In this document: positions 1 through 64,000 of the stretch, piece after piece
How the letters are laid out: each line of letters opens with the position of its first letter
How positions within the stretch are numbered: position 1 is the stretch's first letter
Origin: a virus
UHGV virus genome: UHGV-0039337
Direction: 5' to 3' (one strand)
DNA length: 64,000 bases
Program-made: the position numbers and the translations under genes
Notes under the pieces: model-generated
Told to the model about the DNA's origin: nothing
Databases searched by the model: none
Seen by the model: the letters and a program-made list of their open reading frames with translations, nothing else

Positions 1-236
1 GTTATCCATCCTTGTTTATCTATATTTACTGTTATCTCTTTCTTGGTATATAAATGACTACTTTCGTCATTAACTAGAATATCTACACCATTATCTACTA
101 ATTCATATATACAATAGTCTTTATTTGGTATATACATTCCCGGTCTAAGTCTTACGTGTTCTCTGTCGTCGAGAAGTTTAAAATCATCTGCTTGTCTTAC
201 TTTTTTAACCATTTTAGGTTTTTTAATTTTACTCAA
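1..236 (-). CDS. type IIA topoisomerase ATPase subunit (GyrB/ParE/T4 gp39-like), N-terminal part; gene continues past window start
   Basis: Minus-strand translation from TTG at 236 (RBS GAGGTGA 5 nt upstream) or ATG at 212 gives MVKKVRQADDFKLLDDREHVRLRPGMYIPN...YELVDNGVD, the GyrB N-terminal signature (RPGMYIG...E.VDNSVDE). Confidence 0.55.
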   Translation of the reverse strand, partial: MSKIKKPKMVKKVRQADDFKLLDDREHVRLRPGMYIPNKDYCIYELVDNGVDILVNDESSHLYTKKEITVNIDKQGWI

Positions 237-251
237 TCTATCACCTCATAA

Positions 252-527
252 CTATATATCTTGTTCTAACCATTTTGAATAATCAAACATTTTACTACTA
301 TCGTGATTTATTTCTAATAATATTTTTTTAAAATATTTATATAATGCATATTCATCATATTCATTTAATATAACAACAGGTATATTTACTATTTTGTATT
401 CCACTTTATTTATTGTTAATTCTATATGAAAAAATTCTACACCTTTTTCTTTTAACAATTCTTTCATAAAGTTAGTATCTAATTCAGTATATTCTCCTGA
501 TATTGTTTTTGTATATGTTCTAATCAT
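252..527 (-). CDS. hypothetical protein (91 aa)
   Basis: ORF in tight co-directional minus-strand array; overlaps start of downstream gene by 4 nt (translational coupling). Confidence 0.5.
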   Translation of the reverse strand: MIRTYTKTISGEYTELDTNFMKELLKEKGVEFFHIELTINKVEYKIVNIPVVILNEYDEYALYKYFKKILLEINHDSSKMFDYSKWLEQDI

Positions 528-1312
528 TTATTAAACACTTCTTTAAATGCTTTATGATTTTCTGAACTTTTATTTGGTATAGCAAATACTATAGTCTTAA
601 ATAACTTAGGATATTTATCTAATATTTCTTTAAAGATTTTGGCTACTTCATATGGATCTTGTCCAAATACACCGCATCCATAAGCTCCTAGTATTAAAGT
701 ATTTACATCATTCTTTACAGCCATGTCTATTATAAATTTTATTCTGCTTTTTAATACTTTATAATTTTCTTTGTTAGATACATTGCAATATTTCTGTGCT
801 GCAGTTTTATTAGGCGCTGCACATGTTATAACATCACAATATACATATCTATCTTCTCTTTTAAATAATACATCTGGAGTGTATAATCCTCTGTTAAGAT
901 ATAATGCTTTGTTCTTATGTTGATTATTCAATGAATAAAAGTCAGGTATTTCTTTTAATACATTATACAAATATGATTCATGACATAAGCATTCTTCTTG
1001 TGCTTTTGATCCTTTTAAAAACATACCGCCTGGATTCTTATATGAAGAAAAATTTAACACTGCAGTTATTTCATCTTTGTATTCAAATATTGCAGTTACA
1101 CTATCAAGATCACATATTATAATGTCAGCGTTTTTATCACGATTATTGTATTTTTCTAGTTCCATATTAAAACCTGTATTATATAAGTATGTCTCATCTA
1201 TACAGTCTTTAATTTCTTCTTTAAATTTTTCTTCCATTTGTTCAGTATGTTTTTTTGCTACTTGTGCTCTTTGTTCTTTATTGATCCAATATTGAGAAGT
1301 ATTATAAGCCAT
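524..1312 (-). CDS. bacterial-type poly(ADP-ribose) glycohydrolase-like macrodomain protein (DUF2263/TIGR02452 family)
   Basis: Contains the PARG signature GGMFLKGSKAQEE (GGG-X6-8-QEE) and the C-terminal macrodomain motif GAYGCGVFGQDP typical of DUF2263 proteins. Confidence 0.75.
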   Translation of the reverse strand: MAYNTSQYWINKEQRAQVAKKHTEQMEEKFKEEIKDCIDETYLYNTGFNMELEKYNNRDKNADIIICDLDSVTAIFEYKDEITAVLNFSSYKNPGGMFLKGSKAQEECLCHESYLYNVLKEIPDFYSLNNQHKNKALYLNRGLYTPDVLFKREDRYVYCDVITCAAPNKTAAQKYCNVSNKENYKVLKSRIKFIIDMAVKNDVNTLILGAYGCGVFGQDPYEVAKIFKEILDKYPKLFKTIVFAIPNKSSENHKAFKEVFNK

Positions 1313-1478
1313 TACTTATCGCACCTTTCTATTTTATATTCTATTATTTTTCTGGCATATTTATCATTTAGAAGTAATGAATCACGGATTAATTCATGAA
1401 TATATTTTATAGGTCCCATACCATAAAATTTATATTCATTACTATTGTCATATCTCAAATATATTCTGTACATCATTA

Positions 1479-1904
1479 TTAATTACCTTCATCATCTATT
1501 TCGTCTATTAAGATTGTACCTTTAATAGTTGATATTGCTGCTGTTATTAAAGTTTGTACAGTTTCTTCTCTTGTAAATTGCCCTTCTAAAGGTGCAGAAT
1601 ATTTAGCTGGTCTATATTGTTTGCCTTGTATTTTATTAGCGTCTTCCATATGATATACGTTGATTACGAATATATTTACTATCGGAGTACCATTTTTATG
1701 ATCTATGCTTTGCCCGTCATATATAAATACATATGGTTCTTCATCTCCGTGTTCATTAACTATATATTCTTCTATTTTGCCTTCCCACATAAGTCTGTTA
1801 GCTAATTCTTTAGCTACTGCTCTTATTTCTTCATGCATTTTTATATCGCTGTCTATTTCAGCCCATCCAGCTTTTAAAATTTTATTAATAGTTTCATTAT
1901 CCAT
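1479..1904 (-). CDS. hypothetical protein (141 aa)
   Basis: ORF in minus-strand array; no recognisable motif. Confidence 0.5.
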   Translation of the reverse strand: MDNETINKILKAGWAEIDSDIKMHEEIRAVAKELANRLMWEGKIEEYIVNEHGDEEPYVFIYDGQSIDHKNGTPIVNIFVINVYHMEDANKIQGKQYRPAKYSAPLEGQFTREETVQTLITAAISTIKGTILIDEIDDEGN

Positions 1905-1971
1905 TATATCACTCCTTTAAAAAGATAATTAAGGCATAGACAACGCAGTGTCATCTATGCCTGTTTAGCCA

Positions 1972-2406
1972 TTATTTAGCTACAGCTGGTTTCTTTATTC
2001 CTGGTTTACCTGGTTTAGAAGGTTTAGTAGCTGCTGGTTTAGTAGCTCTATGACGTTCTGTTGTAGGTGCTTCTCCATTATCAGTAGTTTTAGCACTATC
2101 TAAAACATTTAAAGTATTTACATGACATTTAGTAAATGTTCTATTTTCTCCTTCTTCGTTTTGATATTGGTCTACTCTCATTTCACCATCTATTTCTACT
2201 AATCTTCCTTTAGTTACATAGTTACTTATGAATTCAGCAGTTTTTCCAAATGCTTCACATGGTATAAAGTCAGCTGGTCTATTACCATCTTTATCTTTAT
2301 AGTTTCTATTTACTGCAACAGTAAATTTAGCTACCATATTATTTTCTCCTATTGCTTTCACTTCTGGGTCTTTACAAAATCTTCCAGTTAATACTAATTT
2401 ATTCAT
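1972..2406 (-). CDS. ssb: single-stranded DNA-binding protein (OB fold), basic C-terminal tail instead of the usual acidic tip
   Basis: MNKLVLTGRFCKDPEVKA...ADFIPCEAFGKTAE...GRLVEIDGEMRVDQYQNEEGENRTF matches the SSB N-terminal OB-fold pattern. The C-terminus is KPGKPGIKKPAVAK rather than DDDIPF. Confidence 0.7.
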   Translation of the reverse strand: MNKLVLTGRFCKDPEVKAIGENNMVAKFTVAVNRNYKDKDGNRPADFIPCEAFGKTAEFISNYVTKGRLVEIDGEMRVDQYQNEEGENRTFTKCHVNTLNVLDSAKTTDNGEAPTTERHRATKPAATKPSKPGKPGIKKPAVAK

Positions 2407-2472
2407 TTTAAATCTCCTTATATTTGCAGGGCGTCACCTGCTACCTTTAATTATTTTTTTATTTTTTACATT

Positions 2473-2492
2473 AAAAAAGCCACCATGGGCTT
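2473..2492 (-). terminator. hairpin AAGCC-CATGGT-GGCTT followed by T-run on minus strand
   Basis: Downstream of minus gene 2560-3222. Minus strand reads AAGCCCATGGTGGCTTTTTTAATG. Confidence 0.45.
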
Positions 2493-2559
2493 GTCCATTT
2501 AAGCAAAATTTACTAAGGCTGGACCTTGCCTATTTTATTACATGTATAATATATGCTTC

Positions 2560-3222
2560 TTATTCTTCATCGTCATTAGGGAATATAAAATCAAATAAAG
2601 CTTCTGCATTAGCATCATCTATAAAATCTGTGCTATGCTCTATAGCATTTATTTCAAGATTACTAAAGTCTACTATATATGCTATTAATTGTTGTTCTGT
2701 TAATACAGTTGCCATACATGCAGCATATGCTCTAGGTAATCCTGGATTCATGTAATTAAATTTTTCTTTATATGCTTCAAAACATTCATTTTCTGTTAAA
2801 TATAATCCTATAGAATCAGCTGTATTTTCATCTAATCCTTCATCTTTTAATTCATTATAAGCATCTGTTATATCTACTTCTTCATCGTTGTCATTTAACA
2901 CTACTCTTACAACTTCTGCATCTTCAAATATTTTATCAGCATTTTTAACATTAGTAGAATCTTCTTCTACTGTTTCAGTCTCAGCAGTTACATCTTCAGG
3001 TTCTTCTACGTCTTCAACTATAGATTCTTCTATTTCATCTTCTGCTAATTCTTCTTCGTGTACTATACCAGTTGGTATATTTGATACAGTGCACATATCA
3101 ATGAATATTTCAATGTACTTACCTCTAAGTTCTGCTCTCTTAGCAACATCTTCTACGCTTTCTAATTCTTCTGCCATTTTGTCTAGTTGGCTAACTATAT
3201 AATCTTTTTGTTTTTTATTCAT
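2560..3222 (-). CDS. acidic hypothetical protein (220 aa)
   Basis: ORF with Glu/Asp-rich central region; minus-strand array. Confidence 0.5.
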   Translation of the reverse strand: MNKKQKDYIVSQLDKMAEELESVEDVAKRAELRGKYIEIFIDMCTVSNIPTGIVHEEELAEDEIEESIVEDVEEPEDVTAETETVEEDSTNVKNADKIFEDAEVVRVVLNDNDEEVDITDAYNELKDEGLDENTADSIGLYLTENECFEAYKEKFNYMNPGLPRAYAACMATVLTEQQLIAYIVDFSNLEINAIEHSTDFIDDANAEALFDFIFPNDDEE

Positions 3223-3341
3223 TAATCATTTCTCCTTTTATTATATAATATTATTTTTTTACTAGATTTTTTTATCATTATAGTGTATCATAATAGTATA
3301 ATCCCTTTTAAGTGATTACATTACTCCATACTATAATAATA

Positions 3342-3369
3342 AGGGGCGATCCGTTTTGCGGTCGCCCCT
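3342..3369 (-). terminator. 8-bp GC-rich hairpin AGGGGCGA...TCGCCCCT after clpX
   Basis: Perfect 8-bp stem immediately 3' of the clpX stop; T/A-rich flank. Confidence 0.45.
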
Positions 3370-3380
3370 CTCTCTTTCTA

Positions 3381-4240
3381 TTATTCAATTGCTTCTTTTG
3401 CTGTTTCTCTTAATATATCTACTGTTAAATCTTCACGTACTATTACTTTTTTTACTGTAGGATCTCCTGGAACCTCAAATTTGGTTTCAAATAATATATC
3501 TTCCATTACTGTTCTTAATGCTCTAGCACCCATTTTTCTTTCTTTTGCTTTTTGTGCTATTTTAGGCAATGCACCTTCTTCTATGTCAAAATCTATACCA
3601 TCCATTTTAAATTCTTCTTTATATTGTTTTAATAAAGCATGTTTAGGTTGAGTTAGAATCTTAACCATGGCTTCTTCACTTAATTCATGATATACAGCTA
3701 ATAATGGACATCTGCCTATAACTTCTGGTATTATACCAAATTCTACTAAATCATCTGGTATGACTTGAGATATAACATTATTATAATCCATTTCTCCTTT
3801 TGATTCTGGCTTACCATTAAACCCTATGCCTACAGATCCTTTTTTAAGTCTTTTATTTATTATTTCTTCTAGACCTACAAATGCTCCACCTAATATAAAT
3901 AATATATTAGTAGTGTCTATTTTAACGCTTTTAGAATCTAATTTATTTAATTTAACGTCCATTTCGCAGCCTTCAATCATTTTTAGTATAGATTGTTGTA
4001 CTGCTTTACCGTTAACATCTTTGTTATCTCCTCTTGCATCAGATGCTTTAATTTTGTCAAATTCATCTATAAATACTATTCCTTTTTGTGTTTTTTCTAC
4101 GTCTCTACCTGCTGCGATATATAAATCTTTTATCATATCCTCTGTATCACGTCCAACATATCCTGTGCTTGAGAAAGAACTGGCGTCTTGTATAGTAAAT
4201 GGTATATCCATACAAGAACATATAGCTCTTATGGTTTCAC
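3381..4240 (-). CDS. clpX: ATP-dependent Clp protease ATP-binding subunit ClpX, exon 2
   Basis: Reading upstream of the ORF in frame gives SGKSETIRAICSCMDIPFTIQDASSFSSTGYVGRDTEDMI, which matches ClpX GSGKTLLAQTLA..PF..ADAT.LTEAGYVGEDVENI. Walker B IVFIDEFDKI and sensor regions are present. Joins exon 1 GPTG to exon 2 SGKS. Confidence 0.8.
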
Positions 4241-5441
4241 TTTTCCCACTCGTTCGTTATTAGCGCATAGTTTTTTATCTATGCCTCTGGGCCATTACAG
4301 CCATTTTCATCGGTGTGTTAATTCACACTCAGTCTAGCGTACTTGTTTACGTAATTTACTTGGACAAAACGTAGGACGGCCTCTTGGTGCATTATTTCAG
4401 CACTACGCGTTGCGCCTGACGTGTTGACATATCAACACTCACTATATCACTATAGCTTATCCACTTTTATAGTGGCGCCTTCGGGCTCGAATACACTGTA
4501 TGCAATTTACAATCATACTTTACGTGATCTTCGCTTAATTCCATCCTCATAATCTAGAGTCTTCATTGTCCTTTTGGCTCTAGACGGCAGTAATCTAAGT
4601 ATTTTTTATATTTTCTATCTAAATATATTGTAGCATCTTTATATAACCATTTTAAAAATGCTTCTAACGCTTTAGTACTTGATATATTTAATTCAGGTAT
4701 TTTATAGTCATATTCATAAATTCTAATATGATCTATGGTTTCTTCAACATTATATTTAATAGTTTCTATTAATGATTCTAAAACTGTTCTATCATAGCAT
4801 ATAATTCTAAAAGTAGTACTACCTTTAGTTCTTATGTTTAGGTTTCCATCTCCATCGTATAATCCTCTTATAAAATGATTCATATATTCATTAGGTATAT
4901 CTGGAACAACCCATCCATATGTTTTGTTATGCACTACTCCTAGTTCTTTTAATTTTGTTGCTATAATTTTATCTCTTATATTTATTCTATAATAATCAGT
5001 TCCATTTATTGTTTTTATTCCTACTTTGTGGCTGCTTTCTATATCTGCTTTAAATTTTTCTATGTGTTCTTTATCTTTTATACATATGTCGAGTCCTCCA
5101 TCTTCTGATAAATATCCATCAGCAAATATAAAACCTAACCAATAAGCACTTTTTTCATTCCATTCATTAAAGAAATTACTATTAACTGATTTTTTATTAT
5201 AATGTTGAACTATATTAACACCTGCGGCTTTCATTCTAATAGAAAGCGTACCTCTGTCTCTTTTTAACTGTTTTGCTATTTTAGTAATACTTAAGCCTTC
5301 ATTAAACATATTAGTGGCTTGTTGTATCTCTTCATCTGATATCCTCAAGATAATCACTCCATATTGTGTATTTATCTCTATATTACCGCTACCAGATGAT
5401 CTAATAGAAAATATTGTAAATTTTACTTAGATTATTTGTTT
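4241..5441 (-). mobile_element. group I intron (about 1.2 kb) interrupting clpX within the Walker A codons, carrying a LAGLIDADG homing endonuclease ORF
   Basis: Exon 1 ends ...GGC CCA ACC GGT (last nt U). The intron ends with G immediately before AGT GGG AAA AGT. A GC-richer structured core lies at 4244-4560. Splicing restores GPTGSGKS. Confidence 0.7.
4563..5357 (-). CDS. LAGLIDADG family homing endonuclease (intron-encoded), N-terminal HTH
   Basis: Two LAGLIDADG motifs: WLGFIFADGYL and FIRGLYDGDGNL. Confidence 0.8.
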   Translation of the reverse strand: MIILRISDEEIQQATNMFNEGLSITKIAKQLKRDRGTLSIRMKAAGVNIVQHYNKKSVNSNFFNEWNEKSAYWLGFIFADGYLSEDGGLDICIKDKEHIEKFKADIESSHKVGIKTINGTDYYRINIRDKIIATKLKELGVVHNKTYGWVVPDIPNEYMNHFIRGLYDGDGNLNIRTKGSTTFRIICYDRTVLESLIETIKYNVEETIDHIRIYEYDYKIPELNISSTKALEAFLKWLYKDATIYLDRKYKKYLDYCRLEPKGQ

Positions 5442-5843
5442 ACCGGTTGGGCCTAAGAATATAATATTTGATTTATCTATTCTTAATTTATTAGATGCAC
5501 TAGGATCTTCTTCTAATCTTTTTATTCTTTTAGTATGAGAATATAGTTCTGTTGCTATAGTTACTTTAGGTCTTTCTTGTTCTATAACCCAATCATCAAG
5601 ATATTTCTTTATATCTCTTGGAGTATTTATTTCAGTTTTTGCTTGTTCACTATCTTTTTCTAATAAAACTTTTTGTCTTTCTTCAAATTTTTCATATCCT
5701 AATTTTAAACAATTAGAACATATTCTTATCTTTTTGCCATCTACATTTGCTTTAGATTTGTATAAAACAATACCTTTTTCACTTAATTCTTCTTCAGTAT
5801 ATTCTTTACCACAGAAATTACATTTTTTAGTATTCTCAGCCAT
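5442..5843 (-). CDS. clpX: ClpX exon 1 (zinc-binding N domain plus start of Walker A)
   Basis: C4 zinc finger CNFCGK...CSNC and ...IIFLGPTG at the exon end. ORF read-through KQII* is intron sequence. Confidence 0.8.
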
Positions 5844-5871
5844 TATTAATCACTCCCTTTATTTTTATTTA

Positions 5872-6489
5872 TTATATATCATTTCTTGAACTTATTATTT
5901 TATCTACTAAACCCATTTCTAAAGTTTCTTCGGCATTTAACCATGTGTCTAATTTCATCATTTGTCTAAAGTTTTCTAATGATACTTTTCTTGTGTAATC
6001 TGGGTTTAATCTGCTATATAATTTTTCTGCTAATATTTTATTTAAATATTTACTGTGCTCAAAACTAGCTTCCATGTCGTGAACTTTTCCTTGACTGCCT
6101 GAAGATACTTCATGGACCATTACAGAAGATGTAGGTAATATAAATCTTTTACCTGGTGCTCCTTGTGATAATAGGAACGCACCCATAGATGCACTCATAC
6201 CCATACATAAAGTACCTACGTCACAAGATATAAAGTTCATAGTATCGGCTATTGCTAAACCATCGTGTACGCTTCCTCCTGGTGAGTTTATATATAAGAA
6301 TATGTCTTTTTTAGGATCTTCTGCTTCTAAAAATAATAATTGTGCACATATTAAGTTTGAGCTTACATTTGTTACTTCGTCGCCTAAAAATACTATTCTG
6401 TCTTTTAATAGTCTAGAATATATGTCATATGCTCTTTCGCCTTTATTTGTTTGTTCTATTACAGTTGGTATTAATGCCATAAAAAACAC
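5872..6489 (-). CDS. clpP: ATP-dependent Clp protease proteolytic subunit ClpP
   Basis: FLGDEV.....[39 protein letters not shown]...[15 protein letters not shown]...RF.LP...MVHE matches the ClpP Ser-His-Asp catalytic core. Confidence 0.85.
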
Positions 6490-6494
6490 TCTCC

Positions 6495-7310
6495 TTATTT
6501 ATTTAATTCTTTTATTATTTTTAAATAATCGTCATTTGTAATTCTCGATCTCATAAATTGTTTGGCTCTTTTCAATTGTCGTGATACCCACGTTTTATTT
6601 CTTTTATATTTTTTGGCTATTTCTACTTGTGTTAAATCTTTGAAATAATGCATCATTACTATGTCGTATGCTAATTCATCATATTCTTTTAATAATTGTA
6701 ATTTTTGCTTAACAAATTCTTTAGCTTCAAATAAAACTATATCTTTTTCTTCATAGTCTTGACACACTGCATCTGTCACTTTACTTTTAGATGCAGAGCT
6801 TGTCATTTGATTAATAGAATTAGAGTGCGCTGACTCTATATACATTGCGTTTACACTTAAGCCATTATGCTTTTGATTTATTTGTCTAGTAAGTTTTACA
6901 TAATGTTGATACATTAAAGTAGATGCGTATGCTATAAATCCTGCATTTCCTTTTACAATACTATATGTGTTAACGGCTTTTAACCAGCCTAATCTTATTC
7001 TAGCAAATAATTCTGTATTTTCTTTATCAACACTATTACTGTACTCAGCTTTATAAAAATCATTAGCATATTTATTGATACAAAAATGTATACTATTTTT
7101 AGTTTTATTATACAATGCAGTCCAATATTCATCTTCATTATATTTTTGACACAATAGAACTAATTGTTCATTTGATAGAAGGCTAGGTTCAATTTGTGAA
7201 TCATGTATATCTGTTATTCTTTTATCTATTGCATCAAGATAACGTTGGTCATTGGTTTTATTGTATAATTTAACGATTTGCAACTCTGTTAAGCTATTTA
7301 ACTCTTCCAA
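6495..7310 (-). CDS. sigma-70 family RNA polymerase sigma factor
   Basis: Region 2-like [23 protein letters not shown] and region 4 [32 protein letters not shown]. Confidence 0.7.
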
Positions 7311-7347
7311 TATTATCCCTCAATTATAAAGCAAAAAAGAAGCTGGT

Positions 7348-8169
7348 TTATTTCAGCTTCTTTAATGTCTCTATTATAAAATCCTTAAACTCTATAGGCA
7401 CTACTATTTCATTCTTTTCATCCATAATAATTAATGTACCGTTATCTTTTTCTATAGTAATCATATTATTGCTATTTGCATATGAATATACCTCATAATC
7501 ACCTTTGTCTTTAGACATTGGTAAAATACAAGATAATGGAGCTTCTTTTAGATCTATTGATAACAATCCTTCATCGTCTTCATCTTCGTCATCATTTATT
7601 TCATCTGTTCCTAAAACGGCTTTTAATAAATCTGATATAGCTTTATTAGCTTCTTCTTCAATACTAGAAGAGAATCCATTATCCTCTGTATCTTTTGACA
7701 GAGATTTTTCAAATTCCTTTTTAAAATTTTCTTTATATTCTTTCCATTCTTCATCTGTTAATAATACATTTTCTTCACTATCCATATAAATAGTAAAGTT
7801 TGTATATTTTCTTGCATCTGATATTACATTTATAGAATATATTTTATCAGATTTATTTGCTAGTTTTACTATATGATTACGTACATAATCTAAATCTACA
7901 TCAAAACCATTTACTATTATAGTATTCGTTATTTCAGTATCATTTATTTCTGTTAATACATTAAGTAAATTACTTTCTTTAGTGAATTTAAAATTATCTT
8001 CATCTATATCATCACCGTATATTTCTGTTTCTATTCCTAATTCCATGTTAGCATTAAAAACTACAATAGGATCTATTATTATATCTGATTTTGATAATTT
8101 AACTCCACTTTCAAATATGCTTCTTTCTATATTTTCTTTTGGTACTATAGTATACTTAATCCTGCTCAT
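7348..8169 (-). CDS. acidic hypothetical protein (273 aa)
   Basis: ORF; D/E-rich; minus-strand array. Confidence 0.5.
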   Translation of the reverse strand: MSRIKYTIVPKENIERSIFESGVKLSKSDIIIDPIVVFNANMELGIETEIYGDDIDEDNFKFTKESNLLNVLTEINDTEITNTIIVNGFDVDLDYVRNHIVKLANKSDKIYSINVISDARKYTNFTIYMDSEENVLLTDEEWKEYKENFKKEFEKSLSKDTEDNGFSSSIEEEANKAISDLLKAVLGTDEINDDEDEDDEGLLSIDLKEAPLSCILPMSKDKGDYEVYSYANSNNMITIEKDNGTLIIMDEKNEIVVPIEFKDFIIETLKKLK

Positions 8170-8237
8170 TTATTTATATCCTCCCGATTTATATATATTT
8201 GAATATAATATATACTTATTTATCGGTTTAGTTATCG

Positions 8238-9494
8238 TTATTGTAAATCTGCAAATATTTTAGACATTTCACTTCTTACATCTACAGGTAGATACATAAC
8301 TCCGACTAATGGCTCGTTTTTTGATTGATCTATAAAAGCACTAAGTCCATTGTCTATTTTATATCTTTTTTCTGTTTGATTTTTTATATCGCCCATCATA
8401 ACAAACATAGAACCTTTACCTATTCTAGTACCTGCTACTTTTATAAGTTTTAACGATAAGTCTTCGGCTTCATCAAGTATAACTATAGTTCTATCTACTG
8501 ATACACCTTTTAAGTTTTGTACTATATCCATATCTAATTGATATCCTCTTCTTTTAGCTGCATCTTCATTTGTTGGATCAAATGCTTCTTTTACATCATA
8601 CATTGAATCATTAGTTAAGTATTGAGTCATAGGAGTGAAAAAGTGACCTAATTTTGCATAAAAGTCTCCAGGTAAATATCCTATCTCTGTTTCATCAACA
8701 GCTATTGGATTTCTTAGTAATAGCATTTTATCATATAATCCTGAATAAATTCTTTCTTCCATCATGTTTACGGCAAGTCGGCTTTTACCAGCACCATACG
8801 TACCTGCTATTACTTTTATAGGTACTTTATCATTATATAATAAATCCATAGCACAAGCTTGATATATGTTTAGTGGTTTTACTCTGGCGCTTTTATAATG
8901 TATGTCTACAAATTCTTCTGTATTTGCGTCCCAACGAACTGCTGATTCAGTATTAGTATCTGTATCATGTATTATTATATATTCATTAGCATATGGTCTT
9001 TTAGTTTCTAGCATGGCATACAATGCTTCATCATTTTCTTCTTCTGTACCATATAGTTCTATATAGCCTTTGTAGTCTTCTTCTTCATCTTCATCTTTAA
9101 TAGATATGGTAGGTATTTCTAATAGTTTAGCTTTTGCTTTCATACCATTATCATATGTTAATAGTTTTATGTCTACATTTTTTAAAGTGTTTTTCATGGA
9201 TACTAAACATGCTAATATTTTATTATCAGGTATTTTCATATTAAAATTATCTGGTAATGTTGCATTTTCTTGTATCGCTATTAAAATTCTATCTTCTTCT
9301 TCTAACTTATTTAATAATTTAAAAGCTTGACGTGCTTTATAATTTTTTTCTCCGTCTCCGAAATCTTTATGATTGTCAAGTTCATCAAGTACTACAGAAC
9401 ATACTAAAGCTGTTGCATTTTCTCTTTCTAATAATTTATCTACTCCCTCTGGGCTTTGCATAAGCGCTGAAGTATCACAGAATACATATTTCAT
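8238..9494 (-). CDS. PIN domain plus PhoH-like P-loop ATPase (YlaK-like)
   Basis: N-terminal PIN-like CDTSALM...VLDELD and Walker A VIAGTYGAGKSRLA typical of PhoH/YlaK proteins. Confidence 0.7.
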   Translation of the reverse strand: MKYVFCDTSALMQSPEGVDKLLERENATALVCSVVLDELDNHKDFGDGEKNYKARQAFKLLNKLEEEDRILIAIQENATLPDNFNMKIPDNKILACLVSMKNTLKNVDIKLLTYDNGMKAKAKLLEIPTISIKDEDEEEDYKGYIELYGTEEENDEALYAMLETKRPYANEYIIIHDTDTNTESAVRWDANTEEFVDIHYKSARVKPLNIYQACAMDLLYNDKVPIKVIAGTYGAGKSRLAVNMMEERIYSGLYDKMLLLRNPIAVDETEIGYLPGDFYAKLGHFFTPMTQYLTNDSMYDVKEAFDPTNEDAAKRRGYQLDMDIVQNLKGVSVDRTIVILDEAEDLSLKLIKVAGTRIGKGSMFVMMGDIKNQTEKRYKIDNGLSAFIDQSKNEPLVGVMYLPVDVRSEMSKIFADLQ

Positions 9495-9544
9495 ATATAT
9501 CTCCCACTTTCTCTATATTTGTAGTTCTGTACAGATATTACTTA

Positions 9545-10021
9545 TTATAAGACTTCATATTTAGTTTTAACTTGTAATTGTTTTAGCATGTATACTTTTG
9601 GAGTTACAACTAAATGTAATTTTGCTATATGTTCATTTAATTCTGCTTTAGTACCAACGAATACATCAAAATCTTTTTCAGAATAATCTCCTATTACTAT
9701 TAAATATTCTCCAAAGTCTTTTGCTTCTAAATGATGCTTAATATCATCTGCTACTTCTATAGGTTCTGATTCATTTAAATCGTGATCATAATCAGGTGCT
9801 GCTTTAAATGTATATTCTTCTTTAGTTGTTTTAACTTTTTCTTCTGGTACATATATATCATTTTTTATATATGCTTTAGAAGCATCTTCTAGTATTTCTT
9901 GTGGTCCAAATTTTATTTGCATACATTCTCCTGTTGCTTTATTAACTACTGCTATATCTCCTTCTTTTGAAAAAACATATCCTGCAGTTTCATCTAATGT
10001 ACTGTTAAATATTTTAGGCAT
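9545..10021 (-). CDS. hypothetical protein (158 aa)
   Basis: ORF in minus-strand array. Confidence 0.5.
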   Translation of the reverse strand: MPKIFNSTLDETAGYVFSKEGDIAVVNKATGECMQIKFGPQEILEDASKAYIKNDIYVPEEKVKTTKEEYTFKAAPDYDHDLNESEPIEVADDIKHHLEAKDFGEYLIVIGDYSEKDFDVFVGTKAELNEHIAKLHLVVTPKVYMLKQLQVKTKYEVL

Positions 10022-10024
10022 TGA

Positions 10025-10489
10025 TTAATCCTCCTTCAAATTTTTAATATATTTATAAATCCACGTACATGTGAATTCATTAGCTTGATCAAAATATAAT
10101 TCATACTCATTCTGATATTTCTTTATTACAGAGAACTTAGCCATCTTTCTTATACATATTAAAGGATCTATTGTACAATAATCTTGAGTTTCTCCACTTC
10201 CTCCTAATCTAATAGAAGTACAGCCAAAATGTTTTATAATTTCATCAACTATTAGGGAAGCTTCAAAGATATTATTATAATATATTTTTTCTTCTTTTAG
10301 ATCCAATCTCATATCTGATAATTCTAGGTCTATATCTAATATTTCTATTAAGTATTTTTCAATTGCGTTTTTCATTTCTTCATTAGACATTGTGATTTTA
10401 TACATAATATTATTTGATATATTATCCAATGCTACTATAAGACTAGAATCTGTATAATCTATGTTATCTAATTCAACTTTAAAATTCAT
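10025..10489 (-). CDS. hypothetical protein (154 aa)
   Basis: ORF in minus-strand array. Confidence 0.5.
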   Translation of the reverse strand: MNFKVELDNIDYTDSSLIVALDNISNNIMYKITMSNEEMKNAIEKYLIEILDIDLELSDMRLDLKEEKIYYNNIFEASLIVDEIIKHFGCTSIRLGGSGETQDYCTIDPLICIRKMAKFSVIKKYQNEYELYFDQANEFTCTWIYKYIKNLKED

Positions 10490-10633
10490 ATTAATTCCTT
10501 TCTATAAACAAAAAATACCCAGAGTATAGGGGATTCTACTCTGGGCTTGTAAATAATTTTTACTATCGGGAGCGATAATAACAAATTGTAAATTATTTAT
10601 TTGAATATAATATATTACAATCAGCTTAATCAA

Positions 10634-11182
10634 TTACATATTATTGAATATTTTTTTATTTAAATCTTCTTCGGCTTTCTTAATTAATCTATTGTGTAAT
10701 CTGTTGTATATAGCACGACCATAATCCATTTCTTCTTTGTTGTATTTAAATACTTTAACTTCGAATAATTTAGTTTGATACCAGTTTATTTTAGTAAATA
10801 CTTCTTTGTATAATTGTACAAATATTCTCCATTGCTCAATTTCTTTAGTTGCCAAGATATTACCACTTTGAGTTTTGCCATTTTCTACCCAGAATTTATA
10901 CTTTCCAGTATTTATTTTACTATACAAAGAAGGATTAATATATATCTTTATTTGATTATAATCCTTCTTGTTTTCAATTATTTTAGATAAGTATCTATTA
11001 AGAATGTACAAAGCATTAGTGTCTTTGGCATATAATTCTGAATTAGTACATGGAAGTTTTTTACTAGTAAATCTTTCTAATGTACAATTAGCATAATTTT
11101 TAGCATCTTCTTTGCTATAACATGCAGTAAATATATTTCTTACATCACCATCAATTATAATGTTTTCAAATTTTTTATTCAT
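10634..11182 (-). CDS. hypothetical protein (182 aa)
   Basis: ORF in minus-strand array. Confidence 0.5.
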   Translation of the reverse strand: MNKKFENIIIDGDVRNIFTACYSKEDAKNYANCTLERFTSKKLPCTNSELYAKDTNALYILNRYLSKIIENKKDYNQIKIYINPSLYSKINTGKYKFWVENGKTQSGNILATKEIEQWRIFVQLYKEVFTKINWYQTKLFEVKVFKYNKEEMDYGRAIYNRLHNRLIKKAEEDLNKKIFNNM

Positions 11183-11204
11183 AAAATCCTCTCCTTTTAT
11201 TTAA

Positions 11205-11441
11205 TTAATATAATAAGTTTTCAGGCCATAGCCATTCTTTATTGTCTACATTTAATAAATATCTTTTAGTATCATTTCCTGCAAATCTTGCTATTACTAT
11301 ACTATACATACCTGCGTATTCTAACATTTCAGGAGTAATGTCTTCTCCATTATCTTTAAATTCTTGTAGATTTTCTACTATTTTTACTCTATCACCTATA
11401 TAATACATAAATATTTTAACACCTCCATATTTATTTTTCAT
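11205..11441 (-). CDS. hypothetical small protein in the HicB position but without HicB features; contains the YIGDRVKIV SH3-like motif (true start possibly the internal Met)
   Basis: Overlaps the HicA-like gene's 3' end by 11 nt. GDxVxV motif shared with the 37607/39102/40374 family. Confidence 0.45.
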   Translation of the reverse strand: MKNKYGGVKIFMYYIGDRVKIVENLQEFKDNGEDITPEMLEYAGMYSIVIARFAGNDTKRYLLNVDNKEWLWPENLLY

Positions 11442-11682
11442 ATAGAAACTGGGCCAGTTTTTCTCTACTAGACCCAGTTTGCTTTAATATTTTACTTACA
11501 GTACCTTGACATAGAGTACCTTTTTTATTCGGAACCGGCACGGATATACCTTTGTTATTTTTAAATATGATATGTGTACTATTAGAATGTCTAGTTTCTA
11601 CATATCCTATATGATTAAGGAATTTTCGTATATCTTTATATTTAATCCTTATCCTATTGTTTGTTTTAATGTTGTCACTCAC
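11431..11682 (-). CDS. hicA: HicA-like toxin (YcfA/HicA family mRNA interferase fold)
   Basis: TRHSNSTHIIFKNNKGISVPVPNKKGTLCQGTVSKILKQTGS matches the HicA pattern GSHH.F.....G..TVP.H..KDL..GTL..ILKQAGL. Confidence 0.65.
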   Translation of the reverse strand: MSDNIKTNNRIRIKYKDIRKFLNHIGYVETRHSNSTHIIFKNNKGISVPVPNKKGTLCQGTVSKILKQTGSSREKLAQFLYEK

Positions 11683-11694
11683 GATTATACAAAT

Positions 11695-11940
11695 CTATTT
11701 AACTGATTTTGCTATGCTCCCTTCATTTGCTTTATCTTCTAATTCTTTATGATATTTTCTCTTTTTAATTCTTGTTCCGTTTACTACTCTACATACTATT
11801 TCTTCTTCATGTTTATTTATATTTTCTTTGTGTCTTTCTGCTCTTTTTATAATGTCATTGCCTTTTCTTATTTGTTGTTTAGTTGGTTTTTGATTTTGTG
11901 TTCCTAAAGTTATTTTAGTTAATAGTTCTGAAAAATACAT
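11695..11940 (-). CDS. basic hypothetical protein (81 aa)
   Basis: ORF; K/R-rich. Confidence 0.45.
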   Translation of the reverse strand: MYFSELLTKITLGTQNQKPTKQQIRKGNDIIKRAERHKENINKHEEEIVCRVVNGTRIKKRKYHKELEDKANEGSIAKSVK

Positions 11941-11979
11941 ACATACATCATCCCTTCATTATTATAAAATATTTTTATT

Positions 11980-12063
11980 TGGAGCCAATAGTAGGAATTG
12001 AACCTGCATCTGTAAAGATAAAATAAATTATTTTTACCGTTCTTACAATTGAACTATATCGGC
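11980..12063 (-). tRNA. tRNA-like gene with an abnormally long (16-nt) anticodon-region loop; possible pseudo-tRNA or non-canonical tRNA
   Basis: Minus strand reads GCCGATA-TA-GTTC-AATTGTAA-GAAC-G-GTAAA-[AATAATTTATTTTATC]-TTTAC-AGATG-GCAGG-TTCAATT-CCTAC-TATTGGC-T-CCA. Acceptor, D arm, T arm (TTCAATT loop) and CCA are all recognisable. The anticodon stem GTAAA/TTTAC encloses 16 nt instead of 7. Confidence 0.45.
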
Positions 12064-12122
12064 AAAAAAAGACCACTTACTTTTGCTGTCCATAAAAGGT
12101 CAGGTTTTGTAAGTGGTTAAAA
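12064..12122 (-). terminator. 9-bp hairpin (ACCACTTAC...GTAAGTGGT) followed by T7 on the minus strand, immediately upstream of the tRNA-like gene
   Basis: Minus strand reads ...GTAAGTGGTCTTTTTTTGCC. Confidence 0.45.
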
Positions 12123-12184
12123 TTTAGGGGGTCTATTATGAAAAATACATTTATATAAACTCAGTTTACCAGACTGAGGATATA

Positions 12185-12235
12185 CCAAAAAAGTTAGCTG
12201 ATGGAAAACTAGAGGTGATCTAAAACCATCAGCTT
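12185..12235 (-). terminator. rho-independent terminator: 9-bp perfect stem AGCTGATGG/CCATCAGCT followed by a T6 run (minus strand)
   Basis: Minus strand reads AGCTGATGG-loop-CCATCAGCTAACTTTTTTGG. Confidence 0.55.
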
Positions 12236-12257
12236 TAAAAAAAGGGGGTTGTATTAT

Positions 12258-12301
12258 GCCGTCCTTGTGGAATCGAACCACGGCATGTACCTGTAGGACG
12301 G
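12258..12301 (-). other. tRNA minihelix-like element (7-bp acceptor-like stem closing a T-arm with canonical GGTTCGATTCC loop; no D or anticodon arms)
   Basis: Minus strand reads CCGTCCT-ACAGGTACATG-CCGTGG-TTCGATT-CCACA-AGGACGG-C. An adjacent 7-bp hairpin GTCCCAG...CTGGGAC lies at 12310-12336. Confidence 0.4.
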
Positions 12302-12396
12302 ATATTAAGGTCCCAGGTTTCTAAAGTTTCTGGGACATTAATTAATAAACTATTTTTAACTAAAAGAATTACTGCTCTAGATTAATAAATTAGTAA

Positions 12397-12816
12397 TTAT
12401 TTTTGTTCTTCAACAGGTTCTTTTTCAGGGTCTTCACCTGGATCGAAATTAACACCCATTAAAGGATATTCATCAGCTTGAGTTTCTCCAGTGTCTACTT
12501 TGATATTAGTTCTATTTAATTTTTCTGGAACTTTAGCTTCAGGATGTTCAGGAAGTTCTTTTTTAGGTTTATCGTAACGTTTAGCTTCTCCACCTTCCAT
12601 GCAAACATGAACATCGTATGGTCTTTCCATTTCTTGTGCTTTATCAGCTTCAGCTTTAGCTGGAAAATCTACATTTTTGTCTCCTTGCAACGTACCTCTT
12701 CTTAAATATAATTGTTCTTCATGTTGTGGTATTACTTTAGCTATAACTTCTTTATCATCTACCATATGAGTTATAACTAATCTACCTTTTTCGTCTCTTT
12801 TCATTGCCATTAGCAT
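12397..12816 (-). CDS. hypothetical protein (139 aa), noticeably GC-richer than neighbours
   Basis: ORF; P/E/K-rich C-terminus. Confidence 0.5.
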   Translation of the reverse strand: MLMAMKRDEKGRLVITHMVDDKEVIAKVIPQHEEQLYLRRGTLQGDKNVDFPAKAEADKAQEMERPYDVHVCMEGGEAKRYDKPKKELPEHPEAKVPEKLNRTNIKVDTGETQADEYPLMGVNFDPGEDPEKEPVEEQK

Positions 12817-12830
12817 ATCCTCCTTAAAAA

Positions 12831-13373
12831 TTAACTTTCTCTTTTATCAGTTCCTTTTTTGATTCCATATTGTCTACGCATAGACATTTCATAATCAAAT
12901 TTTAATAAAGCCGCTGGATCTTTGCTTGCTATTTTAGCACGCGATAAATTATAATTCCATAAATCTTCTTCTTCTTGTTGTTCATATTCAAATTCATCTA
13001 GGAATTTTCTTGCTCTAAAATCATTTATTTTATTAGCATAATTATTTATTTCTCTTATCTTTCTTGAAGTAAGATCTTCTGCAGCTACAGCTTTTTCAAA
13101 CACGTCTTCTATTGATTTAAATTTATTTAGTTTGGAAAGATCCTCTATTCCTGTAATGTTACAAGTCCCTCCGTTTTCATCTATATAATTATAAAATCTC
13201 TCAAAGTGTGTTTTTTCTTCTGCAGCATGCAATTTGAAATAAGAACTCATTCCTTCTAGATCCATAGAATCAAAATATGCGGCACCTGCTAAATAAAAAG
13301 TTTCATTAAATCTTTCATGATTCATATGATTATTTAGCATTTGTTCTAGTTTTTTATCTATCAATATCTCCAC
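12831..13373 (-). CDS. ferritin-like iron-storage protein (bacterial Ftn type)
   Basis: LEQMLNNHMNHERFNETFYLAGAAYF, HAAEEKTHFERFYNYI and FLDEFEYEQQEEE parallel E. coli FtnA motifs LNEQMNLELYSS, HAQEEMTHMQRLFDYL and FLQWYVSEQHEEE. Confidence 0.7.
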   Translation of the reverse strand: MEILIDKKLEQMLNNHMNHERFNETFYLAGAAYFDSMDLEGMSSYFKLHAAEEKTHFERFYNYIDENGGTCNITGIEDLSKLNKFKSIEDVFEKAVAAEDLTSRKIREINNYANKINDFRARKFLDEFEYEQQEEEDLWNYNLSRAKIASKDPAALLKFDYEMSMRRQYGIKKGTDKRES

Positions 13374-13426
13374 CTCATATAAAATTGATCTAATATTATA
13401 TTACGTATTAACAGTATATTATTACT

Positions 13427-13726
13427 TTAAATACCGCCATTATCTATAAAAGTATTAATTTTCTTTTCTAATGCTTTATGGTCATCGTAAGATATATACT
13501 TTGTGGTTTCTTCATTTTGAGTATTAGGAAATATGACAGGATAATATCCTTTTGATTTTGAATTATATGAAGTTATAGAATCTATAAACTGATTTATTAT
13601 CACTCTCAAAGATTCATGACACTCTTTACATATTTGTTTAGTAGTATATTGATTACTACTATTAGGATAGCTAAAATTGTATCTTTTATTGCAATCGACA
13701 CCACATATTTCACAAGTCACAGCCAT
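13427..13726 (-). CDS. zinc-finger hypothetical protein (99 aa)
   Basis: CEICGVDC...CKEC Cys pairs. Confidence 0.5.
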   Translation of the reverse strand: MAVTCEICGVDCNKRYNFSYPNSSNQYTTKQICKECHESLRVIINQFIDSITSYNSKSKGYYPVIFPNTQNEETTKYISYDDHKALEKKINTFIDNGGI

Positions 13727-13730
13727 TTAA

Positions 13731-14360
13731 TCACCTCACGTTAATATAATCTTTATTAGCTAAATTACTAGCATCATATAATATTTTATATAGTTTACTT
13801 TTCTTTGATTTTATGCAATTAAGAATATTTGTCCAATACATATTATATATATATTTGGTTTCTATATCTAAATTGTCATAATTATCTTTAAATAATTCAT
13901 CTAAAAGATTTGTGTCTATATTACGTATTATTGATGCTACTATTAATATATCATGTTCATTTTCTGTTAGTTCACGTGATTGAGATAATGCATGTGCTAT
14001 TTTTGTTGTAGCTATAAGATGTGTATTTTTTTCATTTAATATTTCTGATGTTTCTGATATTATATAACGAACAAATGTCTTAAATGATTTTTCTTTTAAT
14101 AGTTTTATTTCATTTTCAAAGTCATAATTATTATTTTCAGTATAATTTTTGTTTACTCCTGGTTCATATATAACTTCTGATTCGTCAAACATATCAATAA
14201 GTCTGTTAAGATACTTATACGGTATGGTCCATATTTTACCTTCATTTTTGTGATATTTTCTACCAGGAATTTTCTTTATTTTTCCAATAGTAAGTTCATC
14301 ATATTCTGCTTTTACTTTTAAGGTTTTTGGTTCCTTTTCGTATAAGGCTATTCTTATCAT
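13731..14360 (-). CDS. hypothetical protein (209 aa)
   Basis: ORF in array. Confidence 0.5.
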   Translation of the reverse strand: MIRIALYEKEPKTLKVKAEYDELTIGKIKKIPGRKYHKNEGKIWTIPYKYLNRLIDMFDESEVIYEPGVNKNYTENNNYDFENEIKLLKEKSFKTFVRYIISETSEILNEKNTHLIATTKIAHALSQSRELTENEHDILIVASIIRNIDTNLLDELFKDNYDNLDIETKYIYNMYWTNILNCIKSKKSKLYKILYDASNLANKDYINVR

Positions 14361-14371
14361 TAATTCACCTC

Positions 14372-14845
14372 CTATTTTATATTAATTTCTAATTCTTTAA
14401 AATTCATTACGTATTTATAATTGACTTTTAAATATTGTATTTGATTATTCCAATTATCTGCTGGTACTCTTTCTATTTCAAATGTTTTTAGATCTACTAA
14501 AAAACATTCTTTATCTTCATCAATAGCCTTTTTTTCATAATTTGCTACTGTTATTACTCCATAATAGTTATGAGTAAGATTATTTTTGACTATCATTCCG
14601 ACTATAAATTTATTTATGTCTGTTGTTGTTTTTTCTTTGGTATTTTGTTTTACTGCTTCTAATATTGGTAAGTCTAATATGTTTAATTTTAAATCTTTAT
14701 ATTCATCATTTATTGTAGTTTCAAATTCATTTTTTCTGTTAAGAGAATTAATGTTTAAAAATAAGAATTTCTCCCTATATTTTATAGTTATATAGGGAGT
14801 TTCATATAGGCTTCCATAAAATTTTACTATTTGTCCATGTTCCAT
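14372..14845 (-). CDS. hypothetical protein (157 aa)
   Basis: ORF in array. Confidence 0.5.
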   Translation of the reverse strand: MEHGQIVKFYGSLYETPYITIKYREKFLFLNINSLNRKNEFETTINDEYKDLKLNILDLPILEAVKQNTKEKTTTDINKFIVGMIVKNNLTHNYYGVITVANYEKKAIDEDKECFLVDLKTFEIERVPADNWNNQIQYLKVNYKYVMNFKELEINIK

Positions 14846-14980
14846 AATAATTGTCCGTCATTTAACACATTAGATACTACACCAAAAGAAAAGCCCGCAA
14901 TAGCTGAATCTATTACAGGCCCAAAAATCATATTCATACATAAATTTAATAATAAACTTAGCATATATATATTCACTCCT

Positions 14981-15355
14981 TTATTCTTCTATAGCTGTTA
15001 CTTTAAATGTACCTCTTAATGTTTGTATAACAGCTTTACCTTTACCTTTTTTTATTCTACTATATAATGTATCTCTATTAACTCCTATAGCTTTAGCTGC
15101 ATCTGCTCTACTACTATATACATAAGGAGTTCTATTATAATTAGCACCAGTAATATTTTGTACTTGAGTTTTCTTACGTGGATAAGGTATATATTCATGT
15201 TCATATACTTTTTCTTCTACTTCTGTTTTTGTGGTATTTTTTAATATATTATCTGGTATTTCATATATTACTTTTATTTTATTATTATCGATTATTTCTA
15301 TACTGTAAATATATTTACTTATATCAATATTATCTATTATTTTTTCTACTTTCAT
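14981..15355 (-). CDS. HTH DNA-binding protein (sigma-70 region-4-like C-terminus; possibly ArpU-type phage transcription regulator)
   Basis: C-terminal SSRADAAKAIGVNRDTLYSRIKKGK helix-turn-helix. Confidence 0.45.
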   Translation of the reverse strand: MKVEKIIDNIDISKYIYSIEIIDNNKIKVIYEIPDNILKNTTKTEVEEKVYEHEYIPYPRKKTQVQNITGANYNRTPYVYSSRADAAKAIGVNRDTLYSRIKKGKGKAVIQTLRGTFKVTAIEE

Positions 15356-15984
15356 TATTTGATTCCCCCTAGTTTAGCTTTTGCTTCTTTTAATCTATGA
15401 CAATCATCTAAATCTTGATGTTTAAATTCAAATCCTTTATAATATTTAGCAACTCTAAATACTCTTATTGTATTATTGTTTATATAAGCTCTTTTGCTTA
15501 TATATTTGTAAGCTTTTTCTTCTGAATCGTATAATCTAGTACATACAAATTTATTATCTTTATTGCTTAATGCAAATGCTATATAGCCTACAACTTCTTT
15601 ATGAGATCTTTGTTTATATAAATGCATATCTTCTTTATGCACTTTATTTAGAGTTTTTAATGCATTATCTAAACCAAATGCATTTGCTACATTTCCTTCA
15701 ATATCTTCTATTAAAAATACTCCATCATATTGATTAGTAGTTTTTTCTTTATTAACTATTACAGTTCTTATACCTTCTTTATTAAGTTTTCTTTGTTCTG
15801 TTAATGCTTTCTTTTCTGTACTATAAGTTCCATGTCTTTCTAACTTTTTAGTTTTATTATTCTTAACGAAAATCATATATTCTCTATTAGTTACAATCTT
15901 TTTAAGAGCGTCAGCTTTAACTGGTACACAGTATTCTATTTCTATAACATTTTCTTTTCTTTCTGGTTTAAATATTTTATTCAT
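15355..15984 (-). CDS. hypothetical protein (209 aa)
   Basis: ORF in array. Confidence 0.5.
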   Translation of the reverse strand: MNKIFKPERKENVIEIEYCVPVKADALKKIVTNREYMIFVKNNKTKKLERHGTYSTEKKALTEQRKLNKEGIRTVIVNKEKTTNQYDGVFLIEDIEGNVANAFGLDNALKTLNKVHKEDMHLYKQRSHKEVVGYIAFALSNKDNKFVCTRLYDSEEKAYKYISKRAYINNNTIRVFRVAKYYKGFEFKHQDLDDCHRLKEAKAKLGGIK

Positions 15985-16090
15985 ATCTTTTCTCTCCCTT
16001 ATTTTTAATATTTTTTTAACTCCATACTCATTTTATTAATTAGATATGCCGTATTTTCATATTTTAACCTCCATAAAAAAAGGTGGGGTT

Positions 16091-16513
16091 TTAACCCACC
16101 TTAATTCTTTTATTATAATACAATCTTAATCTGTTTAAATAATAAGTATATTCTTCACATTTACTATTCATTCTATATTGATTGATTATATATAAGTCTA
16201 TTTTGTTTCTGTTACAGATTGATACTATTTTTTGTACTTCTGATATTACTTTATCAGTATTGTGTTCTTTGTTAGTAAGCATAGGTAAAGAATCTATTAT
16301 AATAATATCTATAGATCCTGCTAACCTATTTGCTGCATCTTTAATAATTGATACATCATTACTATTAAGTATATACAAACTAGAATCTATTATATTGTCT
16401 TGTAGTTGAAAGTCTGCATTAACGTATAGGCACAATTTATTTTCTTTTTGTATTTTGTTTAAGATATAGCTACTTTTACCAACATCAGGATTACCGTATA
16501 TTTCATATATCAT
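16091..16513 (-). CDS. small P-loop NTPase (RecA/KaiC-like minimal ATPase)
   Basis: Walker A GNPDVGKSS and Walker B-like IIIIDSLP. Confidence 0.5.
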   Translation of the reverse strand: MIYEIYGNPDVGKSSYILNKIQKENKLCLYVNADFQLQDNIIDSSLYILNSNDVSIIKDAANRLAGSIDIIIIDSLPMLTNKEHNTDKVISEVQKIVSICNRNKIDLYIINQYRMNSKCEEYTYYLNRLRLYYNKRIKVG

Positions 16514-16674
16514 TTATCTATTATTATATCCTGGAAAATTTGATGGTCCTATTATGCCACCTCTGGCTCCTGGTTGCAATGTTTCTTTACTTTGTGTTTT
16601 TGCTAATTTAGTATTAGTTTTTTTGGTAGTAGCTTTCTTCTTTGTTTTAGTTTTACTTTTTTTAGATTTTGCCA
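16514..16674 (-). CDS. small very basic protein (53 aa, MAKSKKSKTKTKKKATTKK...)
   Basis: Not in the ORF track (<60 aa). ATG preceded by AGGAGA RBS. Lys/Thr-rich. Confidence 0.45.
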
Positions 16675-16686
16675 TAATAACATCTC

Positions 16687-16953
16687 CTATACGTATGATT
16701 CATCATCTTTATGTTTATCATAATATTCATCATATTCAGATATATACTTTAATGTTCCTGTATTATAATTGCTTAAAGCATATAGTTTATTGTCTGCGCT
16801 ATATTTTAATATATATACATTTCCATTTTCTGCTTCACCTACAACTTCTGATTCTCTTAATAGTCTTTGACATTCCACTACTTCTTCTGTTAATTCAATA
16901 GAACCATTGTTATATTGTTCTACTAACTCAAGCACTTCTTTTAAAGATTTCAT
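16687..16953 (-). CDS. hypothetical protein (88 aa)
   Basis: ORF in array. Confidence 0.5.
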   Translation of the reverse strand: MKSLKEVLELVEQYNNGSIELTEEVVECQRLLRESEVVGEAENGNVYILKYSADNKLYALSNYNTGTLKYISEYDEYYDKHKDDESYV

Positions 16954-17196
16954 ACTTATCTCTCCTTTAATAAAATATTTTTTATTTACTGTACATTATG
17001 TACATTACTAATATATATTATATTCAAAAGATAAGCTTAATCTTTTTAATTTTCCTTTCATTATTTTTTAATATTTATTTTTTACTCAATCTCCTTATTT
17101 TATGAGTCCCTACGGTGATCGACTAAACCGTAGGGATTTTTATTTGTCCATAATAATCACCACCATAAAAAAAATAAGCTGATAAATTATATCAGC

Positions 17197-18351
17197 TTAT
17201 AGAAAACCAATTGGTTTTGTTTCTTTATCTTTTTTATTTAGCATTTTATTTAATGTATGTGTTATATGCTCATAGTTAGTTTTTTTAGCTCCATGATCTA
17301 CTGCATATATACCAGCATGATTACAACAAGCAGCTATAAATGCTCCTGTTTTTTCTTCTGTTTGTTCTGCTAATGCTAAATAATCTATATCATCTTCATG
17401 TTTTAATTTTCCTACGTATAATTCAAATAATTTAATTCTTGATTCATAATTAGGAAGTGGTATATTTATTATTTTATCTATACGTCCTTCTCTTATTAAT
17501 GCAGGATCTAATTGTTCTTTTATATTAGTAGCACATATTACTATTATATTTTTTTCTGATGCAGTTGCCATACAATCAAGTAATTTATTTAATGCTGCTC
17601 TATATTCTTTATTTTCATCACTACTACTTCTTTGTACTCCTATGGCATCTATTTCATCTATAAATAAAACACCTCCACCTTCTTTGGCTAGGTCATCAAA
17701 TTCTTTACCTATACGTTTAGCACTATCGCCTACATATTTTTGTATTAAATCTGATGCTACTATGCCTTTATAATTCATATTAGTTTCATTTGCTATTGTT
17801 TTAGCTATTAGCGTTTTACCAGTACCTGGGCTTCCTTCTAATAATATACCAGCTGGTACGTCTACTCCCATTTCTAAATATTCGTCCATTCTTTTTACAA
17901 AGTTTATAGTGCTTAGTATATCTTCTTTTGTATCTTCTTCTAATATTACATTTTCAAGTTTACATTCTTGTATTTCTTTAGGTCCTTCTTTAGCTTTTTT
18001 TCTAGCTATTATTTCTTGCCATTTTTCATAAGCTCTAGGATATGTTTCAAAATGTGATACTATTACTCTCTTATTTGAGTCGTATTTGAAACTTAGTATT
18101 TGTCGTGTTAATCCCATACAACAATTTACTATTCTTATTTTTTCTAGATTACTCATTTCATCTTTATTGGTGAAACTGTTTGCTGTTAGATTATTAGACA
18201 TTACTACATAATCTGTTATAATAACGTCTTCTGTACTTTCTTCACTTAATACATATAAATTCATTGTCATTTGTTCAAAATTGACTGCTAACTCATATAA
18301 TAAGCCATCTACCAAATAATACTTAGTCCTTCTATTTTCTTTATCTTCCAA
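17197..18351 (-). CDS. AAA+ ATPase (classic AAA family: FtsH/CDC48/Vps4-like ATPase module without protease domain)
   Basis: Walker A GSPGTGKTLIAK, Walker B VLFIDEIDAIG, second region of homology ...ICATN...LDPALIREGRID. Confidence 0.8.
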   Translation of the reverse strand: MEDKENRRTKYYLVDGLLYELAVNFEQMTMNLYVLSEESTEDVIITDYVVMSNNLTANSFTNKDEMSNLEKIRIVNCCMGLTRQILSFKYDSNKRVIVSHFETYPRAYEKWQEIIARKKAKEGPKEIQECKLENVILEEDTKEDILSTINFVKRMDEYLEMGVDVPAGILLEGSPGTGKTLIAKTIANETNMNYKGIVASDLIQKYVGDSAKRIGKEFDDLAKEGGGVLFIDEIDAIGVQRSSSDENKEYRAALNKLLDCMATASEKNIIVICATNIKEQLDPALIREGRIDKIINIPLPNYESRIKLFELYVGKLKHEDDIDYLALAEQTEEKTGAFIAACCNHAGIYAVDHGAKKTNYEHITHTLNKMLNKKDKETKPIGFL

Positions 18352-18368
18352 TTTTACACCAACTCCTA

Positions 18369-18575
18369 TTATCTTTTTTCTATAGTAACAATAATATTAC
18401 TATTATCTAATAATGTTAAAGTAACATTATTGTTTTCTGAATATTTGAAATATTTTACATTCTTATTATAAGTAAGTTGATTGAAGCTATTAACACTTAT
18501 TTTATTATCATATGCTAATAGCTCTCTAATCATTGTAGTACTTAATTCAGTATAATTAACATTTTCTGTATTCAT
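18369..18575 (-). CDS. hypothetical protein (68 aa)
   Basis: ORF in array. Confidence 0.45.
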   Translation of the reverse strand: MNTENVNYTELSTTMIRELLAYDNKISVNSFNQLTYNKNVKYFKYSENNNVTLTLLDNSNIIVTIEKR

Positions 18576-18588
18576 ACATACACCACCT

Positions 18589-19242
18589 TTAATCTAATTC
18601 TAATCCTGTATTATCGAGCATTTCATGGAGAAATTTTGCTATATCTTTTAAAGATTCTCCATCATTTAATAGTTCTATAGCTTCATCAGCTAATTGTCTC
18701 ATTTGTTCGTCATAATCATGTAGTTCATTAATGTTAGTTTTAACGACTATAAATTTAGTAGCTAGATGTTTTTGATAGTAATATACTTGCAATATACGCA
18801 TATTATCTTTTAATATAGGGATAAGCTTGTTTTTAACATTCGTACAAGCTGCATAAGCTATTTCTTCATCTCCAGCTAAAAATATATCATGACTATCAGA
18901 AGATAAATGATAGGAATACTCTTTTTTTAATTGGTCATATGATATATTCATATCTATAGTTTTGCAATAAAGAATATCCTTTTCTTTTGGTGGATTATAT
19001 TGTTTATAGATATTTTCATTATTAAAGCTTTCTATAGTTATTATACTGTAAGTATTGTCGTCGTCATCATCTTCGTCATCGCTTCTATTTCTTTCTAAAT
19101 CTGCTTTATGAATCCATGCTGCAGTTTTTAAAGCATCTTCATAATCTTTAGTTATATAAACTATCTCTTCATTATCGTCAAAGTCGAAGTCGTCTATATA
19201 TGGATAGTATCTTCTTAATATATAATATTCGCTATTATTCAT
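18589..19242 (-). CDS. hypothetical protein (217 aa)
   Basis: ORF in array. Confidence 0.5.
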   Translation of the reverse strand: MNNSEYYILRRYYPYIDDFDFDDNEEIVYITKDYEDALKTAAWIHKADLERNRSDDEDDDDDNTYSIITIESFNNENIYKQYNPPKEKDILYCKTIDMNISYDQLKKEYSYHLSSDSHDIFLAGDEEIAYAACTNVKNKLIPILKDNMRILQVYYYQKHLATKFIVVKTNINELHDYDEQMRQLADEAIELLNDGESLKDIAKFLHEMLDNTGLELD

Positions 19243-19561
19243 TATTCTCTTCTTCCTTTTTTTGTTTTTTAACTATTTCTTCGGCTACTTTATTTATTGT
19301 ATTGGCTACTATTTCATTATCTATTACACACATTAATATTATTGCTAAGGAAAACATTAAATTAAATACTGGCATAAATAAGCATGCAGCTATTGATATT
19401 ATAATATCTTTTTTTGAGCTTTGTTTAATTTGTAATATAGTAAAAATATCTAATTTATCTAATAGTGATTTTACTTTAAAAACATATAAAGCCATACACA
19501 CTATAGATAACATTATTGAAAGTGTATAAAAATTTAATAAAAAAGTTATAATTGTCTGCAT
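19235..19561 (-). CDS. small membrane protein (108 aa)
   Basis: Two hydrophobic segments. Confidence 0.5.
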   Translation of the reverse strand: MQTIITFLLNFYTLSIMLSIVCMALYVFKVKSLLDKLDIFTILQIKQSSKKDIIISIAACLFMPVFNLMFSLAIILMCVIDNEIVANTINKVAEEIVKKQKKEEENNE

Positions 19562-19595
19562 AAAAATTACTCCTTTATAATTTTGTATTAAAATA

Positions 19596-19613
19596 GGGAG
19601 TCCGTAGACTCCC
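19596..19613 (-). terminator. hairpin GGGAGTC-CGTA-GACTCCC flanked by T-rich sequence on both strands
   Basis: 7-bp GC-rich stem at the low-coordinate end of the 19.6-20.0 kb non-coding island. Confidence 0.4.
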
Positions 19614-20045
19614 TTTATATTAACAGATAGCTTTTCATTAAGTTATATCTTCAAACAATTTATAATAAATAGAATAAATCTATCAATTGTTCTGTTTTTA
19701 ATTAGTTTTCAACTAATAATCCAATATTATATGGCGCTGATCGTTTCGTATTTCGTGTTTTTGTATTATAGAATTATCGTACTATAGAATTAATGTAAGT
19801 AAGAGTGTCGGTTAGCGCTTCGCTTACTGCTTATCGTATGTGGTAGCCATACAGGCTCTTTGATTTATTATATATATGTAAACTTACATATTCATAATCA
19901 TCCATACCTAGGACAAAGGCAGTATTGTTTTATATATTATAGCGTATAATTTAATACATCTATATAATATAAATTTGTAGTTATACTTCACTACGAGAAG
20001 CGTTTGACAGATATAATTAATGAAAAGCTAATACTGGCTAATATG

Positions 20046-20654
20046 CTATTCTAATTCTAACATGTCTTCTAATGTATCAGATATGTTCCATTTAGGTGTA
20101 AATATTACTTCTTTATTTATTTGGGTTTTATCTATTAATGTACTCATTTCTTCGCATTCGTTCTTTATTGCTTTATATATACGTTTTATTTTATTTCTAT
20201 CATAGTTTATTGTAGTTACTTCTTTAACTGTATAGTAAAAAGGTACTTGATTTCCTTCATTGTTTATCATGTATGCTGTTTCTCGTTTTTCTTTTTCTTT
20301 TGCTTTAAGATCTATTAATCTTTTTAATATTACAGCTTGTTTCTGTTTTGCTTTATTCATACTAATAGCATGATCTATGTTTATTTCTGCTTTATTTTTT
20401 GCCTCATATATTGCTTTGCTCAATTCAGCTTTTTCTTGCATTACTTTATCCATAAAATCTATAAGTTCTATTGCTGTATATTCTAAGTCAGGTTTTATTT
20501 CTTTTTCTTCATCAGTGAAAACAGGATTAACTGCTGCTTTTAAATGTGTTTCTTTAATAGTTACTACGTTTTTTGTATCACGTAATATCCATTCTATTTG
20601 TTCCAATTTTTCATCTAGAAAATTCATGTATTGAAAACTTTCTCTTAGATTCAT
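20046..20654 (-). CDS. hypothetical protein (202 aa)
   Basis: ORF in array. Confidence 0.5.
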   Translation of the reverse strand: MNLRESFQYMNFLDEKLEQIEWILRDTKNVVTIKETHLKAAVNPVFTDEEKEIKPDLEYTAIELIDFMDKVMQEKAELSKAIYEAKNKAEINIDHAISMNKAKQKQAVILKRLIDLKAKEKEKRETAYMINNEGNQVPFYYTVKEVTTINYDRNKIKRIYKAIKNECEEMSTLIDKTQINKEVIFTPKWNISDTLEDMLELE

Positions 20655-20726
20655 TACACATCACTCCTTAGCATTTATATTATATATCTATTATCTTACA
20701 TAATTGCATATCATTAATAGCAATTC

Positions 20727-20927
20727 TTATTTTCTTATTATTTTTACTTTTCTTGATAATATCTCATATTCTTTTCCGTTAATAGTAACTATGTCATGTT
20801 TATTGTAAACTAACATATGTTTACGTATTAAACGTTTTTTATTAAATTCTTCTATTTCACATGCTATTACCGATATAATTATAATTAATAATGTTAGTGC
20901 ACCTATTATAGCACAAAAATTATACAA
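20727..20927 (-). CDS. small membrane protein (66 aa)
   Basis: N-terminal TM helix. Confidence 0.45.
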   Translation of the reverse strand: MYNFCAIIGALTLLIIIISVIACEIEEFNKKRLIRKHMLVYNKHDIVTINGKEYEILSRKVKIIRK

Positions 20928-20947
20928 TATTTAAAGCACCTCCATAT

Positions 20948-21238
20948 CTAAATTTCTTTAAATTCTATTTTGTCTCCATCAATGAATTCTACACTATAAT
21001 GTTTAGTATTAGACGATTGAGTTCTTTCTTGTACTACTTTATATATTATATCATATTCTTTTCTTTCTATATCATCTAATAGTTTTTTAAACTCTTTATA
21101 CATTATGTTATTTAAATTTATATTGTCTAAATTTAATGGACATCTTGCTTCCAATTCATCCAAATTATTACAATCATATCTTTCATATAAATATTCTAAT
21201 ATACTCATAAAAACACTCTCCTTATAAAAATACATCAT
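20948..21238 (-). CDS. hypothetical protein (96 aa)
   Basis: ORF in array. Confidence 0.45.
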   Translation of the reverse strand: MMYFYKESVFMSILEYLYERYDCNNLDELEARCPLNLDNINLNNIMYKEFKKLLDDIERKEYDIIYKVVQERTQSSNTKHYSVEFIDGDKIEFKEI

Positions 21239-21755
21239 AATTATAATATAATTCTTCTATTCCATTTATATAGAACTTTATAGTATTGAAATCTATAGGT
21301 GTAAAATTATGACAATCAGCACCTACATTTAGTCCATATTTCTTTACCATACATAACTTATGTATGTGTCCAAATAAGTTTATAATGTTACTTTCTGTTA
21401 GATGTCTTTTATCTTTTATTTTGTGAGGTTCATGCTGCATAGTTACAATATTATTATTATATTTAATAGAATATGAGCCTCTATGCACTTCGTTGAATCC
21501 ATAAGCTAATAATTCTTCATCTGTTAATCTATCTTCATAATTGCCACATATTAATATTATTTTGCCATTTAAATGTTTACGTAAATTGTAATCTCCAAAA
21601 TCACCTAAATGGAATACAATATCATCTGGCTTTACTGTTTCGTTCCATTTATTAATCATGTCTTTTGTCATTTCTTCTACTGAATTGTAAGGTCTTTTAG
21701 ATAATACTCTCGTACGTTCTTGCCCGAAAGTGAGTATCTGATATAAAAAAGACAC
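21222..21755 (-). CDS. calcineurin-like metallophosphoesterase
   Basis: VFHLGDFGDY, ICGNYED and GHIHK metal-binding motifs. Confidence 0.7.
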   Translation of the reverse strand: MSFLYQILTFGQERTRVLSKRPYNSVEEMTKDMINKWNETVKPDDIVFHLGDFGDYNLRKHLNGKIILICGNYEDRLTDEELLAYGFNEVHRGSYSIKYNNNIVTMQHEPHKIKDKRHLTESNIINLFGHIHKLCMVKKYGLNVGADCHNFTPIDFNTIKFYINGIEELYYNYDVFL

Positions 21756-21763
21756 TCATAGCA

Positions 21764-22429
21764 TCACTCTCCTATAAATTTTATAGAATTATTGTTTACT
21801 AACATACCTTCACTATCTGATAGGGCTACTAACATTATATCTTTATTACTTATAGACATTTCTTCAACTATTTCATCTGTAATACGCTGAAATACTTCAT
21901 GATGTTTGTCATAATCATCATGATAATGTACTATAAGTCTTAAGTTTTTTATTAGTCCTAATCCATTATATATTTCGTAATAGTCATAATCTTTATCTAT
22001 ATATGGTGTTACGTTATATTGATCTAATTGAATTAAAGCTCCGGCAGATACTCCTATTATATGCTTATCATATATCTTTAGTAAGTTCCATACTTCAAAT
22101 TGTTTAAGTATATATTCTAATACTGACATATGTCCACCTGCTAAAAATATTATATCACAATTATGTAGCCTGCTTTTAATAGTATCTTTATCATCTTGAG
22201 GTTTTACTATATAGAAATGATCTTCTGTTATGCTTAAATCTTTAAATGGTTCATATTGTTCTTTATAATATCTACCACCTTGAGATAATTCTTTAGTATT
22301 TTCTATTTGCCACTCATAATCAGAACCACTAAAGCATAATACTTTAGAATTTGAAGTCATTATCTTTTGCATTTCTTTCTTTGCTATTAAATTAAAGTTA
22401 TTGTTTGAAAAGAGGTATAACAATTTCAT
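21764..22429 (-). CDS. S51 peptidase-like / class I glutamine amidotransferase-like protein (dipeptidase E/cyanophycinase fold)
   Basis: IGVSAGALI (GxSAG nucleophile elbow) preceded by FLAGGHM. Confidence 0.4.
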   Translation of the reverse strand: MKLLYLFSNNNFNLIAKKEMQKIMTSNSKVLCFSGSDYEWQIENTKELSQGGRYYKEQYEPFKDLSITEDHFYIVKPQDDKDTIKSRLHNCDIIFLAGGHMSVLEYILKQFEVWNLLKIYDKHIIGVSAGALIQLDQYNVTPYIDKDYDYYEIYNGLGLIKNLRLIVHYHDDYDKHHEVFQRITDEIVEEMSISNKDIMLVALSDSEGMLVNNNSIKFIGE

Positions 22430-22618
22430 TTTTCTCCTTTAAATATATCAGTAATTCTATCCAATGTAATACCAATAGTCATACATATGGCTATTATATT
22501 TAATTGTGTACTATCATTGAATTGCATAACAAACTTAGTATTAAATAATAGATAGAAACTAATTAATAGTATAATAGTTTGCTTAATAAGCTTTTTTATT
22601 TTGTCAATATTTCACTTC

Positions 22619-22960
22619 CTATTCTTTATCTTTCTTTTTTATTATATCTTTTTGCTTACGATATTTACATAAATTTAAATATTCTTGTATTTCTTCTCTT
22701 GTTTGTATTTCATCTGGAAATCTAAAGTCTGGATCATGTCTACGTTTGTTTCTTGTACTTAAGCATCTATAACATTCATTGCTTAAACCATCATAACGAT
22801 CTTTCTTTTTATTGAATTCTGTTAATTCTTTATATTCTCTACATCTACTACATTTCTTTTTTTCTATTCCGTCTTCAAATATATGATTTATTCTTTTTTT
22901 TGCCATGTTAACATCACTCCTTGTAATATTATTACCAAGTGATGTCTTATAAAATATCAT
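22619..22960 (-). CDS. zinc-finger hypothetical protein (113 aa)
   Basis: CSRC...CYRC Cys pairs; basic. Confidence 0.45.
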   Translation of the reverse strand: MIFYKTSLGNNITRSDVNMAKKRINHIFEDGIEKKKCSRCREYKELTEFNKKKDRYDGLSNECYRCLSTRNKRRHDPDFRFPDEIQTREEIQEYLNLCKYRKQKDIIKKKDKE

Positions 22961-23079
22961 TTAAAATTTTAAGAATTAAACATGCTAATACAAATAAGCC
23001 TATAAAAAAATACATATCTTCATCTCCTTTCTTTTATAAGGTATATATTATATTCAAATATTTAATGGGAGTGATATTA

Positions 23080-23754
23080 ATGAATGTTACAACGAAAACA
23101 CATGCACTATATGGTAATGTAAGATTTATAAAAGATTATGATGGTATATATAAACCAATAGCTGGTGATATATTAAATATTACAGGCAATAATACAATTG
23201 AAAAATATAATAATGAATCATTACTTGAAAAACGTGAATTACATAGACTAATGGAATCTAGTACTGATAATATAGATTTATTTAAAGAATGGGTAAATAA
23301 TAACTATAATAGATTAAATAATATTAGTAATAACAGAGCTTTAATATTTAAAAATGAATCTGAAATATTAAATACAATAACTCTTGATGATTTTGTTGCA
23401 ATAGATATACATCCTTTTAGTTGTAATCAAATGTATTGTGCTAATAGAAATAAGATAGAAAGAACTAATCAGTACGATAATTGGTGGCGTAATTTTCCTG
23501 TTGAGAATCTTATAAAGTTTAAGGATATAAATTTTAATAAGCCAGTATTTGTTTGGTACTATTTCTTGCATCTTAAAAGTTATGATACAGAGAATCTATT
23601 AAAACCTACCAGTGATAGATTATGTGATTTCTTAGCTACTGATGATAAATACTTTAAACATTTTAGAATTGATGGCGAATATGTTAATAAATATAACGAA
23701 GGAAAGATATACATATTTATATGCAATATAGAAGAAGCAGGACCATTTAATTAA
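23080..23754 (+). CDS. hypothetical protein, C-terminal region RusA-like (possible Holliday-junction resolvase); only plus-strand gene in window
   Basis: Start at ATG 23080 after GGGAG RBS (the track ORF begins earlier at 22939). YDTENLLKPTSDRLCDFLATDDKYF resembles the RusA motif D.DNLLK..LDAL....DD. Confidence 0.45.
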   Translation: MNVTTKTHALYGNVRFIKDYDGIYKPIAGDILNITGNNTIEKYNNESLLEKRELHRLMESSTDNIDLFKEWVNNNYNRLNNISNNRALIFKNESEILNTITLDDFVAIDIHPFSCNQMYCANRNKIERTNQYDNWWRNFPVENLIKFKDINFNKPVFVWYYFLHLKSYDTENLLKPTSDRLCDFLATDDKYFKHFRIDGEYVNKYNEGKIYIFICNIEEAGPFN

Positions 23755-23770
23755 TGGCCTGCTTTTATTA
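23737..23770 (+). terminator. rho-independent terminator GCAGGACC-loop-GGCCTGC plus TTTTATT (overlaps the stop codon)
   Basis: 8-bp stem followed by a T-run on plus; sits between convergent genes. Confidence 0.6.
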
Positions 23771-24460
23771 TGCATTAAATATTATTTCTATACGTTGTTT
23801 ATATCCTAATTCTCTTAATAATTCAGTTATAGCTGTTTTAGTTCTTGATTTCAATATATTACTTTTATTCTTTAGGTTGTAATATTCTTTTATATATTCT
23901 AGTCCTTTCTTATCAAAAGTATCTTCCCATTGTCTTGTTGTTGTTTCTGCATCATTTTTATTTGACATTATATTAGCTGTACATTCATCGTCTAGTCTAT
24001 AGAATGTATTGCTTACTCTATGACAACTTTCTTTATCAAGTCTTGGCTTGTCTATTGATATTTTAAGTTTATCTTTATTTGCTTCTATTATTTCATAAGA
24101 TGATAAATTTACAACATAAGAATAATAAAAGTCTGCAGTACCTGTTAATTGATAACGTGATTTAAGTCCTAGTATACTATCACGTTCATAATGATATGAA
24201 TGTTTAATATTTATTGTACTATTAAGTATTTCGTATTTCTTTTCATTGTTAAATTTTTCTTTTATTGTTGATGTATCTATTGTCGTTTCGGTATAATTCT
24301 GTCGTTGTTCTGTTGCTTGTGTTTGTATATATAAGTCTCTTTTAAGATTGTTGATTTTATTATGTTGTCCTATAAAAATAGAAGTAAGTAAAATACTTAC
24401 TCCTAATAGTATACCTATTACTATTTTACGTGCTTTACTACTTATTCGTTGATTAAGCAT
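23768..24460 (-). CDS. membrane-anchored hypothetical protein (230 aa)
   Basis: N-terminal TM segment IVIGILLGVSILLTSIFIG. Confidence 0.5.
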   Translation of the reverse strand: MLNQRISSKARKIVIGILLGVSILLTSIFIGQHNKINNLKRDLYIQTQATEQRQNYTETTIDTSTIKEKFNNEKKYEILNSTINIKHSYHYERDSILGLKSRYQLTGTADFYYSYVVNLSSYEIIEANKDKLKISIDKPRLDKESCHRVSNTFYRLDDECTANIMSNKNDAETTTRQWEDTFDKKGLEYIKEYYNLKNKSNILKSRTKTAITELLRELGYKQRIEIIFNA

Positions 24461-25192
24461 CTAATCACCTTCCTTAAGAATTTTATATATTTCGTCAGCT
24501 AATGCTTTACTTACTGACTTTATAACATTTCTACTTGTTATAGCTTGTAAATCTCCGTCTATATCAGAGAAAAAGCCGAGTTCAGCAAGCACGGCTATAG
24601 TATCTGTACCTTTGAATTCATTTAATTCTCCGATATATGCTTTATTATTTCTTAAGTTAGGTGCGTTACTTCTTTGTCTTACTGGTGTTACATCTTTAAT
24701 AGAATTTGATAATCTTTTAGCTATATTCATACTGACTGCATCACTATTATTGTACATAAATAAATATCCGTTAGCTCCTGGACAATAGTTATGATGTATT
24801 GATAAATATATCTTAGGATTTTTAGCTTTTGCTATACGACCAGCAGCATTTAAATCCTGTGCTTTAGATGTAGCAATTTGTAAATCAGCATCTATTCCTT
24901 TTTCTTTAAGATTTTTATAAACTTCCTTAGCTATTGCCATATTAATGTCCCATTCATGAATGTAATAGCCAGTTTTATCTTTTCTGATTCTTAAATTAGT
25001 ATTTATACAATCTCTCTCATTTAAGTATATTCTTTTACCAGGTTTAACAACTTCATTATATGGAGTTCCCCATTCTCCAGCTCTTATTACTACATCTGTG
25101 TCTGCAAATGAAGTTATAGGATTCAATAACATAGTTGCTATTAATAAACCATACAAAACTTTTCTAAACTTTTTGATTAATATTCCTAACAT
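24461..25192 (-). CDS. N-acetylmuramoyl-L-alanine amidase (Amidase_3/CwlC type) with N-terminal signal peptide
   Basis: KNPKIYLSIHHN (Amidase_3 LxSIHAN motif), AELGFFSDIDGDL. Signal peptide MLGILIKKFRKVLYGLLIATMLLNPITSFA. Confidence 0.7.
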   Translation of the reverse strand: MLGILIKKFRKVLYGLLIATMLLNPITSFADTDVVIRAGEWGTPYNEVVKPGKRIYLNERDCINTNLRIRKDKTGYYIHEWDINMAIAKEVYKNLKEKGIDADLQIATSKAQDLNAAGRIAKAKNPKIYLSIHHNYCPGANGYLFMYNNSDAVSMNIAKRLSNSIKDVTPVRQRSNAPNLRNNKAYIGELNEFKGTDTIAVLAELGFFSDIDGDLQAITSRNVIKSVSKALADEIYKILKEGD

Positions 25193-25285
25193 AAAATAAT
25201 TCCCCCGAATTATTAACTCTCTTTATATTATTATCTTTAGTTTATTAAACATATTTAAGAGTAATTTACCATATTACTCTTATGC

Positions 25286-25561
25286 TTAGTCTTTAGTTTT
25301 ATAATTTTTAATAAATGATTCTTTATCAATACGCTTAATATCGTATGATGAATATTTTTTATTTTTTTGTGTGCGTTCTGCTATTATTAATACTATCATT
25401 CCAATAAATCCAGTTATACTTGCTATTAGTATACATAGAAGCATAACTAGTATTTCTGAATATTGTGTTAATCCATATAAACAATGATACCAAAAGGAAC
25501 TATTAATACTAATTATAATAGTTCCTATGGTGGTTCCTATTAGAAAGCCGTAGTACTTCAT
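25286..25561 (-). CDS. small two-TM membrane protein (possible holin)
   Basis: Two hydrophobic helices plus charged C-terminus, directly upstream of the amidase. Confidence 0.4.
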   Translation of the reverse strand: MKYYGFLIGTTIGTIIISINSSFWYHCLYGLTQYSEILVMLLCILIASITGFIGMIVLIIAERTQKNKKYSSYDIKRIDKESFIKNYKTKD

Positions 25562-25848
25562 ATTTCTTTATTCTCTATTTTCTTTGATCCTATGAAGTTG
25601 CAAAGATTAACATCGAGTTTTTCTTGGAACTTATTTAGTATTTCTTTTGGATCTATGCTGTCACTAAATACATAACCATTAATTAAAAACACATTAAAGG
25701 TTTTATCTACAGCTACTTCTCCTATAAAATACAGATCTTCTTTTTGTATGAAATCAAAAAATAGATTGCCTACATTATCTTCATTTGATATATGACCATT
25801 TAATACTAGTACATCTCTTCTCATTTTATTCCTCCTTAAATTTTGCAT
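25558..25848 (-). CDS. hypothetical protein (96 aa)
   Basis: ORF in array. Confidence 0.45.
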   Translation of the reverse strand: MQNLRRNKMRRDVLVLNGHISNEDNVGNLFFDFIQKEDLYFIGEVAVDKTFNVFLINGYVFSDSIDPKEILNKFQEKLDVNLCNFIGSKKIENKEI

Positions 25849-26719
25849 AATAATTCATTATATAATCTATAGCAAATACTATTTTACAATCTTTACATGG
25901 TGTTTTACCGTCGATAAGACCTCTGTTATAATCTTTATATTTACACTCTTCACGATCATGTTGTTTTAATTTACTAGGGCAATAATGATTTAGGCAATAT
26001 CCTTCATATTCTTTTAATGCTTTTTCATATGTGTTTTTCATTAATTCCTCCTTATGCTCATTTCTTTTTAACCAATTATTAAATTCACATTCTTTACAGA
26101 AATAATCAAAATCTTTATCTATTTCTTCTTCATGGTCTTCTACATATTCCATTGCATCTAATAATGCATCTTCGTCATCTAATAACCAATCTATAAATAA
26201 TTCTTTTTCTATTACTATTATATCTGTATTTGTATCTGATTTACTTTTAAAATATTCTATTGTATCACTATACTCTGCTGAATAACGACACATTATATCA
26301 CCAGGTTGATCATTATCTACTATTGATATAGCACATTCTAGGACATTGTTATAGTGTTCTTCATCTGTTATAAATATATCTTTATATGTCTCATAAAAAT
26401 GTCTAGTTATAAGTATAATATTTGGAACTAATAGAGTATCTAATTCAAAATTTATAACTGCTTCTATTAATACAGCATAAGGATATGTTTCTTTGCTACG
26501 TTCTAAATATAAATTTGTATCACCTAAGTCTGCTTCTTTTATTTCTACGCCATCTATTTCATCTGCAAATTCATCTGATTTACTGAATTCTTCATAATGA
26601 TATTCGTTTAATAGAATATTTTTAGGTTCTTCGTTCGTTAGTTTTTTCATTAAATCTATAGCACGTCTTATTATTTCAGTATAATATTCATCCATATAAA
26701 TCATCTCCTTAATAGACAA
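25826..26719 (-). CDS. hypothetical protein (297 aa), Cys-rich C-terminus
   Basis: ORF in array. Confidence 0.5.
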   Translation of the reverse strand: MSIKEMIYMDEYYTEIIRRAIDLMKKLTNEEPKNILLNEYHYEEFSKSDEFADEIDGVEIKEADLGDTNLYLERSKETYPYAVLIEAVINFELDTLLVPNIILITRHFYETYKDIFITDEEHYNNVLECAISIVDNDQPGDIMCRYSAEYSDTIEYFKSKSDTNTDIIVIEKELFIDWLLDDEDALLDAMEYVEDHEEEIDKDFDYFCKECEFNNWLKRNEHKEELMKNTYEKALKEYEGYCLNHYCPSKLKQHDREECKYKDYNRGLIDGKTPCKDCKIVFAIDYIMNYYAKFKEE

Positions 26720-26738
26720 AATAATAGAGTAAGTATTT

Positions 26739-26933
26739 CTACTTACTCTCTATTAAAGCATATAGTTTTTTATAATCAGCTTGCAAATCTTCTGCTTTTA
26801 AATAATCAAAACCATATCTTACAGAACCTATATTAAGTATAAGTTTATTATTATTTAGGTCTATTGCTGATGGATTAATTAATGGAATTTTATCTGTATT
26901 AATTGCTGTACCATTAACATCGTTTAGTTTCAT
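26739..26933 (-). CDS. hypothetical protein (64 aa)
   Basis: ORF. Confidence 0.4.
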   Translation of the reverse strand: MKLNDVNGTAINTDKIPLINPSAIDLNNNKLILNIGSVRYGFDYLKAEDLQADYKKLYALIESK

Positions 26934-27005
26934 TATGGTATCCTCCTTATATATTATTTTATTCAGTTATAATAACTTCATCTTCTTTCAAGCATTGATC
27001 TGTTT

Positions 27006-27500
<495 letters not shown>

Positions 27501-27503
27501 CTT

Positions 27504-28061
27504 TTAGAATAAGTCTACATCAAAGTCATTGTCTTTATCGTTATTATCAATAACATCATCTTCTAACATATTACTTATATCTATTTCGTATAATTCTTTC
27601 ATAGATTCTTTAAATATTTCTATAGTAGATTCTACAAAATTTATTCCACTAGCTTTACTTAATTCTTTAACTAAATTAACGTCATTGTCGTCACTAGTTT
27701 CTATTTCTTCTAATACTTTTTTAAATTCACATACAATGGAATATACTGCTTCTTCTTTTGTTTCATTATTTAAAAATATGTTATCTTCATTTTTTTCCAT
27801 CATAAGATCTAATGTTTCATTTATCTTTTCGTCTTTTGATACATTTTCTATAATATCTACCATTTCAATATAAGCTTCTTCTGTTGATCCTGGCATTGCT
27901 GCAGCAAATAAACCAACTTCTCCAGATACAGCTTCTAATAATTCATCTAAACGATTTATATTTTCTATTGTACTTTCTCCTTCATTTTCTTTATTATTAG
28001 GCGTTGCTATAAAAGAAAATAAGTCTATATCAGCTTCATATATAATATTAATCATAATCAT
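27504..28061 (-). CDS. acidic hypothetical protein (185 aa)
   Basis: ORF. Confidence 0.5.
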   Translation of the reverse strand: MIMINIIYEADIDLFSFIATPNNKENEGESTIENINRLDELLEAVSGEVGLFAAAMPGSTEEAYIEMVDIIENVSKDEKINETLDLMMEKNEDNIFLNNETKEEAVYSIVCEFKKVLEEIETSDDNDVNLVKELSKASGINFVESTIEIFKESMKELYEIDISNMLEDDVIDNNDKDNDFDVDLF

Positions 28062-28071
28062 TTCTCCTTTC

Positions 28072-28341
28072 TTATAACAAAGTATCTTCCTCTTCTTCTC
28101 TTAATCTTGCAATAGAGCTGTCCATGATTTCTTCATTCTTTAATGCATTTATAAACGTTTTAGTTAATTCCTCGTATGACACTTCAAATTTTTTTGACAT
28201 AGCCTTTAAAGATAACAGTGTAGTTATAATGAAATCTTGTGGATTATAAGCTTGTATTTCTATTTTTGAATATTCTGTTCCTTTTTCTGATGGTTCAACA
28301 TTAATTTTCACATATCTTCTATCTGCTTTTTCCTTTTCCAT
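28072..28341 (-). CDS. hypothetical protein (89 aa)
   Basis: ORF. Confidence 0.45.
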   Translation of the reverse strand: MEKEKADRRYVKINVEPSEKGTEYSKIEIQAYNPQDFIITTLLSLKAMSKKFEVSYEELTKTFINALKNEEIMDSSIARLREEEEDTLL

Positions 28342-28354
28342 AATATTATCTCCT

Positions 28355-28603
28355 TTACATTCTATCTAATACTCTTATTAAAGTATCTCTTTGTTCACAT
28401 ACTTTGTCATATTCTTTTAATAATAAGTCATATCTATCTCTTATTGATTCTAACGCTTCACATTGTTGTCTCAATTCATCTACTTCTCTCATAAGATCTG
28501 TTTTTTCTTGTGCATGCTCTTTTAGTAATAAATCATATTCATTAGCTGTTAAATCCTCTCTTTTTGATAATTTGTCATAAGCTTTTTGTAATTTATCTTC
28601 CAT
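28355..28603 (-). CDS. coiled-coil hypothetical protein (82 aa)
   Basis: ORF. Confidence 0.45.
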   Translation of the reverse strand: MEDKLQKAYDKLSKREDLTANEYDLLLKEHAQEKTDLMREVDELRQQCEALESIRDRYDLLLKEYDKVCEQRDTLIRVLDRM

Positions 28604-28957
28604 TTATTCCAACTCCTTTAATAATTCAATATTTGCGTATAATATAATTGGCGAAAAAGGCTTATTGCTTACAGCCATTATTTTTACTTCTTGACCATTA
28701 TATTTATTTATAATAATTGAGTTTTTATCTGTGCTAATTACAGTTCCAGAGAGTATTTTGTGTATACTTAACTCTAACGATGATACTAAATACGTAGTAT
28801 ATTTACTGTTTATAGTATTGATTTTCTTTTTTAATAAACTTTCTTTATTTCCTATAACATCTATTGAATCTAACGTATTAAATAGACTGTTAATTGATAT
28901 AGGTATGTTATTTTCGCAATAATCTTTTATAAGATTCATAAAATCATCATATGTCAT
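28604..28957 (-). CDS. member of six-copy paralogous family (conserved N-terminus ..L...C....PI.INSLFNT)
   Basis: N-terminal MTYDDFMNLIKDYCENNIPISINSLFNTL aligns with 30592, 31170, 46199, 47319 and 48633. Confidence 0.55.
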   Translation of the reverse strand: MTYDDFMNLIKDYCENNIPISINSLFNTLDSIDVIGNKESLLKKKINTINSKYTTYLVSSLELSIHKILSGTVISTDKNSIIINKYNGQEVKIMAVSNKPFSPIILYANIELLKELE

Positions 28958-28973
28958 ATATTAACTCTCCTTT

Positions 28974-29213
28974 CTAAATTAAGTGATACAATAGTACTAA
29001 TGCTATTAATAATATTATCAGTACTATTGTTACTGATATATACTCGACTGTATATTCATCATCAATGAAATGTCTTAATATTTCCATTAATCCATAACAA
29101 ATAACTAATCCTAATATCACGCCTATGAAAATCCCTACTATAGAAAGTAATACTTCTATAAACATGTAAAACATTCCTCCTTTAAAAATATTATAAAGTA
29201 TGCTTACTGGCAT
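28974..29213 (-). CDS. small membrane protein (79 aa)
   Basis: Hydrophobic. Confidence 0.45.
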   Translation of the reverse strand: MPVSILYNIFKGGMFYMFIEVLLSIVGIFIGVILGLVICYGLMEILRHFIDDEYTVEYISVTIVLIILLIALVLLYHLI

Positions 29214-29784
29214 AATAGTGTTATCTTTTTTTATAACTTATATATAATATACATGAATAAATAAATAAGATTAGAAGTTAAGTAGTGGTTAGGTAAGTAC
29301 ACATTGCGTGTGTGTGGTCACTATAAAATATAACCAAGGGTCATGACCTTCAAATCCATGTAATTTAAATCTTAATTTCAAACTAGAGAAGCCGATACTC
29401 TAGTATAAATAAGATACGATAGGTGAACTGTAGCCAATGCTAAAAAATACAGTGGAAGTAATAATATATATGCCATAGCTACAGACATATATTACTTACC
29501 TCAACTGGGAGAGCTTGAGCAAGCTTAACCCTGATACGTTGTATCAAAAAACAAAAAATGCAAGGATGGATTGCCTGGTAGTTTGTTAACTACGCCTAGT
29601 GAAAAGTATTATGTTTGAATGTGTGGGCAGGATGCACATGAGTAATACTAGTAGCCACAATTGATGGAACCTATACTGGATTCAAATTGTTTCTCTATAT
29701 TTAATAGGGATATTATAGGCCTGTTTTAAGGCCTAACTATGTCTAAAACATAGCACTTTTACCCTACCTGGGCTTTAACTTTGT

Positions 29785-30177
29785 TTAATTCGTATAGCTT
29801 ACAACAACTGCTAATAGTGGCTTTGTTGGATAATATGGTGTAAAGTCATCAGGAAGCTCTTCTTCTAGCTTACTGTTAAACTCTGTTAGAAATGTTTCTC
29901 CTCCAAGTATTTTACTTAATCCTCGGATTAATACGTATTTCTCATCATAGAAGCAGAAGTATAGATAATAACTGTAGTATACTGAATCTTTTCTCAATAG
30001 AACTAACTTAAAGCATGGATAACTCATAAATCTTAACTCTGATATAGTATTTTTAACTTCTATATCATGAGCCGATAAAATATTAAGCAATTTATCTAGC
30101 TCTATCAATATTTCCTTATTATATATAGTTGATAGTATATTATTTAGTTCTTTATTTATTTCGTTATTCTTTTTCAT
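29785..30177 (-). CDS. hypothetical protein, tandem paralog of 30206-30589
   Basis: Shares the YPCFKLVLLRKDSVYYSYYLYFCFYDEKYVLIRGL...TEFN..LEE..PDDFTPY block. Confidence 0.55.
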   Translation of the reverse strand: MKKNNEINKELNNILSTIYNKEILIELDKLLNILSAHDIEVKNTISELRFMSYPCFKLVLLRKDSVYYSYYLYFCFYDEKYVLIRGLSKILGGETFLTEFNSKLEEELPDDFTPYYPTKPLLAVVVSYTN

Positions 30178-30205
30178 ATTTCCTCCTTATATTATTCTAG
30201 ACTTA

Positions 30206-30589
30206 TTAATGATAATCTCTTGGACAGTATGGTGTAAAATCATTAGGAGGATCTTCTTCTAATCTATTATTAAATTCTGTTAAAAATACTTCTCCTCCAC
30301 TTATTCCTTCTAGTCCTTGGATTAATATACATTTTTCATTATAAAAGCAGAAGTATAAAAAATAGCTATAGTATACTGAATTTTTTCTTGATAAAATTAA
30401 TCTAAAACATGGATACTTTACACATTGATGATACTTTGTAATTTTTGCTTCTAATATGTCTTCTTCAATAGTTACATTGTGACTCGATAAAATCTTTACT
30501 AGCTCATTTAGTTCTATTAATATTTTTTTATGATATATGGTTAATAATATATTATCTAATTCTTTATTCATTTCAATACTCTTTTTCAT
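30206..30589 (-). CDS. hypothetical protein, tandem paralog of 29785-30177
   Basis: See paralog. Confidence 0.55.
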   Translation of the reverse strand: MKKSIEMNKELDNILLTIYHKKILIELNELVKILSSHNVTIEEDILEAKITKYHQCVKYPCFRLILSRKNSVYYSYFLYFCFYNEKCILIQGLEGISGGEVFLTEFNNRLEEDPPNDFTPYCPRDYH

Positions 30590-30591
30590 TT

Positions 30592-31182
30592 TTACTCCTC
30601 GTATTGTTCTAATAGTTTATCGTTCTTTTTTATTGCGTTTTCGTAATGTTCTTTAAAGTCATGTAACTGTGTTTTTAGTAAACTGTTAGGATGTATGAAT
30701 TTATTATTATCATCATTAAATAGATTCATTTCAGCCACAAGTGAATTGTTATAAGTAAAAGTAAGTATGATTATATCGTCGTTAATATTTATATTGTATG
30801 GATCCATATAACATAGCTCATATTCATTGTATGAACTTACTTTTAAGTATTCTTCTTTTGAATATTGCATTTCTAATTTAAACCAATCATTGTAGGTATT
30901 GTCGTATACATCGAAAGTTATACAGTTATAATTAAAAAATGTTGGACTTATAGATGCATCATAAGTGGTTGTATAAAGACAAGATCCAAAAAATAAACTG
31001 TAGTATTCAGTTTCTATTTTTGCATACATATCATTTAAAGAGTCACGATCTCTATAATTTCTTATTCTTAAATTATGATCATAATAGATTGTATTTATTA
31101 GAGATTTTAGATTAATAGGAATGCTATATTTACACATTTCATATAATGTTTTAACTATTTCATGCATTATTAAACCCTCCAA
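30592..31182 (-). CDS. paralogous family member (PINLKSLINTI N-terminus)
   Basis: MHEIVKTLYEMCKYSIPINLKSLINTIYY. Confidence 0.55.
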   Translation of the reverse strand: MEGLIMHEIVKTLYEMCKYSIPINLKSLINTIYYDHNLRIRNYRDRDSLNDMYAKIETEYYSLFFGSCLYTTTYDASISPTFFNYNCITFDVYDNTYNDWFKLEMQYSKEEYLKVSSYNEYELCYMDPYNININDDIIILTFTYNNSLVAEMNLFNDDNNKFIHPNSLLKTQLHDFKEHYENAIKKNDKLLEQYEE

Positions 31183-31670
31183 GCAGAACTTTCAATATCT
31201 GTAAGTTTCTTTCTTTTAATGTATTTCCATTTTTCATCACCTGGATATTGTGATATATCTATATTAGCTATATCGCCATAATCATGTACTTTATTCGTCT
31301 TAGTGATGCATAGTATATAAACTTCATCATTAATATTTACAGTACAATTATTCTTTACAGTATAGTCTATATCATCAAGAATATTTATACATACTAAGTC
31401 AGTACGCGTAAAGAATAAATAATATTTTATATTTTCCCAACGTTCTTTTATTGTTATTATTGAAGTATTATTAGCATATATTTCTGTATCTGATTGCTCA
31501 TCTATATAAAGATCTAGACTGCATGGCTCTTTATATTCTCTAGTATTTTTTGATGCTAATACATATTCTTTATCTTCATTTATAGTATTTAATAAACTCT
31601 TTAAATTAACGGGAGTATTATTATTACATAAATTGATTAGCTGTATTATTAAATCTTCTTTATAACTCAT
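31170..31670 (-). CDS. paralogous family member (PVNLKSLLNTI N-terminus)
   Basis: LIIQLINLCNNNTPVNLKSLLNTINE. Confidence 0.55.
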   Translation of the reverse strand: MSYKEDLIIQLINLCNNNTPVNLKSLLNTINEDKEYVLASKNTREYKEPCSLDLYIDEQSDTEIYANNTSIITIKERWENIKYYLFFTRTDLVCINILDDIDYTVKNNCTVNINDEVYILCITKTNKVHDYGDIANIDISQYPGDEKWKYIKRKKLTDIESSAWRV

Positions 31671-32202
31671 AGCTTATACTTCTTTCTGTTTCATTAATAG
31701 AGTTAATAGCTTGAATTATAGCATTAGCGATTGTTTCAGCCATTTCAATTATGAAATCTAATTGTACATTACTTAGAGATTCTATCGTTTCCATATAATC
31801 ATTTTTTCCTATACTTACTATTCCTTTTATTGAATAGTCACCTATACTTTCTAATTTTTTATTGACTCCAGATCCTGGTCTAATAGGTCCACTATTTATT
31901 CTGATGGTTCCTACTTCAAATAAACAACTTGTAGCGGCATCTATTGCTAATATAGTAGAATCTTTATGCTTTCTTTTTATTTCAGGTATTTTTTCAGATA
32001 TATTTAAACCATGTATAGGATTTTTAATAGTTCCATATATTGTATTATTAAGATTACTCTTTTCTAATATTGAACCAACATTAGGGCCTAAACTATCTCC
32101 TATATATTTATCAGTTCCTATACATACTATTACTGTATTCTCGTCTAAGATGCTTTTAAGTTTATCAATCATTTTTGTATTCATACTATTTTCTCCTTTC
32201 AA
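31660..32202 (-). CDS. YyaC-like sporulation protein (DUF1256, hydrogenase-maturation-protease-like fold)
   Basis: VIVCIGTDKYIGDSLGPNVGS...AIDAATS...GPIRPGSGVNKKL...GIVSIG parallels B. subtilis YyaC (ICIGTDRSTGDSLGPLVG...). Confidence 0.65.
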   Translation of the reverse strand: MKGENSMNTKMIDKLKSILDENTVIVCIGTDKYIGDSLGPNVGSILEKSNLNNTIYGTIKNPIHGLNISEKIPEIKRKHKDSTILAIDAATSCLFEVGTIRINSGPIRPGSGVNKKLESIGDYSIKGIVSIGKNDYMETIESLSNVQLDFIIEMAETIANAIIQAINSINETERSISYEL

Positions 32203-32537
32203 AATAAAGATAGTTGTATTCGTTTACATACACATATAAAACCTAAATCGGTTGGTATAAATAAATATAAATATATTATTCTTGCTGATTTACGTACTTT
32301 TAATAATAAGTTCATATCTTCGTTTATTCTTTTGTCGTTTTTATATTTCTTTCCGAATGTTTTTATTACATAATTCTTATTTACTTTATAGACTTCTTTA
32401 ACTTTATCTAATTTGATTATGTCATTCATTGTTTCTGCGTTGATGCATATTTCACTTTTATAACATGCATTTAACATTTTGATAACTTCTGTATTTTGCA
32501 TATATCTCCTCCAAAACAATAGCGCCGTGTTTATCAT
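32199..32537 (-). CDS. hypothetical protein (112 aa)
   Basis: ORF. Confidence 0.45.
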   Translation of the reverse strand: MINTALLFWRRYMQNTEVIKMLNACYKSEICINAETMNDIIKLDKVKEVYKVNKNYVIKTFGKKYKNDKRINEDMNLLLKVRKSARIIYLYLFIPTDLGFICVCKRIQLSLF

Positions 32538-32545
32538 GGCGCTAT

Positions 32546-33022
32546 TTAATCTATATTATTATTGTATTTTATTATTCCATCCTTTGGTATATAGTAAATA
32601 TATTTATCATCTTCAAAACAGAAAAACATATATCTTATTATTTTGTTTTTATATCTATATATATGTCTTTCAACTTTTGGTTTATCTTTTATATTATTAG
32701 ATACAAATATATTTTTAGTTAATTGTATTGACATATTTTTTCTGTCTTTTGTATTATATTTATAATATAAATGATCACCTTCAAAATTTTCTTTTATATA
32801 TTTTTCATTTTTATATGGAACTAATTTTTCTGATTCAATTAGTGCTGTTTCTGTGCTACATACTGTACAAGTTATTAAACTTATAACAACAGTTAAAAGT
32901 ATTGTAGAAAATACAGATAAAACAAGTTGTAATATAAAAATTTCTATTTCTGAAAATGATGATCTTAGCCATTTAAAATATATAATGTTAAATAATACAA
33001 ACAGTATACATGTTATTATCAT
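32546..33022 (-). CDS. membrane protein (158 aa)
   Basis: Two N-terminal TM helices. Confidence 0.45.
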   Translation of the reverse strand: MIITCILFVLFNIIYFKWLRSSFSEIEIFILQLVLSVFSTILLTVVISLITCTVCSTETALIESEKLVPYKNEKYIKENFEGDHLYYKYNTKDRKNMSIQLTKNIFVSNNIKDKPKVERHIYRYKNKIIRYMFFCFEDDKYIYYIPKDGIIKYNNNID

Positions 33023-33040
33023 ATATTTATTTCTCTCCTA

Positions 33041-33238
33041 TTATTTTAATAAATAAGTTTCTATTTCTACTATCATAAATGGTTTACTCTCATGTCTATA
33101 TACAAGAGGTTCTTCTCTGATAGTATATCCTAATTCATGTACTTTTTTATATGCATCTTCTACATTACTATACATAACTTTACTTACGTCTGGGCCTATA
33201 GCGTAATCATAATAAATCAATCCATAGATTCTTTTCAT
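33041..33238 (-). CDS. hypothetical protein (65 aa)
   Basis: ORF. Confidence 0.4.
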   Translation of the reverse strand: MKRIYGLIYYDYAIGPDVSKVMYSNVEDAYKKVHELGYTIREEPLVYRHESKPFMIVEIETYLLK

Positions 33239-33257
33239 AAAATCAACCTTTCTTTGT

Positions 33258-33494
33258 TTATAATGTTTCTAATATATTGCTTTCTTTTACATTATATACG
33301 TCATATTTCCCTTCAAGTAAATACCAGTTTTCTATTTTTCCGCATACTAATAAAGGTGTACTATTTGTTATAGTACCTTCTACTTCTTTCCATACAGATT
33401 TAATGTGCTTAATGCTAGGATCGTATACTCTTACTTCAGCATTAGATTTTACTCTTTCTCCTATTTTATATTTAAACATTTTTTGATATAACAT
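33258..33494 (-). CDS. hypothetical protein (78 aa)
   Basis: ORF. Confidence 0.4.
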   Translation of the reverse strand: MLYQKMFKYKIGERVKSNAEVRVYDPSIKHIKSVWKEVEGTITNSTPLLVCGKIENWYLLEGKYDVYNVKESNILETL

Positions 33495-33619
33495 AATATC
33501 AACTCCTTTATTTATTTTTTCTTATCCATTCATCGTTTTCAACTGTTTTAACAGTTAACCATAACATTATACATATTACAATAATTCCTATTAACATTTT
33601 AAACATATTAATCACTCCT

Positions 33620-33862
33620 TTATTTAATTACGCATGATAATATATAGCTTATTGTTATTAATATAGTTATAAAAATAATTTTATTAAATATTTGTATAGT
33701 AAACGAATGTTTGTGCTTAAAGTTTCTGATTTTATTTTTTTTCTTATATTTCTTTATTTTACTTAAGTTATTGTAGTATCTTTTATGACATATCTCAGCT
33801 TGTTTATTTATTTTTAAATATAGAATTTTATTATCACATTTCATAAAATTACTCCTTCGCAT
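33620..33862 (-). CDS. hypothetical basic/membrane protein (80 aa)
   Basis: ORF. Confidence 0.4.
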   Translation of the reverse strand: MRRSNFMKCDNKILYLKINKQAEICHKRYYNNLSKIKKYKKKNKIRNFKHKHSFTIQIFNKIIFITILITISYILSCVIK

Positions 33863-34218
33863 GGATAAAATAATTTTTCATACAATTCTTTTAACTTTTG
33901 TGTTCCAATATTTAAGTTGTCATCTTTTTCTAATGCGTATAGTTTGTAATTAATTATTAATTGTTCTATTATTTCATTTAATACTTTATTTGTATCTACG
34001 ACTGCATATTGCACATTCAATTTATTATTTTCCATTACAAACATAGTATCTTCGTAATTTCCTATTTCAATTTCAATACTAAATTCTTTATTTACTTGCA
34101 ATTCTAAATTTTTATCTACATTTTTATTTGATATAACATCTCCTTTATTAAAAGTAATCAGCATTCTTATCCCTTCTTTCTTTATTACGTACGACAGCCT
34201 GTATACATTGAAACACAA
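33841..34218 (-). CDS. hypothetical protein (125 aa)
   Basis: ORF. Confidence 0.45.
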   Translation of the reverse strand: MCFNVYRLSYVIKKEGIRMLITFNKGDVISNKNVDKNLELQVNKEFSIEIEIGNYEDTMFVMENNKLNVQYAVVDTNKVLNEIIEQLIINYKLYALEKDDNLNIGTQKLKELYEKLFYPCEGVIL

Positions 34219-34254
34219 CGATACAGGCTTATCTTTAGTACGTTTTATATAATG

Positions 34255-34482
34255 TTATTTTTCTAGTCTTGTTATATAGTCAAATAATGCTTCGATAAGA
34301 ACATCACTTATTCTTATACGTCTTTGTTTTCCTTTAATGGTAATGCGTATACTATTTCCGTTGTTATTAGTAAGTATTTTGTGTTTATAACCTGAATAGA
34401 CATTTCCATCAATGTTGATATAATATTCTGTACCAGGATATTTAAAATATTCCATATTACCTATAAGTATTTTTCTATCCAT
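34255..34482 (-). CDS. hypothetical protein (75 aa)
   Basis: ORF. Confidence 0.4.
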   Translation of the reverse strand: MDRKILIGNMEYFKYPGTEYYINIDGNVYSGYKHKILTNNNGNSIRITIKGKQRRIRISDVLIEALFDYITRLEK

Positions 34483-35077
34483 ATACTATTACACCCCTGA
34501 TGTAATAGTAGCACTGTTTAATAGATTTTTGTAGATTATTTATTATTTTCTAAATAATTCTGCTACAGATGCAGCAAATAGAAAAATAGCAACAACAAGT
34601 AAAACAGTTATTAATATAGTTCCTAAAACTTGTGCTAGTATCATTCATCTATCATCTTCTTTTTTATTAATTTTTCTAAGTCGTCAACTATTTGTGAATA
34701 AGCTATCCATTTTCCGTATTCCGTTTCAGTTTGAAGTTCTCTAAATCTTTTTTTTGTTTCATGCAAGTTCTCTCTATATATATCTAGTAGTCTTTTTAAA
34801 TCTTCCTTCATACTTTCTCCATTCCTATTTATATTTCTTCTTCAAATTCATTGCCACAATCATTACATTCAATATGAAAAACTGTCACTTCGTATTGTTC
34901 GCCTGTGTAATAATTAGTTACTAATGTTTTTTCTTTATTTACTATGATTAAGTTAGTGCTCCTACATTTTTCACATTCCATATTTACCTTTCACAAAATT
35001 AGTTATTGTATATATATTTTTATGCTTACAAAACAATCTTTTCATTAATCTTATTCGATCTTCCTATAATAAAAGAA

Positions 35078-35278
35078 TTATTTTATTGCATATTCTCCTA
35101 GTTTATTGCCACACATAGGGCAATAATTTATTTTTATCCCATATATGCTTTCTTTTTGTCCACCAACTCTATTTTCTTCTAAATAGTTACAACTATTAAT
35201 TTTTATTGCATAATCACTATTATTTTTATACATTAATGGTTCTTTATCTATATATCTACCTTCGCAATATTTACACAT
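35078..35278 (-). CDS. zinc-ribbon protein (66 aa)
   Basis: CKYC...CPMCG. Confidence 0.4.
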   Translation of the reverse strand: MCKYCEGRYIDKEPLMYKNNSDYAIKINSCNYLEENRVGGQKESIYGIKINYCPMCGNKLGEYAIK

Positions 35279-35310
35279 ATTTCCTCCAATAAAAGAATTA
35301 TTTTATTTAA

Positions 35311-35529
35311 TTAAAGACTATCTATATAATCAAAACATTCTCTAGTTATATTTTCATACTCTACAAGTTCTTCTTTTTGTTCTTTTGTTAAAAGTTCTTT
35401 TTCTGCTATAAATTCATATTTCATTTTTTCAATCTCTTTTAATTTGCTTACAACAGATGTTAATTCATGAGTTGTACCTATTATAAGTTTTTTATATTCT
35501 CTAAATTTATTTTCTTTCATACATTCCAA
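35311..35529 (-). CDS. hypothetical protein (72 aa)
   Basis: ORF. Confidence 0.4.
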   Translation of the reverse strand: MECMKENKFREYKKLIIGTTHELTSVVSKLKEIEKMKYEFIAEKELLTKEQKEELVEYENITRECFDYIDSL

Positions 35530-35663
35530 CCTTTCTAAATAAAAATTATATTTTAACTTTTAAATTATGTCTTTTTTCAAAAACATAATATGGCTCATAC
35601 TTAAGCTGATATGTTGTTATTTTGGGTATACAACTTTAAGTGTGGAAAATAAAAGAGAGTGAA

Positions 35664-36971
35664 TTAAAATTTATCACTCTCTAATAACTCCATAAGTTGT
35701 GGAATATCTACTCCAAACCCTTCTTCTATTATCGTTTTAGTTTTGGTTATATAACCATCCCAAGTAAACTTACTTATAGGTGCTTGATATTCAACTCTTT
35801 TATACTTAGGTTTCTTAGTAGCAGATGTGCCAAATAAGACTTTTGCTCTAAGAACTTCGAATGAATAACCTCTACCTGATTTCTCTATATTCTTAATTAG
35901 ATTATTAACACTTTCAGTATAAGCATTTGTAATGGTACATTCAAAGTAATTAAATATCTCATGCTTCCAGTTATCAACTGTTTTAGCAACTTCTTGATAG
36001 TATTTCATATCTTCTGGTATGCTTGCTTTCCATTCAAGATAAGCATTATAAGCATCGTTCTTATTCTCATACTTATATATCTGCCTAAACTGTTCTTTAA
36101 GTTCATATGCCAACTTTAACTGTGGAAACTCTGCAAATATTATTTCAAGTTTCCATATATCTCTAGCCTCTAAGTCCTCGTGATTCCTTAGAAGTAAGAA
36201 TCTTTCCTTTAATAACTTAGACCTTCGCTTAGCATCTAGAGTTGCTCTAAAAGCCTTTCTCTCGTTTTCTAGTGCCTTTGTAATAAGTTGTATTACATGG
36301 AATTTATCAACTATTACCATAGCATTTGGTAACACCTCATATACTGCCTCTTTGTAGTATCTCCACATATCTATTGTGACTACTTCTATATCATACTTGT
36401 TAGGCAATTTGTTTAAGAATGCTTTTACATCTGACTTCTTTCTGCTAGGCTGGATGTCTAATACCTTTCTACCAATTATATCTGTATAAACAGCTCTCAT
36501 GCTCTTATTTAGATGTGCTTCATCTATACCTAGTATAATTGGAGTAGTGTAGTCTAAATCCTTTTCTGTCTCTTTTACATAGCTCTCAAAGATACGTTTT
36601 ACTGTAGTAGGTGAAATACTATATTCTTCTGCTATATTAGCAAATGGCTTTTTAAGAGATTCTCTTTCTATCTGTTCTCTTAAACGTATAGTGATTTTAT
36701 CTCTATCATCTATGCTTTCATAATGCTGACTAAATGTACTTTTACAGTATTTGCATTTATATCTGTTAGTGTGTATTTCAATACCTACACGCTTTCCAAA
36801 ACTGTTTAAATCTCTTACAAACCTTTTAGACTTGCCATGCTTATAGTATTCCACTCCACCGCACTCAGGACATGCTAGAGGCTCTTTAACTGGTTTAACT
36901 ATTACTGTCATATCGTGTTCATCTTGTATTGTGTCTATAACTTCAAACTCTGGTAAATTTAGTATGTTCAT
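35664..36971 (-). CDS. ISL3 family transposase
   Basis: N-terminal zinc ribbon CPECGG...CKYCKS, HTH, and DDE region ILGIDEAHL...VTIDMWRYY; about 435 aa, typical of ISL3. Confidence 0.8.
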   Translation of the reverse strand: MNILNLPEFEVIDTIQDEHDMTVIVKPVKEPLACPECGGVEYYKHGKSKRFVRDLNSFGKRVGIEIHTNRYKCKYCKSTFSQHYESIDDRDKITIRLREQIERESLKKPFANIAEEYSISPTTVKRIFESYVKETEKDLDYTTPIILGIDEAHLNKSMRAVYTDIIGRKVLDIQPSRKKSDVKAFLNKLPNKYDIEVVTIDMWRYYKEAVYEVLPNAMVIVDKFHVIQLITKALENERKAFRATLDAKRRSKLLKERFLLLRNHEDLEARDIWKLEIIFAEFPQLKLAYELKEQFRQIYKYENKNDAYNAYLEWKASIPEDMKYYQEVAKTVDNWKHEIFNYFECTITNAYTESVNNLIKNIEKSGRGYSFEVLRAKVLFGTSATKKPKYKRVEYQAPISKFTWDGYITKTKTIIEEGFGVDIPQLMELLESDKF

Positions 36972-36972
36972 A

Positions 36973-37335
36973 TTACTCTCTTTCTAATAATTCTGGATTT
37001 TCATATATATTACCTATAACTTCCATAAATTCTGAAACATTATATATCGGTAATAAGTAATCTCCCTCTACATCGATAAAAAACATACCTTTAGAATATA
37101 TTATTTGACCCATATGTTCTTTAGTTTTAACTATATCCCCTTCATAAATTTCTTTTTCGTGTTTATCTTTTACTCCTGTCCATTGCATTAATCTACAAAC
37201 ATATGGATAAGGTGCACTCCAACGTCTACATTCTTCATCTTCCATTCTTACTTCATAATCTTCTAAGTTTATTGAAGTAACTTTTGCTATTTCTTCTTTT
37301 TCTCTATCCCACGCTCTAAATTTAATTTCTCTCAT
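36973..37335 (-). CDS. YopX family phage protein
   Basis: MREIKFRAWD...WTGVKDKHEKEIYEGDIV...IGNIYENPELLE, the hallmark YopX blocks. GGGAGG RBS. Stop lies 1 nt before the transposase ATG. Confidence 0.75.
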   Translation of the reverse strand: MREIKFRAWDREKEEIAKVTSINLEDYEVRMEDEECRRWSAPYPYVCRLMQWTGVKDKHEKEIYEGDIVKTKEHMGQIIYSKGMFFIDVEGDYLLPIYNVSEFMEVIGNIYENPELLERE

Positions 37336-37606
37336 ATTAAACCTCCCATATAATTTAATTACCTAAATTATACCACAGTTCTAGCCATATTTTCCACAGT
37401 TAAAGTTATTTCGAGTAATAAATTTTATATTCACTTTTCAATGTACGTTTTCTTACTAATCCACAGTTATAGTTTCATACCCGTTATTTTATATCTTATA
37501 TTAGTTCTTTTATCCGTAAAGAAAGTCGTTCGTTTATGTTGCCATATCAATTTCATTTAGTCGTCTCCAAAATTATTTTACCATTCATCATAGGTACTTA
37601 AATCTA

Positions 37607-38137
37607 TTATTTCTCTCCTTTATTATTATCATTATAGGCAAATACATCATTAAATCTATCTAAATCTAATAAATTATTTTTTACCAAGATATTCAAAGTT
37701 GAAATTATCTTACAAGTATCATCATTGCAATTTAGATATAAATTTTCTATCATACATTTATCACAAGTATTATAGTCAAATGAATGTATAACTTTATCAA
37801 AAAAATTTGCAAGTGCTTTTCGTGAATGTTCGCTTTCTCGTGCACAACAATACTCTTCAACTAATTGCTCTTTAGTTTTTCCACAATCAGCTAATAAATA
37901 ATTTAATAAATCATCCGTACTATATTCTACCAACTCAAGCATATCAAAAGAACAAGTAAATGGATAATATTTAGAATCAAATATTTTACAAGTTCTATAT
38001 TTTTCATCTACATCTATAACAGTAAATATCATACCTGCAAATTGTGTCATATTATCTAAATAAACAATTCCATCATAGCTTTCACCTACAACTAAATCAC
38101 TTCTTAATCTAACTTTATCTCCATTTTTTATTTTCAT
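37607..38137 (-). CDS. hypothetical protein, N-terminal SH3-like KxGDxVxxRxDLxVG domain plus Cys-rich C-terminal region
   Basis: MKIKNGDKVRLRSDLVVGESYDG shared with 39102, 40374 and 11205. Confidence 0.5.
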   Translation of the reverse strand: MKIKNGDKVRLRSDLVVGESYDGIVYLDNMTQFAGMIFTVIDVDEKYRTCKIFDSKYYPFTCSFDMLELVEYSTDDLLNYLLADCGKTKEQLVEEYCCARESEHSRKALANFFDKVIHSFDYNTCDKCMIENLYLNCNDDTCKIISTLNILVKNNLLDLDRFNDVFAYNDNNKGEK

Positions 38138-38160
38138 AATATCATCTCCTTATTATTTTA

Positions 38161-38541
38161 TCATTCATCATAACTGCTTACATCTATTATTTCACCACAT
38201 ATAGGACATCTTAATTCAACAATGGTTATTACATTACTTGGTGTAACAGTATATACAAAACTTCTATACCCTGTATCACATTTTTTATAATGTTCATGTA
38301 TAAATTCTTCTGCTCTTTTCTTTTGTTTATCTGATAATGTAGCTAAACTATTTCTTTTATAAAAATCTAGTTCTTCTTTTAATCTTTTTAATTCTTTATC
38401 TTTAAATTTTTCATCTTTAATTTCCAGGTATGCTTTTCTATAATCTTCTTTATCTTCTTCTAATAATTCTATCAAAGCTTGTAGCTCTTTTAATGAATCT
38501 TTAATGCTTTTTCCTCTAAGAACTGCTTTTTTCCAATCCAT
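38161..38541 (-). CDS. hypothetical protein with C-terminal zinc ribbon (126 aa)
   Basis: CPICG. Confidence 0.45.
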   Translation of the reverse strand: MDWKKAVLRGKSIKDSLKELQALIELLEEDKEDYRKAYLEIKDEKFKDKELKRLKEELDFYKRNSLATLSDKQKKRAEEFIHEHYKKCDTGYRSFVYTVTPSNVITIVELRCPICGEIIDVSSYDE

Positions 38542-38556
38542 AATATCTCCTCCTTA

Positions 38557-38961
38557 TTAATAACAGTATGAAAATACTAAAGTATCATTTTCCCAATCAA
38601 ATGTATCATATAATTCTTCTAATGATTCTATATCTTCTTTTAATGTCTCAACATCTTCTTTTGATAAACTATATAAATTTGATATATATTGTTTCAATTC
38701 TTCTCGAGTGATTAAAGTAAAACCATTGGTATCATAAGCATTGTAAACTCTTTTATTCATTGATACTAATGTTTGTCTTAGTATTATCACTTGTACCCAG
38801 TCATTATCTAATAGTGGTAAATCAATACTAGATTCAAATTTATAAAAGTTATCTTCACCTATACAATTATATATTTTATTTCTCAAATTTGCATATTTAT
38901 TTAAGTCATCTTGATTTCCTATTTTTATTCTTATCTTAGTGAATCCACCTTCATATTCCAT
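38557..38961 (-). CDS. hypothetical protein (134 aa)
   Basis: ORF. Confidence 0.45.
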   Translation of the reverse strand: MEYEGGFTKIRIKIGNQDDLNKYANLRNKIYNCIGEDNFYKFESSIDLPLLDNDWVQVIILRQTLVSMNKRVYNAYDTNGFTLITREELKQYISNLYSLSKEDVETLKEDIESLEELYDTFDWENDTLVFSYCY

Positions 38962-39101
38962 AATATTCCTCCTAATTAATAAGTAATAAAAGAAATCCTA
39001 ATACTATCATTCCAATACCTAATAGTATTTCACCTAATATTAACGCTATTATTCCTAATCCTATTTCCATCCCAGCTATAATAGCCACTTTATTTCCTCC
39101 T

Positions 39102-39923
39102 TTATTGATTCTTGTATTCTCTTTCAACTAACCATAGTAGACAATAATTTATTAGGTCTAATATAGTATCCTCGATTTTTTCATCTTTTAATAATTGTTG
39201 TGTTGCATTCGGATCATATAGTGCTAATAATCTGTTATATTTATCTGTTATGTGTATTAGAAATGACATGTCACCAAACTTTTCATAAGTATTTGCAACG
39301 CTATTACCATAATCCTCAGTTTCAGCTTTATAGGTTTCCTCTAAATCGTTTAGTAAATATCTATATATAGCTAATCTAATTTTTTTAGCTTGCTCTAAAT
39401 CCTTTTTTGTTGTAGACTGCTCTAAATCCTTTTTCGCTTCAACAAGTTCTAACATATCTTTATTCCATGAATAATGATTATTTTCATTTGTTAAATAAAA
39501 ATCACCGTCATCGTCTATCTTTTCTATAGTATCAATTGCTCCTCTGAATCTTAGCATAGTGTCTAAAACATTGCAGTTACCATATTTTTCTCCTACCTGT
39601 AAGTCGTTTCTTATTTTAACCGTATCTCCCACTTTATAATTCATATTATTTTTCTCTTTTATTTTCTCTACGCAATTAGATTGTTCTAAGTCATTTTTTG
39701 CTTTAACAAGTTCTACCATGTCCTTGTTCCACACATAAGGTGTATTGTCATCTAAACATAAATCACCATCAGGGTCTATATATTCTATAATATGTGTTGT
39801 TCCTCTGTATTCCAACATACCCTCTGTAACACGACACGTTCCATATTTTTTCCCTACTTGTAAATCATTTCTTACTTTAACAACATCTCCTATTTTATAT
39901 TTCATATTTATCTCTCCTAACAA
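39102..39923 (-). CDS. hypothetical protein with two tandem about 75-aa SH3-like repeats (KxGDxVKxRNDLQVG.KYG...W.KDM.ELV)
   Basis: Internal duplication: MKYKIGDVVKVRNDLQVGKKYG.. and MNYKVGDTVKIRNDLQVGEKYG... Confidence 0.5.
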   Translation of the reverse strand: MLGEINMKYKIGDVVKVRNDLQVGKKYGTCRVTEGMLEYRGTTHIIEYIDPDGDLCLDDNTPYVWNKDMVELVKAKNDLEQSNCVEKIKEKNNMNYKVGDTVKIRNDLQVGEKYGNCNVLDTMLRFRGAIDTIEKIDDDGDFYLTNENNHYSWNKDMLELVEAKKDLEQSTTKKDLEQAKKIRLAIYRYLLNDLEETYKAETEDYGNSVANTYEKFGDMSFLIHITDKYNRLLALYDPNATQQLLKDEKIEDTILDLINYCLLWLVEREYKNQ

Positions 39924-40185
39924 TCAAATTTTTATTTGTATACAAAATCAATAAAAGTCATAATCAATGAAACACCAATTATAAGTAAAATTATTTTTCC
40001 TATTAAATCTTGATATAACCAATAAAATATTATAGCTATCAAGGTGACACCTAAAACAAATATAGCTAATGCAATAAAGGTTAAAAGCCATCTTTTTAAA
40101 AACTCCATGTTATCCTCCTCATTAATAATCGCTCTTTATGTTTATAATATGTTTAAATTATGCAAGAAAATGAACCTATTTTTAA

Positions 40186-40350
40186 TTAGTATAATAAATT
40201 AATTCCACTTAAATTACTACCAGTTAAATCACTATTTCTTAAATCACTACCACTTAAATCACTACCACTTAAATCAGCATATTCTCCACCTTTATTATTT
40301 AGCCATAATTTATGATTCTTTAATATTTCATCTAATTTTTTTATTGTCAA
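40186..40350 (-). CDS. 54-aa pentapeptide-repeat mini-protein (TTG start)
   Basis: Minus-strand translation gives LTIKKLDEILKNHKLWLNNKGGEYADLSGSDLSGSDLRNSDLTGSNLSGINLLY. DNA shows the 18-bp direct repeat aaatcactaccacttaaatca. Absent from the ORF track (<60 aa, non-ATG start). Confidence 0.45.
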   Translation of the reverse strand: MTIKKLDEILKNHKLWLNNKGGEYADLSGSDLSGSDLRNSDLTGSNLSGINLLY

Positions 40351-40373
40351 TTCACACCACTACCTTTATGTTA

Positions 40374-40802
40374 CTATTTTTCATTCCATTTCTTAATTTC
40401 TTTTTCCAATTCAATTTCATTCATCATAGCTTGTATAAATTGTCTCCAAGTTAAGTTAAATTTTTTTAAATCCTTATCAACACCATTCATTATTTTAGTA
40501 TATTCTTCTCTTGAATCACATAATATAAGTTTTTTATGCCATTTATTGACTAATTCACAAATGATCATACAATTATATTCTAATTCACAAGCATCTATAC
40601 TTAATCTTTTTTCAATTATGTTAAATACAGTATTTTTATCCTTAATTAACAAACGAGCGGGGATTAATAATTTTTCCCCACAATCTAATTCCACAAATGC
40701 CGATGAAGTTGTCTTATTTATACTTAATATAGTCCCTCTTTTACCACTAATTGTAGTAGAATTTCCCCCTATAATAACTTTATCTCCAACTTTAAAATCC
40801 AC
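40374..40802 (-). CDS. hypothetical protein with N-terminal KVGDKVIIGG SH3-like motif (142 aa)
   Basis: ORF. Confidence 0.45.
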   Translation of the reverse strand: MDFKVGDKVIIGGNSTTISGKRGTILSINKTTSSAFVELDCGEKLLIPARLLIKDKNTVFNIIEKRLSIDACELEYNCMIICELVNKWHKKLILCDSREEYTKIMNGVDKDLKKFNLTWRQFIQAMMNEIELEKEIKKWNEK

Positions 40803-40839
40803 AATTACTAACCTCCTTTATTATACAATTATATTTTTC

Positions 40840-41031
40840 CTAATTATCTAAACTCATCATGAATATACCAAACCAATATATACAGGATACTATCAATAAT
40901 AGCCATAAATACGTAGAAAATGCATTTATATATCCCATAAGATTAAATATTCCCCAAGCCATTCCAGTTATACATACCACGCAAATGATATAAAACAAAC
41001 CACCTGCTTTTATAACATCCCAATCAATCAT
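40840..41031 (-). CDS. small membrane protein (63 aa)
   Basis: Two TM. Confidence 0.4.
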   Translation of the reverse strand: MIDWDVIKAGGLFYIICVVCITGMAWGIFNLMGYINAFSTYLWLLLIVSCIYWFGIFMMSLDN

Positions 41032-41208
41032 ATAATATCTCTCCTATCTATAATTAATTCTATCTCCAACTTCAAAATTCATAATTATTGACCTCCTTTA
41101 CTACTTACTTTAATATTTTATAGCATTTTGTTTATTTATAAAGAAATGTATACCAGTTGAAACCTTTGTATTTCTATAAATACTAACACTTTAATCTTTA
41201 TAAGTAAA

Positions 41209-41442
41209 CTATTGACTAATATTTTTTACTTCCAATAATTCAAAACGTTTAATAACGGGATTGAATTTTAATTTTAGTGATACATTATTTTCAAATATAA
41301 CAGTAATTATATTCTCACCAACTTGTTTAATCTCTTTTATATCAGTAGTTAGATTATAATTAATTGCAAAGAATGTGCTTATGATATTTAAATTGATATT
41401 CTTATCTTTTATATTTTTTAATATATCTGAAATTTCACCCAT
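41209..41442 (-). CDS. hypothetical protein (77 aa)
   Basis: ORF. Confidence 0.4.
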   Translation of the reverse strand: MGEISDILKNIKDKNINLNIISTFFAINYNLTTDIKEIKQVGENIITVIFENNVSLKLKFNPVIKRFELLEVKNISQ

Positions 41443-41487
41443 TACATTGCCTCCTTATTTTATTTTGAACATACCTATATCTCATAT

Positions 41488-42042
41488 TTACATTTTCCAT
41501 TCTTTATTTATTTCATCTTTTATTGTATATATAATTTTTTTCAATAAACCTTCATAATCGTCAATATTTATATAATTTCTAATACCATTCCATTTAGTTT
41601 CTATAGGTTTACATATATATTCATTTATTACAGAAGGTTCAAATTTGCTATCTTTATCGTATAATATATCAAATGATAGTTTATATGATACCTTATTATC
41701 ATCTTTAACAGTTAATACTTTATCTATAGAAATTATCCTTTCATCAGAATGTGTAAGGATATCTTTCTTTTTTATCAAAGAGTCATATATAAGATCTGCA
41801 CTGATATCGTCAGATTCAGTATCGATTGAAACTTTAATTTCTATTCTATATTCATCATATGTTTTCATTGATCTTTCTGTCTTCTTTTTTACTTGATAAC
41901 AACTGACTTCGTATTTGCCATGATCTTTAAGAAAATTCTTATAATCCATAGCTTCTTCTAAAGTATCACAATACTCTCTATATACATAAGCAGATTTTAT
42001 TTCGTAATCTTTATATTGCACAACATAAATTTTATTTTCCAT
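41488..42042 (-). CDS. hypothetical protein (184 aa)
   Basis: ORF. Confidence 0.5.
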   Translation of the reverse strand: MENKIYVVQYKDYEIKSAYVYREYCDTLEEAMDYKNFLKDHGKYEVSCYQVKKKTERSMKTYDEYRIEIKVSIDTESDDISADLIYDSLIKKKDILTHSDERIISIDKVLTVKDDNKVSYKLSFDILYDKDSKFEPSVINEYICKPIETKWNGIRNYINIDDYEGLLKKIIYTIKDEINKEWKM

Positions 42043-42229
42043 AATATCAATCTCCTTTTATTAATTAAAATAAATTTCTATTTATACAATCTATTGCTTC
42101 TATAGCAATATTATTTATTTCTATTTGATCCTTAGCTAATATTGTATTAATCAAATTTATAACTTCTTCATTTTCTTCTAACTCAATGATTGGTCTTTTA
42201 AGATTATAACAAATATGAGAGGATATATT

Positions 42230-42460
42230 TCAAAAGTATTTAATTACCCATAGTAATAGACATGTAGCTAAATAAACAAGTAATGACTGTATATATAAGT
42301 ATATTATGATTGATAGAATTATTGTAATTACATTTGGATCTTTAGTTAGTAACTTTTGTGTTTCATTTGCTATAGGATTATACTCTAGTATCAAGAACAC
42401 TATCATGTATATCTTTAGCAATATCTTCTTCTCATGATAAATAGTCACAAAATCTTTCAT
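42230..42460 (-). CDS. small membrane protein (76 aa)
   Basis: Hydrophobic. Confidence 0.4.
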   Translation of the reverse strand: MKDFVTIYHEKKILLKIYMIVFLILEYNPIANETQKLLTKDPNVITIILSIIIYLYIQSLLVYLATCLLLWVIKYF

Positions 42461-42472
42461 ATTTATATCTCC

Positions 42473-42706
42473 TTAATTTTTTACTTTTCGGTCAGTTACA
42501 TACTCGATTAATTCTACTTCATTACCATCTAAAAAGTGATCGCCATTTATAGTCAATAGTTCTTCTGCAGTATTTAAATCAATTAATTGATCGTATATGT
42601 CAGGAAGTTTATCTGAATCATGAGCTGTGAAATAGACCACCTTGTCTCTATTACGACTAGTAGGTTTTAATTTTACTCTAAATTCACGAATTATCATCAT
42701 TATCAA
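42473..42706 (-). CDS. hypothetical protein (77 aa)
   Basis: ORF. Confidence 0.4.
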   Translation of the reverse strand: MIMMIIREFRVKLKPTSRNRDKVVYFTAHDSDKLPDIYDQLIDLNTAEELLTINGDHFLDGNEVELIEYVTDRKVKN

Positions 42707-42802
42707 TTCACTCCTTATAAATATTAAATTCTATATGATTTTCTTAAATATCTTATAAGATCATTCCTTTAAAATAGGGCTATAAAAAATAGCCCTTTAT
42801 TA

Positions 42803-43564
42803 TCAATCATCTTCTTCAACTTCATATTCAAGCATTGCTTTATATAGTTTTTCAGGTATTATATCTCTATATTGATTAGCAACTTCTTTAATATATTTTT
42901 CTTTGAAATTTTTATAAACTTGAAATGCTTCTTCTGGTGTGTTATAGTATCCTAAAAAATTTTGCTTTTTGTCAGTATTACAATAAGCTTTATATTTTTT
43001 ACTTGATTTATTATAAGATACTCCAACTGGAAAATTACCTCTATCATTATTGCGTTTTGTAAATAATTTATTTATATTTTGAGGTACAAATATACAAGTA
43101 TCAGGACTGTATATTTTATTTCCTTTTATTAATATATCTTTGTCAAGATTCATTATTTGTTCTTCTATCTCATAATAATTATCTTCAAACCATTCAGCGA
43201 AATTTTGAAAATTATGCCATGGTTCATATACTTCACATTGTTCGTATGTTGGATGCTTTTGTATATATTTAGGATCATAACATCTACACAACATTCTATT
43301 CCATATGTCATAATGTTTTGTGTGTTTTCCATTTATTGATACATTGTATCTTCCTTCACCTATATAACCGGTGTTAAAAATTGTTTTTTCATAAGGACAT
43401 TTTACTCTACCGTTTATGAAATTAATATATTGCACATGTTCTTTTGTCCAGTCATATTCAGGGAAATATACATCAATATCATTATATTTTCTGTAATCGA
43501 TTATAATAATTTCATTACCAAAATTATTATGATTTATTGCGCCTATAATATTTTCTTTATCCAT
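42803..43564 (-). CDS. AP2-domain-containing homing-endonuclease-like protein (HNH/NUMOD-type phage endonuclease family)
   Basis: C-terminal AP2-like DNA-binding block GVSYNKSSKKYKAYCNTDKKQNFLGYYNTPEEAFQVYKNFKEKY. Confidence 0.5.
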   Translation of the reverse strand: MDKENIIGAINHNNFGNEIIIIDYRKYNDIDVYFPEYDWTKEHVQYINFINGRVKCPYEKTIFNTGYIGEGRYNVSINGKHTKHYDIWNRMLCRCYDPKYIQKHPTYEQCEVYEPWHNFQNFAEWFEDNYYEIEEQIMNLDKDILIKGNKIYSPDTCIFVPQNINKLFTKRNNDRGNFPVGVSYNKSSKKYKAYCNTDKKQNFLGYYNTPEEAFQVYKNFKEKYIKEVANQYRDIIPEKLYKAMLEYEVEEDD

Positions 43565-44675
43565 TTGCTTTATCCTTTTCTTTTTTTCTATATTCTTTTA
43601 TTAAATTTTTTGTATAATTAAATAGACTATTTGGATCTTTTCTTTGATATTCTACACGTGTCCATTCCATAGGTGTTCTTGAATAATAGTCTCCATATCC
43701 TCCTGGTGCAACATGACCATTGTAAACTCCCATGCCTATTTCTGTACCATAATATAAACATATGTCACTATCATCAAAAGAAAATAACATTTCTAATGCT
43801 TTTTTAACTCTATAAATATCATGATTAAGTGATACTGCTATTCTTGTTTGATCATGATTATCCAAGAATACAACATCGTATTTAGGATCGTTTTTGACTG
43901 TTAATGGTTCACCTGTATTTAGTGCATGTTTTATCCAACCTGATTCTTCAAAATTAAATGCTTTTCCTATTGTTCTAGCATATTTATTAGATTCTTCATA
44001 AGTATCCCAACATTCAGCAACTAAATAAGCATCAGGTTTTATTTTATGAACCATATGACTAAACCAGCCCCAAAATTCTATTGGATCACAACCATAACTT
44101 ATATATGGAACTGCGTCTAATCTAAATCCATCTACATTATGTTCTATCCAAAATCTTACGATATTTGTTATCATATTTCTTACTTTTTGACTACTACCAT
44201 TTAAAGCTGGCATACTAGCATCCCATGGAGCATAATAGAATTTACTATTTTCATAACAATATCTCCATTTGTTATCTATTTGAGTGTCGCTCCAAAAATA
44301 ACAATCATTTTCTCCTTTGATGCTCTCTCTGAATAACTTATTATGATAATCAGTATGACATAATACTAAATCAAGAAATATTTCTATATTTTTATTATGT
44401 GCTTTAAATATAAATTTGTCAAAATCTTCCATTGTACCATACTGTTTTTTTACTTGATAATAATTGCTAACATTATATCCATGTTCACTTGGAGAATCAA
44501 AAATAGGAGTTAGCCACAAACTGCTAACTCCTAATTCTTCTATATAATTTAACTTATCTGCTAAGTCTTTAAAGTCTGTACAAAATGCTGGTGTATAAAT
44601 TTCGTATATTATTCTTCGTTTATTATTCAAAGTATCACATCTCCTTTTAATTTTAAATCTTTTGATCAAACTCAA
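43557..44675 (-). CDS. GH13 alpha-amylase family glycoside hydrolase
   Basis: All four GH13 regions: DLVLCH, GFRLDAVPY, AECWD, FLDNHDQTR. N-terminal YEIYTPAF...LGVSSLWLTPIF. Confidence 0.85.
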   Translation of the reverse strand: MSLIKRFKIKRRCDTLNNKRRIIYEIYTPAFCTDFKDLADKLNYIEELGVSSLWLTPIFDSPSEHGYNVSNYYQVKKQYGTMEDFDKFIFKAHNKNIEIFLDLVLCHTDYHNKLFRESIKGENDCYFWSDTQIDNKWRYCYENSKFYYAPWDASMPALNGSSQKVRNMITNIVRFWIEHNVDGFRLDAVPYISYGCDPIEFWGWFSHMVHKIKPDAYLVAECWDTYEESNKYARTIGKAFNFEESGWIKHALNTGEPLTVKNDPKYDVVFLDNHDQTRIAVSLNHDIYRVKKALEMLFSFDDSDICLYYGTEIGMGVYNGHVAPGGYGDYYSRTPMEWTRVEYQRKDPNSLFNYTKNLIKEYRKKEKDKANG

Positions 44676-44907
44676 AACTGTATGAAGATTTTTTACTCTT
44701 TTTAGTTATTTTTTTAGTAGTACTTTCATTTGCTTTATATTCTTCAATGCTTTCATTTACTCCGTTTACAAATGCATTACATGTTGTTTTTCCAGCATCT
44801 TTTGTTATTCCTAAGAATAGTTTTCCAATTTCTATTGTTATGTTACTTAAAGGTAGTATTACATCTTTACAATAACTTTTACATAATTCTTTTTGTAGCT
44901 TGCTCAT
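44653..44907 (-). CDS. hypothetical protein (84 aa)
   Basis: ORF. Confidence 0.4.
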   Translation of the reverse strand: MSKLQKELCKSYCKDVILPLSNITIEIGKLFLGITKDAGKTTCNAFVNGVNESIEEYKANESTTKKITKKSKKSSYSFEFDQKI

Positions 44908-44911
44908 GCAA

Positions 44912-45175
44912 TTATCTCCAATACATTTTTTTAATAGATTTAATTTTTATTTTAGTATCTGGGGCTAATTCGCCCCAATCTATTGCTGGTCTATCTAATT
45001 CTATATCTAATGTTATATATTTTCCCATTGGTGATTCTGTATATGTTATTTTATTGTTTTCTTCATTAAATCCTGCACAGTCCCAATCTTTAGCATAAAA
45101 TATATTGTCTATATCTTCTTCAGATACAAATGTATCTTTGATAGATTCTAATTTATTTAATAATTCTTCGTACAT
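44912..45175 (-). CDS. hypothetical protein (87 aa)
   Basis: ORF. Confidence 0.4.
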   Translation of the reverse strand: MYEELLNKLESIKDTFVSEEDIDNIFYAKDWDCAGFNEENNKITYTESPMGKYITLDIELDRPAIDWGELAPDTKIKIKSIKKMYWR

Positions 45176-45204
45176 AAAAACATCCTCCTTATATTATTTA
45201 AATA

Positions 45205-45603
45205 TTAATTTAGCGTATTAAATGCTATAAGTTCTATTCGTGATGTATAATTATAGTTTTGCTTTCTTATGTCTATTAGATTAACACCCATGTCAAGGCA
45301 ATAATTGTATCTGTTAAAGAATTGTATCTTGTATGGATGATTGCAATCTACTTTTTCGAAGTCGCCTATTTCATCAACTTTACTGTATTCAGTTTTACTA
45401 TGCATATTAGGAATACGAATGCCATACATTTTATTACAATATTCTTTAGCTTCTTTGTAATCGTTAAATAATTTTATTTCATAATCTTCTTGTGGTATCA
45501 TATATCCTGATATATAATTATTAGAACTTAAACTAATCCAATTAGGACGTCCTTCCTCTTCTCTATTTATTCTTTCTATCTCTTCATATTTAACAGTTTT
45601 CAT
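45205..45603 (-). CDS. hypothetical protein (132 aa)
   Basis: ORF. Confidence 0.45.
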   Translation of the reverse strand: MKTVKYEEIERINREEEGRPNWISLSSNNYISGYMIPQEDYEIKLFNDYKEAKEYCNKMYGIRIPNMHSKTEYSKVDEIGDFEKVDCNHPYKIQFFNRYNYCLDMGVNLIDIRKQNYNYTSRIELIAFNTLN

Positions 45604-45635
45604 AAAAAAATACTCTCCTTTTTTTTAATCATGGT

Positions 45636-45794
45636 CTATTTCCATGTTTTTGTTTCTGTATCATATAATAAGCTCATAGGCGCATCATTAATCTCTATTA
45701 AAGCCATAGCTATTTCATTGTATAAATTAAAACTTAGTATTGTAGCTTTCTTTTCTTCACATTGTTCTAGTAAGGTTTTTAGTTCTTCTGACAT
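45636..45794 (-). CDS. small hypothetical protein (start at internal ATG 45794 with GGAGG RBS; the track ORF extends to 45905)
   Basis: MSEELKTLLEQ... preceded by GAGGAGG. Confidence 0.4.
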   Translation of the reverse strand: MSEELKTLLEQCEEKKATILSFNLYNEIAMALIEINDAPMSLLYDTETKTWK

Positions 45795-45901
45795 GTTATT
45801 CCTCCTCTTCTTCACTATCATCATCATTGAAAACACATATATAGCAATCTGATTCTTCACATTCTTCGGTTCTAAATAGACAAGAATAAAAATCCATAAT
45901 A

Positions 45902-46129
45902 TCATCTCCTATTTTTAATATTAAGAACATTTCTTTTTTGTTCTTCAGATAATGATTCATAACATGGTTGTTTATATCCTAATTCTTCTTCTAGACCATT
46001 AATAATATCGTATGCGTCAAATATTATATCTTTTAATATTAACATATTTTTATCTTCTGAGGTTATTATTTTACTAGCTTCTTCATTTGATAATCCATAA
46101 TGTATTAAACAGTCTTTTAACCAATCCAT
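45902..46129 (-). CDS. hypothetical protein (75 aa)
   Basis: ORF. Confidence 0.4.
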   Translation of the reverse strand: MDWLKDCLIHYGLSNEEASKIITSEDKNMLILKDIIFDAYDIINGLEEELGYKQPCYESLSEEQKRNVLNIKNRR

Positions 46130-46198
46130 AATATACCTCCTTAATTTTTATAGCTTTGCAAGAGTTATACATTACAATTATGCAAAGCTATAATTTTC

Positions 46199-46633
46199 TT
46201 AATAAGAAAGATTCTTGAAATTGTTTTCTATTCTTTTCGCTAAGCTTTGTAAATCAGTTTCTTCTTTTTTATTTTTATTTTGTCGCAAGTCTTTATTGTA
46301 ACAAATAATCCAGCTATTTTCTCCATCATAATATTCAACTTCTGTTAATAACACATTATCTTCATATGCCATTTCTTGGTTATATTCAGTTGTATGTGTA
46401 TTAGCTAAACTAACAAATATTATAGCATTATATATTAAGTGTACTTCAATTGTAATTTCAGGATATATATATTCATTATCTATTCCATTAGTATAAAATG
46501 AACGATAGAAAAGTGTCTCTGGATAACCATCATAAAATGAATAATGAATAGTGTTAAATAAACTTTTAATGTTTATTTCTGTAGTATGATGACATAATTC
46601 TTTAAATAGTTCTAATGTATCATATATATTCAT
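46199..46633 (-). CDS. paralogous family member (EINIKSLFNTI N-terminus)
   Basis: LELFKELCHHTTEINIKSLFNTIHY. Confidence 0.55.
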   Translation of the reverse strand: MNIYDTLELFKELCHHTTEINIKSLFNTIHYSFYDGYPETLFYRSFYTNGIDNEYIYPEITIEVHLIYNAIIFVSLANTHTTEYNQEMAYEDNVLLTEVEYYDGENSWIICYNKDLRQNKNKKEETDLQSLAKRIENNFKNLSY

Positions 46634-46687
46634 ATTGTCACCTCAAATAAAATGAGGGCTAAAATTAATTGGCCCTCTTTGTAATAT

Positions 46688-46945
46688 TTATTGCTCAAAT
46701 AGGTCTATTGAGTAATTAGTCTTTTCAAGTTCTTCGAGTGCCGATAAATTAGCTTTTTCAAATATTTCTATTTCGGTACTTCCATGACTTCCACATTCTA
46801 ATGTAACATTAGTATAAAAACCATTATTATCAAGATTAAAATAAAATGTATTATTATCTCTTATAAGATAATAGCAATTACTACCTTGTTTGTATCCTTT
46901 ATTTATTAATAAATATTCTAATCCCATAGTAATGTTGTCCTCCAA
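46688..46945 (-). CDS. hypothetical protein (85 aa)
   Basis: ORF. Confidence 0.4.
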   Translation of the reverse strand: MEDNITMGLEYLLINKGYKQGSNCYYLIRDNNTFYFNLDNNGFYTNVTLECGSHGSTEIEIFEKANLSALEELEKTNYSIDLFEQ

Positions 46946-46966
46946 ATAATTTTACTATTAAAGCGT

Positions 46967-47227
46967 CTACTTATTTTTGTAATCTTGTATTATTTTGAAT
47001 CTTTTATGTTTATCTATTATTTCGTTTTTGTACCAAAAATCTATTATTGCTTCTTCATTATCAATCATAAATGCATAGTCGCATATATCGTAACTACAAT
47101 ATATCTTTTTATATGCTTTACCATTTGGTATATCTTTTGCCTTTCTTACTTTCTTATTGGCACATTTTTTATTGTATTTGTCATTTTTTTCTTTTGCTAC
47201 TAAATTCTTTTTATAACTTCTACTCAT
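46967..47227 (-). CDS. hypothetical basic protein (86 aa)
   Basis: ORF. Confidence 0.4.
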   Translation of the reverse strand: MSRSYKKNLVAKEKNDKYNKKCANKKVRKAKDIPNGKAYKKIYCSYDICDYAFMIDNEEAIIDFWYKNEIIDKHKRFKIIQDYKNK

Positions 47228-47318
47228 AATTTGAGCCTCCTTGTAATAATATTTAATTACAAGGCACTTTTGTAATAATATGTTAACATTATATTTCCTC
47301 CTTACAATTTAAAAATAT

Positions 47319-47723
47319 TTATTCTCTCATAATTTTACGAATAGTTTTTGTATTATTCTTTTCAAATACACTACTAGAATAGTATTTATTAATAAATATT
47401 GCACTTCTTAAACCCTTAGATGTTTTTAACGTTATTTTTGTTATTACAACATTTTCATCATTATGGTAATATTTATTATCAAAGTATTCGAAACAAACAT
47501 CTTTTATATATGGCACAAAATATACTGTATATTCTGTTTGTTCAAATTCAAATATAAGAAAGCCTCCTTTTGTACAAAAATTACTTTCTCCAACAAATGC
47601 TCCATAATCTGCTAACATTTCGCTTTCTTCTGTAATGTTGCTAAGACTATTTTTTAAACTACCAAGATTAATTGGTACGCATTCTTCTGCTAATTGCGTT
47701 AATTCCTCTATTAAATTTTCCAT
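47319..47723 (-). CDS. paralogous family member (PINLGSLKNSL N-terminus)
   Basis: LTQLAEECVPINLGSLKNSL. Confidence 0.55.
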   Translation of the reverse strand: MENLIEELTQLAEECVPINLGSLKNSLSNITEESEMLADYGAFVGESNFCTKGGFLIFEFEQTEYTVYFVPYIKDVCFEYFDNKYYHNDENVVITKITLKTSKGLRSAIFINKYYSSSVFEKNNTKTIRKIMRE

Positions 47724-47776
47724 AACATAACCTCTTTTCTATTAAGTTTTTAAATTTTATAGATTTATTATTGTTT

Positions 47777-48361
47777 TTATTTATTATAACATTCGTTGCA
47801 TATAATGTGTAAATTATCATCAGTGAAATAATATTTATCATTATCATATATAGGTTTATAACATCTGTAACATTCGCCTACTTGTTCGTGACAACCACAC
47901 CAATATTCTAAACCCATTCCATCACTTATATCTGTCATTTCACTTTTTAATTTAAGTTTGCCACATTTACTACATCTATCATATTTTTTTCTTTCTGTTT
48001 CTTCTTTTTCATATTTTTGTTTATTTTTTTCATATGAAGCTATTAACTTTTTGTTATTTGTATTATATAAACATTCTTCATTACAATATGCACCAGAATT
48101 AGTAACGATTACATCATCTGGTATTGGTGAATTGTAATAGAATAATTGTTTACCACAATATTCACAATAATAAGTTTTACTATAATACTTTTGTTTATTG
48201 TTACTACATCCAGTATTAAAACTAGAACATACTATTAATAGTGCTATAATTATACCTTTCATTTTTATCACCTCTTCTTTTGTTAATTTAATTGTATTAC
48301 CATGCTTTGGGTAATGATAAAATCTATTCAATTCTATTTTTTCTCCATCTGGTGTTATCAT
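47777..48361 (-). CDS. Cys-rich putative lipoprotein (194 aa)
   Basis: Signal peptide with lipobox-like LIVCSSFNTGCS; multiple CxxC pairs. Confidence 0.5.
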   Translation of the reverse strand: MITPDGEKIELNRFYHYPKHGNTIKLTKEEVIKMKGIIIALLIVCSSFNTGCSNNKQKYYSKTYYCEYCGKQLFYYNSPIPDDVIVTNSGAYCNEECLYNTNNKKLIASYEKNKQKYEKEETERKKYDRCSKCGKLKLKSEMTDISDGMGLEYWCGCHEQVGECYRCYKPIYDNDKYYFTDDNLHIICNECYNK

Positions 48362-48403
48362 ATAATAGAATGCTTCACAATCAAAATCCTCTCAAATGAT
48401 ATT

Positions 48404-48670
48404 TTATTCAGAGGTGATTTCAGTTATTGTATACCATTCGATCAACTCTCTTTTAATACCCATAAAACCAAACACTATTATGTCTTCTTTGTTTTCTATC
48501 CTTTGAGTTATAACTTCAGGCATGTCTATTACTTGGTTTCCTTCTATTTTAATATATTCTCCAGTTGTTAACTTTACCGTTAATATATATTCTTTAGTGT
48601 TTTTATATTCGTATTCTTCCATATTATTTCTCCTAATAATAAATTTTATTTTCTTTAACAATATCAACAT
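48404..48670 (-). CDS. hypothetical protein (88 aa)
   Basis: ORF. Confidence 0.4.
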   Translation of the reverse strand: MLILLKKIKFIIRRNNMEEYEYKNTKEYILTVKLTTGEYIKIEGNQVIDMPEVITQRIENKEDIIVFGFMGIKRELIEWYTITEITSE

Positions 48671-49070
48671 TTTCTATAATACTATAATCTTTTGTTTTTC
48701 TTTTATCAATTTTCCAATTGATATAATAAATATTATTATAATATATACAATCAAATAATCCACATGCTATTCTGATAATATATATATTATCGTTATCGTC
48801 TATTTTTAAATCTTTTTTATTGAATGCTACAAAATATAGTGTATATATTATATCTTCGTCATTTTCATCTCTAAAGTCTATCCATCCTCTAACACTTTTA
48901 TTTTTATCAAGTGTATAATTAGGATATTCTATTTCTTCATATTGTTTTGATTTTTTATCTAAATTTACACTATTAATCAGGCTGCCTAAATTAATAGGAG
49001 TCTGGTTAGCAGCTAATTCAATTAAGTATTCTAACATTTTAAATGTTGTTTCTTTATTTTTCATACACAA
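48633..49070 (-). CDS. paralogous family member (PINLGSLINSV N-terminus)
   Basis: LEYLIELAANQTPINLGSLINSV. Confidence 0.55.
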   Translation of the reverse strand: MCMKNKETTFKMLEYLIELAANQTPINLGSLINSVNLDKKSKQYEEIEYPNYTLDKNKSVRGWIDFRDENDEDIIYTLYFVAFNKKDLKIDDNDNIYIIRIACGLFDCIYYNNIYYINWKIDKRKTKDYSIIENVDIVKENKIYY

Positions 49071-49156
49071 AATTCTCCTTAAAAATAAAGTAATAAAAAA
49101 TGCCTCTTAAAAGCTATATATAGAAGAGACATTAATTTATTATAAGTATTGTATTT

Positions 49157-49519
49157 TTATACATCATACAATAATTGCATACCTATATATATAAATAAGC
49201 ATGAACAACGTTTTAGTAATCCATTATATGATTGTATTTCATTTATTTTGCATTCTGCTTCGCAAGAGTATCCTGATTTATTAGTGCAATAATTATTTTC
49301 TAATATTTCTTTCTGTTTATTTATATACATAATAATTTCTTCATTATTTCCTAATAATTTAGTAGCTAAATAAAGCGCATCACATGGCATACTAATGTTA
49401 TATTTTTCTTGATTTTTTTTTATTTTACAATTTCTACAAGGTGTATTGTGATTGCATAACGTAGCATAGAATTCCTGTAATTCTTTATATAAGATATTAG
49501 CAAGTTCTTTTTCGGACAT
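49157..49519 (-). CDS. Cys-rich small protein, member of a three-copy family
   Basis: C..TPCRNCKIKKNQEKYNIS..CDALYLATKLLG aligns with 50113 and 50529. Confidence 0.5.
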   Translation of the reverse strand: MSEKELANILYKELQEFYATLCNHNTPCRNCKIKKNQEKYNISMPCDALYLATKLLGNNEEIIMYINKQKEILENNYCTNKSGYSCEAECKINEIQSYNGLLKRCSCLFIYIGMQLLYDV

Positions 49520-49567
49520 GTTAAAACTCCTTTCAATATATTTTCTATTTTAGTTTAATAATATTAA

Positions 49568-50158
49568 TTATATTTTTCTCATAATCATTTTAATCGCTTT
49601 AAATACAACTATACCTACTATTAAATTAATTACTATAGCTGGAAGTACAACTGATGCATATAATATAGTTAAATTCATATTTCCTGGAAGACCTACTAAT
49701 ATTTGTGCTGATGTTAAAAATACAAAACCACTAATCGCAGTACCAATAATCATTAATATATTTGAAACAACTAAATCTTGATTCTTTTGTGACAATTTTT
49801 TCATAAAAGGAAGCTTATATATAAACATCATAATTACAAAAATTAAATTCGTTGTAATAAATTTGTCTATAACATTTGGTACTTGACCTCCTGGAAATGA
49901 AGTTGTTATGGCTGAAAATATACCAACTACTATTCCACATGCTAAGCAAGTTTTATAACTATCTTTATTTAATATCATAACTGTAAACAACATTATTAAA
50001 GTCATATCAGGTTTTACACCAAATATAGCAGGTTCAATCTGGTGTAAAACTAAACCTATTCCTAAAAGGACTGAATTTAAAACTAATTTTTTCGTATTCA
50101 TTTTAATCTCTCCTATATTTCTCTTAATATTCTTTCTCCTATATAACAAAATAAGCAA
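49568..50158 (-). CDS. polytopic membrane protein (transporter S-component-like, about 6 TM)
   Basis: Six hydrophobic helices; flanked by the Cys-rich family genes. Confidence 0.45.
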   Translation of the reverse strand: MLILLYRRKNIKRNIGEIKMNTKKLVLNSVLLGIGLVLHQIEPAIFGVKPDMTLIMLFTVMILNKDSYKTCLACGIVVGIFSAITTSFPGGQVPNVIDKFITTNLIFVIMMFIYKLPFMKKLSQKNQDLVVSNILMIIGTAISGFVFLTSAQILVGLPGNMNLTILYASVVLPAIVINLIVGIVVFKAIKMIMRKI

Positions 50159-50433
50159 GGCATAAAACCATATTTCTTAATTTTGTCACAATCAGCACAT
50201 AGATTATTGCATGTTTTCTTCCATTCATTTAACTGGTTTAAATAATAGTTTATAGTATATTGATTTGCTCCAAATGTTTTCATTAATAGATATAATGTAG
50301 TACAATATATGTTATCTTCCGGTATGTTATATTCATTTGCAAATTTTTGTATATTACATACATTACAATTTCCATTTATTCCATTACAATAAGCTCTAGC
50401 TTCTTTGGCTATTTCTTCTAATATTTGTTTCAT
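50113..50433 (-). CDS. Cys-rich small protein, family member
   Basis: CNGINGNCNVCNIQKFANEYNIPEDNIYCTTLYLLMKTFG. Confidence 0.5.
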   Translation of the reverse strand: MKQILEEIAKEARAYCNGINGNCNVCNIQKFANEYNIPEDNIYCTTLYLLMKTFGANQYTINYYLNQLNEWKKTCNNLCADCDKIKKYGFMPCLFCYIGERILREI

Positions 50434-50528
50434 GTAATCACTCCTTATTTATATAAAACCCAAGCCAGGCGGAGGGCAAAGCCCATATGCCAGCGCAGCG
50501 CTAATAGGGGCGTAAATAAAAATGTCTT

Positions 50529-50864
50529 TTATATTTCTTTACATAAATTATTTGCTACAAAACAAGTAAAACATAACATCTTATTACTTAAATCTTTATT
50601 AATACATACACTACAATGATCAATATCAATATTATCAATCCATAATTTATATTGTTCTTTATAGTATTGAACAGAACCTTCACTTATACCTAATAAACAC
50701 ATTATAATGTATATAGTCTTACAGTTTGCATTATAACTTATGTTATATTCTTTTTCAATCTTTGTTATAATACAGTCTTCACATATACCACTATACATAT
50801 TTATACACATGTCATCTAGTTTATCACATAGTCCGTATATCATGTTTATATCTTCTATGGTCAT
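50529..50864 (-). CDS. Cys-rich small protein, family member
   Basis: CINMYSGICEDCIITKIEKEYNISYNANCKTIYIIMCLLG. Confidence 0.5.
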   Translation of the reverse strand: MTIEDINMIYGLCDKLDDMCINMYSGICEDCIITKIEKEYNISYNANCKTIYIIMCLLGISEGSVQYYKEQYKLWIDNIDIDHCSVCINKDLSNKMLCFTCFVANNLCKEI

Positions 50865-50883
50865 ATATTAATTCTCCTTTATA

Positions 50884-51483
50884 TTATCTTTCAAAACCAC
50901 ATGAATTACATGTACCCATATAAAACAATAGGTTTTCATCTTTTAGATTATAATGTTCAATATAAGAATAAGCACCACAATTAGGACATTTAATATTTTT
51001 AATATGAACTATATTAGGATCAGGATCCATATCATTCTTAATATCACCAATAGGTGTTATTGTATTGTTACTACTATCGTTATTATTATCATTGTTACTA
51101 GAACTATTATTTTCTGTATTATAATCATTATATTCTCTACATTCTTCTCTGTTGTTTTCATCTGCTATTGTTTCTTCTGTTTCATATACTTCTTCGTTAT
51201 CATTGGCCTCTTCTTCAACTTCGTTATTATCAGATACAATATCATTATCATCTGTATCAGTATTATAACTATTTATTATATTGTTGTTAATAGTAGTACT
51301 GTTATCATAATATTTATTGTTATAATTATTATTAATTACTGTAGTGTTTTTATTATCGCTTTCATTAATAGCCTTTTCTAATCTATCTGTTGATTCATTT
51401 GTTACATTACTTCCTACTAATGTACACAGCAATAAGATAAATATAATTGCTGCTACACAAGATATAAAGAACTTATTTCTCAT
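50884..51483 (-). CDS. membrane-anchored Asn/Asp-rich low-complexity protein with C-terminal zinc ribbon
   Basis: N-terminal TM; long N/D/S-rich segment; CPNCG...CNSCG. Confidence 0.5.
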   Translation of the reverse strand: MRNKFFISCVAAIIFILLLCTLVGSNVTNESTDRLEKAINESDNKNTTVINNNYNNKYYDNSTTINNNIINSYNTDTDDNDIVSDNNEVEEEANDNEEVYETEETIADENNREECREYNDYNTENNSSSNNDNNNDSSNNTITPIGDIKNDMDPDPNIVHIKNIKCPNCGAYSYIEHYNLKDENLLFYMGTCNSCGFER

Positions 51484-51496
51484 AAAAATACACTCC

Positions 51497-51808
51497 CTAT
51501 TTATTTATGAGCTCATCAAGCTTATCTAATATTTCTATATCTAGTCTCTGCTTTTTTTCAAGCTCATTACGTAATTGGGTCAACTTCTCTTTAACCATAT
51601 CTTCTGATACATTATCTGTAGTTTTACTATTATTGTTATTATTATATATATGTATCTCTGGTTGTTTAGATTCAATAGTATTAGAGGACGATTTCTCGTC
51701 CCCTTTACTTACTACAACTAAAGCACATATACATATTATAAATGCTATAGATAATATTAAAGACTCTATTAACATATGTGTATTCACATCCTTATTCAAG
51801 CTCTTCAT
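51497..51808 (-). CDS. membrane-anchored hypothetical protein (103 aa)
   Basis: TM plus coiled coil. Confidence 0.45.
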   Translation of the reverse strand: MKSLNKDVNTHMLIESLILSIAFIICICALVVVSKGDEKSSSNTIESKQPEIHIYNNNNNSKTTDNVSEDMVKEKLTQLRNELEKKQRLDIEILDKLDELINK

Positions 51809-52274
51809 CTATAGATTCTTTTAATAGTGTATTTATCTTTTCTTTAAATTCTTCTTCTGTTATTGCGCCTCTTCTAAAATCATATCTAAGCTTATTTAAT
51901 GCACTAGTCATCTTTTGAGTAAAGTTCATAGTATCATCTGTATTATCTATTGTTTCAACTGAAGTATTTACTGTCTTCTTATCTTTTTTAAATAGTCTAC
52001 CAATAGCTTCTGTAAGTGTTTTCTTTTTATTGTATTCGGCCTCTAATGTCTCACATTCTTTTTCTAATGTTTCTTTTCGTAAATATTCTTGTCTCATAAG
52101 TTCTTGTAATGCAATAATATTGTTCTCTGTATCTTCTATGTCTGCTTTCTTTTGTGCTATTTTATTTAATAGCCCTTTGCTTACTTCTACATTTCTTTCA
52201 GTTTGTTTTTCTAATGCTTTTTTATCATTTTCAAAATTTACTATCATACTCATATCTCCTTGTTTAAAGTCCAT
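51792..52274 (-). CDS. coiled-coil hypothetical protein (160 aa)
   Basis: ORF. The conserved upstream box precedes its RBS. Confidence 0.5.
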   Translation of the reverse strand: MDFKQGDMSMIVNFENDKKALEKQTERNVEVSKGLLNKIAQKKADIEDTENNIIALQELMRQEYLRKETLEKECETLEAEYNKKKTLTEAIGRLFKKDKKTVNTSVETIDNTDDTMNFTQKMTSALNKLRYDFRRGAITEEEFKEKINTLLKESIDEELE

Positions 52275-52284
52275 AAGACTGTTA
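52263..52284 (-). promoter_or_regulatory. conserved pre-RBS box copy 1 (minus strand AACAGTCTTATGGACTTTAAA)
   Basis: Matches consensus TAGTC-N4-GACTTTAAA immediately upstream of AAGGAG-ATG of 51792-52274. Confidence 0.5.
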
Positions 52285-52375
52285 TTTATTTAAGCCCGGT
52301 AATCCCAGGGTAAAGCTCTCCACAGAAGTCGCAGTGTGCGCGCGAATAAACCTTTTTACCTATTATTTGTTACAT

Positions 52376-52402
52376 AAAAAAAAGAGCGCTATTAAAACGC
52401 TC
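52376..52402 (-). terminator. rho-independent terminator GAGCG-TTTTAATAG-CGCTC plus T8 (minus strand)
   Basis: Minus strand reads ATGAGCGTTTTAATAGCGCTCTTTTTTTTATG, just downstream of 52413-53117. Confidence 0.65.
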
Positions 52403-52412
52403 ATATATTATT

Positions 52413-53117
52413 CTATTGATCGTCTGTTAATACTTTATTGTTATTATCGCTATTATCATTTGCTTCTTCATTATCGTTTACATCTTCGTTATTGTTTGTA
52501 TTTTCTTCGCTATCGCTATTACTATTATCATCATCGTTATTTAAAGCACTATAACAGATCCAACAGTAAGGATAACAGTTATCATCGTAATAAGCACTGG
52601 CGCCACAATTACAACATTTATAATCGTATTCTTCTTCTTCATTATTATCTTCTTCTTCATTTTCACTACCAGGATAACCACAATAAGGACAACCATATAT
52701 ATCAGGATCATCAATTAATCCATATCTATTACATTGAGGGCAAGTATAAGCATCAACATGACATGTTCTATGATGTATAGTACCATCACATTCACACATT
52801 TCACGGCCACTTACTCTTTTACCACATATACTACATATATTATTGTATGTATCGTCGTCGCTTCGCTCCTCCTCCTCTTCTTTCTTCTTTGTCTTATCAG
52901 TAGATTTCTCTTCAGTATTATTATTAGTATTATGTTTCTTACTACTATCACGTTTAATTTTCTTTTGTTCTTTATATTTCTTATATACTATATTATTCTT
53001 ATGTATAGCATCATTATCATTATCGTTAGCAAATAACATATATCCTGCCATAAATGCTCCAATGCATAATATAGTTATTAATATTAATGCTAGTATTGCT
53101 TTTAATAGTTTTCTCAT
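52413..53117 (-). CDS. membrane-anchored protein with multiple CxxC zinc-ribbon pairs and acidic/Asn-rich low-complexity tails
   Basis: N-terminal TM; CSICGK...CPQCN...CPYCG...CCNCG. Confidence 0.5.
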   Translation of the reverse strand: MRKLLKAILALILITILCIGAFMAGYMLFANDNDNDAIHKNNIVYKKYKEQKKIKRDSSKKHNTNNNTEEKSTDKTKKKEEEEERSDDDTYNNICSICGKRVSGREMCECDGTIHHRTCHVDAYTCPQCNRYGLIDDPDIYGCPYCGYPGSENEEEDNNEEEEYDYKCCNCGASAYYDDNCYPYCWICYSALNNDDDNSNSDSEENTNNNEDVNDNEEANDNSDNNNKVLTDDQ

Positions 53118-53604
53118 AAATATTCCTCCCCCGTTATATTCATTTAAAACTCGTTATTTCGAAGTATTTCTTGTATTATTCGTTATAAAGCTTATTTACT
53201 GCGTATTATTATTTGTACTAGCTATTTAATGCGTATGTGATATATATATTAAAGATATTGAAAAACTGTGATATATAACCATTTATTATTGTTTAATGCA
53301 TGTTTTTACAAAACGAAGCATGTAATACATAGTTTATATATGTTATTATCTGTTTATTAGGTATATATTAGCTGCATAGAGTAGGTGCTGCTCCAAAAAT
53401 TATTAATTTTTTACTGTTTTCACAAAACAATGCTTTGTTATCATCATAAGTAACATATTTTTTTACTTATTCTGTGTGAAAATACTCAAAAGCAGTTCAA
53501 AACTTACTCTTTTTTACTGTTTTGGGTACAAGCACCTGTTATATAGCCTCGCTTCGCTCGGCTTACTCAGTCGCCGGGGCCCCTACCCCGGCTCCTTCGT
53601 CGCC

Positions 53605-53763
53605 TTATTCATCGTCATCATCATTTTCTGATACAGTCCCTCCAAATAGCCATCCTTTTGATTCTATAAAGTCAATAAATGCATCAGTAAACTCTTCTTC
53701 TGTTACATTTTTATTTATATTTTCACTGAATATAGTGCCATTAATAGTTATTATTTTAGCCAT
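53605..53763 (-). CDS. small acidic protein (52 aa, MAKIITINGTIF...SENDDDDE)
   Basis: Not in the ORF track (<60 aa). GGAGG RBS 7 nt upstream. The conserved box precedes the RBS. A GC-rich perfect hairpin follows the stop. Confidence 0.5.
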   Translation of the reverse strand: MAKIITINGTIFSENINKNVTEEEFTDAFIDFIESKGWLFGGTVSENDDDDE

Positions 53764-53779
53764 AATCAAAACCTCCACA

Positions 53780-53800
53780 TTTAAAGTCCAAAGACTATTA
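53780..53800 (-). promoter_or_regulatory. conserved pre-RBS box copy 2 (TAATAGTCTTTGGACTTTAAA)
   Basis: Upstream of GGAGG-ATG of the 53605-53763 gene. Confidence 0.5.
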
Positions 53801-53886
53801 TTTAGTGTTTTGCTTTAATATTTAAAGCTAAGGGTTTATATTTTCCATAGGGAAACACTTAAATCTTTTTGAAGTCACTTTATTTA

Positions 53887-54078
53887 TTAAAGTTGGCTGT
53901 ATAATCTTATGTTCTCCATGTCTATTAATGATTCAACACGTGCTAACTCTGATTCTAGTATTTCTATCCTTTCGGCCTTTTCGCCATTAGTTGTTGCTCT
54001 TAATATCATATCTTTAAGATCAGATCTTCTTATGAATAAACTTTGTAATCTTTCACTCATAATGAGTCCCTCCCCCAT
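53887..54078 (-). CDS. hypothetical protein (63 aa)
   Basis: ORF. Confidence 0.4.
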   Translation of the reverse strand: MGEGLIMSERLQSLFIRRSDLKDMILRATTNGEKAERIEILESELARVESLIDMENIRLYSQL

Positions 54079-54097
54079 AACACTATAATAAATACTA

Positions 54098-54310
54098 TTA
54101 GCTATCGTATTCCATATATTCTTCAGTTACTGAATAGAGATGCCAATCTCCATTATTGTCTTTGTTGCATGATTCAAAAGTCATGTGTATTTGTATATTA
54201 TCATAGTCGTTAACGATAGTTGCTACTGCTTTGTTGTCTTCAGGAAATACGTCAATAAAATCTGCTCTTACAGGCATTTCATCTTTCCAATATAGTTTCA
54301 TATAAATCAC
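54098..54310 (-). CDS. hypothetical protein (70 aa)
   Basis: ORF. Confidence 0.4.
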   Translation of the reverse strand: MIYMKLYWKDEMPVRADFIDVFPEDNKAVATIVNDYDNIQIHMTFESCNKDNNGDWHLYSVTEEYMEYDS

Positions 54311-54321
54311 CGTTCCTTTCT

Positions 54322-54594
54322 TTATTGCATATACATGTCAAAGTATAAATCTTTTAATTCGTCATAAGCTTCTCTTACTAGATCAACTCCTGGGTTGTCT
54401 CCATATTCGTCTTCTAAGTCAAATGCTTCTGCAAAGCTGTTATTATTTATTTCTAGTAGACATTCAGTTGCGCCTATAATAAACTCTAATGTTGCACCTA
54501 TGTCTATGTTGCTATTATTTGCGTCGTTATTTGTTAATGCATAGTCTAATTCCAATATAGTATTATATAATTCATTTTTAAATTTATTATCCAT
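54322..54594 (-). CDS. acidic hypothetical protein (90 aa)
   Basis: ORF preceded by conserved box and GGAGG. Confidence 0.45.
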   Translation of the reverse strand: MDNKFKNELYNTILELDYALTNNDANNSNIDIGATLEFIIGATECLLEINNNSFAEAFDLEDEYGDNPGVDLVREAYDELKDLYFDMYMQ

Positions 54595-54609
54595 AACATG
54601 AACCTCCAG

Positions 54610-54631
54610 TTTAAAGTCACAAGGACTATTA
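54610..54631 (-). promoter_or_regulatory. conserved pre-RBS box copy 3 (TAATAGTCCTTGTGACTTTAAA)
   Basis: Upstream of CTGGAGG-ATG of 54322-54594. Confidence 0.5.
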
Positions 54632-54843
54632 TATATTTAAGCTCATAGTTTTGTCGTCTATTTCATAACCGTTGCATTTTAGTTTAAGTGCTATTAATTT
54701 ACCTTCATCATCTAATTGTGTTCCTTCACATTGATATATGTTTCCACTTATTTCTCCGTCAAATGTATAAATATACGTAGCGTATTCTCCTATATACGTA
54801 GTATCTATTAAAGCACTTTTATTTCCAGTTAATTTTTTCATAT
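54629..54843 (-). CDS. hypothetical protein (71 aa; start at internal ATG 54843 after GGAGG, track ORF longer)
   Basis: MKKLTGNKSALIDTTYIG... Confidence 0.45.
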
Positions 54844-54854
54844 AATACCTCCAG

Positions 54855-54874
54855 TTTAAAGTCCTTCGACTATA
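54855..54874 (-). promoter_or_regulatory. conserved pre-RBS box copy 4 (TATAGTCGAAGGACTTTAAA)
   Basis: Upstream of CTGGAGG-ATG of 54629-54843. Confidence 0.5.
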
Positions 54875-54886
54875 TAGTATAATGGA

Positions 54887-54914
54887 TAGGGGCTTTTTAA
54901 TGGATAAACCCCTA
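54887..54914 (-). terminator. terminator-like hairpin TAGGGG-(CTTTTTAATGGATAAA)-CCCCTA followed by AGAACCATTTA box, copy 1
   Basis: Immediately 3' of the stop of 54923-55873. Stem covaries with copies 2 and 3 while the loop is conserved. Confidence 0.45.
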
Positions 54915-54922
54915 AGAACCAT

Positions 54923-55873
54923 TTAGAATTCAAAAGTAAATGAATCGTTTTTGTTTTGTCTTCCATATTGTACTGCTAATTTAGCACAGTTAGATTTAAT
55001 TGTATTTAATTGTTCACAATGTGGTAAATCTGCTTGTACTAATGCGCCAGTTATTTCACCTGCTAATGTCATACCGCTTTTAGCTGTTGCAGTAACACCG
55101 CTTCCTATTACTAGACCGCCTACTTTAGCTGCAAGGTCCATACCTGGTGCTACTATTCCGTCTAATGCCATCTTAGTAGTAGCATAGCCAGCAGTTGAAG
55201 CATTAGATACGAATTTACTCATTTTATCAGATGCTTTCTTAACTTTAGAAGCTTTCTTTAAGTTAGACATTTGTTGGCCGTCTAAGTTAAATAATGCGAT
55301 ACAGTATCCTAGCATTTGTGGAGTATTAGCATTTAATGGTTCTTGTACGATCATTAATTGACTATTTTCTCCTTCTGTAGGTATGTTTGCAACTCTGATT
55401 ACGTTTTCTATTATATGGTTGACTTGTTTTTCATTCTTTAGTTTTCCTAAATAAGCAGTACCTTTTAATACAGATGCGTTTGAAGGAAGAACCTCAAATG
55501 ATTTATTATTTTCATCTGCGAATACATTTTGTAATAATCCTGCTTTCATTCTATGAGTTAATAGTCCTTCTACTAGTATGAATTGTGTCATGTCAGCACT
55601 TAGTTGTTGTATTGACCATTTAATACAATTGTCATTAGTTTCAAAGAAAACGTTATCTGGATTTACTGCTTGTGCTAGTCCAAATATGTTTTTTGCTATT
55701 TCTGCTATTGTATTTGTGTCTTCGCTATATAAGAATCTGTCATAAGTTACAAGTATTTTGTTTTCTTCTTCTTCGTTAGCTTTTTCAGCTTTTTCTAGTT
55801 CTTCTTCTGTTACAAATTGACTCATGTCAAAGTCTACTGAATTATTATTCATATTATTCATTTTTTCACTCAT
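54923..55873 (-). CDS. hypothetical virion-module protein (316 aa; Gly/Ala/Thr-rich C-terminal half)
   Basis: ORF preceded by conserved box; relatively GC-rich. Confidence 0.55.
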   Translation of the reverse strand: MSEKMNNMNNNSVDFDMSQFVTEEELEKAEKANEEEENKILVTYDRFLYSEDTNTIAEIAKNIFGLAQAVNPDNVFFETNDNCIKWSIQQLSADMTQFILVEGLLTHRMKAGLLQNVFADENNKSFEVLPSNASVLKGTAYLGKLKNEKQVNHIIENVIRVANIPTEGENSQLMIVQEPLNANTPQMLGYCIALFNLDGQQMSNLKKASKVKKASDKMSKFVSNASTAGYATTKMALDGIVAPGMDLAAKVGGLVIGSGVTATAKSGMTLAGEITGALVQADLPHCEQLNTIKSNCAKLAVQYGRQNKNDSFTFEF

Positions 55874-55891
55874 AATTATATCCTTTCATGA

Positions 55892-55912
55892 TTTAAAGTC
55901 TCTCGACTATTA
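55892..55912 (-). promoter_or_regulatory. conserved pre-RBS box copy 5 (TAATAGTCGAGAGACTTTAAA)
   Basis: Upstream of AAAGGA-ATG of 54923-55873. Confidence 0.5.
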
Positions 55913-56006
55913 TTTATTATTATTTATAGTAGCGCTCAAGCGCGTGTTATCAAAAAATAGTCCCAGTGTGAAAGGGGGTATGGTGAACACTGAGACTTAA
56001 AATGGG

Positions 56007-56033
56007 CAGAGGCTTTTAATGGATGAACCTCTG
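56007..56033 (-). terminator. terminator hairpin CAGAGG-(CTTTTAATGGATGAA)-CCTCTG plus AGAACCATTTA box, copy 2; minus strand followed by CCCATTTT
   Basis: Downstream of the stop of 56058-56834. Confidence 0.5.
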
Positions 56034-56057
56034 AGAACCATTTATACTAAATCCTAA

Positions 56058-56834
56058 TTAGATTAAATCTGCTATATCAGATGCAACTTTAGGTTGTTCT
56101 TCTTCTTCTGCGCTTTCAGTTTGTCCAGCATTTGCTAATGTTCTTGCTATCATAGATTGTAGTTTTGCTATTTTCTTTTCTAGTTTAGCTTCAACTTCTT
56201 CATCTTCTGCGTCCAATAATTCATCTTCAGCTTTTGCAAGTTTAGCTTTTAATTCTGCTACTCTAGCTTTATCTTCATCTGACATTTTAGGTTTAGAAGC
56301 TTTAGTAGTTGCTATAGCACCATTGCCTCTAACAGCATTTGCTATTTCAGCTTTTAATGCTTTCCATGCTGGGTCCACTACTTCTCTGTCTGCTTTAGAC
56401 ATATTTCTGTCTGCTACTAGCTCAACATTAGCATATTTAGTTGCCATTAGTTTCATGATATGAGCATATGCTTCCAATCTTTCTTTAGGCATATCTTCAC
56501 CGCTAGTAACTGATTTGCCTGTTCTAATGTAGTCTATAAAAGAACCTGTTGCTATACCACTTATAACTCTAGGTAAGACAACTCTAACTGGTTTTTCTAC
56601 AAGTTCATCTGTATTGTCTGGTATAGATTCTAGTAAATCTGTTAATGCTTCTATACAACTGTCTACTACTGAATCATTTTGATACATACAAGATATATCA
56701 GAACCGTTAGTACATAATACTATACCTTTTTCTCCTACTATTGCAACAGTATTTCTTTCTATTTTTGCTTTTAATCCGTTTCCATTACCGTTACCTTTAA
56801 CACTTGATAATTTAACTCCTGATAATTTAGCCAT
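56058..56834 (-). CDS. hypothetical virion-module protein with Ala/Lys/Glu-rich coiled-coil C-terminus (scaffold-like)
   Basis: ORF; GC-richer codon usage; C-terminal AELKAKLAKAEDELLDAEDEEVEAKLEKKIAKLQSMI. Confidence 0.55.
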   Translation of the reverse strand: MAKLSGVKLSSVKGNGNGNGLKAKIERNTVAIVGEKGIVLCTNGSDISCMYQNDSVVDSCIEALTDLLESIPDNTDELVEKPVRVVLPRVISGIATGSFIDYIRTGKSVTSGEDMPKERLEAYAHIMKLMATKYANVELVADRNMSKADREVVDPAWKALKAEIANAVRGNGAIATTKASKPKMSDEDKARVAELKAKLAKAEDELLDAEDEEVEAKLEKKIAKLQSMIARTLANAGQTESAEEEEQPKVASDIADLI

Positions 56835-56960
56835 AATAAACCTTCCTTTCTTGATAGCTCGTCGGGTACCATTTTATTTTATTTATTTTTAAACCGACTC
56901 AAACGCTAATCAATAGCACTCGTGAGTTTGCTACACAAGAGTAGACCAAATCCCATAAGT

Positions 56961-57220
56961 ACCAAAAAAAGAGTCTTTGTTGAGCCGACAGCGCTCATGA
57001 CCGCATGAGCGACAGTGACCCATAAAAGACAAAAAAATAATCCTTGTTGTACGACAGTACATAAGGACGACAGTCCGCGACCCCGAAGGGGGACCACGGA
57101 CACGGGTCTAAGACCCAATTTAAGACAAAAAAAGAATCCTTGTTGCCGACAGGCGACAAAGACAGTATAAGAATGCTGAAAAAGCTTGTGTCCGACAGGA
57201 GGGACCCCCGAAGGGGGTAT
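56961..57220 (-). repeat. GC-rich non-coding region with 3-4 direct repeat units (A7-GArTCyTTGTTG...CGACAG) and several stable hairpins including two CCCCC-UUCG-GGGGG tetraloop hairpins on the minus-strand transcript
   Basis: Units begin at about 56964, 57031, 57127 and 57177. CGACAG occurs 7 times. UUCG hairpins at 57079-57095 and 57202-57218. Confidence 0.5.
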
Positions 57221-57259
57221 AGCACTGAACAGTACTCATAAAATATCACCCTCCTCTTA

Positions 57260-58378
57260 CTAATACAAGCTGCTTATATCAGCAGTTGTAGCGTCTTCTA
57301 CAGCTGATTTACTAGAGTTGTCAGTATTATTTGTAGCTTCATTCTTAGTTGCCACTTTTCTGTAGTATGCAGAGCTTAATTTTTCAAATTGTTCACATAC
57401 TGCGTCATATAATAAGCCTACATTGTTTACTAATGTCTCAGTGTCATATCCTTTAGATGGTGTGCTTTCAAAAGGTTTTTTGCTAAAGATATAGTTATAA
57501 TTTCTCCAGAATACTTCTTGGTCTCTTCTTACTATAAAAGCATGACCATTAGTATAACCTTTTGCTATTATGTCTGTATCTTTATCGCTATCAGTTGCTT
57601 CTGGTGTCAAATAGATATAAGCGCCTTGATGTAATGCTCCTAAATATTGTCTACCACTAAAACCGCCAAAATCAGGATGGTCTATTACGCTGTCATACAT
57701 TGTTAATTCTTTAGGAGATATTTCTTTTACAGCATTTCTTATTAGTTCTCTAGCTTCTTTTAATGATGCTGCGCCTTCTACGCCATATACTACTGGCATG
57801 TCTAATTCATTAGACCAGTGGAAGTTTCTGATATAATTATTTAATCTTATTTGCCCATACCATAGATGTTTATTATCCTTTCTTTTTTCTACGAATAATA
57901 CAGCGTCATCTCCTTCTTGTGGTCCACATTTTATTAGTTTTTTCGCATCACTAACCTTATAGTTAGTTTTAGGAGCTTGTTTAGGTTCATTGTGGAATTT
58001 ATCTGTAACTTCATATTCATCTTCTTCAAATAATTCCCAGCTGTCTCCACATTCTAAGCATACTACTTCTCCGCCTTTTCTGTATTGTTCAGTTTCTTTG
58101 TTGCAACTTCCGCAATATGATAATACTACTTGTTGTTCTTTAATGTCTTTTCCTAATATAGTATTGCTAGTTTTTGTTTCTTTAGGTTCATCTTTAGTTG
58201 TAGGTATTTCTTTAACAGTTTCAACTGGTTTAACTTCTGCTGTAGTCATTCCCATTATGTCATTTAATACTCTTAATTGTTCTTTTATATTTGCTTCTAA
58301 TGCTTTGTATAATTCAACCTTAAATTCTATACCACTTTCTAATACTTTGTTCATTAAATTCATTTCAGATTTATTCAT
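57260..58378 (-). CDS. hypothetical virion-module protein with internal zinc ribbon (372 aa)
   Basis: CGSCNKE...CLECG; preceded by conserved box and GGAGG. Confidence 0.55.
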   Translation of the reverse strand: MNKSEMNLMNKVLESGIEFKVELYKALEANIKEQLRVLNDIMGMTTAEVKPVETVKEIPTTKDEPKETKTSNTILGKDIKEQQVVLSYCGSCNKETEQYRKGGEVVCLECGDSWELFEEDEYEVTDKFHNEPKQAPKTNYKVSDAKKLIKCGPQEGDDAVLFVEKRKDNKHLWYGQIRLNNYIRNFHWSNELDMPVVYGVEGAASLKEARELIRNAVKEISPKELTMYDSVIDHPDFGGFSGRQYLGALHQGAYIYLTPEATDSDKDTDIIAKGYTNGHAFIVRRDQEVFWRNYNYIFSKKPFESTPSKGYDTETLVNNVGLLYDAVCEQFEKLSSAYYRKVATKNEATNNTDNSSKSAVEDATTADISSLY

Positions 58379-58394
58379 AAAAACCTCCTAGCAC

Positions 58395-58415
58395 TTTTAA
58401 GTCTCGCGACTATTA
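58395..58415 (-). promoter_or_regulatory. conserved pre-RBS box copy 6 (TAATAGTCGCGAGACTTAAAA)
   Basis: Upstream of TAGGAGG-ATG of 57260-58378. Confidence 0.5.
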
Positions 58416-58421
58416 ATTAAT

Positions 58422-58446
58422 AAAGGGCTTTAAGGATTAACTCTTT
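58422..58446 (-). terminator. terminator-like hairpin AAAGAG-(TTAATCCTTAAAG)-CCCTTT plus AGAACCATAG box, copy 3
   Basis: Downstream of the stop of 58503-60242. Confidence 0.4.
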
Positions 58447-58502
58447 TAGAACCATAGTAATATAAAAAGACACCCGTATTTCTACGAGTGCCTTACGTAT
58501 GT

Positions 58503-60242
58503 CTATTTGTTTTCTGATAAATTTATTTTTTGATCTGCTATAATGACAGATTTAAAGCATATTGTATTAGTTACTAAGAAGTCATCTGAGTTATTGAAGT
58601 ATGCTTCATTTACTTTAGCTGCTGCTGTTATACTTCCATCTTCTGCTATTGCGATTACTCCATAGTTTTTTGGTACTCTTGCTATTCTTAATACTGTTGC
58701 GTTTTTAGCACTATTATATCCTACAGCTGTATCGTTTTCTAAATCTTCTACTTTAGCTTCTGCCCATATTGAGAACTTGCATACATCCTTACTATAACTT
58801 TCTATTGGTAAAACTGTTGCCTTAGGATATCTGTCAAGTATAGTTTGTAAAGGATTGTATAATGCTACTACTTCACCGTCATTTACTTTAACTTGTCCAT
58901 TTTGGAACGCACTTACAATATGAAGCATGCCACCATATCCGTATCCGTTTGTTATGTCTATTATTTCGCCTTCTTCAATGTCTATTTCTGTTTCGTAGTC
59001 AACTGGAACTTCTATAGTATCTTTACCTGCATATTGTGCTACAAATACATCTCCAAATAGCATTGCAGTTTTCCAGATGTCTATTTTATATTCATGGTCA
59101 GATCCTATTGCTGGTATAATGTATACTTCACCTTTTCTAACTTTTACTTCAGATATTGCAAGTTTCATTGCTATTTTAAATACGTCAGATTGGTCTATTT
59201 CTAAATCAGCTGCCATATTATAAATACCTGCTAAACATCTTTCTCTAGTGTCGTTGTCCATGTCCATTACATTGTCTTGTGCTTCTCCTATTACTGTTGC
59301 TAATAGGAAATTATTTCTTTCTGTTAAGTCTATATTATCGTATTGTTTATAGCTGTCATAGCTGCATTCTTTTTCTAATAAGTCAATAAATCCTCTCATA
59401 GATTCTTCCATAGTGTCAACTGCAGCTTGTTTTAATAATCCTATTGCATCTTCTTTAAAATCTTTGCCATCATATTCGTCGCTTACTTCTATAGTGTAGT
59501 TTTCTTTAGTTCTTCTGTAGTCTTTAATGTTTGATTGTAATTTCTTTATTGCGCCTATTACTGTAATGTGTGGGCTAATTAATTGTTTCATTGTAGTATA
59601 AAATGTATAGTCCACATGTTTAGTTACGTCTATAGTTTGTTCTCCTAACCCTCTAGTTAAGAACACAAACTCTCTTTGGAATCTTTCTAATTCTTTTAAT
59701 GTCGTATTAGCATTTATAGCATTAAGTGCCATTTCTGCTTTTCTTAAATAAAAGTCATTAACACCATAGACATATCTTTTCATGTTGTATTTATTTTCTG
59801 CTAACATTATGTCATTTTCATCATAGATAGGTTCTAATGTTGCTCCTGCTCTAGATTCTACTATTTCAGCAGCTTTTTCAAAGTTTACGCATTTAGTTTG
59901 TCTGTCCCATACTTTCCAGTATAGGCCGCTGTACATTAATGCTACGTCAACTGCATTTTGTCCTAGCACTCCGTCTTCGTTTACAAATTGTCTAAAGTCT
60001 AACGCGCATACATTCATGCCAGTTCTTATAGTACTTGCTATTTCGTCGCCTAGTGCTTGAGTTGACATTATTAATCCCATTTCGTCTTTTACTATTTTGA
60101 CATTAACTTTATTATTTATTATTTCTTTCTTAGTCATTTCAAATCTTTCACTAGTTGCTTTTTCTATTCTTTTAGCATTATTTCTTTCCATTAATTTTCT
60201 TCCTAAAGTATTAGTAGTTGATAGTTTCATAAAATTCACCAT
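58503..60242 (-). CDS. large hypothetical virion-module protein (579 aa; possible major structural protein)
   Basis: Long ORF, GC-richer, between the RNAP-like gene and the head-module genes. Confidence 0.55.
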   Translation of the reverse strand: MVNFMKLSTTNTLGRKLMERNNAKRIEKATSERFEMTKKEIINNKVNVKIVKDEMGLIMSTQALGDEIASTIRTGMNVCALDFRQFVNEDGVLGQNAVDVALMYSGLYWKVWDRQTKCVNFEKAAEIVESRAGATLEPIYDENDIMLAENKYNMKRYVYGVNDFYLRKAEMALNAINANTTLKELERFQREFVFLTRGLGEQTIDVTKHVDYTFYTTMKQLISPHITVIGAIKKLQSNIKDYRRTKENYTIEVSDEYDGKDFKEDAIGLLKQAAVDTMEESMRGFIDLLEKECSYDSYKQYDNIDLTERNNFLLATVIGEAQDNVMDMDNDTRERCLAGIYNMAADLEIDQSDVFKIAMKLAISEVKVRKGEVYIIPAIGSDHEYKIDIWKTAMLFGDVFVAQYAGKDTIEVPVDYETEIDIEEGEIIDITNGYGYGGMLHIVSAFQNGQVKVNDGEVVALYNPLQTILDRYPKATVLPIESYSKDVCKFSIWAEAKVEDLENDTAVGYNSAKNATVLRIARVPKNYGVIAIAEDGSITAAAKVNEAYFNNSDDFLVTNTICFKSVIIADQKINLSENK

Positions 60243-60304
60243 TTATTACTCCTTATTGGAGTAACCCTTTCATAATAATTTTTTAATAATAAAATAAATA
60301 AAAT

Positions 60305-60339
60305 GAGGGCAGCATTCTGTCCATTGGATGCTTACCCTC
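60305..60339 (-). terminator. hairpin GAGGG...CCCTC followed by T-rich tract on minus strand
   Basis: Minus strand reads GAGGGTAAGCATCCAATGGACAGAATGCTGCCCTCATTTTATTTATTTTATT, downstream of 60355-62538. Confidence 0.4.
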
Positions 60340-60354
60340 TTGTGTATTTGGAAA

Positions 60355-62538
60355 TTATAATAAACTGCTAATGTCCATGTTGCTTAAATATTCAGCTGTT
60401 TGTTGCTCGTCTTGTTTTTCTTCTGTCGCAAACATAGGAGTATTCATGTTATATTCTATTAATGCAGCGTATCCTATGTTGTTTTCTCTTACTCTTTTTC
60501 TGACTATTAAACTTGTGTAGTCATTTATTATTTCTCCGTCATAATATAATCCTGTCACTATTTTGCCATCTTCTAATACTGTAAATTCAGGATATATTAC
60601 AGTCACATCATCTCCGTCAAAATCTGATCCTGCTAATTGATGTTTAACTGTGTTGTCTTGTGCTAAGATGATACAATTATTAGGGCATTCATTTATGAAT
60701 TGCATATATTCTGGAGTTATGCCTCTTACTGCTATTTCTTCAGATAGTACCATATAAAATACTTCAAACTCATTATCACCTTGAGATGGAGATTTTATTG
60801 CTGTTGCTATTCTCATATTATTTAGTACTGTGTCTTTTTCTTCTTGTGTCATTGCAACATTTGCTTCTAATTGTTCTTTCGTTTGTCTGTATTCTCTTTC
60901 GAATGCACTACTATAAACTTCTAATGCTCTAACTTTCATAGTTTCACCTGTTGGCATTACATAGCTTACTAATTTTGATCCTAATACTTCTTTGCAGTCA
61001 TTCAATAAGTGATCTTCTGGGACCATTCTTAGATAATTGGAATTGATAGAAAGTTTTAAGTTTGCAACTCTATTTAATAATGCAGTGTCAAGTTGTTTAA
61101 TCTTAAAGTTGTTTAATAACTTATCTTCTTCTGCTCTTTCAGGTGCTAGGTTATAACAGTTAAAGTATGCTGTATTACTTAATCTTACAACATTATTTTC
61201 AAAACTTACTTTACCTTTAGCAGCTTCAGCTTCCACTAATTGTCTTTCAGTAATAGCTTTTACATATTTTATTGCATCTTCTAAGTCATCACGCAATTTA
61301 AATACAATCTGAGTTCCCATGTTGCCGTTAGTTCTATTTGACATATTTACTAAGCCTATTTCCATTGGGTCTATTGTGTCTTTTTCTACAATGTATTTTC
61401 CCCATTTAAAAGTATCTTTATCTGCCATTATGTTTATCTTAGCTGCTAATTTTACTAATTCTTTATCAGATAATTTAGTTAAGTCAACTTTATGTCCATC
61501 TTCCCAGCAGTAGCATTTATTTATGTCTAGACTCATCATCATTTTCATTGCTTTAACTTTTTGGTTTAAGTGATATGCTTTACCATGTCCTTTACCTGCT
61601 GCACCTTTTATTCTTCCTTGTATACTCATTCTTCTAGCTTGTGCTAATGATACTTTTTCTCCTGTTAGTTCGCTTACTATTTCGCTTACCATTCTATCTC
61701 CAAACACAAAGTATCCGTCTCTAAAGTTATTGTCAATGCTTTTTACTTCTGTATTTTCATCTTCAGATTGTATACTACCATTAAAGTAAAATACATTATT
61801 AGTTTTTCCAGCTTCTGTCCATAGTGTAGGAGTTGTTGCACATAAACTTATTCTTGATGCTATACCTGCTAAACTGTCAAAGTCCATATCTCCTTTAGCT
61901 GATTCTTTTTCCAATACTTCTGCTAATAATCCTCCTGTTAGATTGTTCATAGTCTCGAATTGTAAATCAGCATCATGGTTTGTAAAATAAACTTTAGACT
62001 TTTTGCCCATAGATGCGCTACCACTAGCTGGATAGAATGTTTGTCCATAGTTGTCTAATTTTAGTCCTGACAATCTTAGATCTTCATATTTTGATTCAGC
62101 ATTTTTAAATGATACTAATACTATGTTGTTGTACAATTTATAAGCAGATTCAGTTGGACCAGTTACTACTTGTCTAGTATTTCCTTCTCTGTCTATTTTT
62201 ACTTCTATTTGTTTAACTTCATTGTTTAATTCTCCAAATGCCAACACGACTGGACTATTTCCAACTGTTTGATATCCTGTTTCAATATGTCCAACATCGT
62301 CAATGTCTACAGTTTGTACTACTATAAAGTTAGCATTTCCCATTTCATCTTCGTACATTTTGTGCATTGCTTTTCTTTGTAATCTTTCAATGTTTGCTGC
62401 ACTTAAACTGTTGTTTGTTTTGCTTACGTTTTTTCTGATTCCTTTAAAATTATTAGTAGTAGATTTAGTCATAATGACCTCCTTTGCCCACGTATTAGCC
62501 AATACGCAGGACTTTGTGTTACTGCACTTCTTTACCAT
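60355..62538 (-). CDS. 727-aa protein with multisubunit-RNAP-like catalytic motifs (candidate single-chain two-barrel RNA polymerase of the YonO type, or beta-prime-like fragment); alternative: portal/other virion protein
   Basis: Near the C-terminus, LAGSDFDGDDVTVIYPE parallels the universal beta-prime motif NADFDGDQMAVHVP. Mid-protein, IQGRIKGAAGKGHGKAY loosely parallels the beta DPBB motif AGRHGNKGV. Confidence 0.35.
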   Translation of the reverse strand: MVKKCSNTKSCVLANTWAKEVIMTKSTTNNFKGIRKNVSKTNNSLSAANIERLQRKAMHKMYEDEMGNANFIVVQTVDIDDVGHIETGYQTVGNSPVVLAFGELNNEVKQIEVKIDREGNTRQVVTGPTESAYKLYNNIVLVSFKNAESKYEDLRLSGLKLDNYGQTFYPASGSASMGKKSKVYFTNHDADLQFETMNNLTGGLLAEVLEKESAKGDMDFDSLAGIASRISLCATTPTLWTEAGKTNNVFYFNGSIQSEDENTEVKSIDNNFRDGYFVFGDRMVSEIVSELTGEKVSLAQARRMSIQGRIKGAAGKGHGKAYHLNQKVKAMKMMMSLDINKCYCWEDGHKVDLTKLSDKELVKLAAKINIMADKDTFKWGKYIVEKDTIDPMEIGLVNMSNRTNGNMGTQIVFKLRDDLEDAIKYVKAITERQLVEAEAAKGKVSFENNVVRLSNTAYFNCYNLAPERAEEDKLLNNFKIKQLDTALLNRVANLKLSINSNYLRMVPEDHLLNDCKEVLGSKLVSYVMPTGETMKVRALEVYSSAFEREYRQTKEQLEANVAMTQEEKDTVLNNMRIATAIKSPSQGDNEFEVFYMVLSEEIAVRGITPEYMQFINECPNNCIILAQDNTVKHQLAGSDFDGDDVTVIYPEFTVLEDGKIVTGLYYDGEIINDYTSLIVRKRVRENNIGYAALIEYNMNTPMFATEEKQDEQQTAEYLSNMDISSLL

Positions 62539-62663
62539 AATTATTTTTAGGACATGAGTGCTACATCCCTTTATTTATAGTGTCTTTATATAGACACATA
62601 TAAGCCTATTAATAATTAATAGACCTATATCTATCCATATAAATGGATTTATCTTTTGTATAT

Positions 62664-62689
62664 AAAAAAATCAGTGCTTTAACACTGAT
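62664..62689 (-). terminator. rho-independent terminator ATCAGTG-TTAAAG-CACTGAT plus T7 (minus strand), overlapping the stop codon of 62671-63390
   Basis: 7-bp stem followed by TTTTTTT on the minus strand. Confidence 0.55.
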
Positions 62690-63390
62690 TGTTTAAATTC
62701 TGAAAAAGTTAATATCTTAGCCTTTTTTTGATCCCAATATGTTGATGCATATTCTTTTGTCCATTTCGCTAGATCAAAGTCTACGCAATTAGCTGGTACA
62801 AATCTGTCTATATATTTCCAGTATTTTTTCGCTAGGTTTATATGACCTTTTTTTCTCCAAGTGTCGCTTAACATATTGTGCATAATATATAAGTCATCTG
62901 GATTTATTTTTAATCCATATTTTTCAGATGACTTTATGCATCTGAAATATACAGTAGGACCGTTTAATGAACCTAATGTAATTTCATTATTGCTTATATC
63001 CTTTACAGCTTCCTTAAAAATTGATAATCTTCCATTGTTGTAAGCTATCTTTTTGAAGTTTTGATCGAATCTTTTAATGTGTTCATGCACACTATAGTCA
63101 ATTACGATTATGTCTAAACTTTCTCCATCTAGTTCATCTCTCAAAACGTCAATGATATGAGATTTCTTATTGCTATAATCTTTTTTATATTCATCTTTTA
63201 AGTCTTTTATAGATATAAAAAGGTCTATATCGTAGAACTCTTTATCGTAATAGCAATCAGCTAAAGATCCTCCAGCTGCTGTTATTGGACCGTATTTTGC
63301 AGACATAATCTCTACTGTCTTTCTTATTTTATTGAATCTTTCATTATTTCTTATTTTTTTCATTATTTCCTTTGCAGTTATTTTTTTCAT
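62671..63390 (-). CDS. nucleotidyltransferase-fold protein (pol-beta superfamily GS...DxD signature)
   Basis: ITAAGGSLADCYYDKEFYDIDLFI fits hG[GS]-x(9-13)-D-h-[DE]-h. Confidence 0.45.
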   Translation of the reverse strand: MKKITAKEIMKKIRNNERFNKIRKTVEIMSAKYGPITAAGGSLADCYYDKEFYDIDLFISIKDLKDEYKKDYSNKKSHIIDVLRDELDGESLDIIVIDYSVHEHIKRFDQNFKKIAYNNGRLSIFKEAVKDISNNEITLGSLNGPTVYFRCIKSSEKYGLKINPDDLYIMHNMLSDTWRKKGHINLAKKYWKYIDRFVPANCVDFDLAKWTKEYASTYWDQKKAKILTFSEFKQSVLKH

Positions 63391-63472
63391 AATTAAACCT
63401 CCCTATTATTGGTAAAATTAATGCTCATTAGTACTTACGTATGATAACGTTTTCCTAATGAGCATACACATA

Positions 63473-63808
63473 TTAGTATACTTCTATGTTGCTTATATCC
63501 ATTCCGTACATATCTCTATCTATAGCATCACGGTATGGATAAAAGGTGAATGTAAAATAATACAATTCACCTTTTGCAACAGTACGTTTAAATCCATAAG
63601 GATAGTCGCACTGTTGCAACCAACAATGATCTATCTCATATTCTTCATTGTTGACACTGAATTGAATGTCTTTCAATAATAAATTTTGTTTTATTCCTTT
63701 AGATGTTTTCTTTCTTGTTATTTCTTTTACATAAGCACTACCTTGTAGCTCTATACTATTGTCACTTAATATTTTTACCATTACGCTATTTCTTTCTATT
63801 GCTTTCAT
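63473..63808 (-). CDS. hypothetical protein (start probably ATG 63808 with GGGGTG RBS; track ORF extends to 63862 and would overlap the upstream gene)
   Basis: MKAIERNSVMVKIL... Confidence 0.45.
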   Translation of the reverse strand: MKAIERNSVMVKILSDNSIELQGSAYVKEITRKKTSKGIKQNLLLKDIQFSVNNEEYEIDHCWLQQCDYPYGFKRTVAKGELYYFTFTFYPYRDAIDRDMYGMDISNIEVY

Positions 63809-63827
63809 ACATAACACCCCTTTATAT

Positions 63828-64000
63828 TTATTTATTAGTATGTTGAATGTTTTCATCTTCATATAAGTAATCTATTATACTATCGTAGTATGCTAATATG
63901 CTACTTATATTTAGTCTTCCGTCATCTCTTACAAAGTCTTCTATATGAGTACAAACATATTCTGCATGATATTCAAATACTCTTTTGTTATATGGAAGAT
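63828..64000 (-). CDS. C-terminal part of a gene entering from beyond the window end (…LAYYDSIIDYLYEDENIQHTNK*)
   Basis: Open frame on minus strand from 64000 to stop at 63828-63830; not in track (partial). Confidence 0.4.
   Translation of the reverse strand, partial: LPYNKRVFEYHAEYVCTHIEDFVRDDGRLNISSILAYYDSIIDYLYEDENIQHTNK

Follow-up and report, generated by a model that had tools for sequence, protein, structure and literature searches.

The clpX gene in the analyzed window (the whole 64,000-nt stretch of the viral genome UHGV-0039337) is interrupted within the codons of its Walker A motif, and the interrupting sequence (5441..4251, minus strand) is very probably a mobile self-splicing group I intron. 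A group I intron at this place had already been proposed in the original prediction, and the proposal is now supported by natural intron-less alleles, by a fold backed by covariation, by a full-length match to a covariance model of a phage intron family (R1), and by the splice-site bases, namely the U·G pair in P1 and the G at the last intron position.

The Interrupted clpX Gene and the Intron Boundaries

The following features were located in this region of the window.

5872..6489, minus strand: clpP, directly upstream of clpX (Pfam CLP_protease, E 9.8e-61)
5843..5442, minus strand: clpX exon 1, 134 codons (ORF list, translation and alignment to E. coli ClpX)
5441..4251, minus strand: intervening sequence interpreted as a group I intron, 1191 nt, its ends set by the intron-less alleles L070–L073
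4250..3381, minus strand: clpX exon 2, from SGKSETIR through the stop codon

Exon 1 encodes a putative Zn-finger N-domain and the start of the AAA+ module and ends in FLGPTG, its final codon being GGU. The first codons of exon 2 are AGU GGG AAA AGU (SGKS, ETIRAICSCMDIPF). In phase 0, the insertion separates the glycine codon GGU from the serine codon AGU of the Walker A motif GPTG/SGKS, and in the predicted exon junction the exon 1 end CCAACCGGU (...ACCGGU) is joined to the exon 2 start AGUGGGAAAAGU (AGUGGG). When positions 4251–5441 are taken out, the frame is restored and a 423-aa ClpX is obtained, whose alignment to E. coli ClpX runs colinearly through GPTGSGK (E 1.9e-88, residues 32–409). 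The split within the Walker A codons had been correctly recognized in the original prediction, as had the terminal bases, U in the upstream exon (U5442) and G in the intervening sequence (G4251). As for the proposed coordinates, the 5441 end stands, whereas the other end had slipped by 10 bases: if 4241–5441 (1201 nt) is removed, both frame and P-loop are lost instead of restored, and the true 3′ boundary is 4251. An A at both ends of the intron leaves an ambiguity of 1 nt that does not affect the product.

The identification of the product as ClpX is based on the AAA+ module, the Walker A motif GPTGSGK[ST], colinearity with solved ClpX structures and the clpP partner. The N-terminal cysteines CNFC ... 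CSNC are also present; the Pfam zf-C4_ClpX score is 17.9 bits, under the cut-off of 27. The clpP–clpX pair is the ClpXP operon of a jumbo phage of ~270 kb.

An alternative is that the element is decayed and no longer splices, whether as a dead intron or as an endonuclease cassette; clpX would then be a pseudogene or be expressed in two pieces. Public gene calls are in line with it, since in them exon 2 is entered as a protein of its own (P0022, 278 aa). Reading frames argue against it: exon 1 would end in GPTGKQII*, and the first in-frame start of exon 2 is the M at 4211, so the fragment would be without any Walker A motif. Taken with the evidence from relatives and from the RNA core given below, we regard such decay as highly improbable.

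Intron-Less and Intron-Bearing Relatives

The conceptual splice product is 100% identical over 423 aa to an uninterrupted protein (P0001) found on seven contigs of up to 278 kb, and intron-less clpX genes sit in syntenic phage contigs of 84–270 kb. The intron-less gene of L070 differs from the spliced clpX at 2 of 1272 nt (1270 are the same), the DNA of L070 is 100% identical over 2060 nt upstream, as far as the junction, and its intron-less insertion site reads TTAGGCCCAACCGGTAGTGGAAAAAGTGAAACC. The intron boundaries are therefore known exactly from the natural intron-less alleles L070–L073. The same insertion is present in four other loci (L074–L077), and the gene order clpP–clpX is common to all eight. 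Intron-bearing and intron-less versions of otherwise near-identical genomes represent a presence/absence polymorphism.

In the intron-bearing L074, the clpX exons are predicted to join in frame at the same site. Comparison of its clpX with that of the window revealed 86 synonymous and 44 non-synonymous codon changes; the interrupted gene is under purifying selection in two lineages that are ~15% apart in DNA, which is contrary to the expectation for a decayed element. The intron of the window matches that of L074 at 93–96.5% identity; for the exons the value is only 84–86%. In a BLASTN comparison of the whole locus with a collection of 50,697 phage records, no close relative was detected, and a scan of viral contigs with the spliced ClpX gave no match.

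Rfam Analysis and the Family Covariance Model

A search with the Rfam/Infernal group I models, which had been suggested as a check of the original prediction, was negative: RF00028 gave no match in the window at the gathering score or at E ≤ 10, and the Rfam scans (the window at gathering; 4150–5550 at E ≤ 10) returned chance snoRNA-like matches only. This lack of an Rfam match is a point in favor of a decayed element. RF00028 matched none of 23 family loci either; it does detect other introns, namely those in L006, L007 and L009 and three Twort introns (64–101 bits). We read the miss as limited model coverage of a distinct phage sub-family, since the P7 of this sub-family (R and S elements) differs and RF00028 cannot score a pseudoknot.

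The family comprises at least 42 distinct related elements from viral metagenomes. The covariance model R1 was built from other family members, the window being left out of the seed, and serves as the operational definition of the AR9-type phage intron family. In the window, R1 matches 4248–4413 (minus strand) over its full length (model positions 1–181) with 128.5 bits and an E-value of 6.7e-29. This match keeps every invariant and near-invariant core position of the family, which again argues against decay. In the gyrA CDS of Bacillus phage AR9, R1 detects two stretches (163 and 159 bits); the basis of the AR9 link is the GenBank join of three pieces together with our own reading of the junctions. 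R1 was also compared with the Twort genome, as a possible link to the crystallised ribozyme, and found no match there, so that in this analysis no experimentally proven self-splicing ribozyme is tied to the family by sequence.

RNA Secondary Structure

A structure from P1 to P9 had been named as a further check. Its helices were located in the window, backed by family comparison, as follows.

5441..5445, minus strand: P1 5′ strand, exon CGGU (−4..−1) and intron A(+1); 5′ splice site after U5442
5426..5434, minus strand: P1 extension 5′ strand, UAAUCUAAG, paired with CUUAGAUUA at 4599..4591
4585..4599, minus strand: P1 3′ strand, CUUAGAUUA (4599..4591), C, guide U-GCCG (4589..4585)
4553..4584, minus strand: P2 hairpin, UCUAGAG ... 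CUCUAGA
4541..4547, minus strand: P3 5′ strand, AGGAUGG, paired with CCGUCCU at 4379..4373
4415..4540, minus strand: J3/4 and P4–P5–P6 domain; P4 CGAA/UUCG, P5 GAUCA/UGAUU, P6 CC/GG
4404..4410, minus strand: P7 5′ strand, A-C(bulge)-GCGUA, R-like element GCAACGCGUAG, paired with UACGCU at 4341..4336
4387..4403, minus strand: hairpin P7.1, a group IA-type feature, after P7 and before P3′
4373..4379, minus strand: P3 3′ strand, CCGUCCU, with the conserved CCAAGAG(G) just before it
4349..4372, minus strand: P8 hairpin, ACGU ... ACGU (covariance-model alignment)
4336..4348, minus strand: J8/7 AAACAAG, then the P7 3′ strand UACGCU (S-like element)
4263..4330, minus strand: P9, P9.1 and P9.2 hairpins; P9 loop GAAUUAAC, P9.2 loop GAUAAAAA
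4251..4262, minus strand: 3′ tail UAAUAACGAACG, the terminal G at 4251 being the omega G

The helix order P1-P2-P3-P4-P5-P6-P7-P7.1-P3′-P8-P7′-P9 is the group I topology. In P1, the exon CGGU lies opposite GCCG (4588..4585); with the intron A(+1) included, the strand pairs with U-GCCG (4589..4585), and U(−1) faces G. This splice-site helix is short (4–5 bp), and its support is conservation, not covariation: exon GGU and guide GCC are invariant in ten family introns with a readable 5′ junction. Likewise, G is the last intron base in all ten family introns for which the 3′ junction was compared with the reading frame. UGCCGUC is conserved among the aligned family members, and the ACU immediately before GCCG is able to pair with AGU, the first bases of exon 2 (candidate P10). 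The P1 extension covaries, reading AUAAAUCGU/ACGAUUUAU in L003 and AUCCUUUAA/UUAAAGGAU in the second AR9 gyrA intron. A hairpin at the P2 position is also found in L001, L003 and L025, with differing sequences, and the P6 extension of the window intron carries three extra hairpins. In P7, an A-U pair, the C bulge and a G-C pair are invariant in 33 of 33 relatives and in the window; by analogy, G4408–C4337 is presumably the G-binding pair. At its base, P9 has one non-standard pair, A·C, which would suit a decayed element.

According to the analysis in the RNAalifold program, an alignment of 33 relatives (the window left out) recovers P7, P7.1, P8, P9, P9.1 and P9.2. In this alignment, 25 of 33 pairs are compensatory; for the 3′ half, the count of pairs with both sides changed and the pair kept is 25 of 34. 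In all, 96% of cells are paired versus 30–44% with the partners slid, and none of 500 shuffles reached the observed value. All 5 pairs of P7.1 show compensatory changes (99.4% of cells paired), as do 5 of 5 in the family P8, and the three P9 hairpins are paired in 95–98% of cells with 13 of 16 pairs compensatory. One P7 pair, R8–Y175, covaries (AU 27, GC 6), the remaining P7 pairs being invariant. The 7 bp of P3 are complete in 25 of 28 distinct variants versus a mean of 3.6 for non-cognate combinations. P4–P6 were recovered in the alignment, with CUGG/UCAG, CAAG/CUUG and CGAA/UUCG as forms of P4, while P6 covaries as CC/GG, GU/AC, UC/GA and UU/AA. The minimum free energy fold of the 3′ part alone was unremarkable (z = −1.3) and not informative.

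Three candidate pairings were rejected. P7 formed by GCGUAGU and an ACUAUGC near the 3′ end was dropped, as L003 places ACUAUGC in the covarying local hairpin P9.2. A long-range helix between intron nt 7–17 and ACUCUAGAUUAU after the ORF stop was replaced by the P1 extension (nt 8–16 with CUUAGAUUA at 4599..4591) and a local P2, since only these fit both GCCG opposite the splice site and the ORF-less relatives. Finally, the ACC of the conserved ACCAAGAG was rejected as a guide, since U(−1) would then face A and since this ACC sits in P7.1/J7.1-3.

The Intron-Encoded Endonuclease

The intron contains one coding feature.

5357..4563, minus strand: homing endonuclease ORF, 264 aa, in the P1 loop

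The encoded protein has an N-terminal HTH and two LAGLIDADG motifs, LGFIFADG and IRGLYDGDG, each ending acidic, and the final codons of the ORF overlap P1′, the guide sequence and P2. The Pfam matches are PF14528 (29.3 bits; cut-off 22.5) and, at the N-terminus, HTH_38. The double-motif LAGLIDADG ORF of the original prediction was thus found within the intron, and so was its GC-rich part: the non-coding 3′ part has a G+C content of 0.37–0.47 versus 0.20–0.32 in the ORF and flanks. In addition, the protein matches phrog_4645 (E 5.7e-46) and PDB 2DCH, a ‘putative homing endonuclease’ (E 2.6e-5, residues 72–174, both motifs). The likeness to 2DCH is that of a single-chain two-motif LAGLIDADG enzyme; identity is low, and the window protein differs in the added N-terminal HTH and in its location in a phage mRNA intron. 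Viral contigs contain 13 relatives of the endonuclease, and a TBLASTN search for its paralogues within the window found none. The L074 protein is identical at 247 of 264 aa and the ORF is intact in both L074 and the window, which also speaks against decay.

P-loops are classic intein sites. Inteins, and a few group II introns as well, can also carry LAGLIDADG endonucleases (PMC12350094). Removal at the protein level or an intron of another class (group II, archaeal bulge-helix-bulge) was therefore considered. Translation past exon 1 terminates four codons beyond the junction, and a separate ORF, with its own start and stop, encodes the endonuclease; the intein reading is refuted by these reading frames. 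The insertion begins with AAACAA, not GUGYG, no group II family was matched in the Rfam scans, and the covariation-supported fold has the P3/P7 pseudoknot of group I introns. Together, these alternatives have a negligible probability.

Predicted Splicing and Homing of the clpX Intron

We infer from the sequence that the clpX intron is spliced, presumably by the known group I mechanism. The pre-mRNA would fold so that exon CGGU pairs with the guide GCCG, with U·G at the cleavage site. An external guanosine would then attack after U5442, and the freed exon 1 would attack after the terminal G4251, which would give the mRNA for the intact 423-aa ClpX. The LAGLIDADG product of the P1 loop presumably cuts intron-less clpX at the conserved P-loop sequence, and repair would then copy the intron into the cut allele (homing). 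The polymorphism among near-identical genomes, and an intron better conserved than its exons between diverged phages, lend homing indirect support.

Insertion Sites across the Family

Insertion at G/K[ST] or G/xGK[ST], where the slash marks the insertion point, was found in 17 of 42 distinct family members. Among the P-loop hosts are ClpX, a ClpB-like D2 domain, UvrD-like helicases and QGKS/FGKST proteins resembling terminases. It may be, and we propose it only tentatively, that these introns form a distinct phage group I lineage that escapes Rfam detection and has moved repeatedly among the Walker A codons of unrelated ATPase genes, the guide being fixed as GCC so that insertion always follows a GGU glycine codon. 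If so, shared P-loop coding would be a portable homing site across gene families. The observed P-loop preference could make the family a useful system for studying intron jumps between unrelated genes.

There is also a consequence for annotation. Gene callers report this clpX as two ORFs, and the exon 2 fragment is already present in public protein sets; since the Rfam group I model misses this intron, similar interruptions in phages will enter annotations as gene fragments or pseudogenes. The R1 model finds the window intron and also both intervening stretches of AR9 gyrA.

Comparison with Known Systems

A search of the available literature for introns in clpX found none, consistent with the original suggestion that they are rare. 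The nearest known system is gyrA of the Bacillus jumbo phage AR9/PBS1 (KU878088.1, AR9_g044), which belongs to the same R1 family (163 and 159 bits versus 128.5 bits for the window) and is counted as the same variant of the P3–P6 region (J3/4 AUUAAG, P4 CUGG). According to our reading of its junctions, it shares the UGCCG guide, phase 0 insertion after a GGU glycine codon and the terminal G. The AR9 stretches differ in being short and ORF-less and in lying at conserved GyrA motifs, not at a P-loop, whereas the window intron has a LAGLIDADG gene in L1 and the three extra hairpins of the P6 extension.

The group IA2 phage introns (T4 td, nrdB and sunY; Twort orf142) likewise have self-splicing group I architecture, interrupt phage genes that are conserved and in many cases encode homing endonucleases. 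In the Michel–Westhof classification, an extra pairing between P7 and P3′ is an IA-type feature. The window family has a single hairpin P7.1 there (sometimes with a nested P7.1a), in contrast to P7.1 and P7.2 in group IA2, and its P7 is GCRUA/UAYGC versus the usual GACUA/UAGUC. Judged by P7.1/P7.1a, the subgroup may be IA1-like. The Twort introns are found by RF00028 and not by R1, and the reverse is true of the window family. The T4 intron endonucleases are of the GIY-YIG or HNH type, not LAGLIDADG.

The gut ‘Jug’ jumbo phages, as far as described in the available text of that report, carry many group I introns and homing endonucleases that split essential genes, and metatranscriptome reads confirmed splicing for 37 of 76 predicted introns (PMC12880540). 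These phages differ in genome size (360–402 kb) and in their Bacteroides hosts, and the split genes named in that text are terL, nrdD and DNA polymerase, clpX not being among them (PMC12880540). In the genes of jumbo phages, insertion of group I introns into conserved motifs is common (PMC12880540). Seen against these systems, the clpX intron is a further homing element lodged at the best-conserved codons of a gene that is itself conserved; it leaves the understanding of group I introns and of ClpX unchanged and is an ordinary mobile group I intron of a kind that is routine for large phages.

The Interrupted clpX Gene and Its Natural Alleles

The clpX gene is located on the minus strand and is interrupted within the Walker A codons. 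The following features were distinguished:

Directly upstream of the minus-strand clpX: clpP
5843..5427, minus strand: clpX exon 1 ORF, reading MAENTKKCNFCGKEY...NIIFLGPTG, then KQII-stop
5357..4563, minus strand: endonuclease ORF (264 aa) with the motifs LGFIFADG and IRGLYDGDG, a Pfam LAGLIDADG_3 match over the cut-off and an N-terminal helix-turn-helix
4562..4251, minus strand: non-coding stretch (~310 nt) after the endonuclease ORF, with raised G+C
To the stop at 3381, minus strand: clpX exon 2, starting AGU GGG AAA AGU GAA ACC (translated as SGKSETIRAICSCMDIPF...)

When 4251-5441 (1191 nt) is excised conceptually, the product is a 423-aa protein that retains GPTGSGKS and aligns with E. coli ClpX without gaps across the junction (E 1.9e-88). 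The original prediction had placed the intron at 4241-5441, the removal of which causes a frameshift; one end was off by 10 nt, and the true 3' boundary is 4251. Provided that 4251-5441 is excised, the P-loop is regained as proposed, and exon 1 ends in U and the intron in G. The GC-rich part and the two-motif LAGLIDADG ORF that had been noticed inside the intron were likewise found. The reading frames are incompatible with an intein.

A search of a 5.8-billion-protein collection with the conceptually spliced ClpX identified the protein P0001 (423 aa; 100% identity over 100% of the length), present on seven contigs of up to 278 kb. Intron-less loci encoding it (L070-L073) share with the window the gene order PhoH-like, 273-aa gene, sigma/antiterminator-like, ClpP, ClpX, 220-aa gene, SSB. 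Only 2 of 1272 nt distinguish the clpX of L070 from the spliced window gene. Upstream, identity is 100% over 2060 nt up to the junction, and the alignment picks up again at window position 4250; therefore, the insertion is exactly 4251-5441. Since the intron and exon 2 both start with A, the boundary has a 1-nt ambiguity that leaves the product unaffected; 4251-5441 is the only register with U preceding the intron and G as its final base.

In addition, the insertion recurs, at an identical position and together with its 264-aa ORF, in more distant loci of pig gut metagenomes (L074-L077), whose spliced ClpX is in frame (88.7% identity to that of the window). Comparison of the window and L074 clpX genes revealed 86 synonymous and 44 non-synonymous codon differences. 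Judging from these counts, purifying selection maintains the interrupted clpX in two lineages, an argument for removal of the intervening sequence. A dead insertion, leaving clpX split or pseudogenised, is unlikely given this selection, the fully conserved intron core and the fact that exon 2 lacks any start codon retaining the P-loop.

Between window 3381-5843 and L074 1871-4345, nucleotide identity is 93-96.5% in the intron and only 84-86% in the exons, a pattern expected if the intron moved after the genes had diverged. The downstream flank is 98.4% identical between the window and intron-less L070, versus 100% upstream. Taken together, the identities among the three loci suggest that the intron was recently transferred laterally and marks a recombination boundary.

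RNA Fold of the Intron

The Rfam group I model RF00028 gave no match in the window at the gathering score or in 4150-5550 at E<=10, and the case was therefore built from related introns. In IMG/VR, 13 loci matched the endonuclease. According to nhmmer, the 3' non-coding part of the intron matches five places in contig loci L001-L004, including an ORF-less 433-nt insertion within an AAA ATPase gene (L003) and two insertions within a single ClpB-like gene (L001). A degenerate pattern of three conserved blocks (GCURGRCUG, GAAUURAC and GAUAAAAA) detected 55 stretches in viral contigs, 42 of them distinct. The fold comprises the following elements:

P1, minus strand: exon CGGU and A(+1) with U-GCCG 4589..4585, U5442 opposite G; GCC invariant
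P1 extension, minus strand: 9 bp, UAAUCUAAG / CUUAGAUUA; recurs with different sequence in L003 and Bacillus phage AR9
P2: local hairpin, at the equivalent position with differing sequences in relatives
P3, minus strand: AGGAUGG 4547..4541 with CCGUCCU 4379..4373, from family comparison
P4: CGAA/UUCG; in relatives also CUGG/UCAG and CAAG/CUUG
P5 and P6: from the family alignment, P6 being a short covarying helix
P7: GCGUA/UACGC; in the family GCAUA/UAUGC or GCGUA/UACGC
P7.1: single hairpin, located between P7 and P3', with compensatory changes in every pair
P8, P9, P9.1 and P9.2: hairpins in this sequence, with family covariation
3' tail, minus strand: UAAUAACGAACG, final base G4251; boundary from intron-less alleles

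The 5' exon in P1 ends in GGU (a Gly codon) in 10/10 readable cases (window, L074, L001 twice, L002, L003, L025, L068 and AR9 gyrA twice). The P1 extension flanks the endonuclease ORF on both sides, and the ORF is thus located in L1. Of the 28 distinct versions of P3 in the family, 25 form all seven pairs, versus a mean of 3.6 for non-cognate strands. The invariant A-U pair, bulged C and G-C pair of P7 look like the usual guanosine site.

In a MAFFT alignment of 33 relatives, from which the window was left out, RNAalifold recovered the 3' helices unaided, with compensatory changes in 25 of 33 pairs. The 3' structure string paired 96% of cells (30-44% when partners were slid by 1-3 columns), and none of 500 shuffles matched any of the five observed measures. 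The strand order P3 5' < P7 5' < P3 3' < P7 3' is that of the group I pseudoknot. A group II intron is excluded by the insertion ends and the fold. The covariation in relatives, the pseudoknot order and the intron-less alleles support the identification of the clpX insertion as a group I intron, with the coordinate corrected.

Endonuclease and Insertion Sites

The endonuclease ORF matches phrog_4645 'endonuclease' (E 5.7e-46) and PDB 2DCH (E 2.6e-5, the alignment spanning both motifs), and is 93.6% identical in L074; no paralogue was found within the window. The ORF shares its final 13 codons with P1', the guide sequence and P2.

According to 3' exon starts, Walker A codons are the insertion site in 17 of 42 distinct members, 7 at G/K[ST] and 10 at G/xGK[ST] (slash, insertion point). 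The host genes encode ClpX, ClpB-like D2, UvrD-like helicases and proteins with QGKS/FGKST motifs. Homing introns are to be expected in conserved motifs of jumbo-phage genes; of mild interest is the combination of a fixed GCC guide with Walker A siting in several unrelated ATPases.

The ClpB/ClpC-like gene at L001 560-4200 (a 216-kb IMG/VR contig) contains two family introns, the D1 one following ...AGAKYRG and the D2 one within Walker A (GPTGTG/KT); both carry a LAGLIDADG ORF of their own, and their 3' domains are nearly identical. At L002 2580-4100, a related endonuclease lies within an intron of a UvrD-like gene, at AGAG/KT. At L003 2815-3900 and in the near-identical L004, the homologous endonuclease gene is free-standing, immediately upstream of a helicase start codon. 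The reading frame of this helicase ends in ...TATAGAR-stop, and PGKTR... follows in the next frame, with one extra A (GCC A GGT AAA) at the exact position of the L002 intron. A frameshift, an error in assembly or the scar of a deletion could account for this. RF03531 ('Clostridioides difficile sRNA included into helicase gene') weakly matches the UvrD-like helicase genes at L003 5505-5598 (40.8 bits) and L002 5692-5789 (28.7 bits), under the gathering score of 65.2, probably reflecting conserved helicase coding sequence.

Phage Context

The window appears to derive from a ~270-kb phage occurring in several gut-type metagenomes. Among its long ORFs, 48/54 are on the minus strand. The phage (window and L070-L077) encodes the ClpP-ClpX pair, a sigma-like factor, PhoH-like and PARG-like proteins and SSB; the nearest named cellular ClpX is that of Clostridioides (~42% identity). 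A tRNA-like sequence at 11983-12063 (minus strand) scores 47.7 bits with Rfam tRNA, while ARAGORN reports no tRNA there. Its anticodon-loop region is 16 nt versus 7 and its 3' end is ...GGCUCCA; either a small insertion in a tRNA or tRNA decay could account for this.

Comparison with Known Group I Introns

The covariance model for the 3' domain (seed, the 33 relatives without the window) matched the window at 4248-4413 (minus strand) over its full length (128.5 bits, E 6.7e-29), with no second copy found in the window. The family is presumably IA1-like, judging by the single P7.1/P7.1a insertion. No report of a clpX intron was found in the literature searched.

BLASTN analysis with a typical member showed matches in Bacillus AR9/PBS1, Yersinia phiR1-37, Clostridium, Staphylococcus and crAss-like phages. 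The AR9 match falls in gyrA, whose GenBank CDS joins three pieces. Both intervening stretches match the family model (163 and 159 bits), and our reading of the junctions places them at conserved GyrA motifs, preceded by GGU and with final base G. AR9/PBS1 are treated as carriers of group I introns (PMC12350094), and such introns are described as common in gut jumbo phages, where metatranscriptomes confirmed splicing (PMC12880540).

RF00028 matches three Twort introns and the introns adjoining related endonucleases in L006, L007 and L009, and matched 0/23 family loci; the family model does not match the Twort introns. The R/S elements also differ, being GCAACGCRUAG and UAYGCUAGRCUG in the family versus ..CAaAGACUA and AGAUAUAGUC in the group I consensus. 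This difference, and the fact that the P3 and P7 pseudoknot pairs are beyond the scoring of a covariance model, may explain why RF00028 misses the family. That each model misses the other's introns and that these elements differ indicate that the family of the clpX intron is a separate sub-family of group I introns.

Follow-up and report, generated by a model that had tools for sequence, protein, structure and literature searches.

Six minus-strand genes (a–f) in the 64-kb stretch of the virus genome UHGV-0039337 analysed here (the window) are paralogues of an undescribed, clade-restricted protein family that has expanded by duplication. Its carriers form a single clade of low-GC phages, uncultivated and about 270 kb in size, known from the human gut and from wastewater. 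All six open reading frames (ORFs) carry a common N-terminal block (the head), which is followed by a divergent body. The best reading, to which we give about an even chance, is that the family represents an expansion of small, acidic, cytoplasmic accessory proteins of a binder or inhibitor type, with a putative role in host takeover or counter-defence. The six members and a neighbouring gene that is considered below are as follows.

28604–28957, minus strand: member a, 117 aa; head at residues 3–30 (nt 28868–28951)
30592–31167, minus strand: member b, 191 aa, start corrected; head at residues 1–28 (nt 31084–31167)
31170–31670, minus strand: member c, 166 aa; head at residues 4–31 (nt 31578–31661)
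31660–32202, minus strand: DUF1256/YyaC-like ('spore protease') gene, not a family member (Pfam PF06866, E = 8.6e-46; phrog_8268)
46199–46633, minus strand: member d, 144 aa; head at residues 3–30 (nt 46544–46627)
47319–47723, minus strand: member e, 134 aa; head at residues 1–28 (nt 47640–47723)
48633–49064, minus strand: member f, 143 aa, start corrected; head at residues 7–34 (nt 48963–49046)

The head comprises about 28 residues with the consensus hhxxLhELxxNxxP(I/V)xLxSLxN(S/T)h, and almost every member has it at the very N terminus. Hidden Markov models (HMMs) of the 30-residue N-termini, built with one member left out at a time, recovered the omitted member from the 478 six-frame ORFs of the window at E values of 1e-5 to 1e-8, whereas the best non-member ORF reached 0.07, which rules out a chance motif. 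The block that the first-pass annotation had proposed as common to six genes is thus upheld by both alignment and leave-one-out HMMs; a seventh copy was sought in the window and none was found. Ungapped identity between paralogues over the 28-residue element is 21–46%, and the mean pairwise identity in A6 is 45% for the head versus 21% for the body, in agreement with the earlier description of a conserved head with a variable tail; the bodies diverge fast. The DNA upstream of the copies is not alignable and the copies differ at synonymous positions, and the head is therefore conserved at the protein rather than the DNA level. On the same grounds, the conserved 5′ ends were judged not to stem from a DNA-level repeat, a promoter or gene conversion.

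All six ORFs exist as first annotated, except that the starts of b and f had been misplaced. Member b begins at ATG 31167 (MHEIV...) instead of TTG 31182, because the ribosome-binding site TGGAGGG and the starts of all orthologues place it there. Member f begins at ATG 49064 (MKNK...) instead of TTG 49070, and its relatives begin later still, at MKMLEY. The copies, previously described as dispersed, are both dispersed and tandem; they are flanked by further family members or unrelated small ORFs and sit among small non-structural genes. A scan for sigma-70 promoters and terminators returned fewer sites than in shuffled controls.

The bodies had been called unrelated, a description that holds at the sequence level for most pairs but is overstated. 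Most tail pairs among the six score z < 2.3 in local alignment, and hhalign for most pairs stops matching after roughly the first 25 columns. Members e and f, the only two of the six with alignable tails, are nevertheless homologous along their full length, across about 110 columns (95.8% probability in hhalign; z = 4.4), and the C terminus of d matches the e/f-type profile. These three genes fall within a larger grouping that forms about 30 clusters at 50% identity, is conserved over its full length and shares the motifs GGWI, YxhFFhP, NDxVxIVxI and NxxYC, the C-terminal motifs being conserved as well. As to a, b and c, no homology of their tails to the e/f type was detected by hhalign, a C-terminal-only HMM or BLAST clustering. 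Structure prediction, however, gives similar folds for b and e. In independent AlphaFold2 (AF2) models of moderate confidence (pLDDT 66–74), both proteins show a helix, a β-bridge and a second helix, followed by antiparallel strands: residues 3–13, 18–19 and 20–26 and then seven to eight strands in e (pLDDT 73.6, pTM 0.74), and residues 2–13, 18–19 and 20–29 and then strands and a C-terminal helix in b, in which a further helix at residues 44–53 precedes the strands. A fold common to all members is drawn from these two models only, because the a, b and c tails are unlinked by sequence.

The suggestion that the family might be undescribed was confirmed: no match above curated thresholds was found in Pfam, PHROGs, NCBIfam, PADLOC or the PDB, and the six members and those relatives that were searched gave nothing at the curated threshold or at E < 1e-3 in Pfam, NCBIfam and PADLOC. 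Among 50,697 GenBank phages, megablast with positions 28000–50000 and tblastn with b and e gave no genuine hit, and pattern matches in IMG/VR, GTDB genomes and JGI metagenomes included none that was confirmed as a relative. No homologues were found in bacterial genomes or known phages. All contigs that carry the family are of low GC content and come from gut or wastewater, and it is always multicopy: genomes of this lineage have six to nine copies, and a sister lineage has more than 25. The relative L009 encodes the additional members g, h and i; L022 carries three members in 4 kb, L024 at least six in 6.7 kb, and L021 and L028 together more than 25. Orthologues of a (77–95% identity) occur on contigs of about 270 kb, a protein identical to c (P0003) occurs on nine contigs of up to 271 kb, and 18 contigs of gut or wastewater origin encode the exact protein of d.

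Family proteins range from 100 to 230 aa, mostly with an isoelectric point of 4.3–5.9 and a net negative charge, and have no signal peptide or membrane segment. Their GRAVY values are −0.02 to −0.77, and hydrophobic segments are absent. A lipoprotein or secreted nature was rejected, as there is no hydrophobic stretch or basic n-region; the cysteine of the 'ELC' motif, moreover, is alanine or glycine in e, f and many relatives, which speaks against a lipobox. The dN/dS ratios are 0.44 for a (relative to L009), 0.37 for b, 0.67 for c and 0.25 for d. This range of 0.25–0.67 indicates purifying selection and lies inside that of the neighbouring genes, so that there is no whole-gene signal of positive selection. 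Orthologues are intact on many contigs, and together with dN/dS this establishes that the family genes are functional. The family thus has the features of a lineage-specific expansion: diverged copies, variable in number, that are found in one clade alone and evolve under purifying selection.

In the reading that we favour, that of diversified binders or inhibitors, each protein would be a predicted α/β unit in which the N-terminal helix, β-bridge and helix of about 28 residues are followed by an antiparallel β-sheet. The slowly evolving head would provide a folding nucleus or a surface common to all paralogues, whereas the β-sheet body would diversify until sequence similarity is gone. Repeated tandem duplication and divergence would have generated the copies seen in the two lineages, and the variable body may let each paralogue recognize a target, or a variant of a target, of its own. 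The pattern of copy number and divergence is that expected of host-interaction genes, a role that is putative here, and the anti-defence or decoy function raised in the first-pass annotation fits both the way in which copy number changes and the small size and acidity of the proteins. Close known systems include the uracil-DNA-glycosylase inhibitors Ugi and SAUGI and the anti-CRISPR protein AcrID1, which are small acidic α/β phage inhibitors. Bacillus phage G encodes a zinc-ribbon family of about 35 copies, and such expansions have been read as adaptive, serving biological conflicts or regulation (PMC7824862). The present family resembles that expansion in that a single small domain has tens of paralogues within one phage lineage, and its more than 25 copies are comparable to this largest expansion noted in jumbo phages (PMC7824862); unlike the phage G family, it has no zinc ribbon or known fold family, and its conservation is markedly asymmetric, being confined to the head. 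If these genes do form a diversified host-interaction panel, they would mark the locus at which the arms race of a widespread clade of uncultivated gut jumbo phages is mainly fought, and would offer dozens of natural variants of one scaffold as a source of inhibitors against bacterial defence or housekeeping targets. As it stands, the outcome is a well-defined new domain family, worth a database entry, with a putative mechanism.

The head might instead act as a portable tag, analogous to the capsid targeting sequence (CTS) of T4, that loads many different small cargo proteins into the prohead, or into another phage compartment or machine, so that they are injected along with the DNA. This is unlikely in our view, although the terminal position of the element, its status as the sole part common to otherwise unalignable proteins, and copies that are many and vary between relatives, as at the T-even internal-protein locus, all speak for it. 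The T4 CTS is about 10 aa long and ends at the prohead-protease cleavage site. T-even internal proteins are diverse defence proteins in which only the CTS is conserved, and their known role in T4 is counter-defence (PMC3012670). The family shares with T4 IPI, IPII and IPIII and their variable relatives the multicopy, variable character and the conservation of an N-terminal element only, but differs in several respects. Its element is 28 aa long and predicted to be structured; sequences diverge immediately after N(S/T)h, where the family alignments show no conserved residue pattern that might serve for maturation cleavage; and the carriers are acidic rather than basic. Furthermore, no carrier has a recognizable enzyme or other domain as cargo. 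In an exhaustive profile search, the true hits were all small (76–205 aa) and matched most of the family profile, rather than being tag-only fusions. The surroundings of small non-structural genes also count against packaging. A census aimed at head-only fusions yielded only 17 candidates, all short, and weighs neither way. More generally, there is a small chance that the head serves as a transferable address or docking tag, by which dozens of different small proteins would reach a single machine of the phage or host; its destination could be the prohead, another compartment, a protease or a chaperone. Were a tag reading true, it would amount to CTS-like delivery in a Firmicute-type jumbo phage, by a tag longer than that of T4, structured and unrelated to it, and a targeting tag would open a new way of getting proteins into phage particles.

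The binder or inhibitor reading is more likely than either a capsid-targeting tag or a connection with the YyaC-like protease. According to the protease link, which we regard as improbable, the adjacent YyaC/DUF1256-type protease has the family members as its substrates or regulators, and the head serves it as a recognition element or as a propeptide. The DUF1256 gene lies directly upstream of c and b, its end overlapping the start of c by 11 nt, and a DUF1256 gene is also found inside the larger array of the sister lineage (L021, 3973–4557). Synteny within one clade can account for this linkage, however, and d, e and f lie 15 kb from the gene. No conserved cleavage motif is present. C. difficile phiCD211, Bacillus phage G and other phages encode DUF1256 with no family member within 8 kb, which weakens the case for DUF1256 as an obligatory partner.

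It is more improbable still that the proteins bind DNA, as transcription regulators or in another capacity, the head being the beginning of a winged-helix-like domain (H1–β1–H2...). The predicted order of helix, short strand and helix resembles such a beginning, and the extra helix at 44–53 in the model of b, with strands after it, would suit it too. By contrast, e-type members lack a third helix, the model of e having two helices before the sheet; the net charge is negative; and no helix–turn–helix (HTH) profile in Pfam or NCBIfam matches. The tri-helical core with a recognition helix that defines winged-helix/HTH proteins, usually together with a basic surface, was not found.

The earlier idea of a polymorphic effector or immunity array is not supported: such arrays share with the family a constant N terminus, a variable C terminus and runs of diverged copies, but the family proteins are far too small for polymorphic toxins, occur only in phages, lack toxin–immunity pairing and bacterial homologues, and contain no toxin, trafficking or immunity domain.

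Separately from the protein family, a 570-nt noncoding element at 29214–29784 shows conservation far above that of its flanking genes.

Six minus-strand genes encode paralogous proteins that have in common an N-terminal element of about 28 residues (the head), followed by a divergent tail.

28604..28957 (-), a
30592..31167 (-), b
31170..31670 (-), c
46199..46633 (-), d
47319..47723 (-), e
48633..49064 (-), f

A 30-residue N-terminal HMM picked exactly these six from 478 six-frame ORFs across the whole window, and a wider HMM made from relatives returned the identical six. Leave-one-out HMMs regained each omitted member at E values of 1e-5 to 1e-8 (top unrelated ORF, 0.07), bearing out the first-pass annotation of six ORFs with a common N-terminal block. 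All six ORFs are present at the positions it gave, except that ribosome-binding sites and orthologue starts move the starts of b and f to ATG 31167 and ATG 49064. Pairwise paralogue identity is 21-46% over 28 ungapped residues. The consensus of 23 diverse members is hhxxLhELxxNxxP(I/V)xLxSLxN(S/T)h, with Asn25 invariant and Leu23 nearly so; in a 36-sequence family alignment, conservation is at least 90% at Ser22, Leu23 and Asn25. A DNA alignment of the 5′ ends revealed no upstream sequence conservation, and synonymous codons differ between copies; the constraint on the head therefore acts at the protein level.

The tails had been described as unrelated, which at the sequence level is correct for most pairs, yet gives an incomplete picture. 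In local alignments after the head, only e-f is significant (z 4.4), with b-c and c-f borderline (z about 2). Profile-profile comparison of orthologue alignments matched e to f with 95.8% probability over about 110 columns, so the description fails for this pair, and confined the alignment of the remaining pairs to the first ~25 columns. With a d/e/f alignment as the query, exhaustive HMMER searching across 1.84 billion representatives recovered about 30 more clusters (76-205 aa) that match most of the profile and have in common the C-terminal motifs Y..F, GGWI, YxhFFhP, NDxVxIVxI and NxxYC. A C-terminal-only profile of this d/e/f-type set also picks up three proteins encoded in a distant array, of which one is without a clear head, and did not detect a, b or c.

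AF2 modelling of e from a 20-sequence alignment (pLDDT 73.6, pTM 0.74) predicts a helix (residues 3-13), a beta-bridge (18-19) and a second helix (20-26), followed by 7-8 strands. The model of b, built from a separate 16-sequence alignment (pLDDT 65.8), opens in the same way (helix 2-13, beta 18-19, helix 20-29) and continues with strands and a long C-terminal helix. The structural-neighbour lists of the two models have 20 of their 60 top chains in common, including AcrID1, Ugi/Ugi-2, SIFV0014, the UvrB-interaction domain, LolA-like proteins and DarA, which suggests a common general alpha/beta architecture. The pTM and a hydrophobic periodicity conserved in the head suggest that the head packs on the sheet. 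A BFVD search gave no match.

In word-indexed searches of 5.8 billion clusters only orthologues came back, all in one ~270-kb phage lineage, and IMG/VR, 185,579 GTDB species genomes and JGI metagenomes yielded no confirmed relative. Additional members occur in a moderately diverged relative (L009-L013; 60-90% protein identity): between its c and b lies a gene for 153 aa, and an insertion that the window is without holds a 114-aa gene plus a short or truncated copy. Every more distant contig has several copies, with 3 per 4 kb on L022 and at least 6 per 6.7 kb on L024. About 14 head-bearing genes lie in 10 kb of L021 and about 19 in 14 kb of L028; these two contigs look like one sister lineage, with near-orthologous members on both and more than 25 copies combined, allowing for genes common to both. 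All of these contigs have a G+C content of 25-31%. The family genes are functional, under purifying selection and not outliers; dN/dS values against L009/L010 (a 0.44, b 0.37, c 0.67, d 0.25) fall inside the range of neighbouring genes (0.10-0.71). Most members have a pI of 4.3-5.9, a negative GRAVY and no hydrophobic segment.

The window has a G+C content of 24-36%, and nearly all genes examined (27-64 kb and larger ORFs elsewhere) lie on the minus strand. Contigs that carry proteins identical to its own reach about 271-273 kb and were assembled from human gut (Hadza included) and wastewater samples; the window therefore belongs to an uncultivated jumbo phage. The tested regions had no relative among 50,697 GenBank phage records. 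Recognizable genes in the window are as follows.

ClpP and ClpX-like proteins (recognized by eye alone)
Sigma-factor-like protein
PhoH
AAA ATPase
31660..32202 (-), YyaC/DUF1256 'spore protease'
43557-44675 (-), alpha-amylase-family protein (PF00128)
49568-50158 (-), TrpP-type tryptophan transporter (PF17099, E 5.8e-51)

The last two are host-like metabolic and transport genes within the accessory region. A 727-aa protein (60355-62538, -) is a YonO-type single-subunit two-barrel RNA polymerase, because a Pfam RdRP match (PF05183, E 3e-6) lies around its ...DFDGDD... motif; tblastn against GenBank phages gave no match at 1e-5.

The a-f proteins and their relatives constitute a new clade-restricted family of small acidic cytoplasmic proteins that grows by duplication, in which the N-terminal helix-bridge-helix is the slowest-evolving part. 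Small phage proteins expanded in variable copy number are typical of host-engaging genes, and the weak structural neighbours of the models are small protein inhibitors; on these grounds, our preferred reading is that the family is a set of accessory proteins acting as binders or inhibitors, which we rate about as likely as not. The head would then serve as the folding nucleus or as a docking surface common to the members, with specificity residing in the sheet. The head might instead be a T4-like capsid-targeting tag, given that the internal proteins of T-even phages form a diverse set of defence proteins with only the capsid targeting sequence in common (PMC3012670). We consider this less likely, as the head is long, has a predicted structure and is followed by no conserved cleavage site, its carriers are acidic, none has a recognizable cargo domain and every detectable relative is of one small architecture. 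A functional link to the adjoining DUF1256 protease, whose gene lies directly upstream of c with an 11-nt overlap and recurs within the sister-lineage array, is also less likely: phiCD211 and phage G have DUF1256 with no family member nearby, and d, e and f are 15 kb away. That the members are DNA-binding proteins is unlikely. The family is undescribed, as the first-pass annotation suggested it might be, and its lineage-specific expansion is of an already known kind; in phage G, a zinc ribbon present in ~35 copies is likewise a small accessory protein expanded lineage-specifically in a jumbo phage (PMC7824862).

The 570 nt at 29214-29784, between genes 28974-29213 and 29785-30177, hold no ORFs and are 96.8-97% identical to L009-L013, with flanking coding DNA at 79-87%. 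The minus strand, which is the gene strand, folds with a z of -2.78 (0 of 100 shuffles fold equally well) and the plus strand with -1.54. Rfam gave no match at the gathering threshold or E<=1, and an exact 23-mer search did not find the element in IMG/VR or JGI. Of the features in this region, this candidate large structured non-coding RNA or cis-element may be the more unusual one.

Interspersed with the a-f genes are three more families of paralogues, and 27-51 kb appears to be a gene-duplication hotspot.

29785-30177 and 30206-30589, two ~130-aa proteins in tandem, shortly downstream of b
49157-49519, 50113-50433 and 50529-50864, Cys-rich ~110-aa trio (C..C.I.K...EYNI) flanking the TrpP-like transporter gene
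37607-38137, 39102-39923 and 40374-40802, repeated 'KVGDxVKxRNDLxVGxxYG' SH3-like modules (PHROG matches of unknown function)

Terminator-like G+C-rich hairpins followed by T-runs (46634-46687, 49065-49156 and 46130-46198) lie directly upstream of d, f and gene 45902-46129, so d and f may begin their own transcription units or rely on read-through. About 14 ATA/AAT trinucleotide repeats (about 27453-27500, -) abut the start codon of gene 27006-27452 on its upstream side. By-eye reading of translations places ClpX-like pieces (C-terminal ATPase and N-terminal zinc-finger) in two ORFs among 3381-4211, 4563-5357 and 5427-5843 (-), with a 264-aa ORF resembling a homing endonuclease between them and a ClpP-like gene (5872-6489) adjoining. 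Rfam matched a tRNA at 11983-12063 (-; 47.7 bits) where ARAGORN reported none; it may be unusual or intron-containing. An ISL3-family transposase gene (35664-36971, -) adjoins a YopX-like gene (36973-37335, -), and near-identical contigs vary at this site, with YopX and ISL3 on L003 and small ORFs on L001, L002 and L005, which has the appearance of an insertion polymorphism in this phage population.

Follow-up and report, generated by a model that had tools for sequence, protein, structure and literature searches.

The classical members of the ISL3 family of insertion sequences (among them ISL3, IS1165, IS1167 and IS31831) are 1.2-1.5 kb long and contain a single ORF. Elements of this family have imperfect terminal inverted repeats of about 15-39 bp and an 8-bp AT-rich target-site duplication, and circular transposition intermediates have been reported for some members. 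The family also includes the "transporter IS" (tIS) ISPpu12, which has four ORFs including lspA and a merR-like gene; cargo of the ISPpu12 type is fixed and is borne on plasmids or chromosomes.

Here we analyse an ISL3-type element inside a phage genome, contained in a 64-kb stretch of viral DNA (hereafter the window). It shares with the ISL3 family a DDE_Tnp_ISL3 transposase with an N-terminal zinc ribbon and a helix-turn-helix domain, repeats that start with GG, and an 8-bp AT-rich duplication. It departs from the classical members in its size (1.86 kb), in its two ORFs with a passenger upstream of the transposase, in having three copies of the end motif at its left end and one more inside the transposase gene, and in its location, which is in the genomes of phages and not on chromosomes or plasmids. 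Its length of 1,859 bp with two ORFs thus makes it a tIS variant, still inside the ISL3 family. As in ISPpu12-type elements, the terminal repeats enclose passenger genes, which travel together with the transposase; unlike the ISPpu12 type, the lineage of the window element has a defined, promoter-driven slot occupied by at least 20 cargo sets that are unrelated to one another. Judged by these comparisons, the element is a phage-associated, cargo-swapping form of the ISL3 transporter IS.

In the IScream phages, IS30 transposases have been co-opted for prophage mobilisation, with IS30 copies bracketing a whole prophage (PMC12823448). The two systems are alike in that a bacterial-type IS transposase lineage is tied to phages of gut Clostridia. 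They differ in that here a 1.9-kb ISL3 element moves in and between phage genomes with one or two accessory genes; because a whole prophage is mobilised in the IScream case, we rejected it as the same phenomenon. An S. suis paper was likewise discarded as a description of this lineage, since it deals with IS4-like composite transposons instead. Literature searches covering the ISL3 family, phages, passenger and cargo genes, anti-defence, phiCD211 and phage-borne IS elements turned up no account of the lineage, which is apparently undescribed, although the window element may already carry a name.

Boundaries, target sites and mobility

The termini were set by comparison with relatives, and the full mobile unit occupies positions 35624-37482. 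Homology with all relatives ends exactly at 35624 and begins exactly at 37482. The transposase-downstream end carries the inverted repeat IRR (GGGTATACAACTTTAAGTGTGGA; 35624..35646, plus strand) and the cargo-upstream end carries IRL (GGGTATGAAACTATAACTGTGGA; 37460..37482, minus strand); the two are 23 bp long and match at 19 positions. About 80 related elements elsewhere are delimited by the same ends in matching register, and by this comparison the ends of the window element are not a product of chance. The original prediction had reported an inverted repeat of 20 nt (19/20) at 35632-35651 and 37388-37407; this repeat is real, but it does not delimit the element as had been supposed. Its left arm overlaps IRR and its right arm is a second, internal copy of the end motif. 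With the true termini lying 8 nt and 75 nt farther out, the unit measures 1,859 bp and not 1.78 kb (1,776 bp).

The insertion lies in an AT-rich intergenic site, of which 8 bp are duplicated. The duplication (GTTATTTT), which the original prediction had named as a check to be made, is present and perfect on both flanks, abutting the right terminus at 35616..35623 and the IRL terminus at 37483..37490. A composite transposon does not fit the locus, where there is a single transposase gene and where the end motif is confined to 35632-37474 in the 64-kb window. The ends of the element fall inside the genome, 1.86 kb from each other and flanked by phage genes, and do not coincide with the phage genome ends; this mismatch led us to reject the idea that the transposase is the phage's own integrase, whether Mu-like or IScream-like. 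IS copies are classic break points of assemblies, and a metagenome assembler might have joined an IS to phage sequence. We assign this a vanishingly small probability, as the locus has the same gene order in two independent assemblies (ENA ERZ27287489, on a 111 kb contig, and Logan ERR7738433) and the element is flanked by the perfect duplication.

The same signature of insertion recurs across the relatives. A perfect 8-bp duplication flanks 24 of the 31 complete IMG/VR relatives, further perfect ones occur at gut metagenome loci, and the duplicated 8-mers, which differ in sequence from site to site, are 93% A+T. The remaining seven IMG/VR relatives have no matching duplications, which is consistent with, though not proof of, recombination between copies. 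For six relatives the reconstructed empty site matches other contigs at 100% over 80 nt. Exact junction patterns for the empty site of the window copy were not found in viral contigs or metagenomes; loci with relatives of the flanking 176-aa gene (L039-L043) stop matching right where that gene ends, and relatives of the host phage thus diverge at the insertion region itself. The evidence for mobility of the lineage is entirely computational, and it shows by comparison of sites that the unit has reached other phages in its entirety, along with its cargo.

The transposase and its YopX passenger

The transposase gene (35664..36971, minus strand) is an intact ORF of 435 aa. Its matches to the Pfam families DDE_Tnp_ISL3 (PF01610, 6e-61), Zn_ribbon_ISL3 (PF14690, 8e-12) and HTH_Tnp_ISL3 (PF13542, 1.8e-9) all exceed the curated cut-offs. 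These domains bear out the original assignment to the ISL3 type, as do the imperfect inverted repeats, which begin with GG, and the AT-rich duplication of 8 bp. Seven residues (C34, C37, C73, C76, D201, D222 and E353) are invariant in 22 homologues reaching down to 39% identity, D150 is nearly so, and all eight are present in the window protein. The candidates for the DDE triad are thus the conserved acidic residues D201, D222, E353 and D150, three of which would form it. We found no solved structure for this transposase.

Upstream lies a gene of the YopX family (36973..37335, minus strand; 120 aa; PHROG 98; Pfam YopX 5.5e-25), which matches profile PF09643 over residues 5-118 with 88.3 bits against a cut-off of 22.4. 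Its ribosome-binding site GGGAGG is at 37342-37347 (minus strand), and 1 nt separates its stop from the transposase ATG. ORF, Pfam match and GGGAGG agree with the earlier description of a complete YopX gene with its own ribosome-binding site, 1 nt from the transposase start. The final codons (..LERE and the stop) run into the conserved transposase leader AGAAAGAGA. The YopX relatives in the PDB (2qyz, 2ox7, 2p84 and 2i2l) are all uncharacterised, no known function for YopX was found in the literature, and a peptide-pattern search of viral contigs detected no close homologues of this YopX.

Two possibilities had been put forward at the outset, that YopX is a passenger of the IS or that the end of an IS has fused to a resident phage gene. 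YopX-type elements of 1,867 bp, 93% identical to the window element over all 1,859 bp including YopX, are found at four other sites in different phages: beside a terminase, beside a lysis module, beside a CI/integrase module and in one other context. At each site the element is flanked by a perfect 8-bp duplication of its own (GGATTTAT, AAAGTTCC, TAAAAATT and AAAAAAAG), and all eight YopX-type copies with both flanks, which represent these four distinct sites, are perfectly duplicated. Because end-to-end copies recur at four sites with duplications of their own, YopX is, on this comparative evidence, a true passenger of the element; it travels inside the unit, and the fusion alternative falls away.

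A related possibility is that a plain ISL3 element landed beside a resident YopX gene, which would lie outside the mobile unit, with the outer repeat a chance match or a relic. YopX is a common phage gene, the repeat arm at 37388-37407 is indeed not a terminus, and the window copy has no empty site in the data searched. This scenario is nevertheless extremely unlikely. At the four other sites the YopX-transposase unit is 93% identical from first to last base with duplications outside YopX, as is the duplication in the window; the flanks of the other copies are unrelated and do not form one syntenic block, and in relatives of the host phage the locus lacks YopX. Passenger genes between terminal repeats at independent sites, which define a tIS, are thus seen both for YopX, at its four sites, and for other cargo types.

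End motifs, promoter and hairpin

The end motif AACTTTAAsTGTGG occurs four times in the 64-kb window, at 35632, 36112, 37391 and 37458. Besides the terminal copies there is a subterminal one (AACTTTAACTGTGGAAA; 37391..37407, minus strand), which in every relative lies 67 nt inward of the terminal copy; it is followed by a third, degenerate copy (CTAGAACTGTGG; 37373..37384, minus strand; repeat family D5). In the relatives this third copy is a full AACTTTAAnTGTGG, 21 nt past the second repeat.

The remaining occurrence is inside the transposase gene (36112..36128, plus strand), in an IRR-like orientation, and is an exact 17-mer copy of the subterminal repeat. All relatives have it, although other parts of the gene are more conserved at the nucleotide level. 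We considered whether the motif could be a by-product of a conserved peptide and rejected this, because in lineage L101 the DNA motif is retained through a compensated frameshift that alters the peptide from FPQLKL to FPTLKV. The motif therefore appears to be selected as DNA, and it is a candidate binding site for the transposase.

Overlapping the second and third repeats is an inward-facing sigma-70-type promoter (37367..37396, minus strand; TGGAAA, 18 nt, TGgTATAAT), which scores 10/12 with an extended -10 and is the best site in the region, in a promoter scan that overall gave no enrichment over shuffles in this AT-rich DNA. Its -10 box is the final conserved position of a 118-nt left module in every relative, and the cargo diverges beyond it. 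This arrangement suggests a left-end promoter that is active and autoregulated. At the other end, just inside IRR, a terminator-like hairpin with a T-run (35654..35682, minus strand) overlaps the transposase stop codon. The region 35640-35695 folds on the minus strand with -18.4 kcal/mol (z = -4.95), and every relative retains the hairpin; in lineage L101 (59% identity) its stem carries compensatory changes. A simple terminator scan missed it owing to its 11-nt loop; it is a putative terminator.

These features suggest how the unit would work. On the minus strand it runs from IRL through two further transposase-site repeats that overlap the inward sigma-70-type promoter, then YopX, the transposase and the hairpin, to IRR. 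The transposase would bind the repeated AACTTTAAnTGTGG sites and use the DDE mechanism, as is typical of ISL3, to move the element. Cargo and transposase would be co-transcribed from the end promoter, and transposase bound over this promoter would throttle its own synthesis. In the lineage, the stretch between promoter and transposase start is a variable slot for phage accessory genes. We regard it as very probable that the locus is an intact, recently inserted tIS-type ISL3 transposon with YopX cargo, belonging to a phage-resident lineage with such a slot.

A variable cargo slot in a phage-resident lineage

About 80 related loci, with transposase genes about 78% identical, have the same ends and transposase and span 1.76-2.6 kb. 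The unrelated cargo sets, at least 20 in number, sit between the 118-nt promoter module and the transposase start, with conservation resuming 0-20 nt ahead of the transposase ATG. They include a Tad2-like protein, a C-5 DNA methylase, a PAPS-reductase-like protein, HNH and GIY-YIG nucleases and YopX of three types, and further candidates are an adenine methylase and a nucleoside deoxyribosyltransferase-like protein; some of these accessory genes bear names of counter-defence genes. This diversity is found within a closely related lineage whose transposase DNA is 90-100% identical, and the histories of cargo and transposase are decoupled. Identical cargo-transposase units also occur at different sites (L009/L010/L016, L007/L032 and L021/L026). 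In L004/L006, where a distant left end with TnpB cargo was possible, no left end was found.

The slot resembles integron cassettes and phage "morons" in being a promoter-proximal place for interchangeable, unrelated accessory genes, and differs from integrons in having neither integrase nor attC or attI; a DDE transposase moves slot and cargo together. Unlike integron cassettes, the cargo appears to be exchanged by recombination between copies, and recombination between co-infecting copies would shuffle cargo and transposase. A dedicated site-specific cassette exchange, using the left module and the first ~33 nt of tnp as exchange sites, could be imagined instead. The cargo boundaries are sharp and recurrent, and among lineages that share 59-100% protein identity no stretch is more conserved at the nucleotide level than the first 11 tnp codons. 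Within these codons, the breakpoints of two independent rearrangements fall exactly past GAATTTGAAG, and there is chimeric cargo with common N-terminal segments (for example MDKLEFLSD.. in two cargo families). We nevertheless think such a system rather unlikely: the right cargo boundary varies by 0-70 nt, the transposase is the sole recombinase encoded, the cargo of an element in Bacillus phage BSP9 (below) is placed differently relative to the subterminal repeats, and selection retaining promoter and transposase start would by itself yield sharp boundaries. The alternative to it is ordinary homologous or illegitimate recombination plus selection.

Relatives of the element are known from cultured phages. 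The lytic Bacillus phage BSP9 (MG000860) carries a 2,034-bp element with an adenine methyltransferase and a 43%-identical transposase, flanked by a target-site duplication (GGTAAAGA) and exactly absent from phage Mawwa, which provides the exact empty site. It is annotated just as "adenine methyltransferase" and "ISL3 family transposase", the element itself being unnamed. It shares with the window element homologous termini (GGGTATTTAACTTTCATGGTGA), an 8-bp duplication, cargo upstream of the transposase and a phage host; its cargo is between the terminal and subterminal repeats, while that of the window element follows both.

The closest cultured relative, at 61% identity, is tnpA of the C. difficile phage-plasmids phiCD211, phiCDIF1296T and LIBA6276. 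At a distance of 2 nt upstream of it is a different cargo gene, whose annotation is exodeoxyribonuclease X. As in the window element, a gene abuts the transposase start, and both the subterminal repeats and the TATAAT are kept. No terminal repeats were recognisable at this locus, so its tnpA is possibly immobilised. By extension, the transposase of the window might itself be domesticated or decaying, immobile and fixed in its phage, as the phiCD211 homologue may be. This is very unlikely for the window copy: its ORF is intact and encodes every invariant residue, its termini are intact and its duplication is perfect, and near-identical copies vary in genomic position.

The distribution of the lineage points to phages. 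A protein scan of 185,579 species genomes found no close relatives of the transposase, and a left-end scan of these genomes gave a single match, on a phage-like contig of a Clostridia MAG. Matches in viral contigs numbered 36 and 42, and 44 were found in metagenomes, several of them labelled human gut. Since the searches reached close relatives only, the restriction to phages could partly reflect sampling; the matches suggest that the lineage resides in phage genomes of gut Clostridia and relatives. The original prediction had remarked that IS elements are rare in lytic phages, whereas this lineage is nearly exclusive to phages and common in phage contexts. The host genome of the window is itself jumbo-phage-like, given that its relatives are viral contigs of 173-204 kb and that the exact transposase is found on contigs of up to 271 kb. 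The element region had no DNA match in cultured phages, and the large proteins of the host genome had no tblastn match and few PHROG or Pfam matches.

The prevailing view is that transposable elements are rare in phage genomes and do harm there, and recombination is the usual explanation for phage mosaicism. Here, dozens of precise, recent transposition events have taken place within phage genomes, each carrying a ready-to-express accessory gene, and the same type of element is found in a jumbo phage, in temperate phages and in a lytic Bacillus phage. We tentatively propose, with somewhat less than even confidence, that the lineage is a phage-specialised gene shuttle, residing in jumbo, temperate and strictly lytic phages and not in bacterial chromosomes, whose promoter-driven, early-expressed slot spreads counter-defence and accessory genes between unrelated co-infecting phages, the cargo repaying its carriage. 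Candidate cargo for such a shuttle would be Tad2-like anti-Thoeris proteins, orphan C-5 and adenine methylases and YopX, along with the nucleoside deoxyribosyltransferase-like and PAPS-reductase-like proteins. Should the cargo prove adaptive, counter-defence genes would have a direct route for jumping between unrelated phages of the same host, and the contents of the slot, YopX included, would be flagged as candidate accessory or anti-defence genes. The BSP9/Mawwa pair offers a culturable system, and with it this small, self-contained element could also find use as a natural tool for adding genes to phages.

Boundaries and genes of the window element

The window has a G+C content of about 25%, and its minus strand holds nearly all ORFs. 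A 435-aa ORF (35664-36971, minus strand) matches three ISL3 domains (DDE_Tnp_ISL3, 6e-61; Zn_ribbon_ISL3; HTH_Tnp_ISL3), and the 120-aa ORF at 36973-37335 (minus strand) matches YopX (5.5e-25), in agreement with the original prediction of an ISL3-type transposase next to a YopX gene. The transposase residues that are invariant among 22 homologues, namely four zinc-ribbon cysteines, D201, D222 and E353, are all intact, and the near-invariant D150 is likewise present.

The core motif AACTTTAAsTGTGG occurs in four copies, at 35632 (plus strand), 36112 (plus strand, within the transposase gene), 37391 and 37458 (both minus strand), so that the terminal pair had to be decided from relatives. As a reference we used 35 loci with proteins about 78% identical, obtained by a transposase scan of viral contigs. 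At all 35, the conserved DNA begins upstream with GGGTATGAAACTATAACTGTGG and stops at ..CCACAnTTAAAGTTrTATACCC, 19 nt past the transposase stop; outside both ends the sequences of the relatives are unrelated. These ends place the window element at 35624-37482, a length of 1,859 bp; its 23-bp terminal repeats agree at 19 of 23 positions. A perfect 8-bp direct repeat, GTTATTTT, flanks it at 35616-35623 and 37483-37490. The inverted repeat originally proposed to delimit the unit (35632-35651 and 37388-37407, 19/20 identical) is real but is not the terminal pair, as judged from the relatives: among the three left-end motif copies its right arm is the second, 75 nt inside the terminus, and its left arm begins 8 nt inside the right terminus. 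The earlier observation is thus partly confirmed, with its boundaries corrected and the target-site duplication found.

YopX as a passenger in a variable cargo slot

Either the element carries YopX as a passenger, or an IS end has fused to a resident phage gene. On many contigs from gut metagenomes, a transposase 97% identical to that of the window (P0001) adjoins a 119-aa YopX, in elements of 1,867 bp that show 93% identity to the window element from base 1 through base 1,859. Such YopX-type elements occupy four other sites, each with a perfect 8-bp duplication of its own. The first site adjoins terminase genes (GGATTTAT), the second a holin/amidase module (AAAGTTCC) and the third a CI repressor and integrase (AAAAAAAG); the last lies in a fourth context (TAAAAATT). 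Because whole YopX elements sit at four independently duplicated sites, fusion to a resident gene is ruled out, and the sequences support the interpretation of YopX as a passenger. Exact matches to the transposase and YopX of the window lie in this one context only, and they do so in independent ENA and Logan assemblies, which argues against an assembly artefact as the source of the arrangement. Solved structures of YopX exist; a literature and structure search returned no known function.

Across the family, at least 20 unrelated gene sets lie between the promoter and the transposase. They include three distinct types of YopX, a Tad2-like protein (PF11195, 1.6e-30), a C-5 DNA methylase (9e-74), nucleoside deoxyribosyltransferase-like, PAPS-reductase-like and AP2-like proteins, an XRE-type HTH protein, HNH and GIY-YIG/NUMOD nucleases, and many function-unassigned proteins belonging to phage PHROGs. 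One related element (locus L125) has a cargo that shares 44% identity (2e-35) with a 134-aa gene resident in the window phage (38557-38961, minus strand), two genes upstream of the window element, a resemblance which suggests that the phage accessory pool is the source of cargo.

Transposase genes of the family share 90.5-100% DNA identity. Identical cargo occurs with transposases 4-8% apart, and unrelated cargo with transposases up to 96.9% identical; copies therefore appear to recombine, with separate histories for cargo and transposase. We favour a model in which illegitimate recombination would bring new cargo into the slot and selection would then retain variants with the promoter and the transposase start intact; a dedicated step of cargo exchange is a minority rival.

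The element shares with the ISL3 family its transposase domains, terminal repeats, AT-rich 8-bp duplication and conserved acidic residues. It departs from the compact single-ORF form, and on its sequence we class it as a passenger-carrying (transporter) IS. ISL3 elements with passengers, such as ISPpu12, are already known; we found no description in the literature of a phage-borne ISL3 lineage whose cargo slot is highly variable and driven by a promoter. The IScream phages, in which IS30 moves whole prophages, are a different case.

Conserved ends and putative transcription

The left 118 nt are conserved family-wide: the terminal repeat comes first, then a spacer of about 45 nt, followed by repeats 2 and 3 and an extended -10 box (TGnTATAAT). 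Repeat 3 sits 21 nt after repeat 2 and is overlapped by the -10 box; the -35 hexamer TGGAAA overlaps repeat 2. The window copy of this putative promoter occupies 37396..37367 (minus strand) and is the region's best promoter-like site. Conservation ends directly past the -10 box and restarts 0-20 nt before the transposase ATG with the leader AGAAAGAGA, into which the YopX frame of the window continues (..LERE*). Close to the inner edge of the right repeat, folding predicts a hairpin followed by a T-run (-18.4 kcal/mol, z = -4.95) that overlaps the transposase stop; the hairpin stem shows compensatory changes in a 59%-identity lineage. The end promoter would thus drive a single transcript through cargo and transposase, the hairpin would insulate this transcript, and transposase bound over the promoter would limit its own synthesis. 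Beyond insertion polymorphism, we infer all such functional steps.

The motif within the transposase gene is probably a further binding site, since its DNA is retained in one lineage (L101) despite a compensated frameshift. Across lineages, the most nucleotide-conserved part of this gene is its first 11 codons (36939-36971 in the window). Within them, GAATTTGAAG is immediately followed by the breakpoint in two independent rearrangements, one a deletion that fuses it to the right end (L100 2740-2780) and the other an inverted right end (L005 1540-1600). This 5' stretch may be a hotspot of intramolecular transposition.

Mobility, host phages and distant relatives

The lineage is mobile, judged by its sequences. 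Perfect 8-bp duplications flank 24 of the 31 complete elements of the 78% family, and metagenomes added more among 44 loci, several of them with a human gut label; A+T makes up 93% of the duplicated 8-mers. Units with identical cargo and transposase were found at different sites, and nested insertions are present in L005. For six elements we reconstructed the empty site from 40 nt on the left, including one duplication copy, and 40 nt on the right; each of these 80-nt sequences has a 100% match along its full length in another contig. We were not able to find an empty site for the window copy among relatives of its host phage or in junction scans of viral and metagenome collections.

Mini-elements of 512-843 bp, with the transposase deleted, retain their two ends, the promoter and a single cargo gene, most with perfect 8-bp duplications (L024 9152-9886; L082 1471-2313; L100 2269-2780; L148 and L159, 633 bp; L141 and L157, 666 bp; L161, 583 bp). 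They could have been mobilised in trans or formed by deletion in place. Some copies without matching duplications have telling flanks: those of L027 are reverse complementary to each other (TAAAAAAT / ATTTTTTA), L005, L029 and L030 have a common right flank and differing cargo and left flank, and L003 and L024 have the left flank in common. These patterns suggest inversions, deletions or inter-copy recombination in one genome. At L004 (2193-5361) and L006, a 178-aa cargo has an IS605-type TnpB gene just upstream, and no left end was found within 4 kb.

A protein scan of 185,579 species genomes of bacteria and archaea found no close transposase relatives; the left-end sequence had one match there, in a Clostridia MAG, on a contig that is phage-like. 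Viral and metagenome collections yielded 36, 42 and 44 loci. The window genome itself is jumbo-phage-like, with relatives that are viral contigs of 173-204 kb and the exact transposase on contigs up to 271 kb. Its genes include a PhoH-like protein (8238-9494), an AAA/clamp-loader-like ATPase (17197-18351) and a ClpB-like AAA protein (3381-4211), all on the minus strand. A 727-aa protein (60355-62538, minus strand) has a weak Pfam match over residues 620-651 to PF05183 (cellular-type RNA-dependent RNA polymerase) and no PHROG match, and may be a single-subunit RNA polymerase of the YonO or crAss-like kind. A 372-aa protein (43557-44675, minus strand) carries a full alpha-amylase catalytic domain (1.8e-54), unusual for a phage-like genome. 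Among 50,697 cultured phage records, neither the region 35000-38200 (megablast) nor the 727-aa protein (tblastn) found a match.

The 59%-identity lineage keeps the layout, with a 65-aa zinc-ribbon protein as cargo. In relatives of 51-56% identity a small ORF abuts the transposase start, and a 43% relative adjoins CBASS genes, with no same-strand ORF directly upstream of its transposase. The nearest cultured-phage relatives (61% identity) are in the C. difficile phage-plasmids phiCD211, phiCDIF1296T and LIBA6276, which retain the subterminal repeats and the promoter, including its TATAAT box. Terminal repeats are not recognisable in them, so the phiCD211 copy may be immobilised. In phiCD211 (LN681537; L037 2560-4880), a gene annotated 'Exodeoxyribonuclease X' lies 2 nt upstream of tnpA.

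The lytic Bacillus subtilis phage BSP9 (MG000860, Herelleviridae) carries a 2,034-bp ISL3 element (L038 2360-4393), on which its record has no mobile-element annotation, with an adenine methyltransferase as cargo, a 43%-identical transposase, homologous termini and the duplication GGTAAAGA. Its relative Mawwa (MW749002), 99.7-100% identical, precisely lacks the element and has the exact empty site, with GGTAAAGA present once (L107 841-848). By itself, a lone IS carrying a passenger gene would be of modest interest; what merits follow-up is an active, phage-restricted lineage, available in a culturable example, that moves genes named counter-defence between unrelated phages.

Follow-up and report, generated by a model that had tools for sequence, protein, structure and literature searches.

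A candidate two-barrel RNA polymerase core and its syntenic partner gene in very large human-gut phages

The window, a stretch of phage DNA of 64,000 nucleotides, carries on its minus strand an ATG-initiated open reading frame (ORF) at 60355..62538 that encodes 727 aa, as originally predicted. Since homologs of this protein are 703–711 aa long (97% of the query covered), a GGAGG Shine-Dalgarno (SD) sequence lies 5 nt upstream of M23 with none at M1, and the 22 extra codons of the longer reading overlap a conserved leader hairpin, the true start is most likely M23, and the gene would span 60355..62472 and encode 705 aa. Residue numbers below count from M23 unless the 727-aa reading, which extends to 62538, is named. 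The gene, its predicted domains and the next gene downstream are arranged as follows.

60355..62472, minus strand: putative polymerase catalytic core gene, 705 aa from M23, stop codon included
62068..62400 (approximate), minus strand: N-terminal alpha/beta domain, ~aa 25-135; helix 25-40, strands 49-121 and helix 126-135 in the predicted model
61345..62064 (approximate), minus strand: predicted beta-like barrel, DPBB-B, ~aa 137-376; invariant S154, R207, D252-G253, Q285, R287, K294 and K356
61573..61599, minus strand: AGKGHGKAY segment, aa 292-300; second strand of the beta-hairpin E284-289/E293-300 in the model
61042..61344 (approximate), minus strand: helical connector between the barrels, ~aa 377-477; model helices 386-417, 435-449 and 451-470
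60523..61041 (approximate), minus strand: predicted beta-prime-like catalytic barrel, DPBB-A, ~aa 478-650; invariant K560-x-P562 and E568
60610..60633, minus strand: catalytic loop AGSDFDGD, aa 614-621; D617/D619/D621 form the predicted Mg-binding triad; best Pfam RdRP stretch
60358..60522, minus strand: C-terminal tail, aa 651-705, short and poorly conserved
58503..60242, minus strand: partner gene, 579 aa, proposed second polymerase piece

An N-terminal motif is common to single-subunit two-barrel RNA polymerases (RNAPs) (PMC10770324), and we infer by analogy that the N-terminal domain corresponds to it. Upstream of M23 lies a conserved leader with a predicted folding energy of -16.9 kcal/mol, and terminator-like hairpins flank the gene pair.

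62473..62600, minus strand: conserved 5' leader of the polymerase operon, aligned with the leaders of loci L008, L007 and L012
62580-62597, minus strand: leader palindrome GTGTCTATATAAAGACAC
62545-62556, minus strand: leader block CATGTCCTAAAA
62486-62512, minus strand: leader hairpin, with compensatory changes in L008
62478-62485, minus strand: leader SD
62669..62690, minus strand: terminator-like hairpin ending the upstream gene, from a consensus scan only
58467..58494, minus strand: terminator-like hairpin, 12-bp stem and T-run, just past the partner gene, from a consensus scan only

Since the upstream gene ends at such a hairpin, the polymerase gene and its partner appear to form a unit of their own. 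A sigma-70 promoter scan (81 found versus 63.5 expected) was uninformative in this AT-rich DNA.

The original prediction had rested on a DFDGD motif and a second motif, AGKGHGKAY, about 300 residues upstream, and both were found in the ORF. In the 727-aa reading the catalytic segment SDFDGDDVTVIYP spans residues 638-650 (the D of DFDGD falls at window position 60624) and AGKGHGKAY spans residues 314-322, 325 residues upstream. The generic pattern DxDxD occurs 18 times in the long ORFs of the window and is hence uninformative; exact DFDGD occurs once, against roughly 0.01 occurrences expected by chance (a rough estimate from residue frequencies), and every full-length relative carries the longer signature LAGxDxDxD. 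An alignment of 27 sequences contained 18 invariant columns, among them all eight universal two-barrel positions, one with an R-to-K exchange. In QDE-1 numbering these universal residues are D709, R738, K743, R962, P964, D1007, D1009 and D1011 (PMC2919709). Their counterparts in the core, assigned by motif pattern and order rather than by 3-D superposition, are D252, R287, K294, K560 (Lys for Arg), P562, D617, D619 and D621, all invariant; the three Asp of the last group, the putative equivalents of D1007/D1009/D1011, did not vary in any of the 20-27 aligned relatives. QDE-1 R962-x-P964 and Rpb1 R446-x-P448 are regarded as the equivalents of K560-x-P562.

In QDE-1, residues R671, D709, Q736, R738, K743 and K767 make contact with Mg B, with the 3' end of the RNA and with the NTP, and the invariant columns of DPBB-B follow the motif pattern of those residues. 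By analogy to QDE-1, D617, D619 and D621 together with D252 of the other barrel would bind two catalytic Mg ions, and R287, K294, K356 and K560 would keep the 3' end of the RNA and the incoming NTP in place. Column 251, just before D252, is never D or E; the absence of an acidic residue before the DPBB-B Asp has been reported for RdRP/YonO-like enzymes. The earlier comparison of AGKGHGKAY with the bacterial beta motif AGRHGNKGV had picked the right segment in a register that is probably off by four residues: the family-invariant residue in it is the first Lys, K294 (encoded at 61591-61593), and an invariant Q285-x-R287 precedes it.

The Pfam RdRP model PF05183 matched the core with 26.6 bits (gathering threshold 23.8, E 3e-6). 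Most relatives score below this threshold: P0121 and P0140 reached only 15.7-17.1 bits and others gave no match, which suggests that the core family lies at the edge of this model. In a fold search with the predicted core model, the closest structures were QDE-1, RDR2 and crAss gp66. The model has two DPBB domains forming one active site, and both barrels lie in one chain with helices 386-470 between them, a trait of the RdRP/QDE-1 clade. The fold matches, the PF05183 score above cut-off and the eight-residue catalytic signature support the identification of the core as a two-barrel (double-psi beta-barrel) RNAP with a beta-like barrel followed by a beta-prime-like barrel. They also bear out the single-chain, YonO-type order of barrels that had been proposed; double-psi barrel folds were found, and homology to portal or terminase proteins, which would have argued otherwise, was absent. 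Searches with the polymerase against PHROGs, NCBIfam and PADLOC gave no match, nor did sequence searches of the PDB, whether started from the single sequence, the family profile or the catalytic fragment, and in tblastn against 50,697 deposited phages the only match was to a crAss-like phage at E=6. The frequency of DxDxD in the window and the silence of the PHROG and PDB sequence searches would fit a chance motif in a non-polymerase protein; the fold matches and invariant catalytic residues effectively refute that reading, to which we assign next to no probability. No second polymerase candidate was found within the 64-kb window.

Comparison with characterised enzymes set the core apart from each of them. 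YonO of SPbeta, to which it had originally been likened, has been proven to transcribe late genes as a DNA-dependent RNAP and is, like the core, a single-chain phage enzyme with both barrels and a Firmicute host. Its ordered motifs appear the same by eye (SSAGQIRTKK, TDG, VRLPWVKG, KSQFK, RSP, FDNDGD). The proposed membership in the YonO group nevertheless found no sequence link (hhalign probability 2.6%; core HMM versus YonO -14 bits), and tblastn against the 50,697 phage records, SPbeta included, returned no YonO-like match; the YonO structure was not among the fold-search matches, so this comparison is by sequence. Unlike the core, YonO continues for ~300 residues past the triad in the same chain and has no Pfam hit. 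Neurospora QDE-1 and plant RDR2 are eukaryotic, cell-encoded RdRPs that match PF05183 and share 11-14% identity with the core. Their catalytic region exceeds 1,000 aa versus 705 aa for the phage core, whose presumed template is DNA; QDE-1 carries a bridge helix, trigger loop, neck and head after the triad, which the core lacks in-chain, and has R at the R962 position where the core has K. The helical connector between the barrels is a trait common to QDE-1 and crAss gp66.

The gp66 protein of crAss-like phage phi14:2 (PDB 6VR4) is a virion-packaged chain of 2,180 aa, whereas the core has 705 aa; its motif reads DFDID where the core has DFDGD, its Mg site is distorted, one of its domains blocks the cleft and, unlike the core, it contains the bridge helix and trigger loop in-chain. 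The core showed no significant sequence similarity to the gp66 type (tblastn as above, HMM ~2 bits), and the set of features of crAss-like virion RNAPs (>2,000 aa, DFD(I/V)D, cleft-blocking domain) was not found in it. The RNAPs of Thermus phages P23-45 and P74-26 (gp96 of the virion, gp64/gp62 non-virion) are complete single chains of a separate structural subgroup, and Foldseek matched them much more weakly (E 1e-3 to 4e-3); the motif was not found in the supplements of the P23-45 paper. Multisubunit RNAPs, including the split phiKZ/AR9 enzymes and cyanobacterial gamma/beta-prime, differ in having the barrels on different subunits, SBHM/flap inserts and many extra domains, and in the fold search the cellular largest subunits aligned over only 136-178 residues. 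An RpoC-like beta-prime identity was rejected, as both barrels lie in one chain and no RNA_pol_Rpb1/Rpb2 (beta/beta-prime) Pfam domains were detected in the core. Within the two-barrel superfamily, the core would belong to the QDE-1 / RDR / crAss-gp66 / YonO clade, whose members have both barrels in one chain.

The core family comprised 28 representatives among 1.84 billion proteins, corresponds to no PHROG and was absent from the 50,697 deposited phages. Its carriers are phage contigs of 146-271 kb that are classed as viral in IMG/VR, with terminase fragments in the divergent arm. The family appears to be a previously undescribed one of very large human-gut phages. The polymerase gene lies in the non-structural arm, beside small genes and a nucleotidyltransferase-like gene and with its own leader, ~2-6 kb from the packaging arm. 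The view that it heads the virion module found no support, since no virion matches were found among its neighbours and the terminase gene belongs to the divergent arm, beyond the window. Capsid, portal and tail families were not detected in the 64-kb window, and for the 372-, 258- and 316-aa proteins Pfam, PHROG, NCBIfam, PDB and tblastn searches returned nothing beyond a single PHROG match of the 258-aa protein to 'major head protein', which is borderline (E 1.6e-4). An SSB gene is also present in the window.

The neighbourhood does contain a conserved upstream box, AGTC-N4-5-GACTT(T/A)AA, which the original prediction had extended to the whole module. It precedes six genes at 52.3-58.4 kb (0.02 copies expected), each copy 2-8 nt before an SD, and is absent at the polymerase, 579-aa and 258-aa genes.

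58396..58411, minus strand: box copy 1 (AGTCGCGAGACTTAAA), before the 372-aa gene; follows the terminator-like hairpin
55893..55908, minus strand: box copy 2, before the 316-aa gene
54856..54871, minus strand: box copy 3, before a ~70-aa gene
54611..54627, minus strand: box copy 4, 5-nt loop, before a 90-aa gene
53781..53796, minus strand: box copy 5, before a ~52-aa gene
52264..52280, minus strand: box copy 6, 5-nt loop, before a ~151-160-aa gene

The box is confined to ~6 kb; the 7.8 kb of packaging arm examined lacks it, as do most diverged relatives. A phage whose fused polymerase is 30% identical also has it, ahead of an unrelated gene, and in an L008 variant pairing is kept through two-sided changes at 3/4 stem pairs.

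In the core, 84 residues separate the Asp triad from the end of the chain, and they comprise an 11-residue helix and a low-confidence tail (pLDDT <50 at residues 676-691 and 698-705). Distant relatives end 32-60 residues past the triad. The bridge helix lies 70-80 residues past the triad in QDE-1 and 164 residues past it in gp66; in the predicted model the tail of the core appears too short for a bridge helix and trigger loop, and neither was found C-terminal to the triad in the same chain. The partner HMM matched all eight long representatives in their C-terminal extensions (69-155 bits), directly after the core region, and IMG/VR added one fused ORF (L020) and six adjacent split pairs (L014-L019). 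In all, nine long relatives carry the partner joined to the C-terminus of the core, and nearly every split locus examined has it in synteny, an adjacency kept down to 28% core identity; at IMG/VR locus L021 no partner was found at E<=1e-5. At L010 each of the two genes has the same ~133-nt leader in front of it (~80% identical). Since the chain runs only 84 residues past the triad and the next gene is fused in relatives, the 705-aa chain is probably not the whole enzyme, and the adjacent synteny and C-terminal fusion suggest an enzyme in two pieces.

Taken together, we favour, at a probability of roughly 0.6, the reading that the core belongs to a two-barrel phage RNAP made in two pieces with the partner, non-virion, and transcribing the DNA of its own phage. 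Given the early chain end, the co-transcribed neighbour, the synteny and the fusion in relatives, the working enzyme would be a complex of the 705-aa and 579-aa polypeptides of ~150 kDa, in which the partner would supply the post-catalytic elements (bridge-helix/trigger-loop-like, clamp) that are in-chain in characterised enzymes. The enzyme would most likely transcribe the DNA of its own ~271-kb phage; the characterised phage members of the clade (YonO, gp66, P23-45 gp64 and gp96) are DNA-dependent RNAPs. It would be made from its own leader, where the long non-structural arm begins, and may recognise phage-specific sites, the hairpin box ahead of six genes just downstream being one candidate. 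A fuller version is tentative: a heterodimeric minimal two-barrel RNAP of an undescribed lineage of 150-270 kb Firmicutes gut phages, with short hairpin promoters of the AGTC-loop-GACTT(T/A)AA type, in which a fold-orphan partner gives in trans the bridge-helix, trigger-loop and clamp functions that QDE-1, gp66, gp64 and gp96 have in-chain. The partner matched neither YonO nor a crAss-like RNAP by hhalign and HMM. Its segments ALGDEIASTIRTG and TRGLGEQTIDVTKH resemble, by eye only, the cellular bridge-helix motif GLxDTAxKTAxxG.

How much the fusion says about catalysis is limited by crAss-like genomes, in some of which the RNAP is fused to adjacent virion proteins, none of them a catalytic subunit; because of these, the fusion proves linkage and not a catalytic role. 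The 705-aa protein could then be a complete single-chain polymerase, and the 579-aa protein an accessory factor for promoter specificity or processivity, or one co-packaged or co-ejected. Both barrels and all eight catalytic residues do lie within the 705-aa chain, the partner has no recognisable RNAP fold, and two RNAP chains of Thermus phages, 8f72 and 8f5m, are shorter still at 592-593 residues. We nevertheless consider this alternative doubtful: the structurally characterised two-barrel RNAPs compared all carry a bridge helix after the catalytic barrel, the stretch past the triad (84 residues, and as few as ~32 in relatives) is poorly conserved and partly of low confidence, and across the same phages the partner is better conserved than the core (81-94% versus 74-94% identity).

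The non-virion part of the favoured reading competes with a polymerase packaged in the virion and injected with the DNA for the earliest genes, like crAss gp66, N4 vRNAP and P23-45 gp96. Both of the nearest phage structures, gp66 and gp96, belong to virion enzymes, the short distance to the packaging arm would suit one, and the fused relatives, at 1,335-1,916 aa with extra N-terminal regions, are reminiscent of large virion RNAPs. With the gene among small genes of the non-structural arm, behind its own leader, and with protease, transmembrane and tape-measure-like domains looked for and none detected, we judge packaging unlikely. An RNA- or ssDNA-directed role other than mRNA synthesis (replication priming, antisense or dsRNA production, or counter-defence, like QDE-1/RDR) is more improbable still; although the best sequence and fold matches are RNA-silencing polymerases, QDE-1 takes both RNA and ssDNA templates, and SSB is encoded nearby, the characterised phage members of the clade all transcribe phage DNA, PADLOC gave no match and RNAi-like genes were not found in association with it.

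The single-chain two-barrel RNAPs of phages (YonO, gp66, gp64, gp96) are the simplest kin of cellular RNAPs and proposed ancestors of eukaryotic RNAi polymerases; to our knowledge only a handful have been characterised. The present family adds a compact, well-modelled member that is nearly invisible to sequence searches and is carried by abundant, uncultivated human-gut jumbo phages. If the core-plus-partner arrangement is true, it would be a natural experiment that parts the two-barrel active site from its usual downstream elements, and would help to define a minimal transcription machine; if the heterodimer is true, the fused and split forms would document the evolution of subunit architecture in the branch leading to eukaryotic RNAi RdRPs. 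The polymerase, partner, leader and box would also offer a handle for annotating how transcription is organised in a phage lineage whose genes are otherwise almost all unannotated. The six bases preceding the box resemble a sigma-A -10 hexamer (AATAAT/TATAAT), and host RNAP could thus use the box. Elsewhere in the window, a weak Phage_antitermQ match hints that host RNAP is also in use.

The 727-aa open reading frame with the RNA-polymerase (RNAP) catalytic motif was found in the window exactly as claimed in the original prediction, with SDFDGDDVTVIYP at residues 638–650 and AGKGHGKAY at residues 314–322 of this longest reading, 325 residues upstream of SDFDGDDVTVIYP. Generic DxDxD occurs 18 times in the long ORFs of the window and is thus not meaningful alone; exact DFDGD is found in them a single time, and every full-length relative keeps the longer signature LAGxDxDxD. 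The true start is very probably M23, because homologs, 703–711 aa long, align over 97% of the query, a GGAGG Shine-Dalgarno (SD) sequence lies 5 nt before M23 with none before M1, and the 22 extra codons overlap a conserved leader hairpin, in which a relative at 44% identity shows compensatory changes. We refer to the 705-aa form as the core and number residues accordingly (add 22 for the longest reading), and to the product of the adjacent gene as the partner.

60355–62538, minus strand: polymerase ORF, longest reading, 727 aa
60355–62472, minus strand: polymerase gene, very probable extent, 705 aa from M23
58503–60242, minus strand: partner gene, 579 aa, next after the polymerase gene
62473–62600, minus strand: polymerase leader, with counterparts in the related loci L008 (1–122), L007 (~4150–4300) and L012 (~5895–6000)

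No family match to the polymerase was found in PHROGs or NCBIfam, and none among PDB sequences, with the family profile included. Using tblastn against 50,697 deposited phage genomes, nothing was returned at E ≤ 1e-5, and at E ≤ 10 the sole relevant match was a crAss-like 'putative RNA polymerase' (E = 6). The sole positive sequence match was to Pfam RdRP (PF05183, QDE-1/RDR family), at 26.6 bits versus a curated cut-off of 23.8 and centred on the DFDGD loop; by sequence, the polymerase is placed at the edge of this family. An exhaustive HMMER search of 1.84 billion cluster representatives yielded only 28 relatives.

An AlphaFold2 model of the core, built from 27 aligned sequences, was confident (mean pLDDT 85.2, pTM 0.82), and its best 22 Foldseek matches were all QDE-1, RDR2 or gp66.

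Fold matches of the core model (Foldseek E value; second fold-comparison value)
QDE-1 (Neurospora): 2.3e-13; 13.9 (415 residues aligned)
RDR2 (plant): 3.6e-11; 12.6
gp66 of crAss-like phi14:2: 1e-8; 12.6 (493 residues aligned)
P23-45 gp96: absent among the matches listed; 11.9
8f72, labelled 'Phage P32 gp64': 1e-3; absent among the matches listed
P74-26 gp62: 4e-3; 9.9
Largest subunits of cellular, phiKZ and AR9 RNAPs: weak, about 3e-2 and above; 6.9–8.5
Isolated double-psi beta-barrel (DPBB) domains: not applicable; 5–6

On the predicted structure, fold comparison assigns the core unambiguously to the two-barrel RNAP fold. DPBB folds were matched and no portal or terminase homology emerged, in keeping with the RNAP assignment originally made. 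The secondary structure of the model gives the following approximate boundaries.

About residues 25–135: N-terminal alpha/beta domain
About residues 137–376: beta-like barrel
About residues 377–477: helical connector between the barrels, common to the core, QDE-1 and gp66
About residues 478–650: catalytic barrel
Last 55 residues: C-terminal tail, partly of low confidence

The 27-sequence alignment contains 18 invariant columns (S154, R207, D252, G253, Q285, R287, K294, K356, Q388, K392, K560, P562, E568, A614, G615, D617, D619 and D621). Eight residues are invariant across all two-barrel RNAPs, which in QDE-1 are D709, R738, K743, R962, P964, D1007, D1009 and D1011 (Ruprich-Robert and Thuriaux, PMC2919709). 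By motif pattern and order, D252, R287, K294, K560-x-P562 and D617/D619/D621 would correspond to them; all eight positions are invariant in our alignment, with one Arg replaced by Lys. In QDE-1 complex structures D709 helps hold Mg B, and Q736, R738, K743 and K767 touch the RNA 3' end and NTP phosphates, a pattern that Q285-x-R287, K294 and K356 appear to repeat. The residue preceding D252 is never acidic, and a non-acidic residue there is reported as a trait of the RdRP/YonO-like branch (PMC2919709). AGKGHGKAY, proposed as a beta-like DPBB motif, does fall in the right barrel segment, but its register against AGRHGNKGV is probably shifted, since K294, the first Lys of the segment, is the conserved one.

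Judged from the model, the core belongs structurally to the single-chain two-barrel RNAP branch, with the defining features of the superfamily, and by analogy would work like these enzymes. Membership of the YonO family was not supported, as the core fails the sequence test against YonO, and gp66-specific features are likewise absent. The kind is not new, since known members of the branch include phage enzymes: YonO of SPbeta (PMC5467207), gp66 (bioRxiv 10.1101/2020.03.07.982082) and P23-45 gp64 and gp96 (PMC10770324). Clostridium phage c-st and Bacillus phage 0305phi8-36 also have YonO-like genes (PMC7824862), and Faecalibacterium phage FP_oengus has one that is RdRP-like (bioRxiv 10.1101/842583). 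What appears new is the core family, its occurrence in uncultivated gut phages of very large size, and a split core and partner with natural fusions; we found no description of the family or this architecture in the open-access literature searched. These features should be of use and moderate surprise to specialists, and would amount to a new principle only if a trans-supplied post-catalytic module and hairpin promoters were confirmed.

Only 84 residues separate D621 from the C-terminus of the core, and distant relatives stop about 32 residues past the Asp triad. In QDE-1 the bridge helix lies in-chain 70–80 residues past the triad, in gp66 the bridge helix and trigger loop lie in-chain at about 164 and 235 residues, and the Thermus-phage enzymes also carry post-catalytic elements in-chain. 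The core is therefore without, or without room for, these elements. The partner had no match in Pfam, PHROG, NCBIfam, PADLOC or PDB, and its structure model was moderate (pLDDT 75.8, pTM 0.53). A homolog adjoins the core directly downstream in every split locus examined bar one, including L007, L008, L012 and L010 (52, 44, 32 and 28% core identity, respectively) and six IMG/VR loci (L014–L019); in L021 (IMG/VR), no partner was found at E ≤ 1e-5.

The partner-family HMM matched the C-terminal extension of 8/8 long representatives (1,335–1,916 aa; 69–155 bits), in each case beginning just past the core-homologous region. One of them, P0129, is essentially core (7–724) and partner (793–1255) alone, and L020 (IMG/VR) is a further fusion (1,707 residues stop-to-stop; core 249–1114, partner 1136–1623). 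Such gene fusion is classic evidence that two proteins, here the putative pair of core and partner, act together. In L010, two closely similar ~133-nt leaders (about 80% identical; 1413–1587 and 3577–3771), each with a hairpin and GAAAGGAG at its end, stand one before each of the core and partner genes, and in the window a scan placed terminator-like hairpins on either side of the pair (62669–62690 and 58467–58494); together these point to co-expression. Given the fusions and the missing post-catalytic elements, a two-polypeptide polymerase is our preferred reading, and we infer that the partner would supply what the core lacks. No profile alignment of partner or core to crAss RNAP or YonO was obtained, and the RNAP of crAss-like phages can also be fused to non-catalytic virion neighbours. 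A fused long relative, P0133, carries a Rho_N (SAP-like nucleic-acid-binding) domain at residues 403–438 of its N-terminal extension (Pfam E 5e-9).

The window has about 27% G+C, with nearly all genes on the minus strand. A 99%-identical polymerase copy lies on 271-kb contigs of human-gut metagenomes, relatives lie on 146–265-kb IMG/VR viral contigs, and one is labelled Clostridium sp. MAG. The polymerase had been placed at the head of a virion module; it instead heads a non-structural arm, because the annotated genes of the window are auxiliary or non-structural (PhoH/PIN, SSB, ClpP-like protease, AAA ATPases, PARG, ferritin, amidase, HNH endonucleases, alpha-amylase and ISL3 transposase) and no capsid, portal or tail family was detected in the window. 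Genes just downstream (372, 258 and 316 aa, and small ones) could not be annotated; for the three larger proteins, Pfam, PHROG, NCBIfam, tblastn and PDB searches gave nothing, the sole exception being a borderline PHROG 'major head protein' match of the 258-aa protein (E 1.6e-4). Upstream of the polymerase arm, outside the window and on the other strand, lie terminase large-subunit fragments (L001 262–2630 (-), just outside the window) split by an intein that carries a LAGLIDADG homing endonuclease, and an adjoining 862-aa protein; neither this protein nor the N-terminal terminase fragment matched deposited phages by tblastn. The remainder of this divergent block has no relatives detectable in deposited phages.

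The conserved upstream box claimed for all genes of that module, AGTC-N4-5-GACTT(T/A)AA, is real but limited to six genes. Its six copies (about 0.02 expected by chance) all lie on the minus strand within 52264–58411, each 2–8 nt before an SD; none occurs elsewhere in the 64 kb, and the polymerase, partner and 258-aa genes have none upstream. Three observations speak for a functional element. The first copy comes after a terminator-like hairpin detected by scan, and by eye hairpins also precede other copies. The box recurs before an unrelated 90-aa gene in L006 (fused polymerase about 30% identical). A variant in L008, GGCT-GACG-AGCC then TTAAAC, keeps its pairing with both sides changed at 3/4 stem positions, which argues for a box working as a nucleic-acid hairpin. 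The box could serve the phage enzyme as a promoter, and N4 vRNAP is known to use hairpin promoters; this reading is weakened by the absence of the box in other diverged relatives and in the 7.8 kb of packaging arm examined, and by the six preceding bases (AATAAT, TATAAT and similar), which resemble a -10 element for sigma-A. Alternatively, the box could belong to a host promoter that has a 5' stem-loop, or act as an operator at the RNA level. A different element, a hairpin containing GCTGTCGC and then ACAGTTTTGTGAA-like sequence, is repeated before three genes downstream of the polymerase operon in L012 (~11060–11160, ~12220–12320 and ~13000–13100), and hairpin-type boxes may be lineage-specific.

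Over ~110 nt, the polymerase leader is more conserved between the window and L008 than the protein is. It contains the palindrome GTGTCTATATAAAGACAC, a CATGTCCTAAAA block common to four diverged leaders and, directly next to the SD, a hairpin with compensatory changes, and may be a regulatory RNA or the promoter of the polymerase operon.

Just upstream of this operon, a 239-aa protein (62671–63390, minus strand) matches a PHROG nucleotidyltransferase family (phrog_1614, E 2.6e-6) and might conceivably be linked to RNA metabolism, for example to tailing or capping. One of 68 scanned window ORFs has a weak Pfam Phage_antitermQ match (E 5.9e-6) which, if real, would mean that the phage also uses host RNA polymerase. 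A tRNA at 11983–12063 (minus strand; Rfam RF00005, 47.7 bits, 81 nt) was absent from the ARAGORN report; it may be a phage tRNA that is atypical or contains an intron. A perfect (TAA)n microsatellite of about 16 units (27453–27503, minus strand) directly precedes the start codon of ORF 27006–27452, and a complete ISL3-family transposase (35664–36971, minus strand; Pfam DDE_Tnp_ISL3, E 6e-61) marks an insertion sequence inside the jumbo phage arm. Unusual phage auxiliary genes, all on the minus strand, encode an alpha-amylase catalytic-domain protein (43557–44675, E 2e-54), a microbial-type poly(ADP-ribose) glycohydrolase (524–1312, E 5e-27) and a PIN-PhoH fusion (8238–9494), and ferritin-like, TrpP transporter, ClpP and spore-protease-like (DUF1256) matches lie elsewhere in the window.
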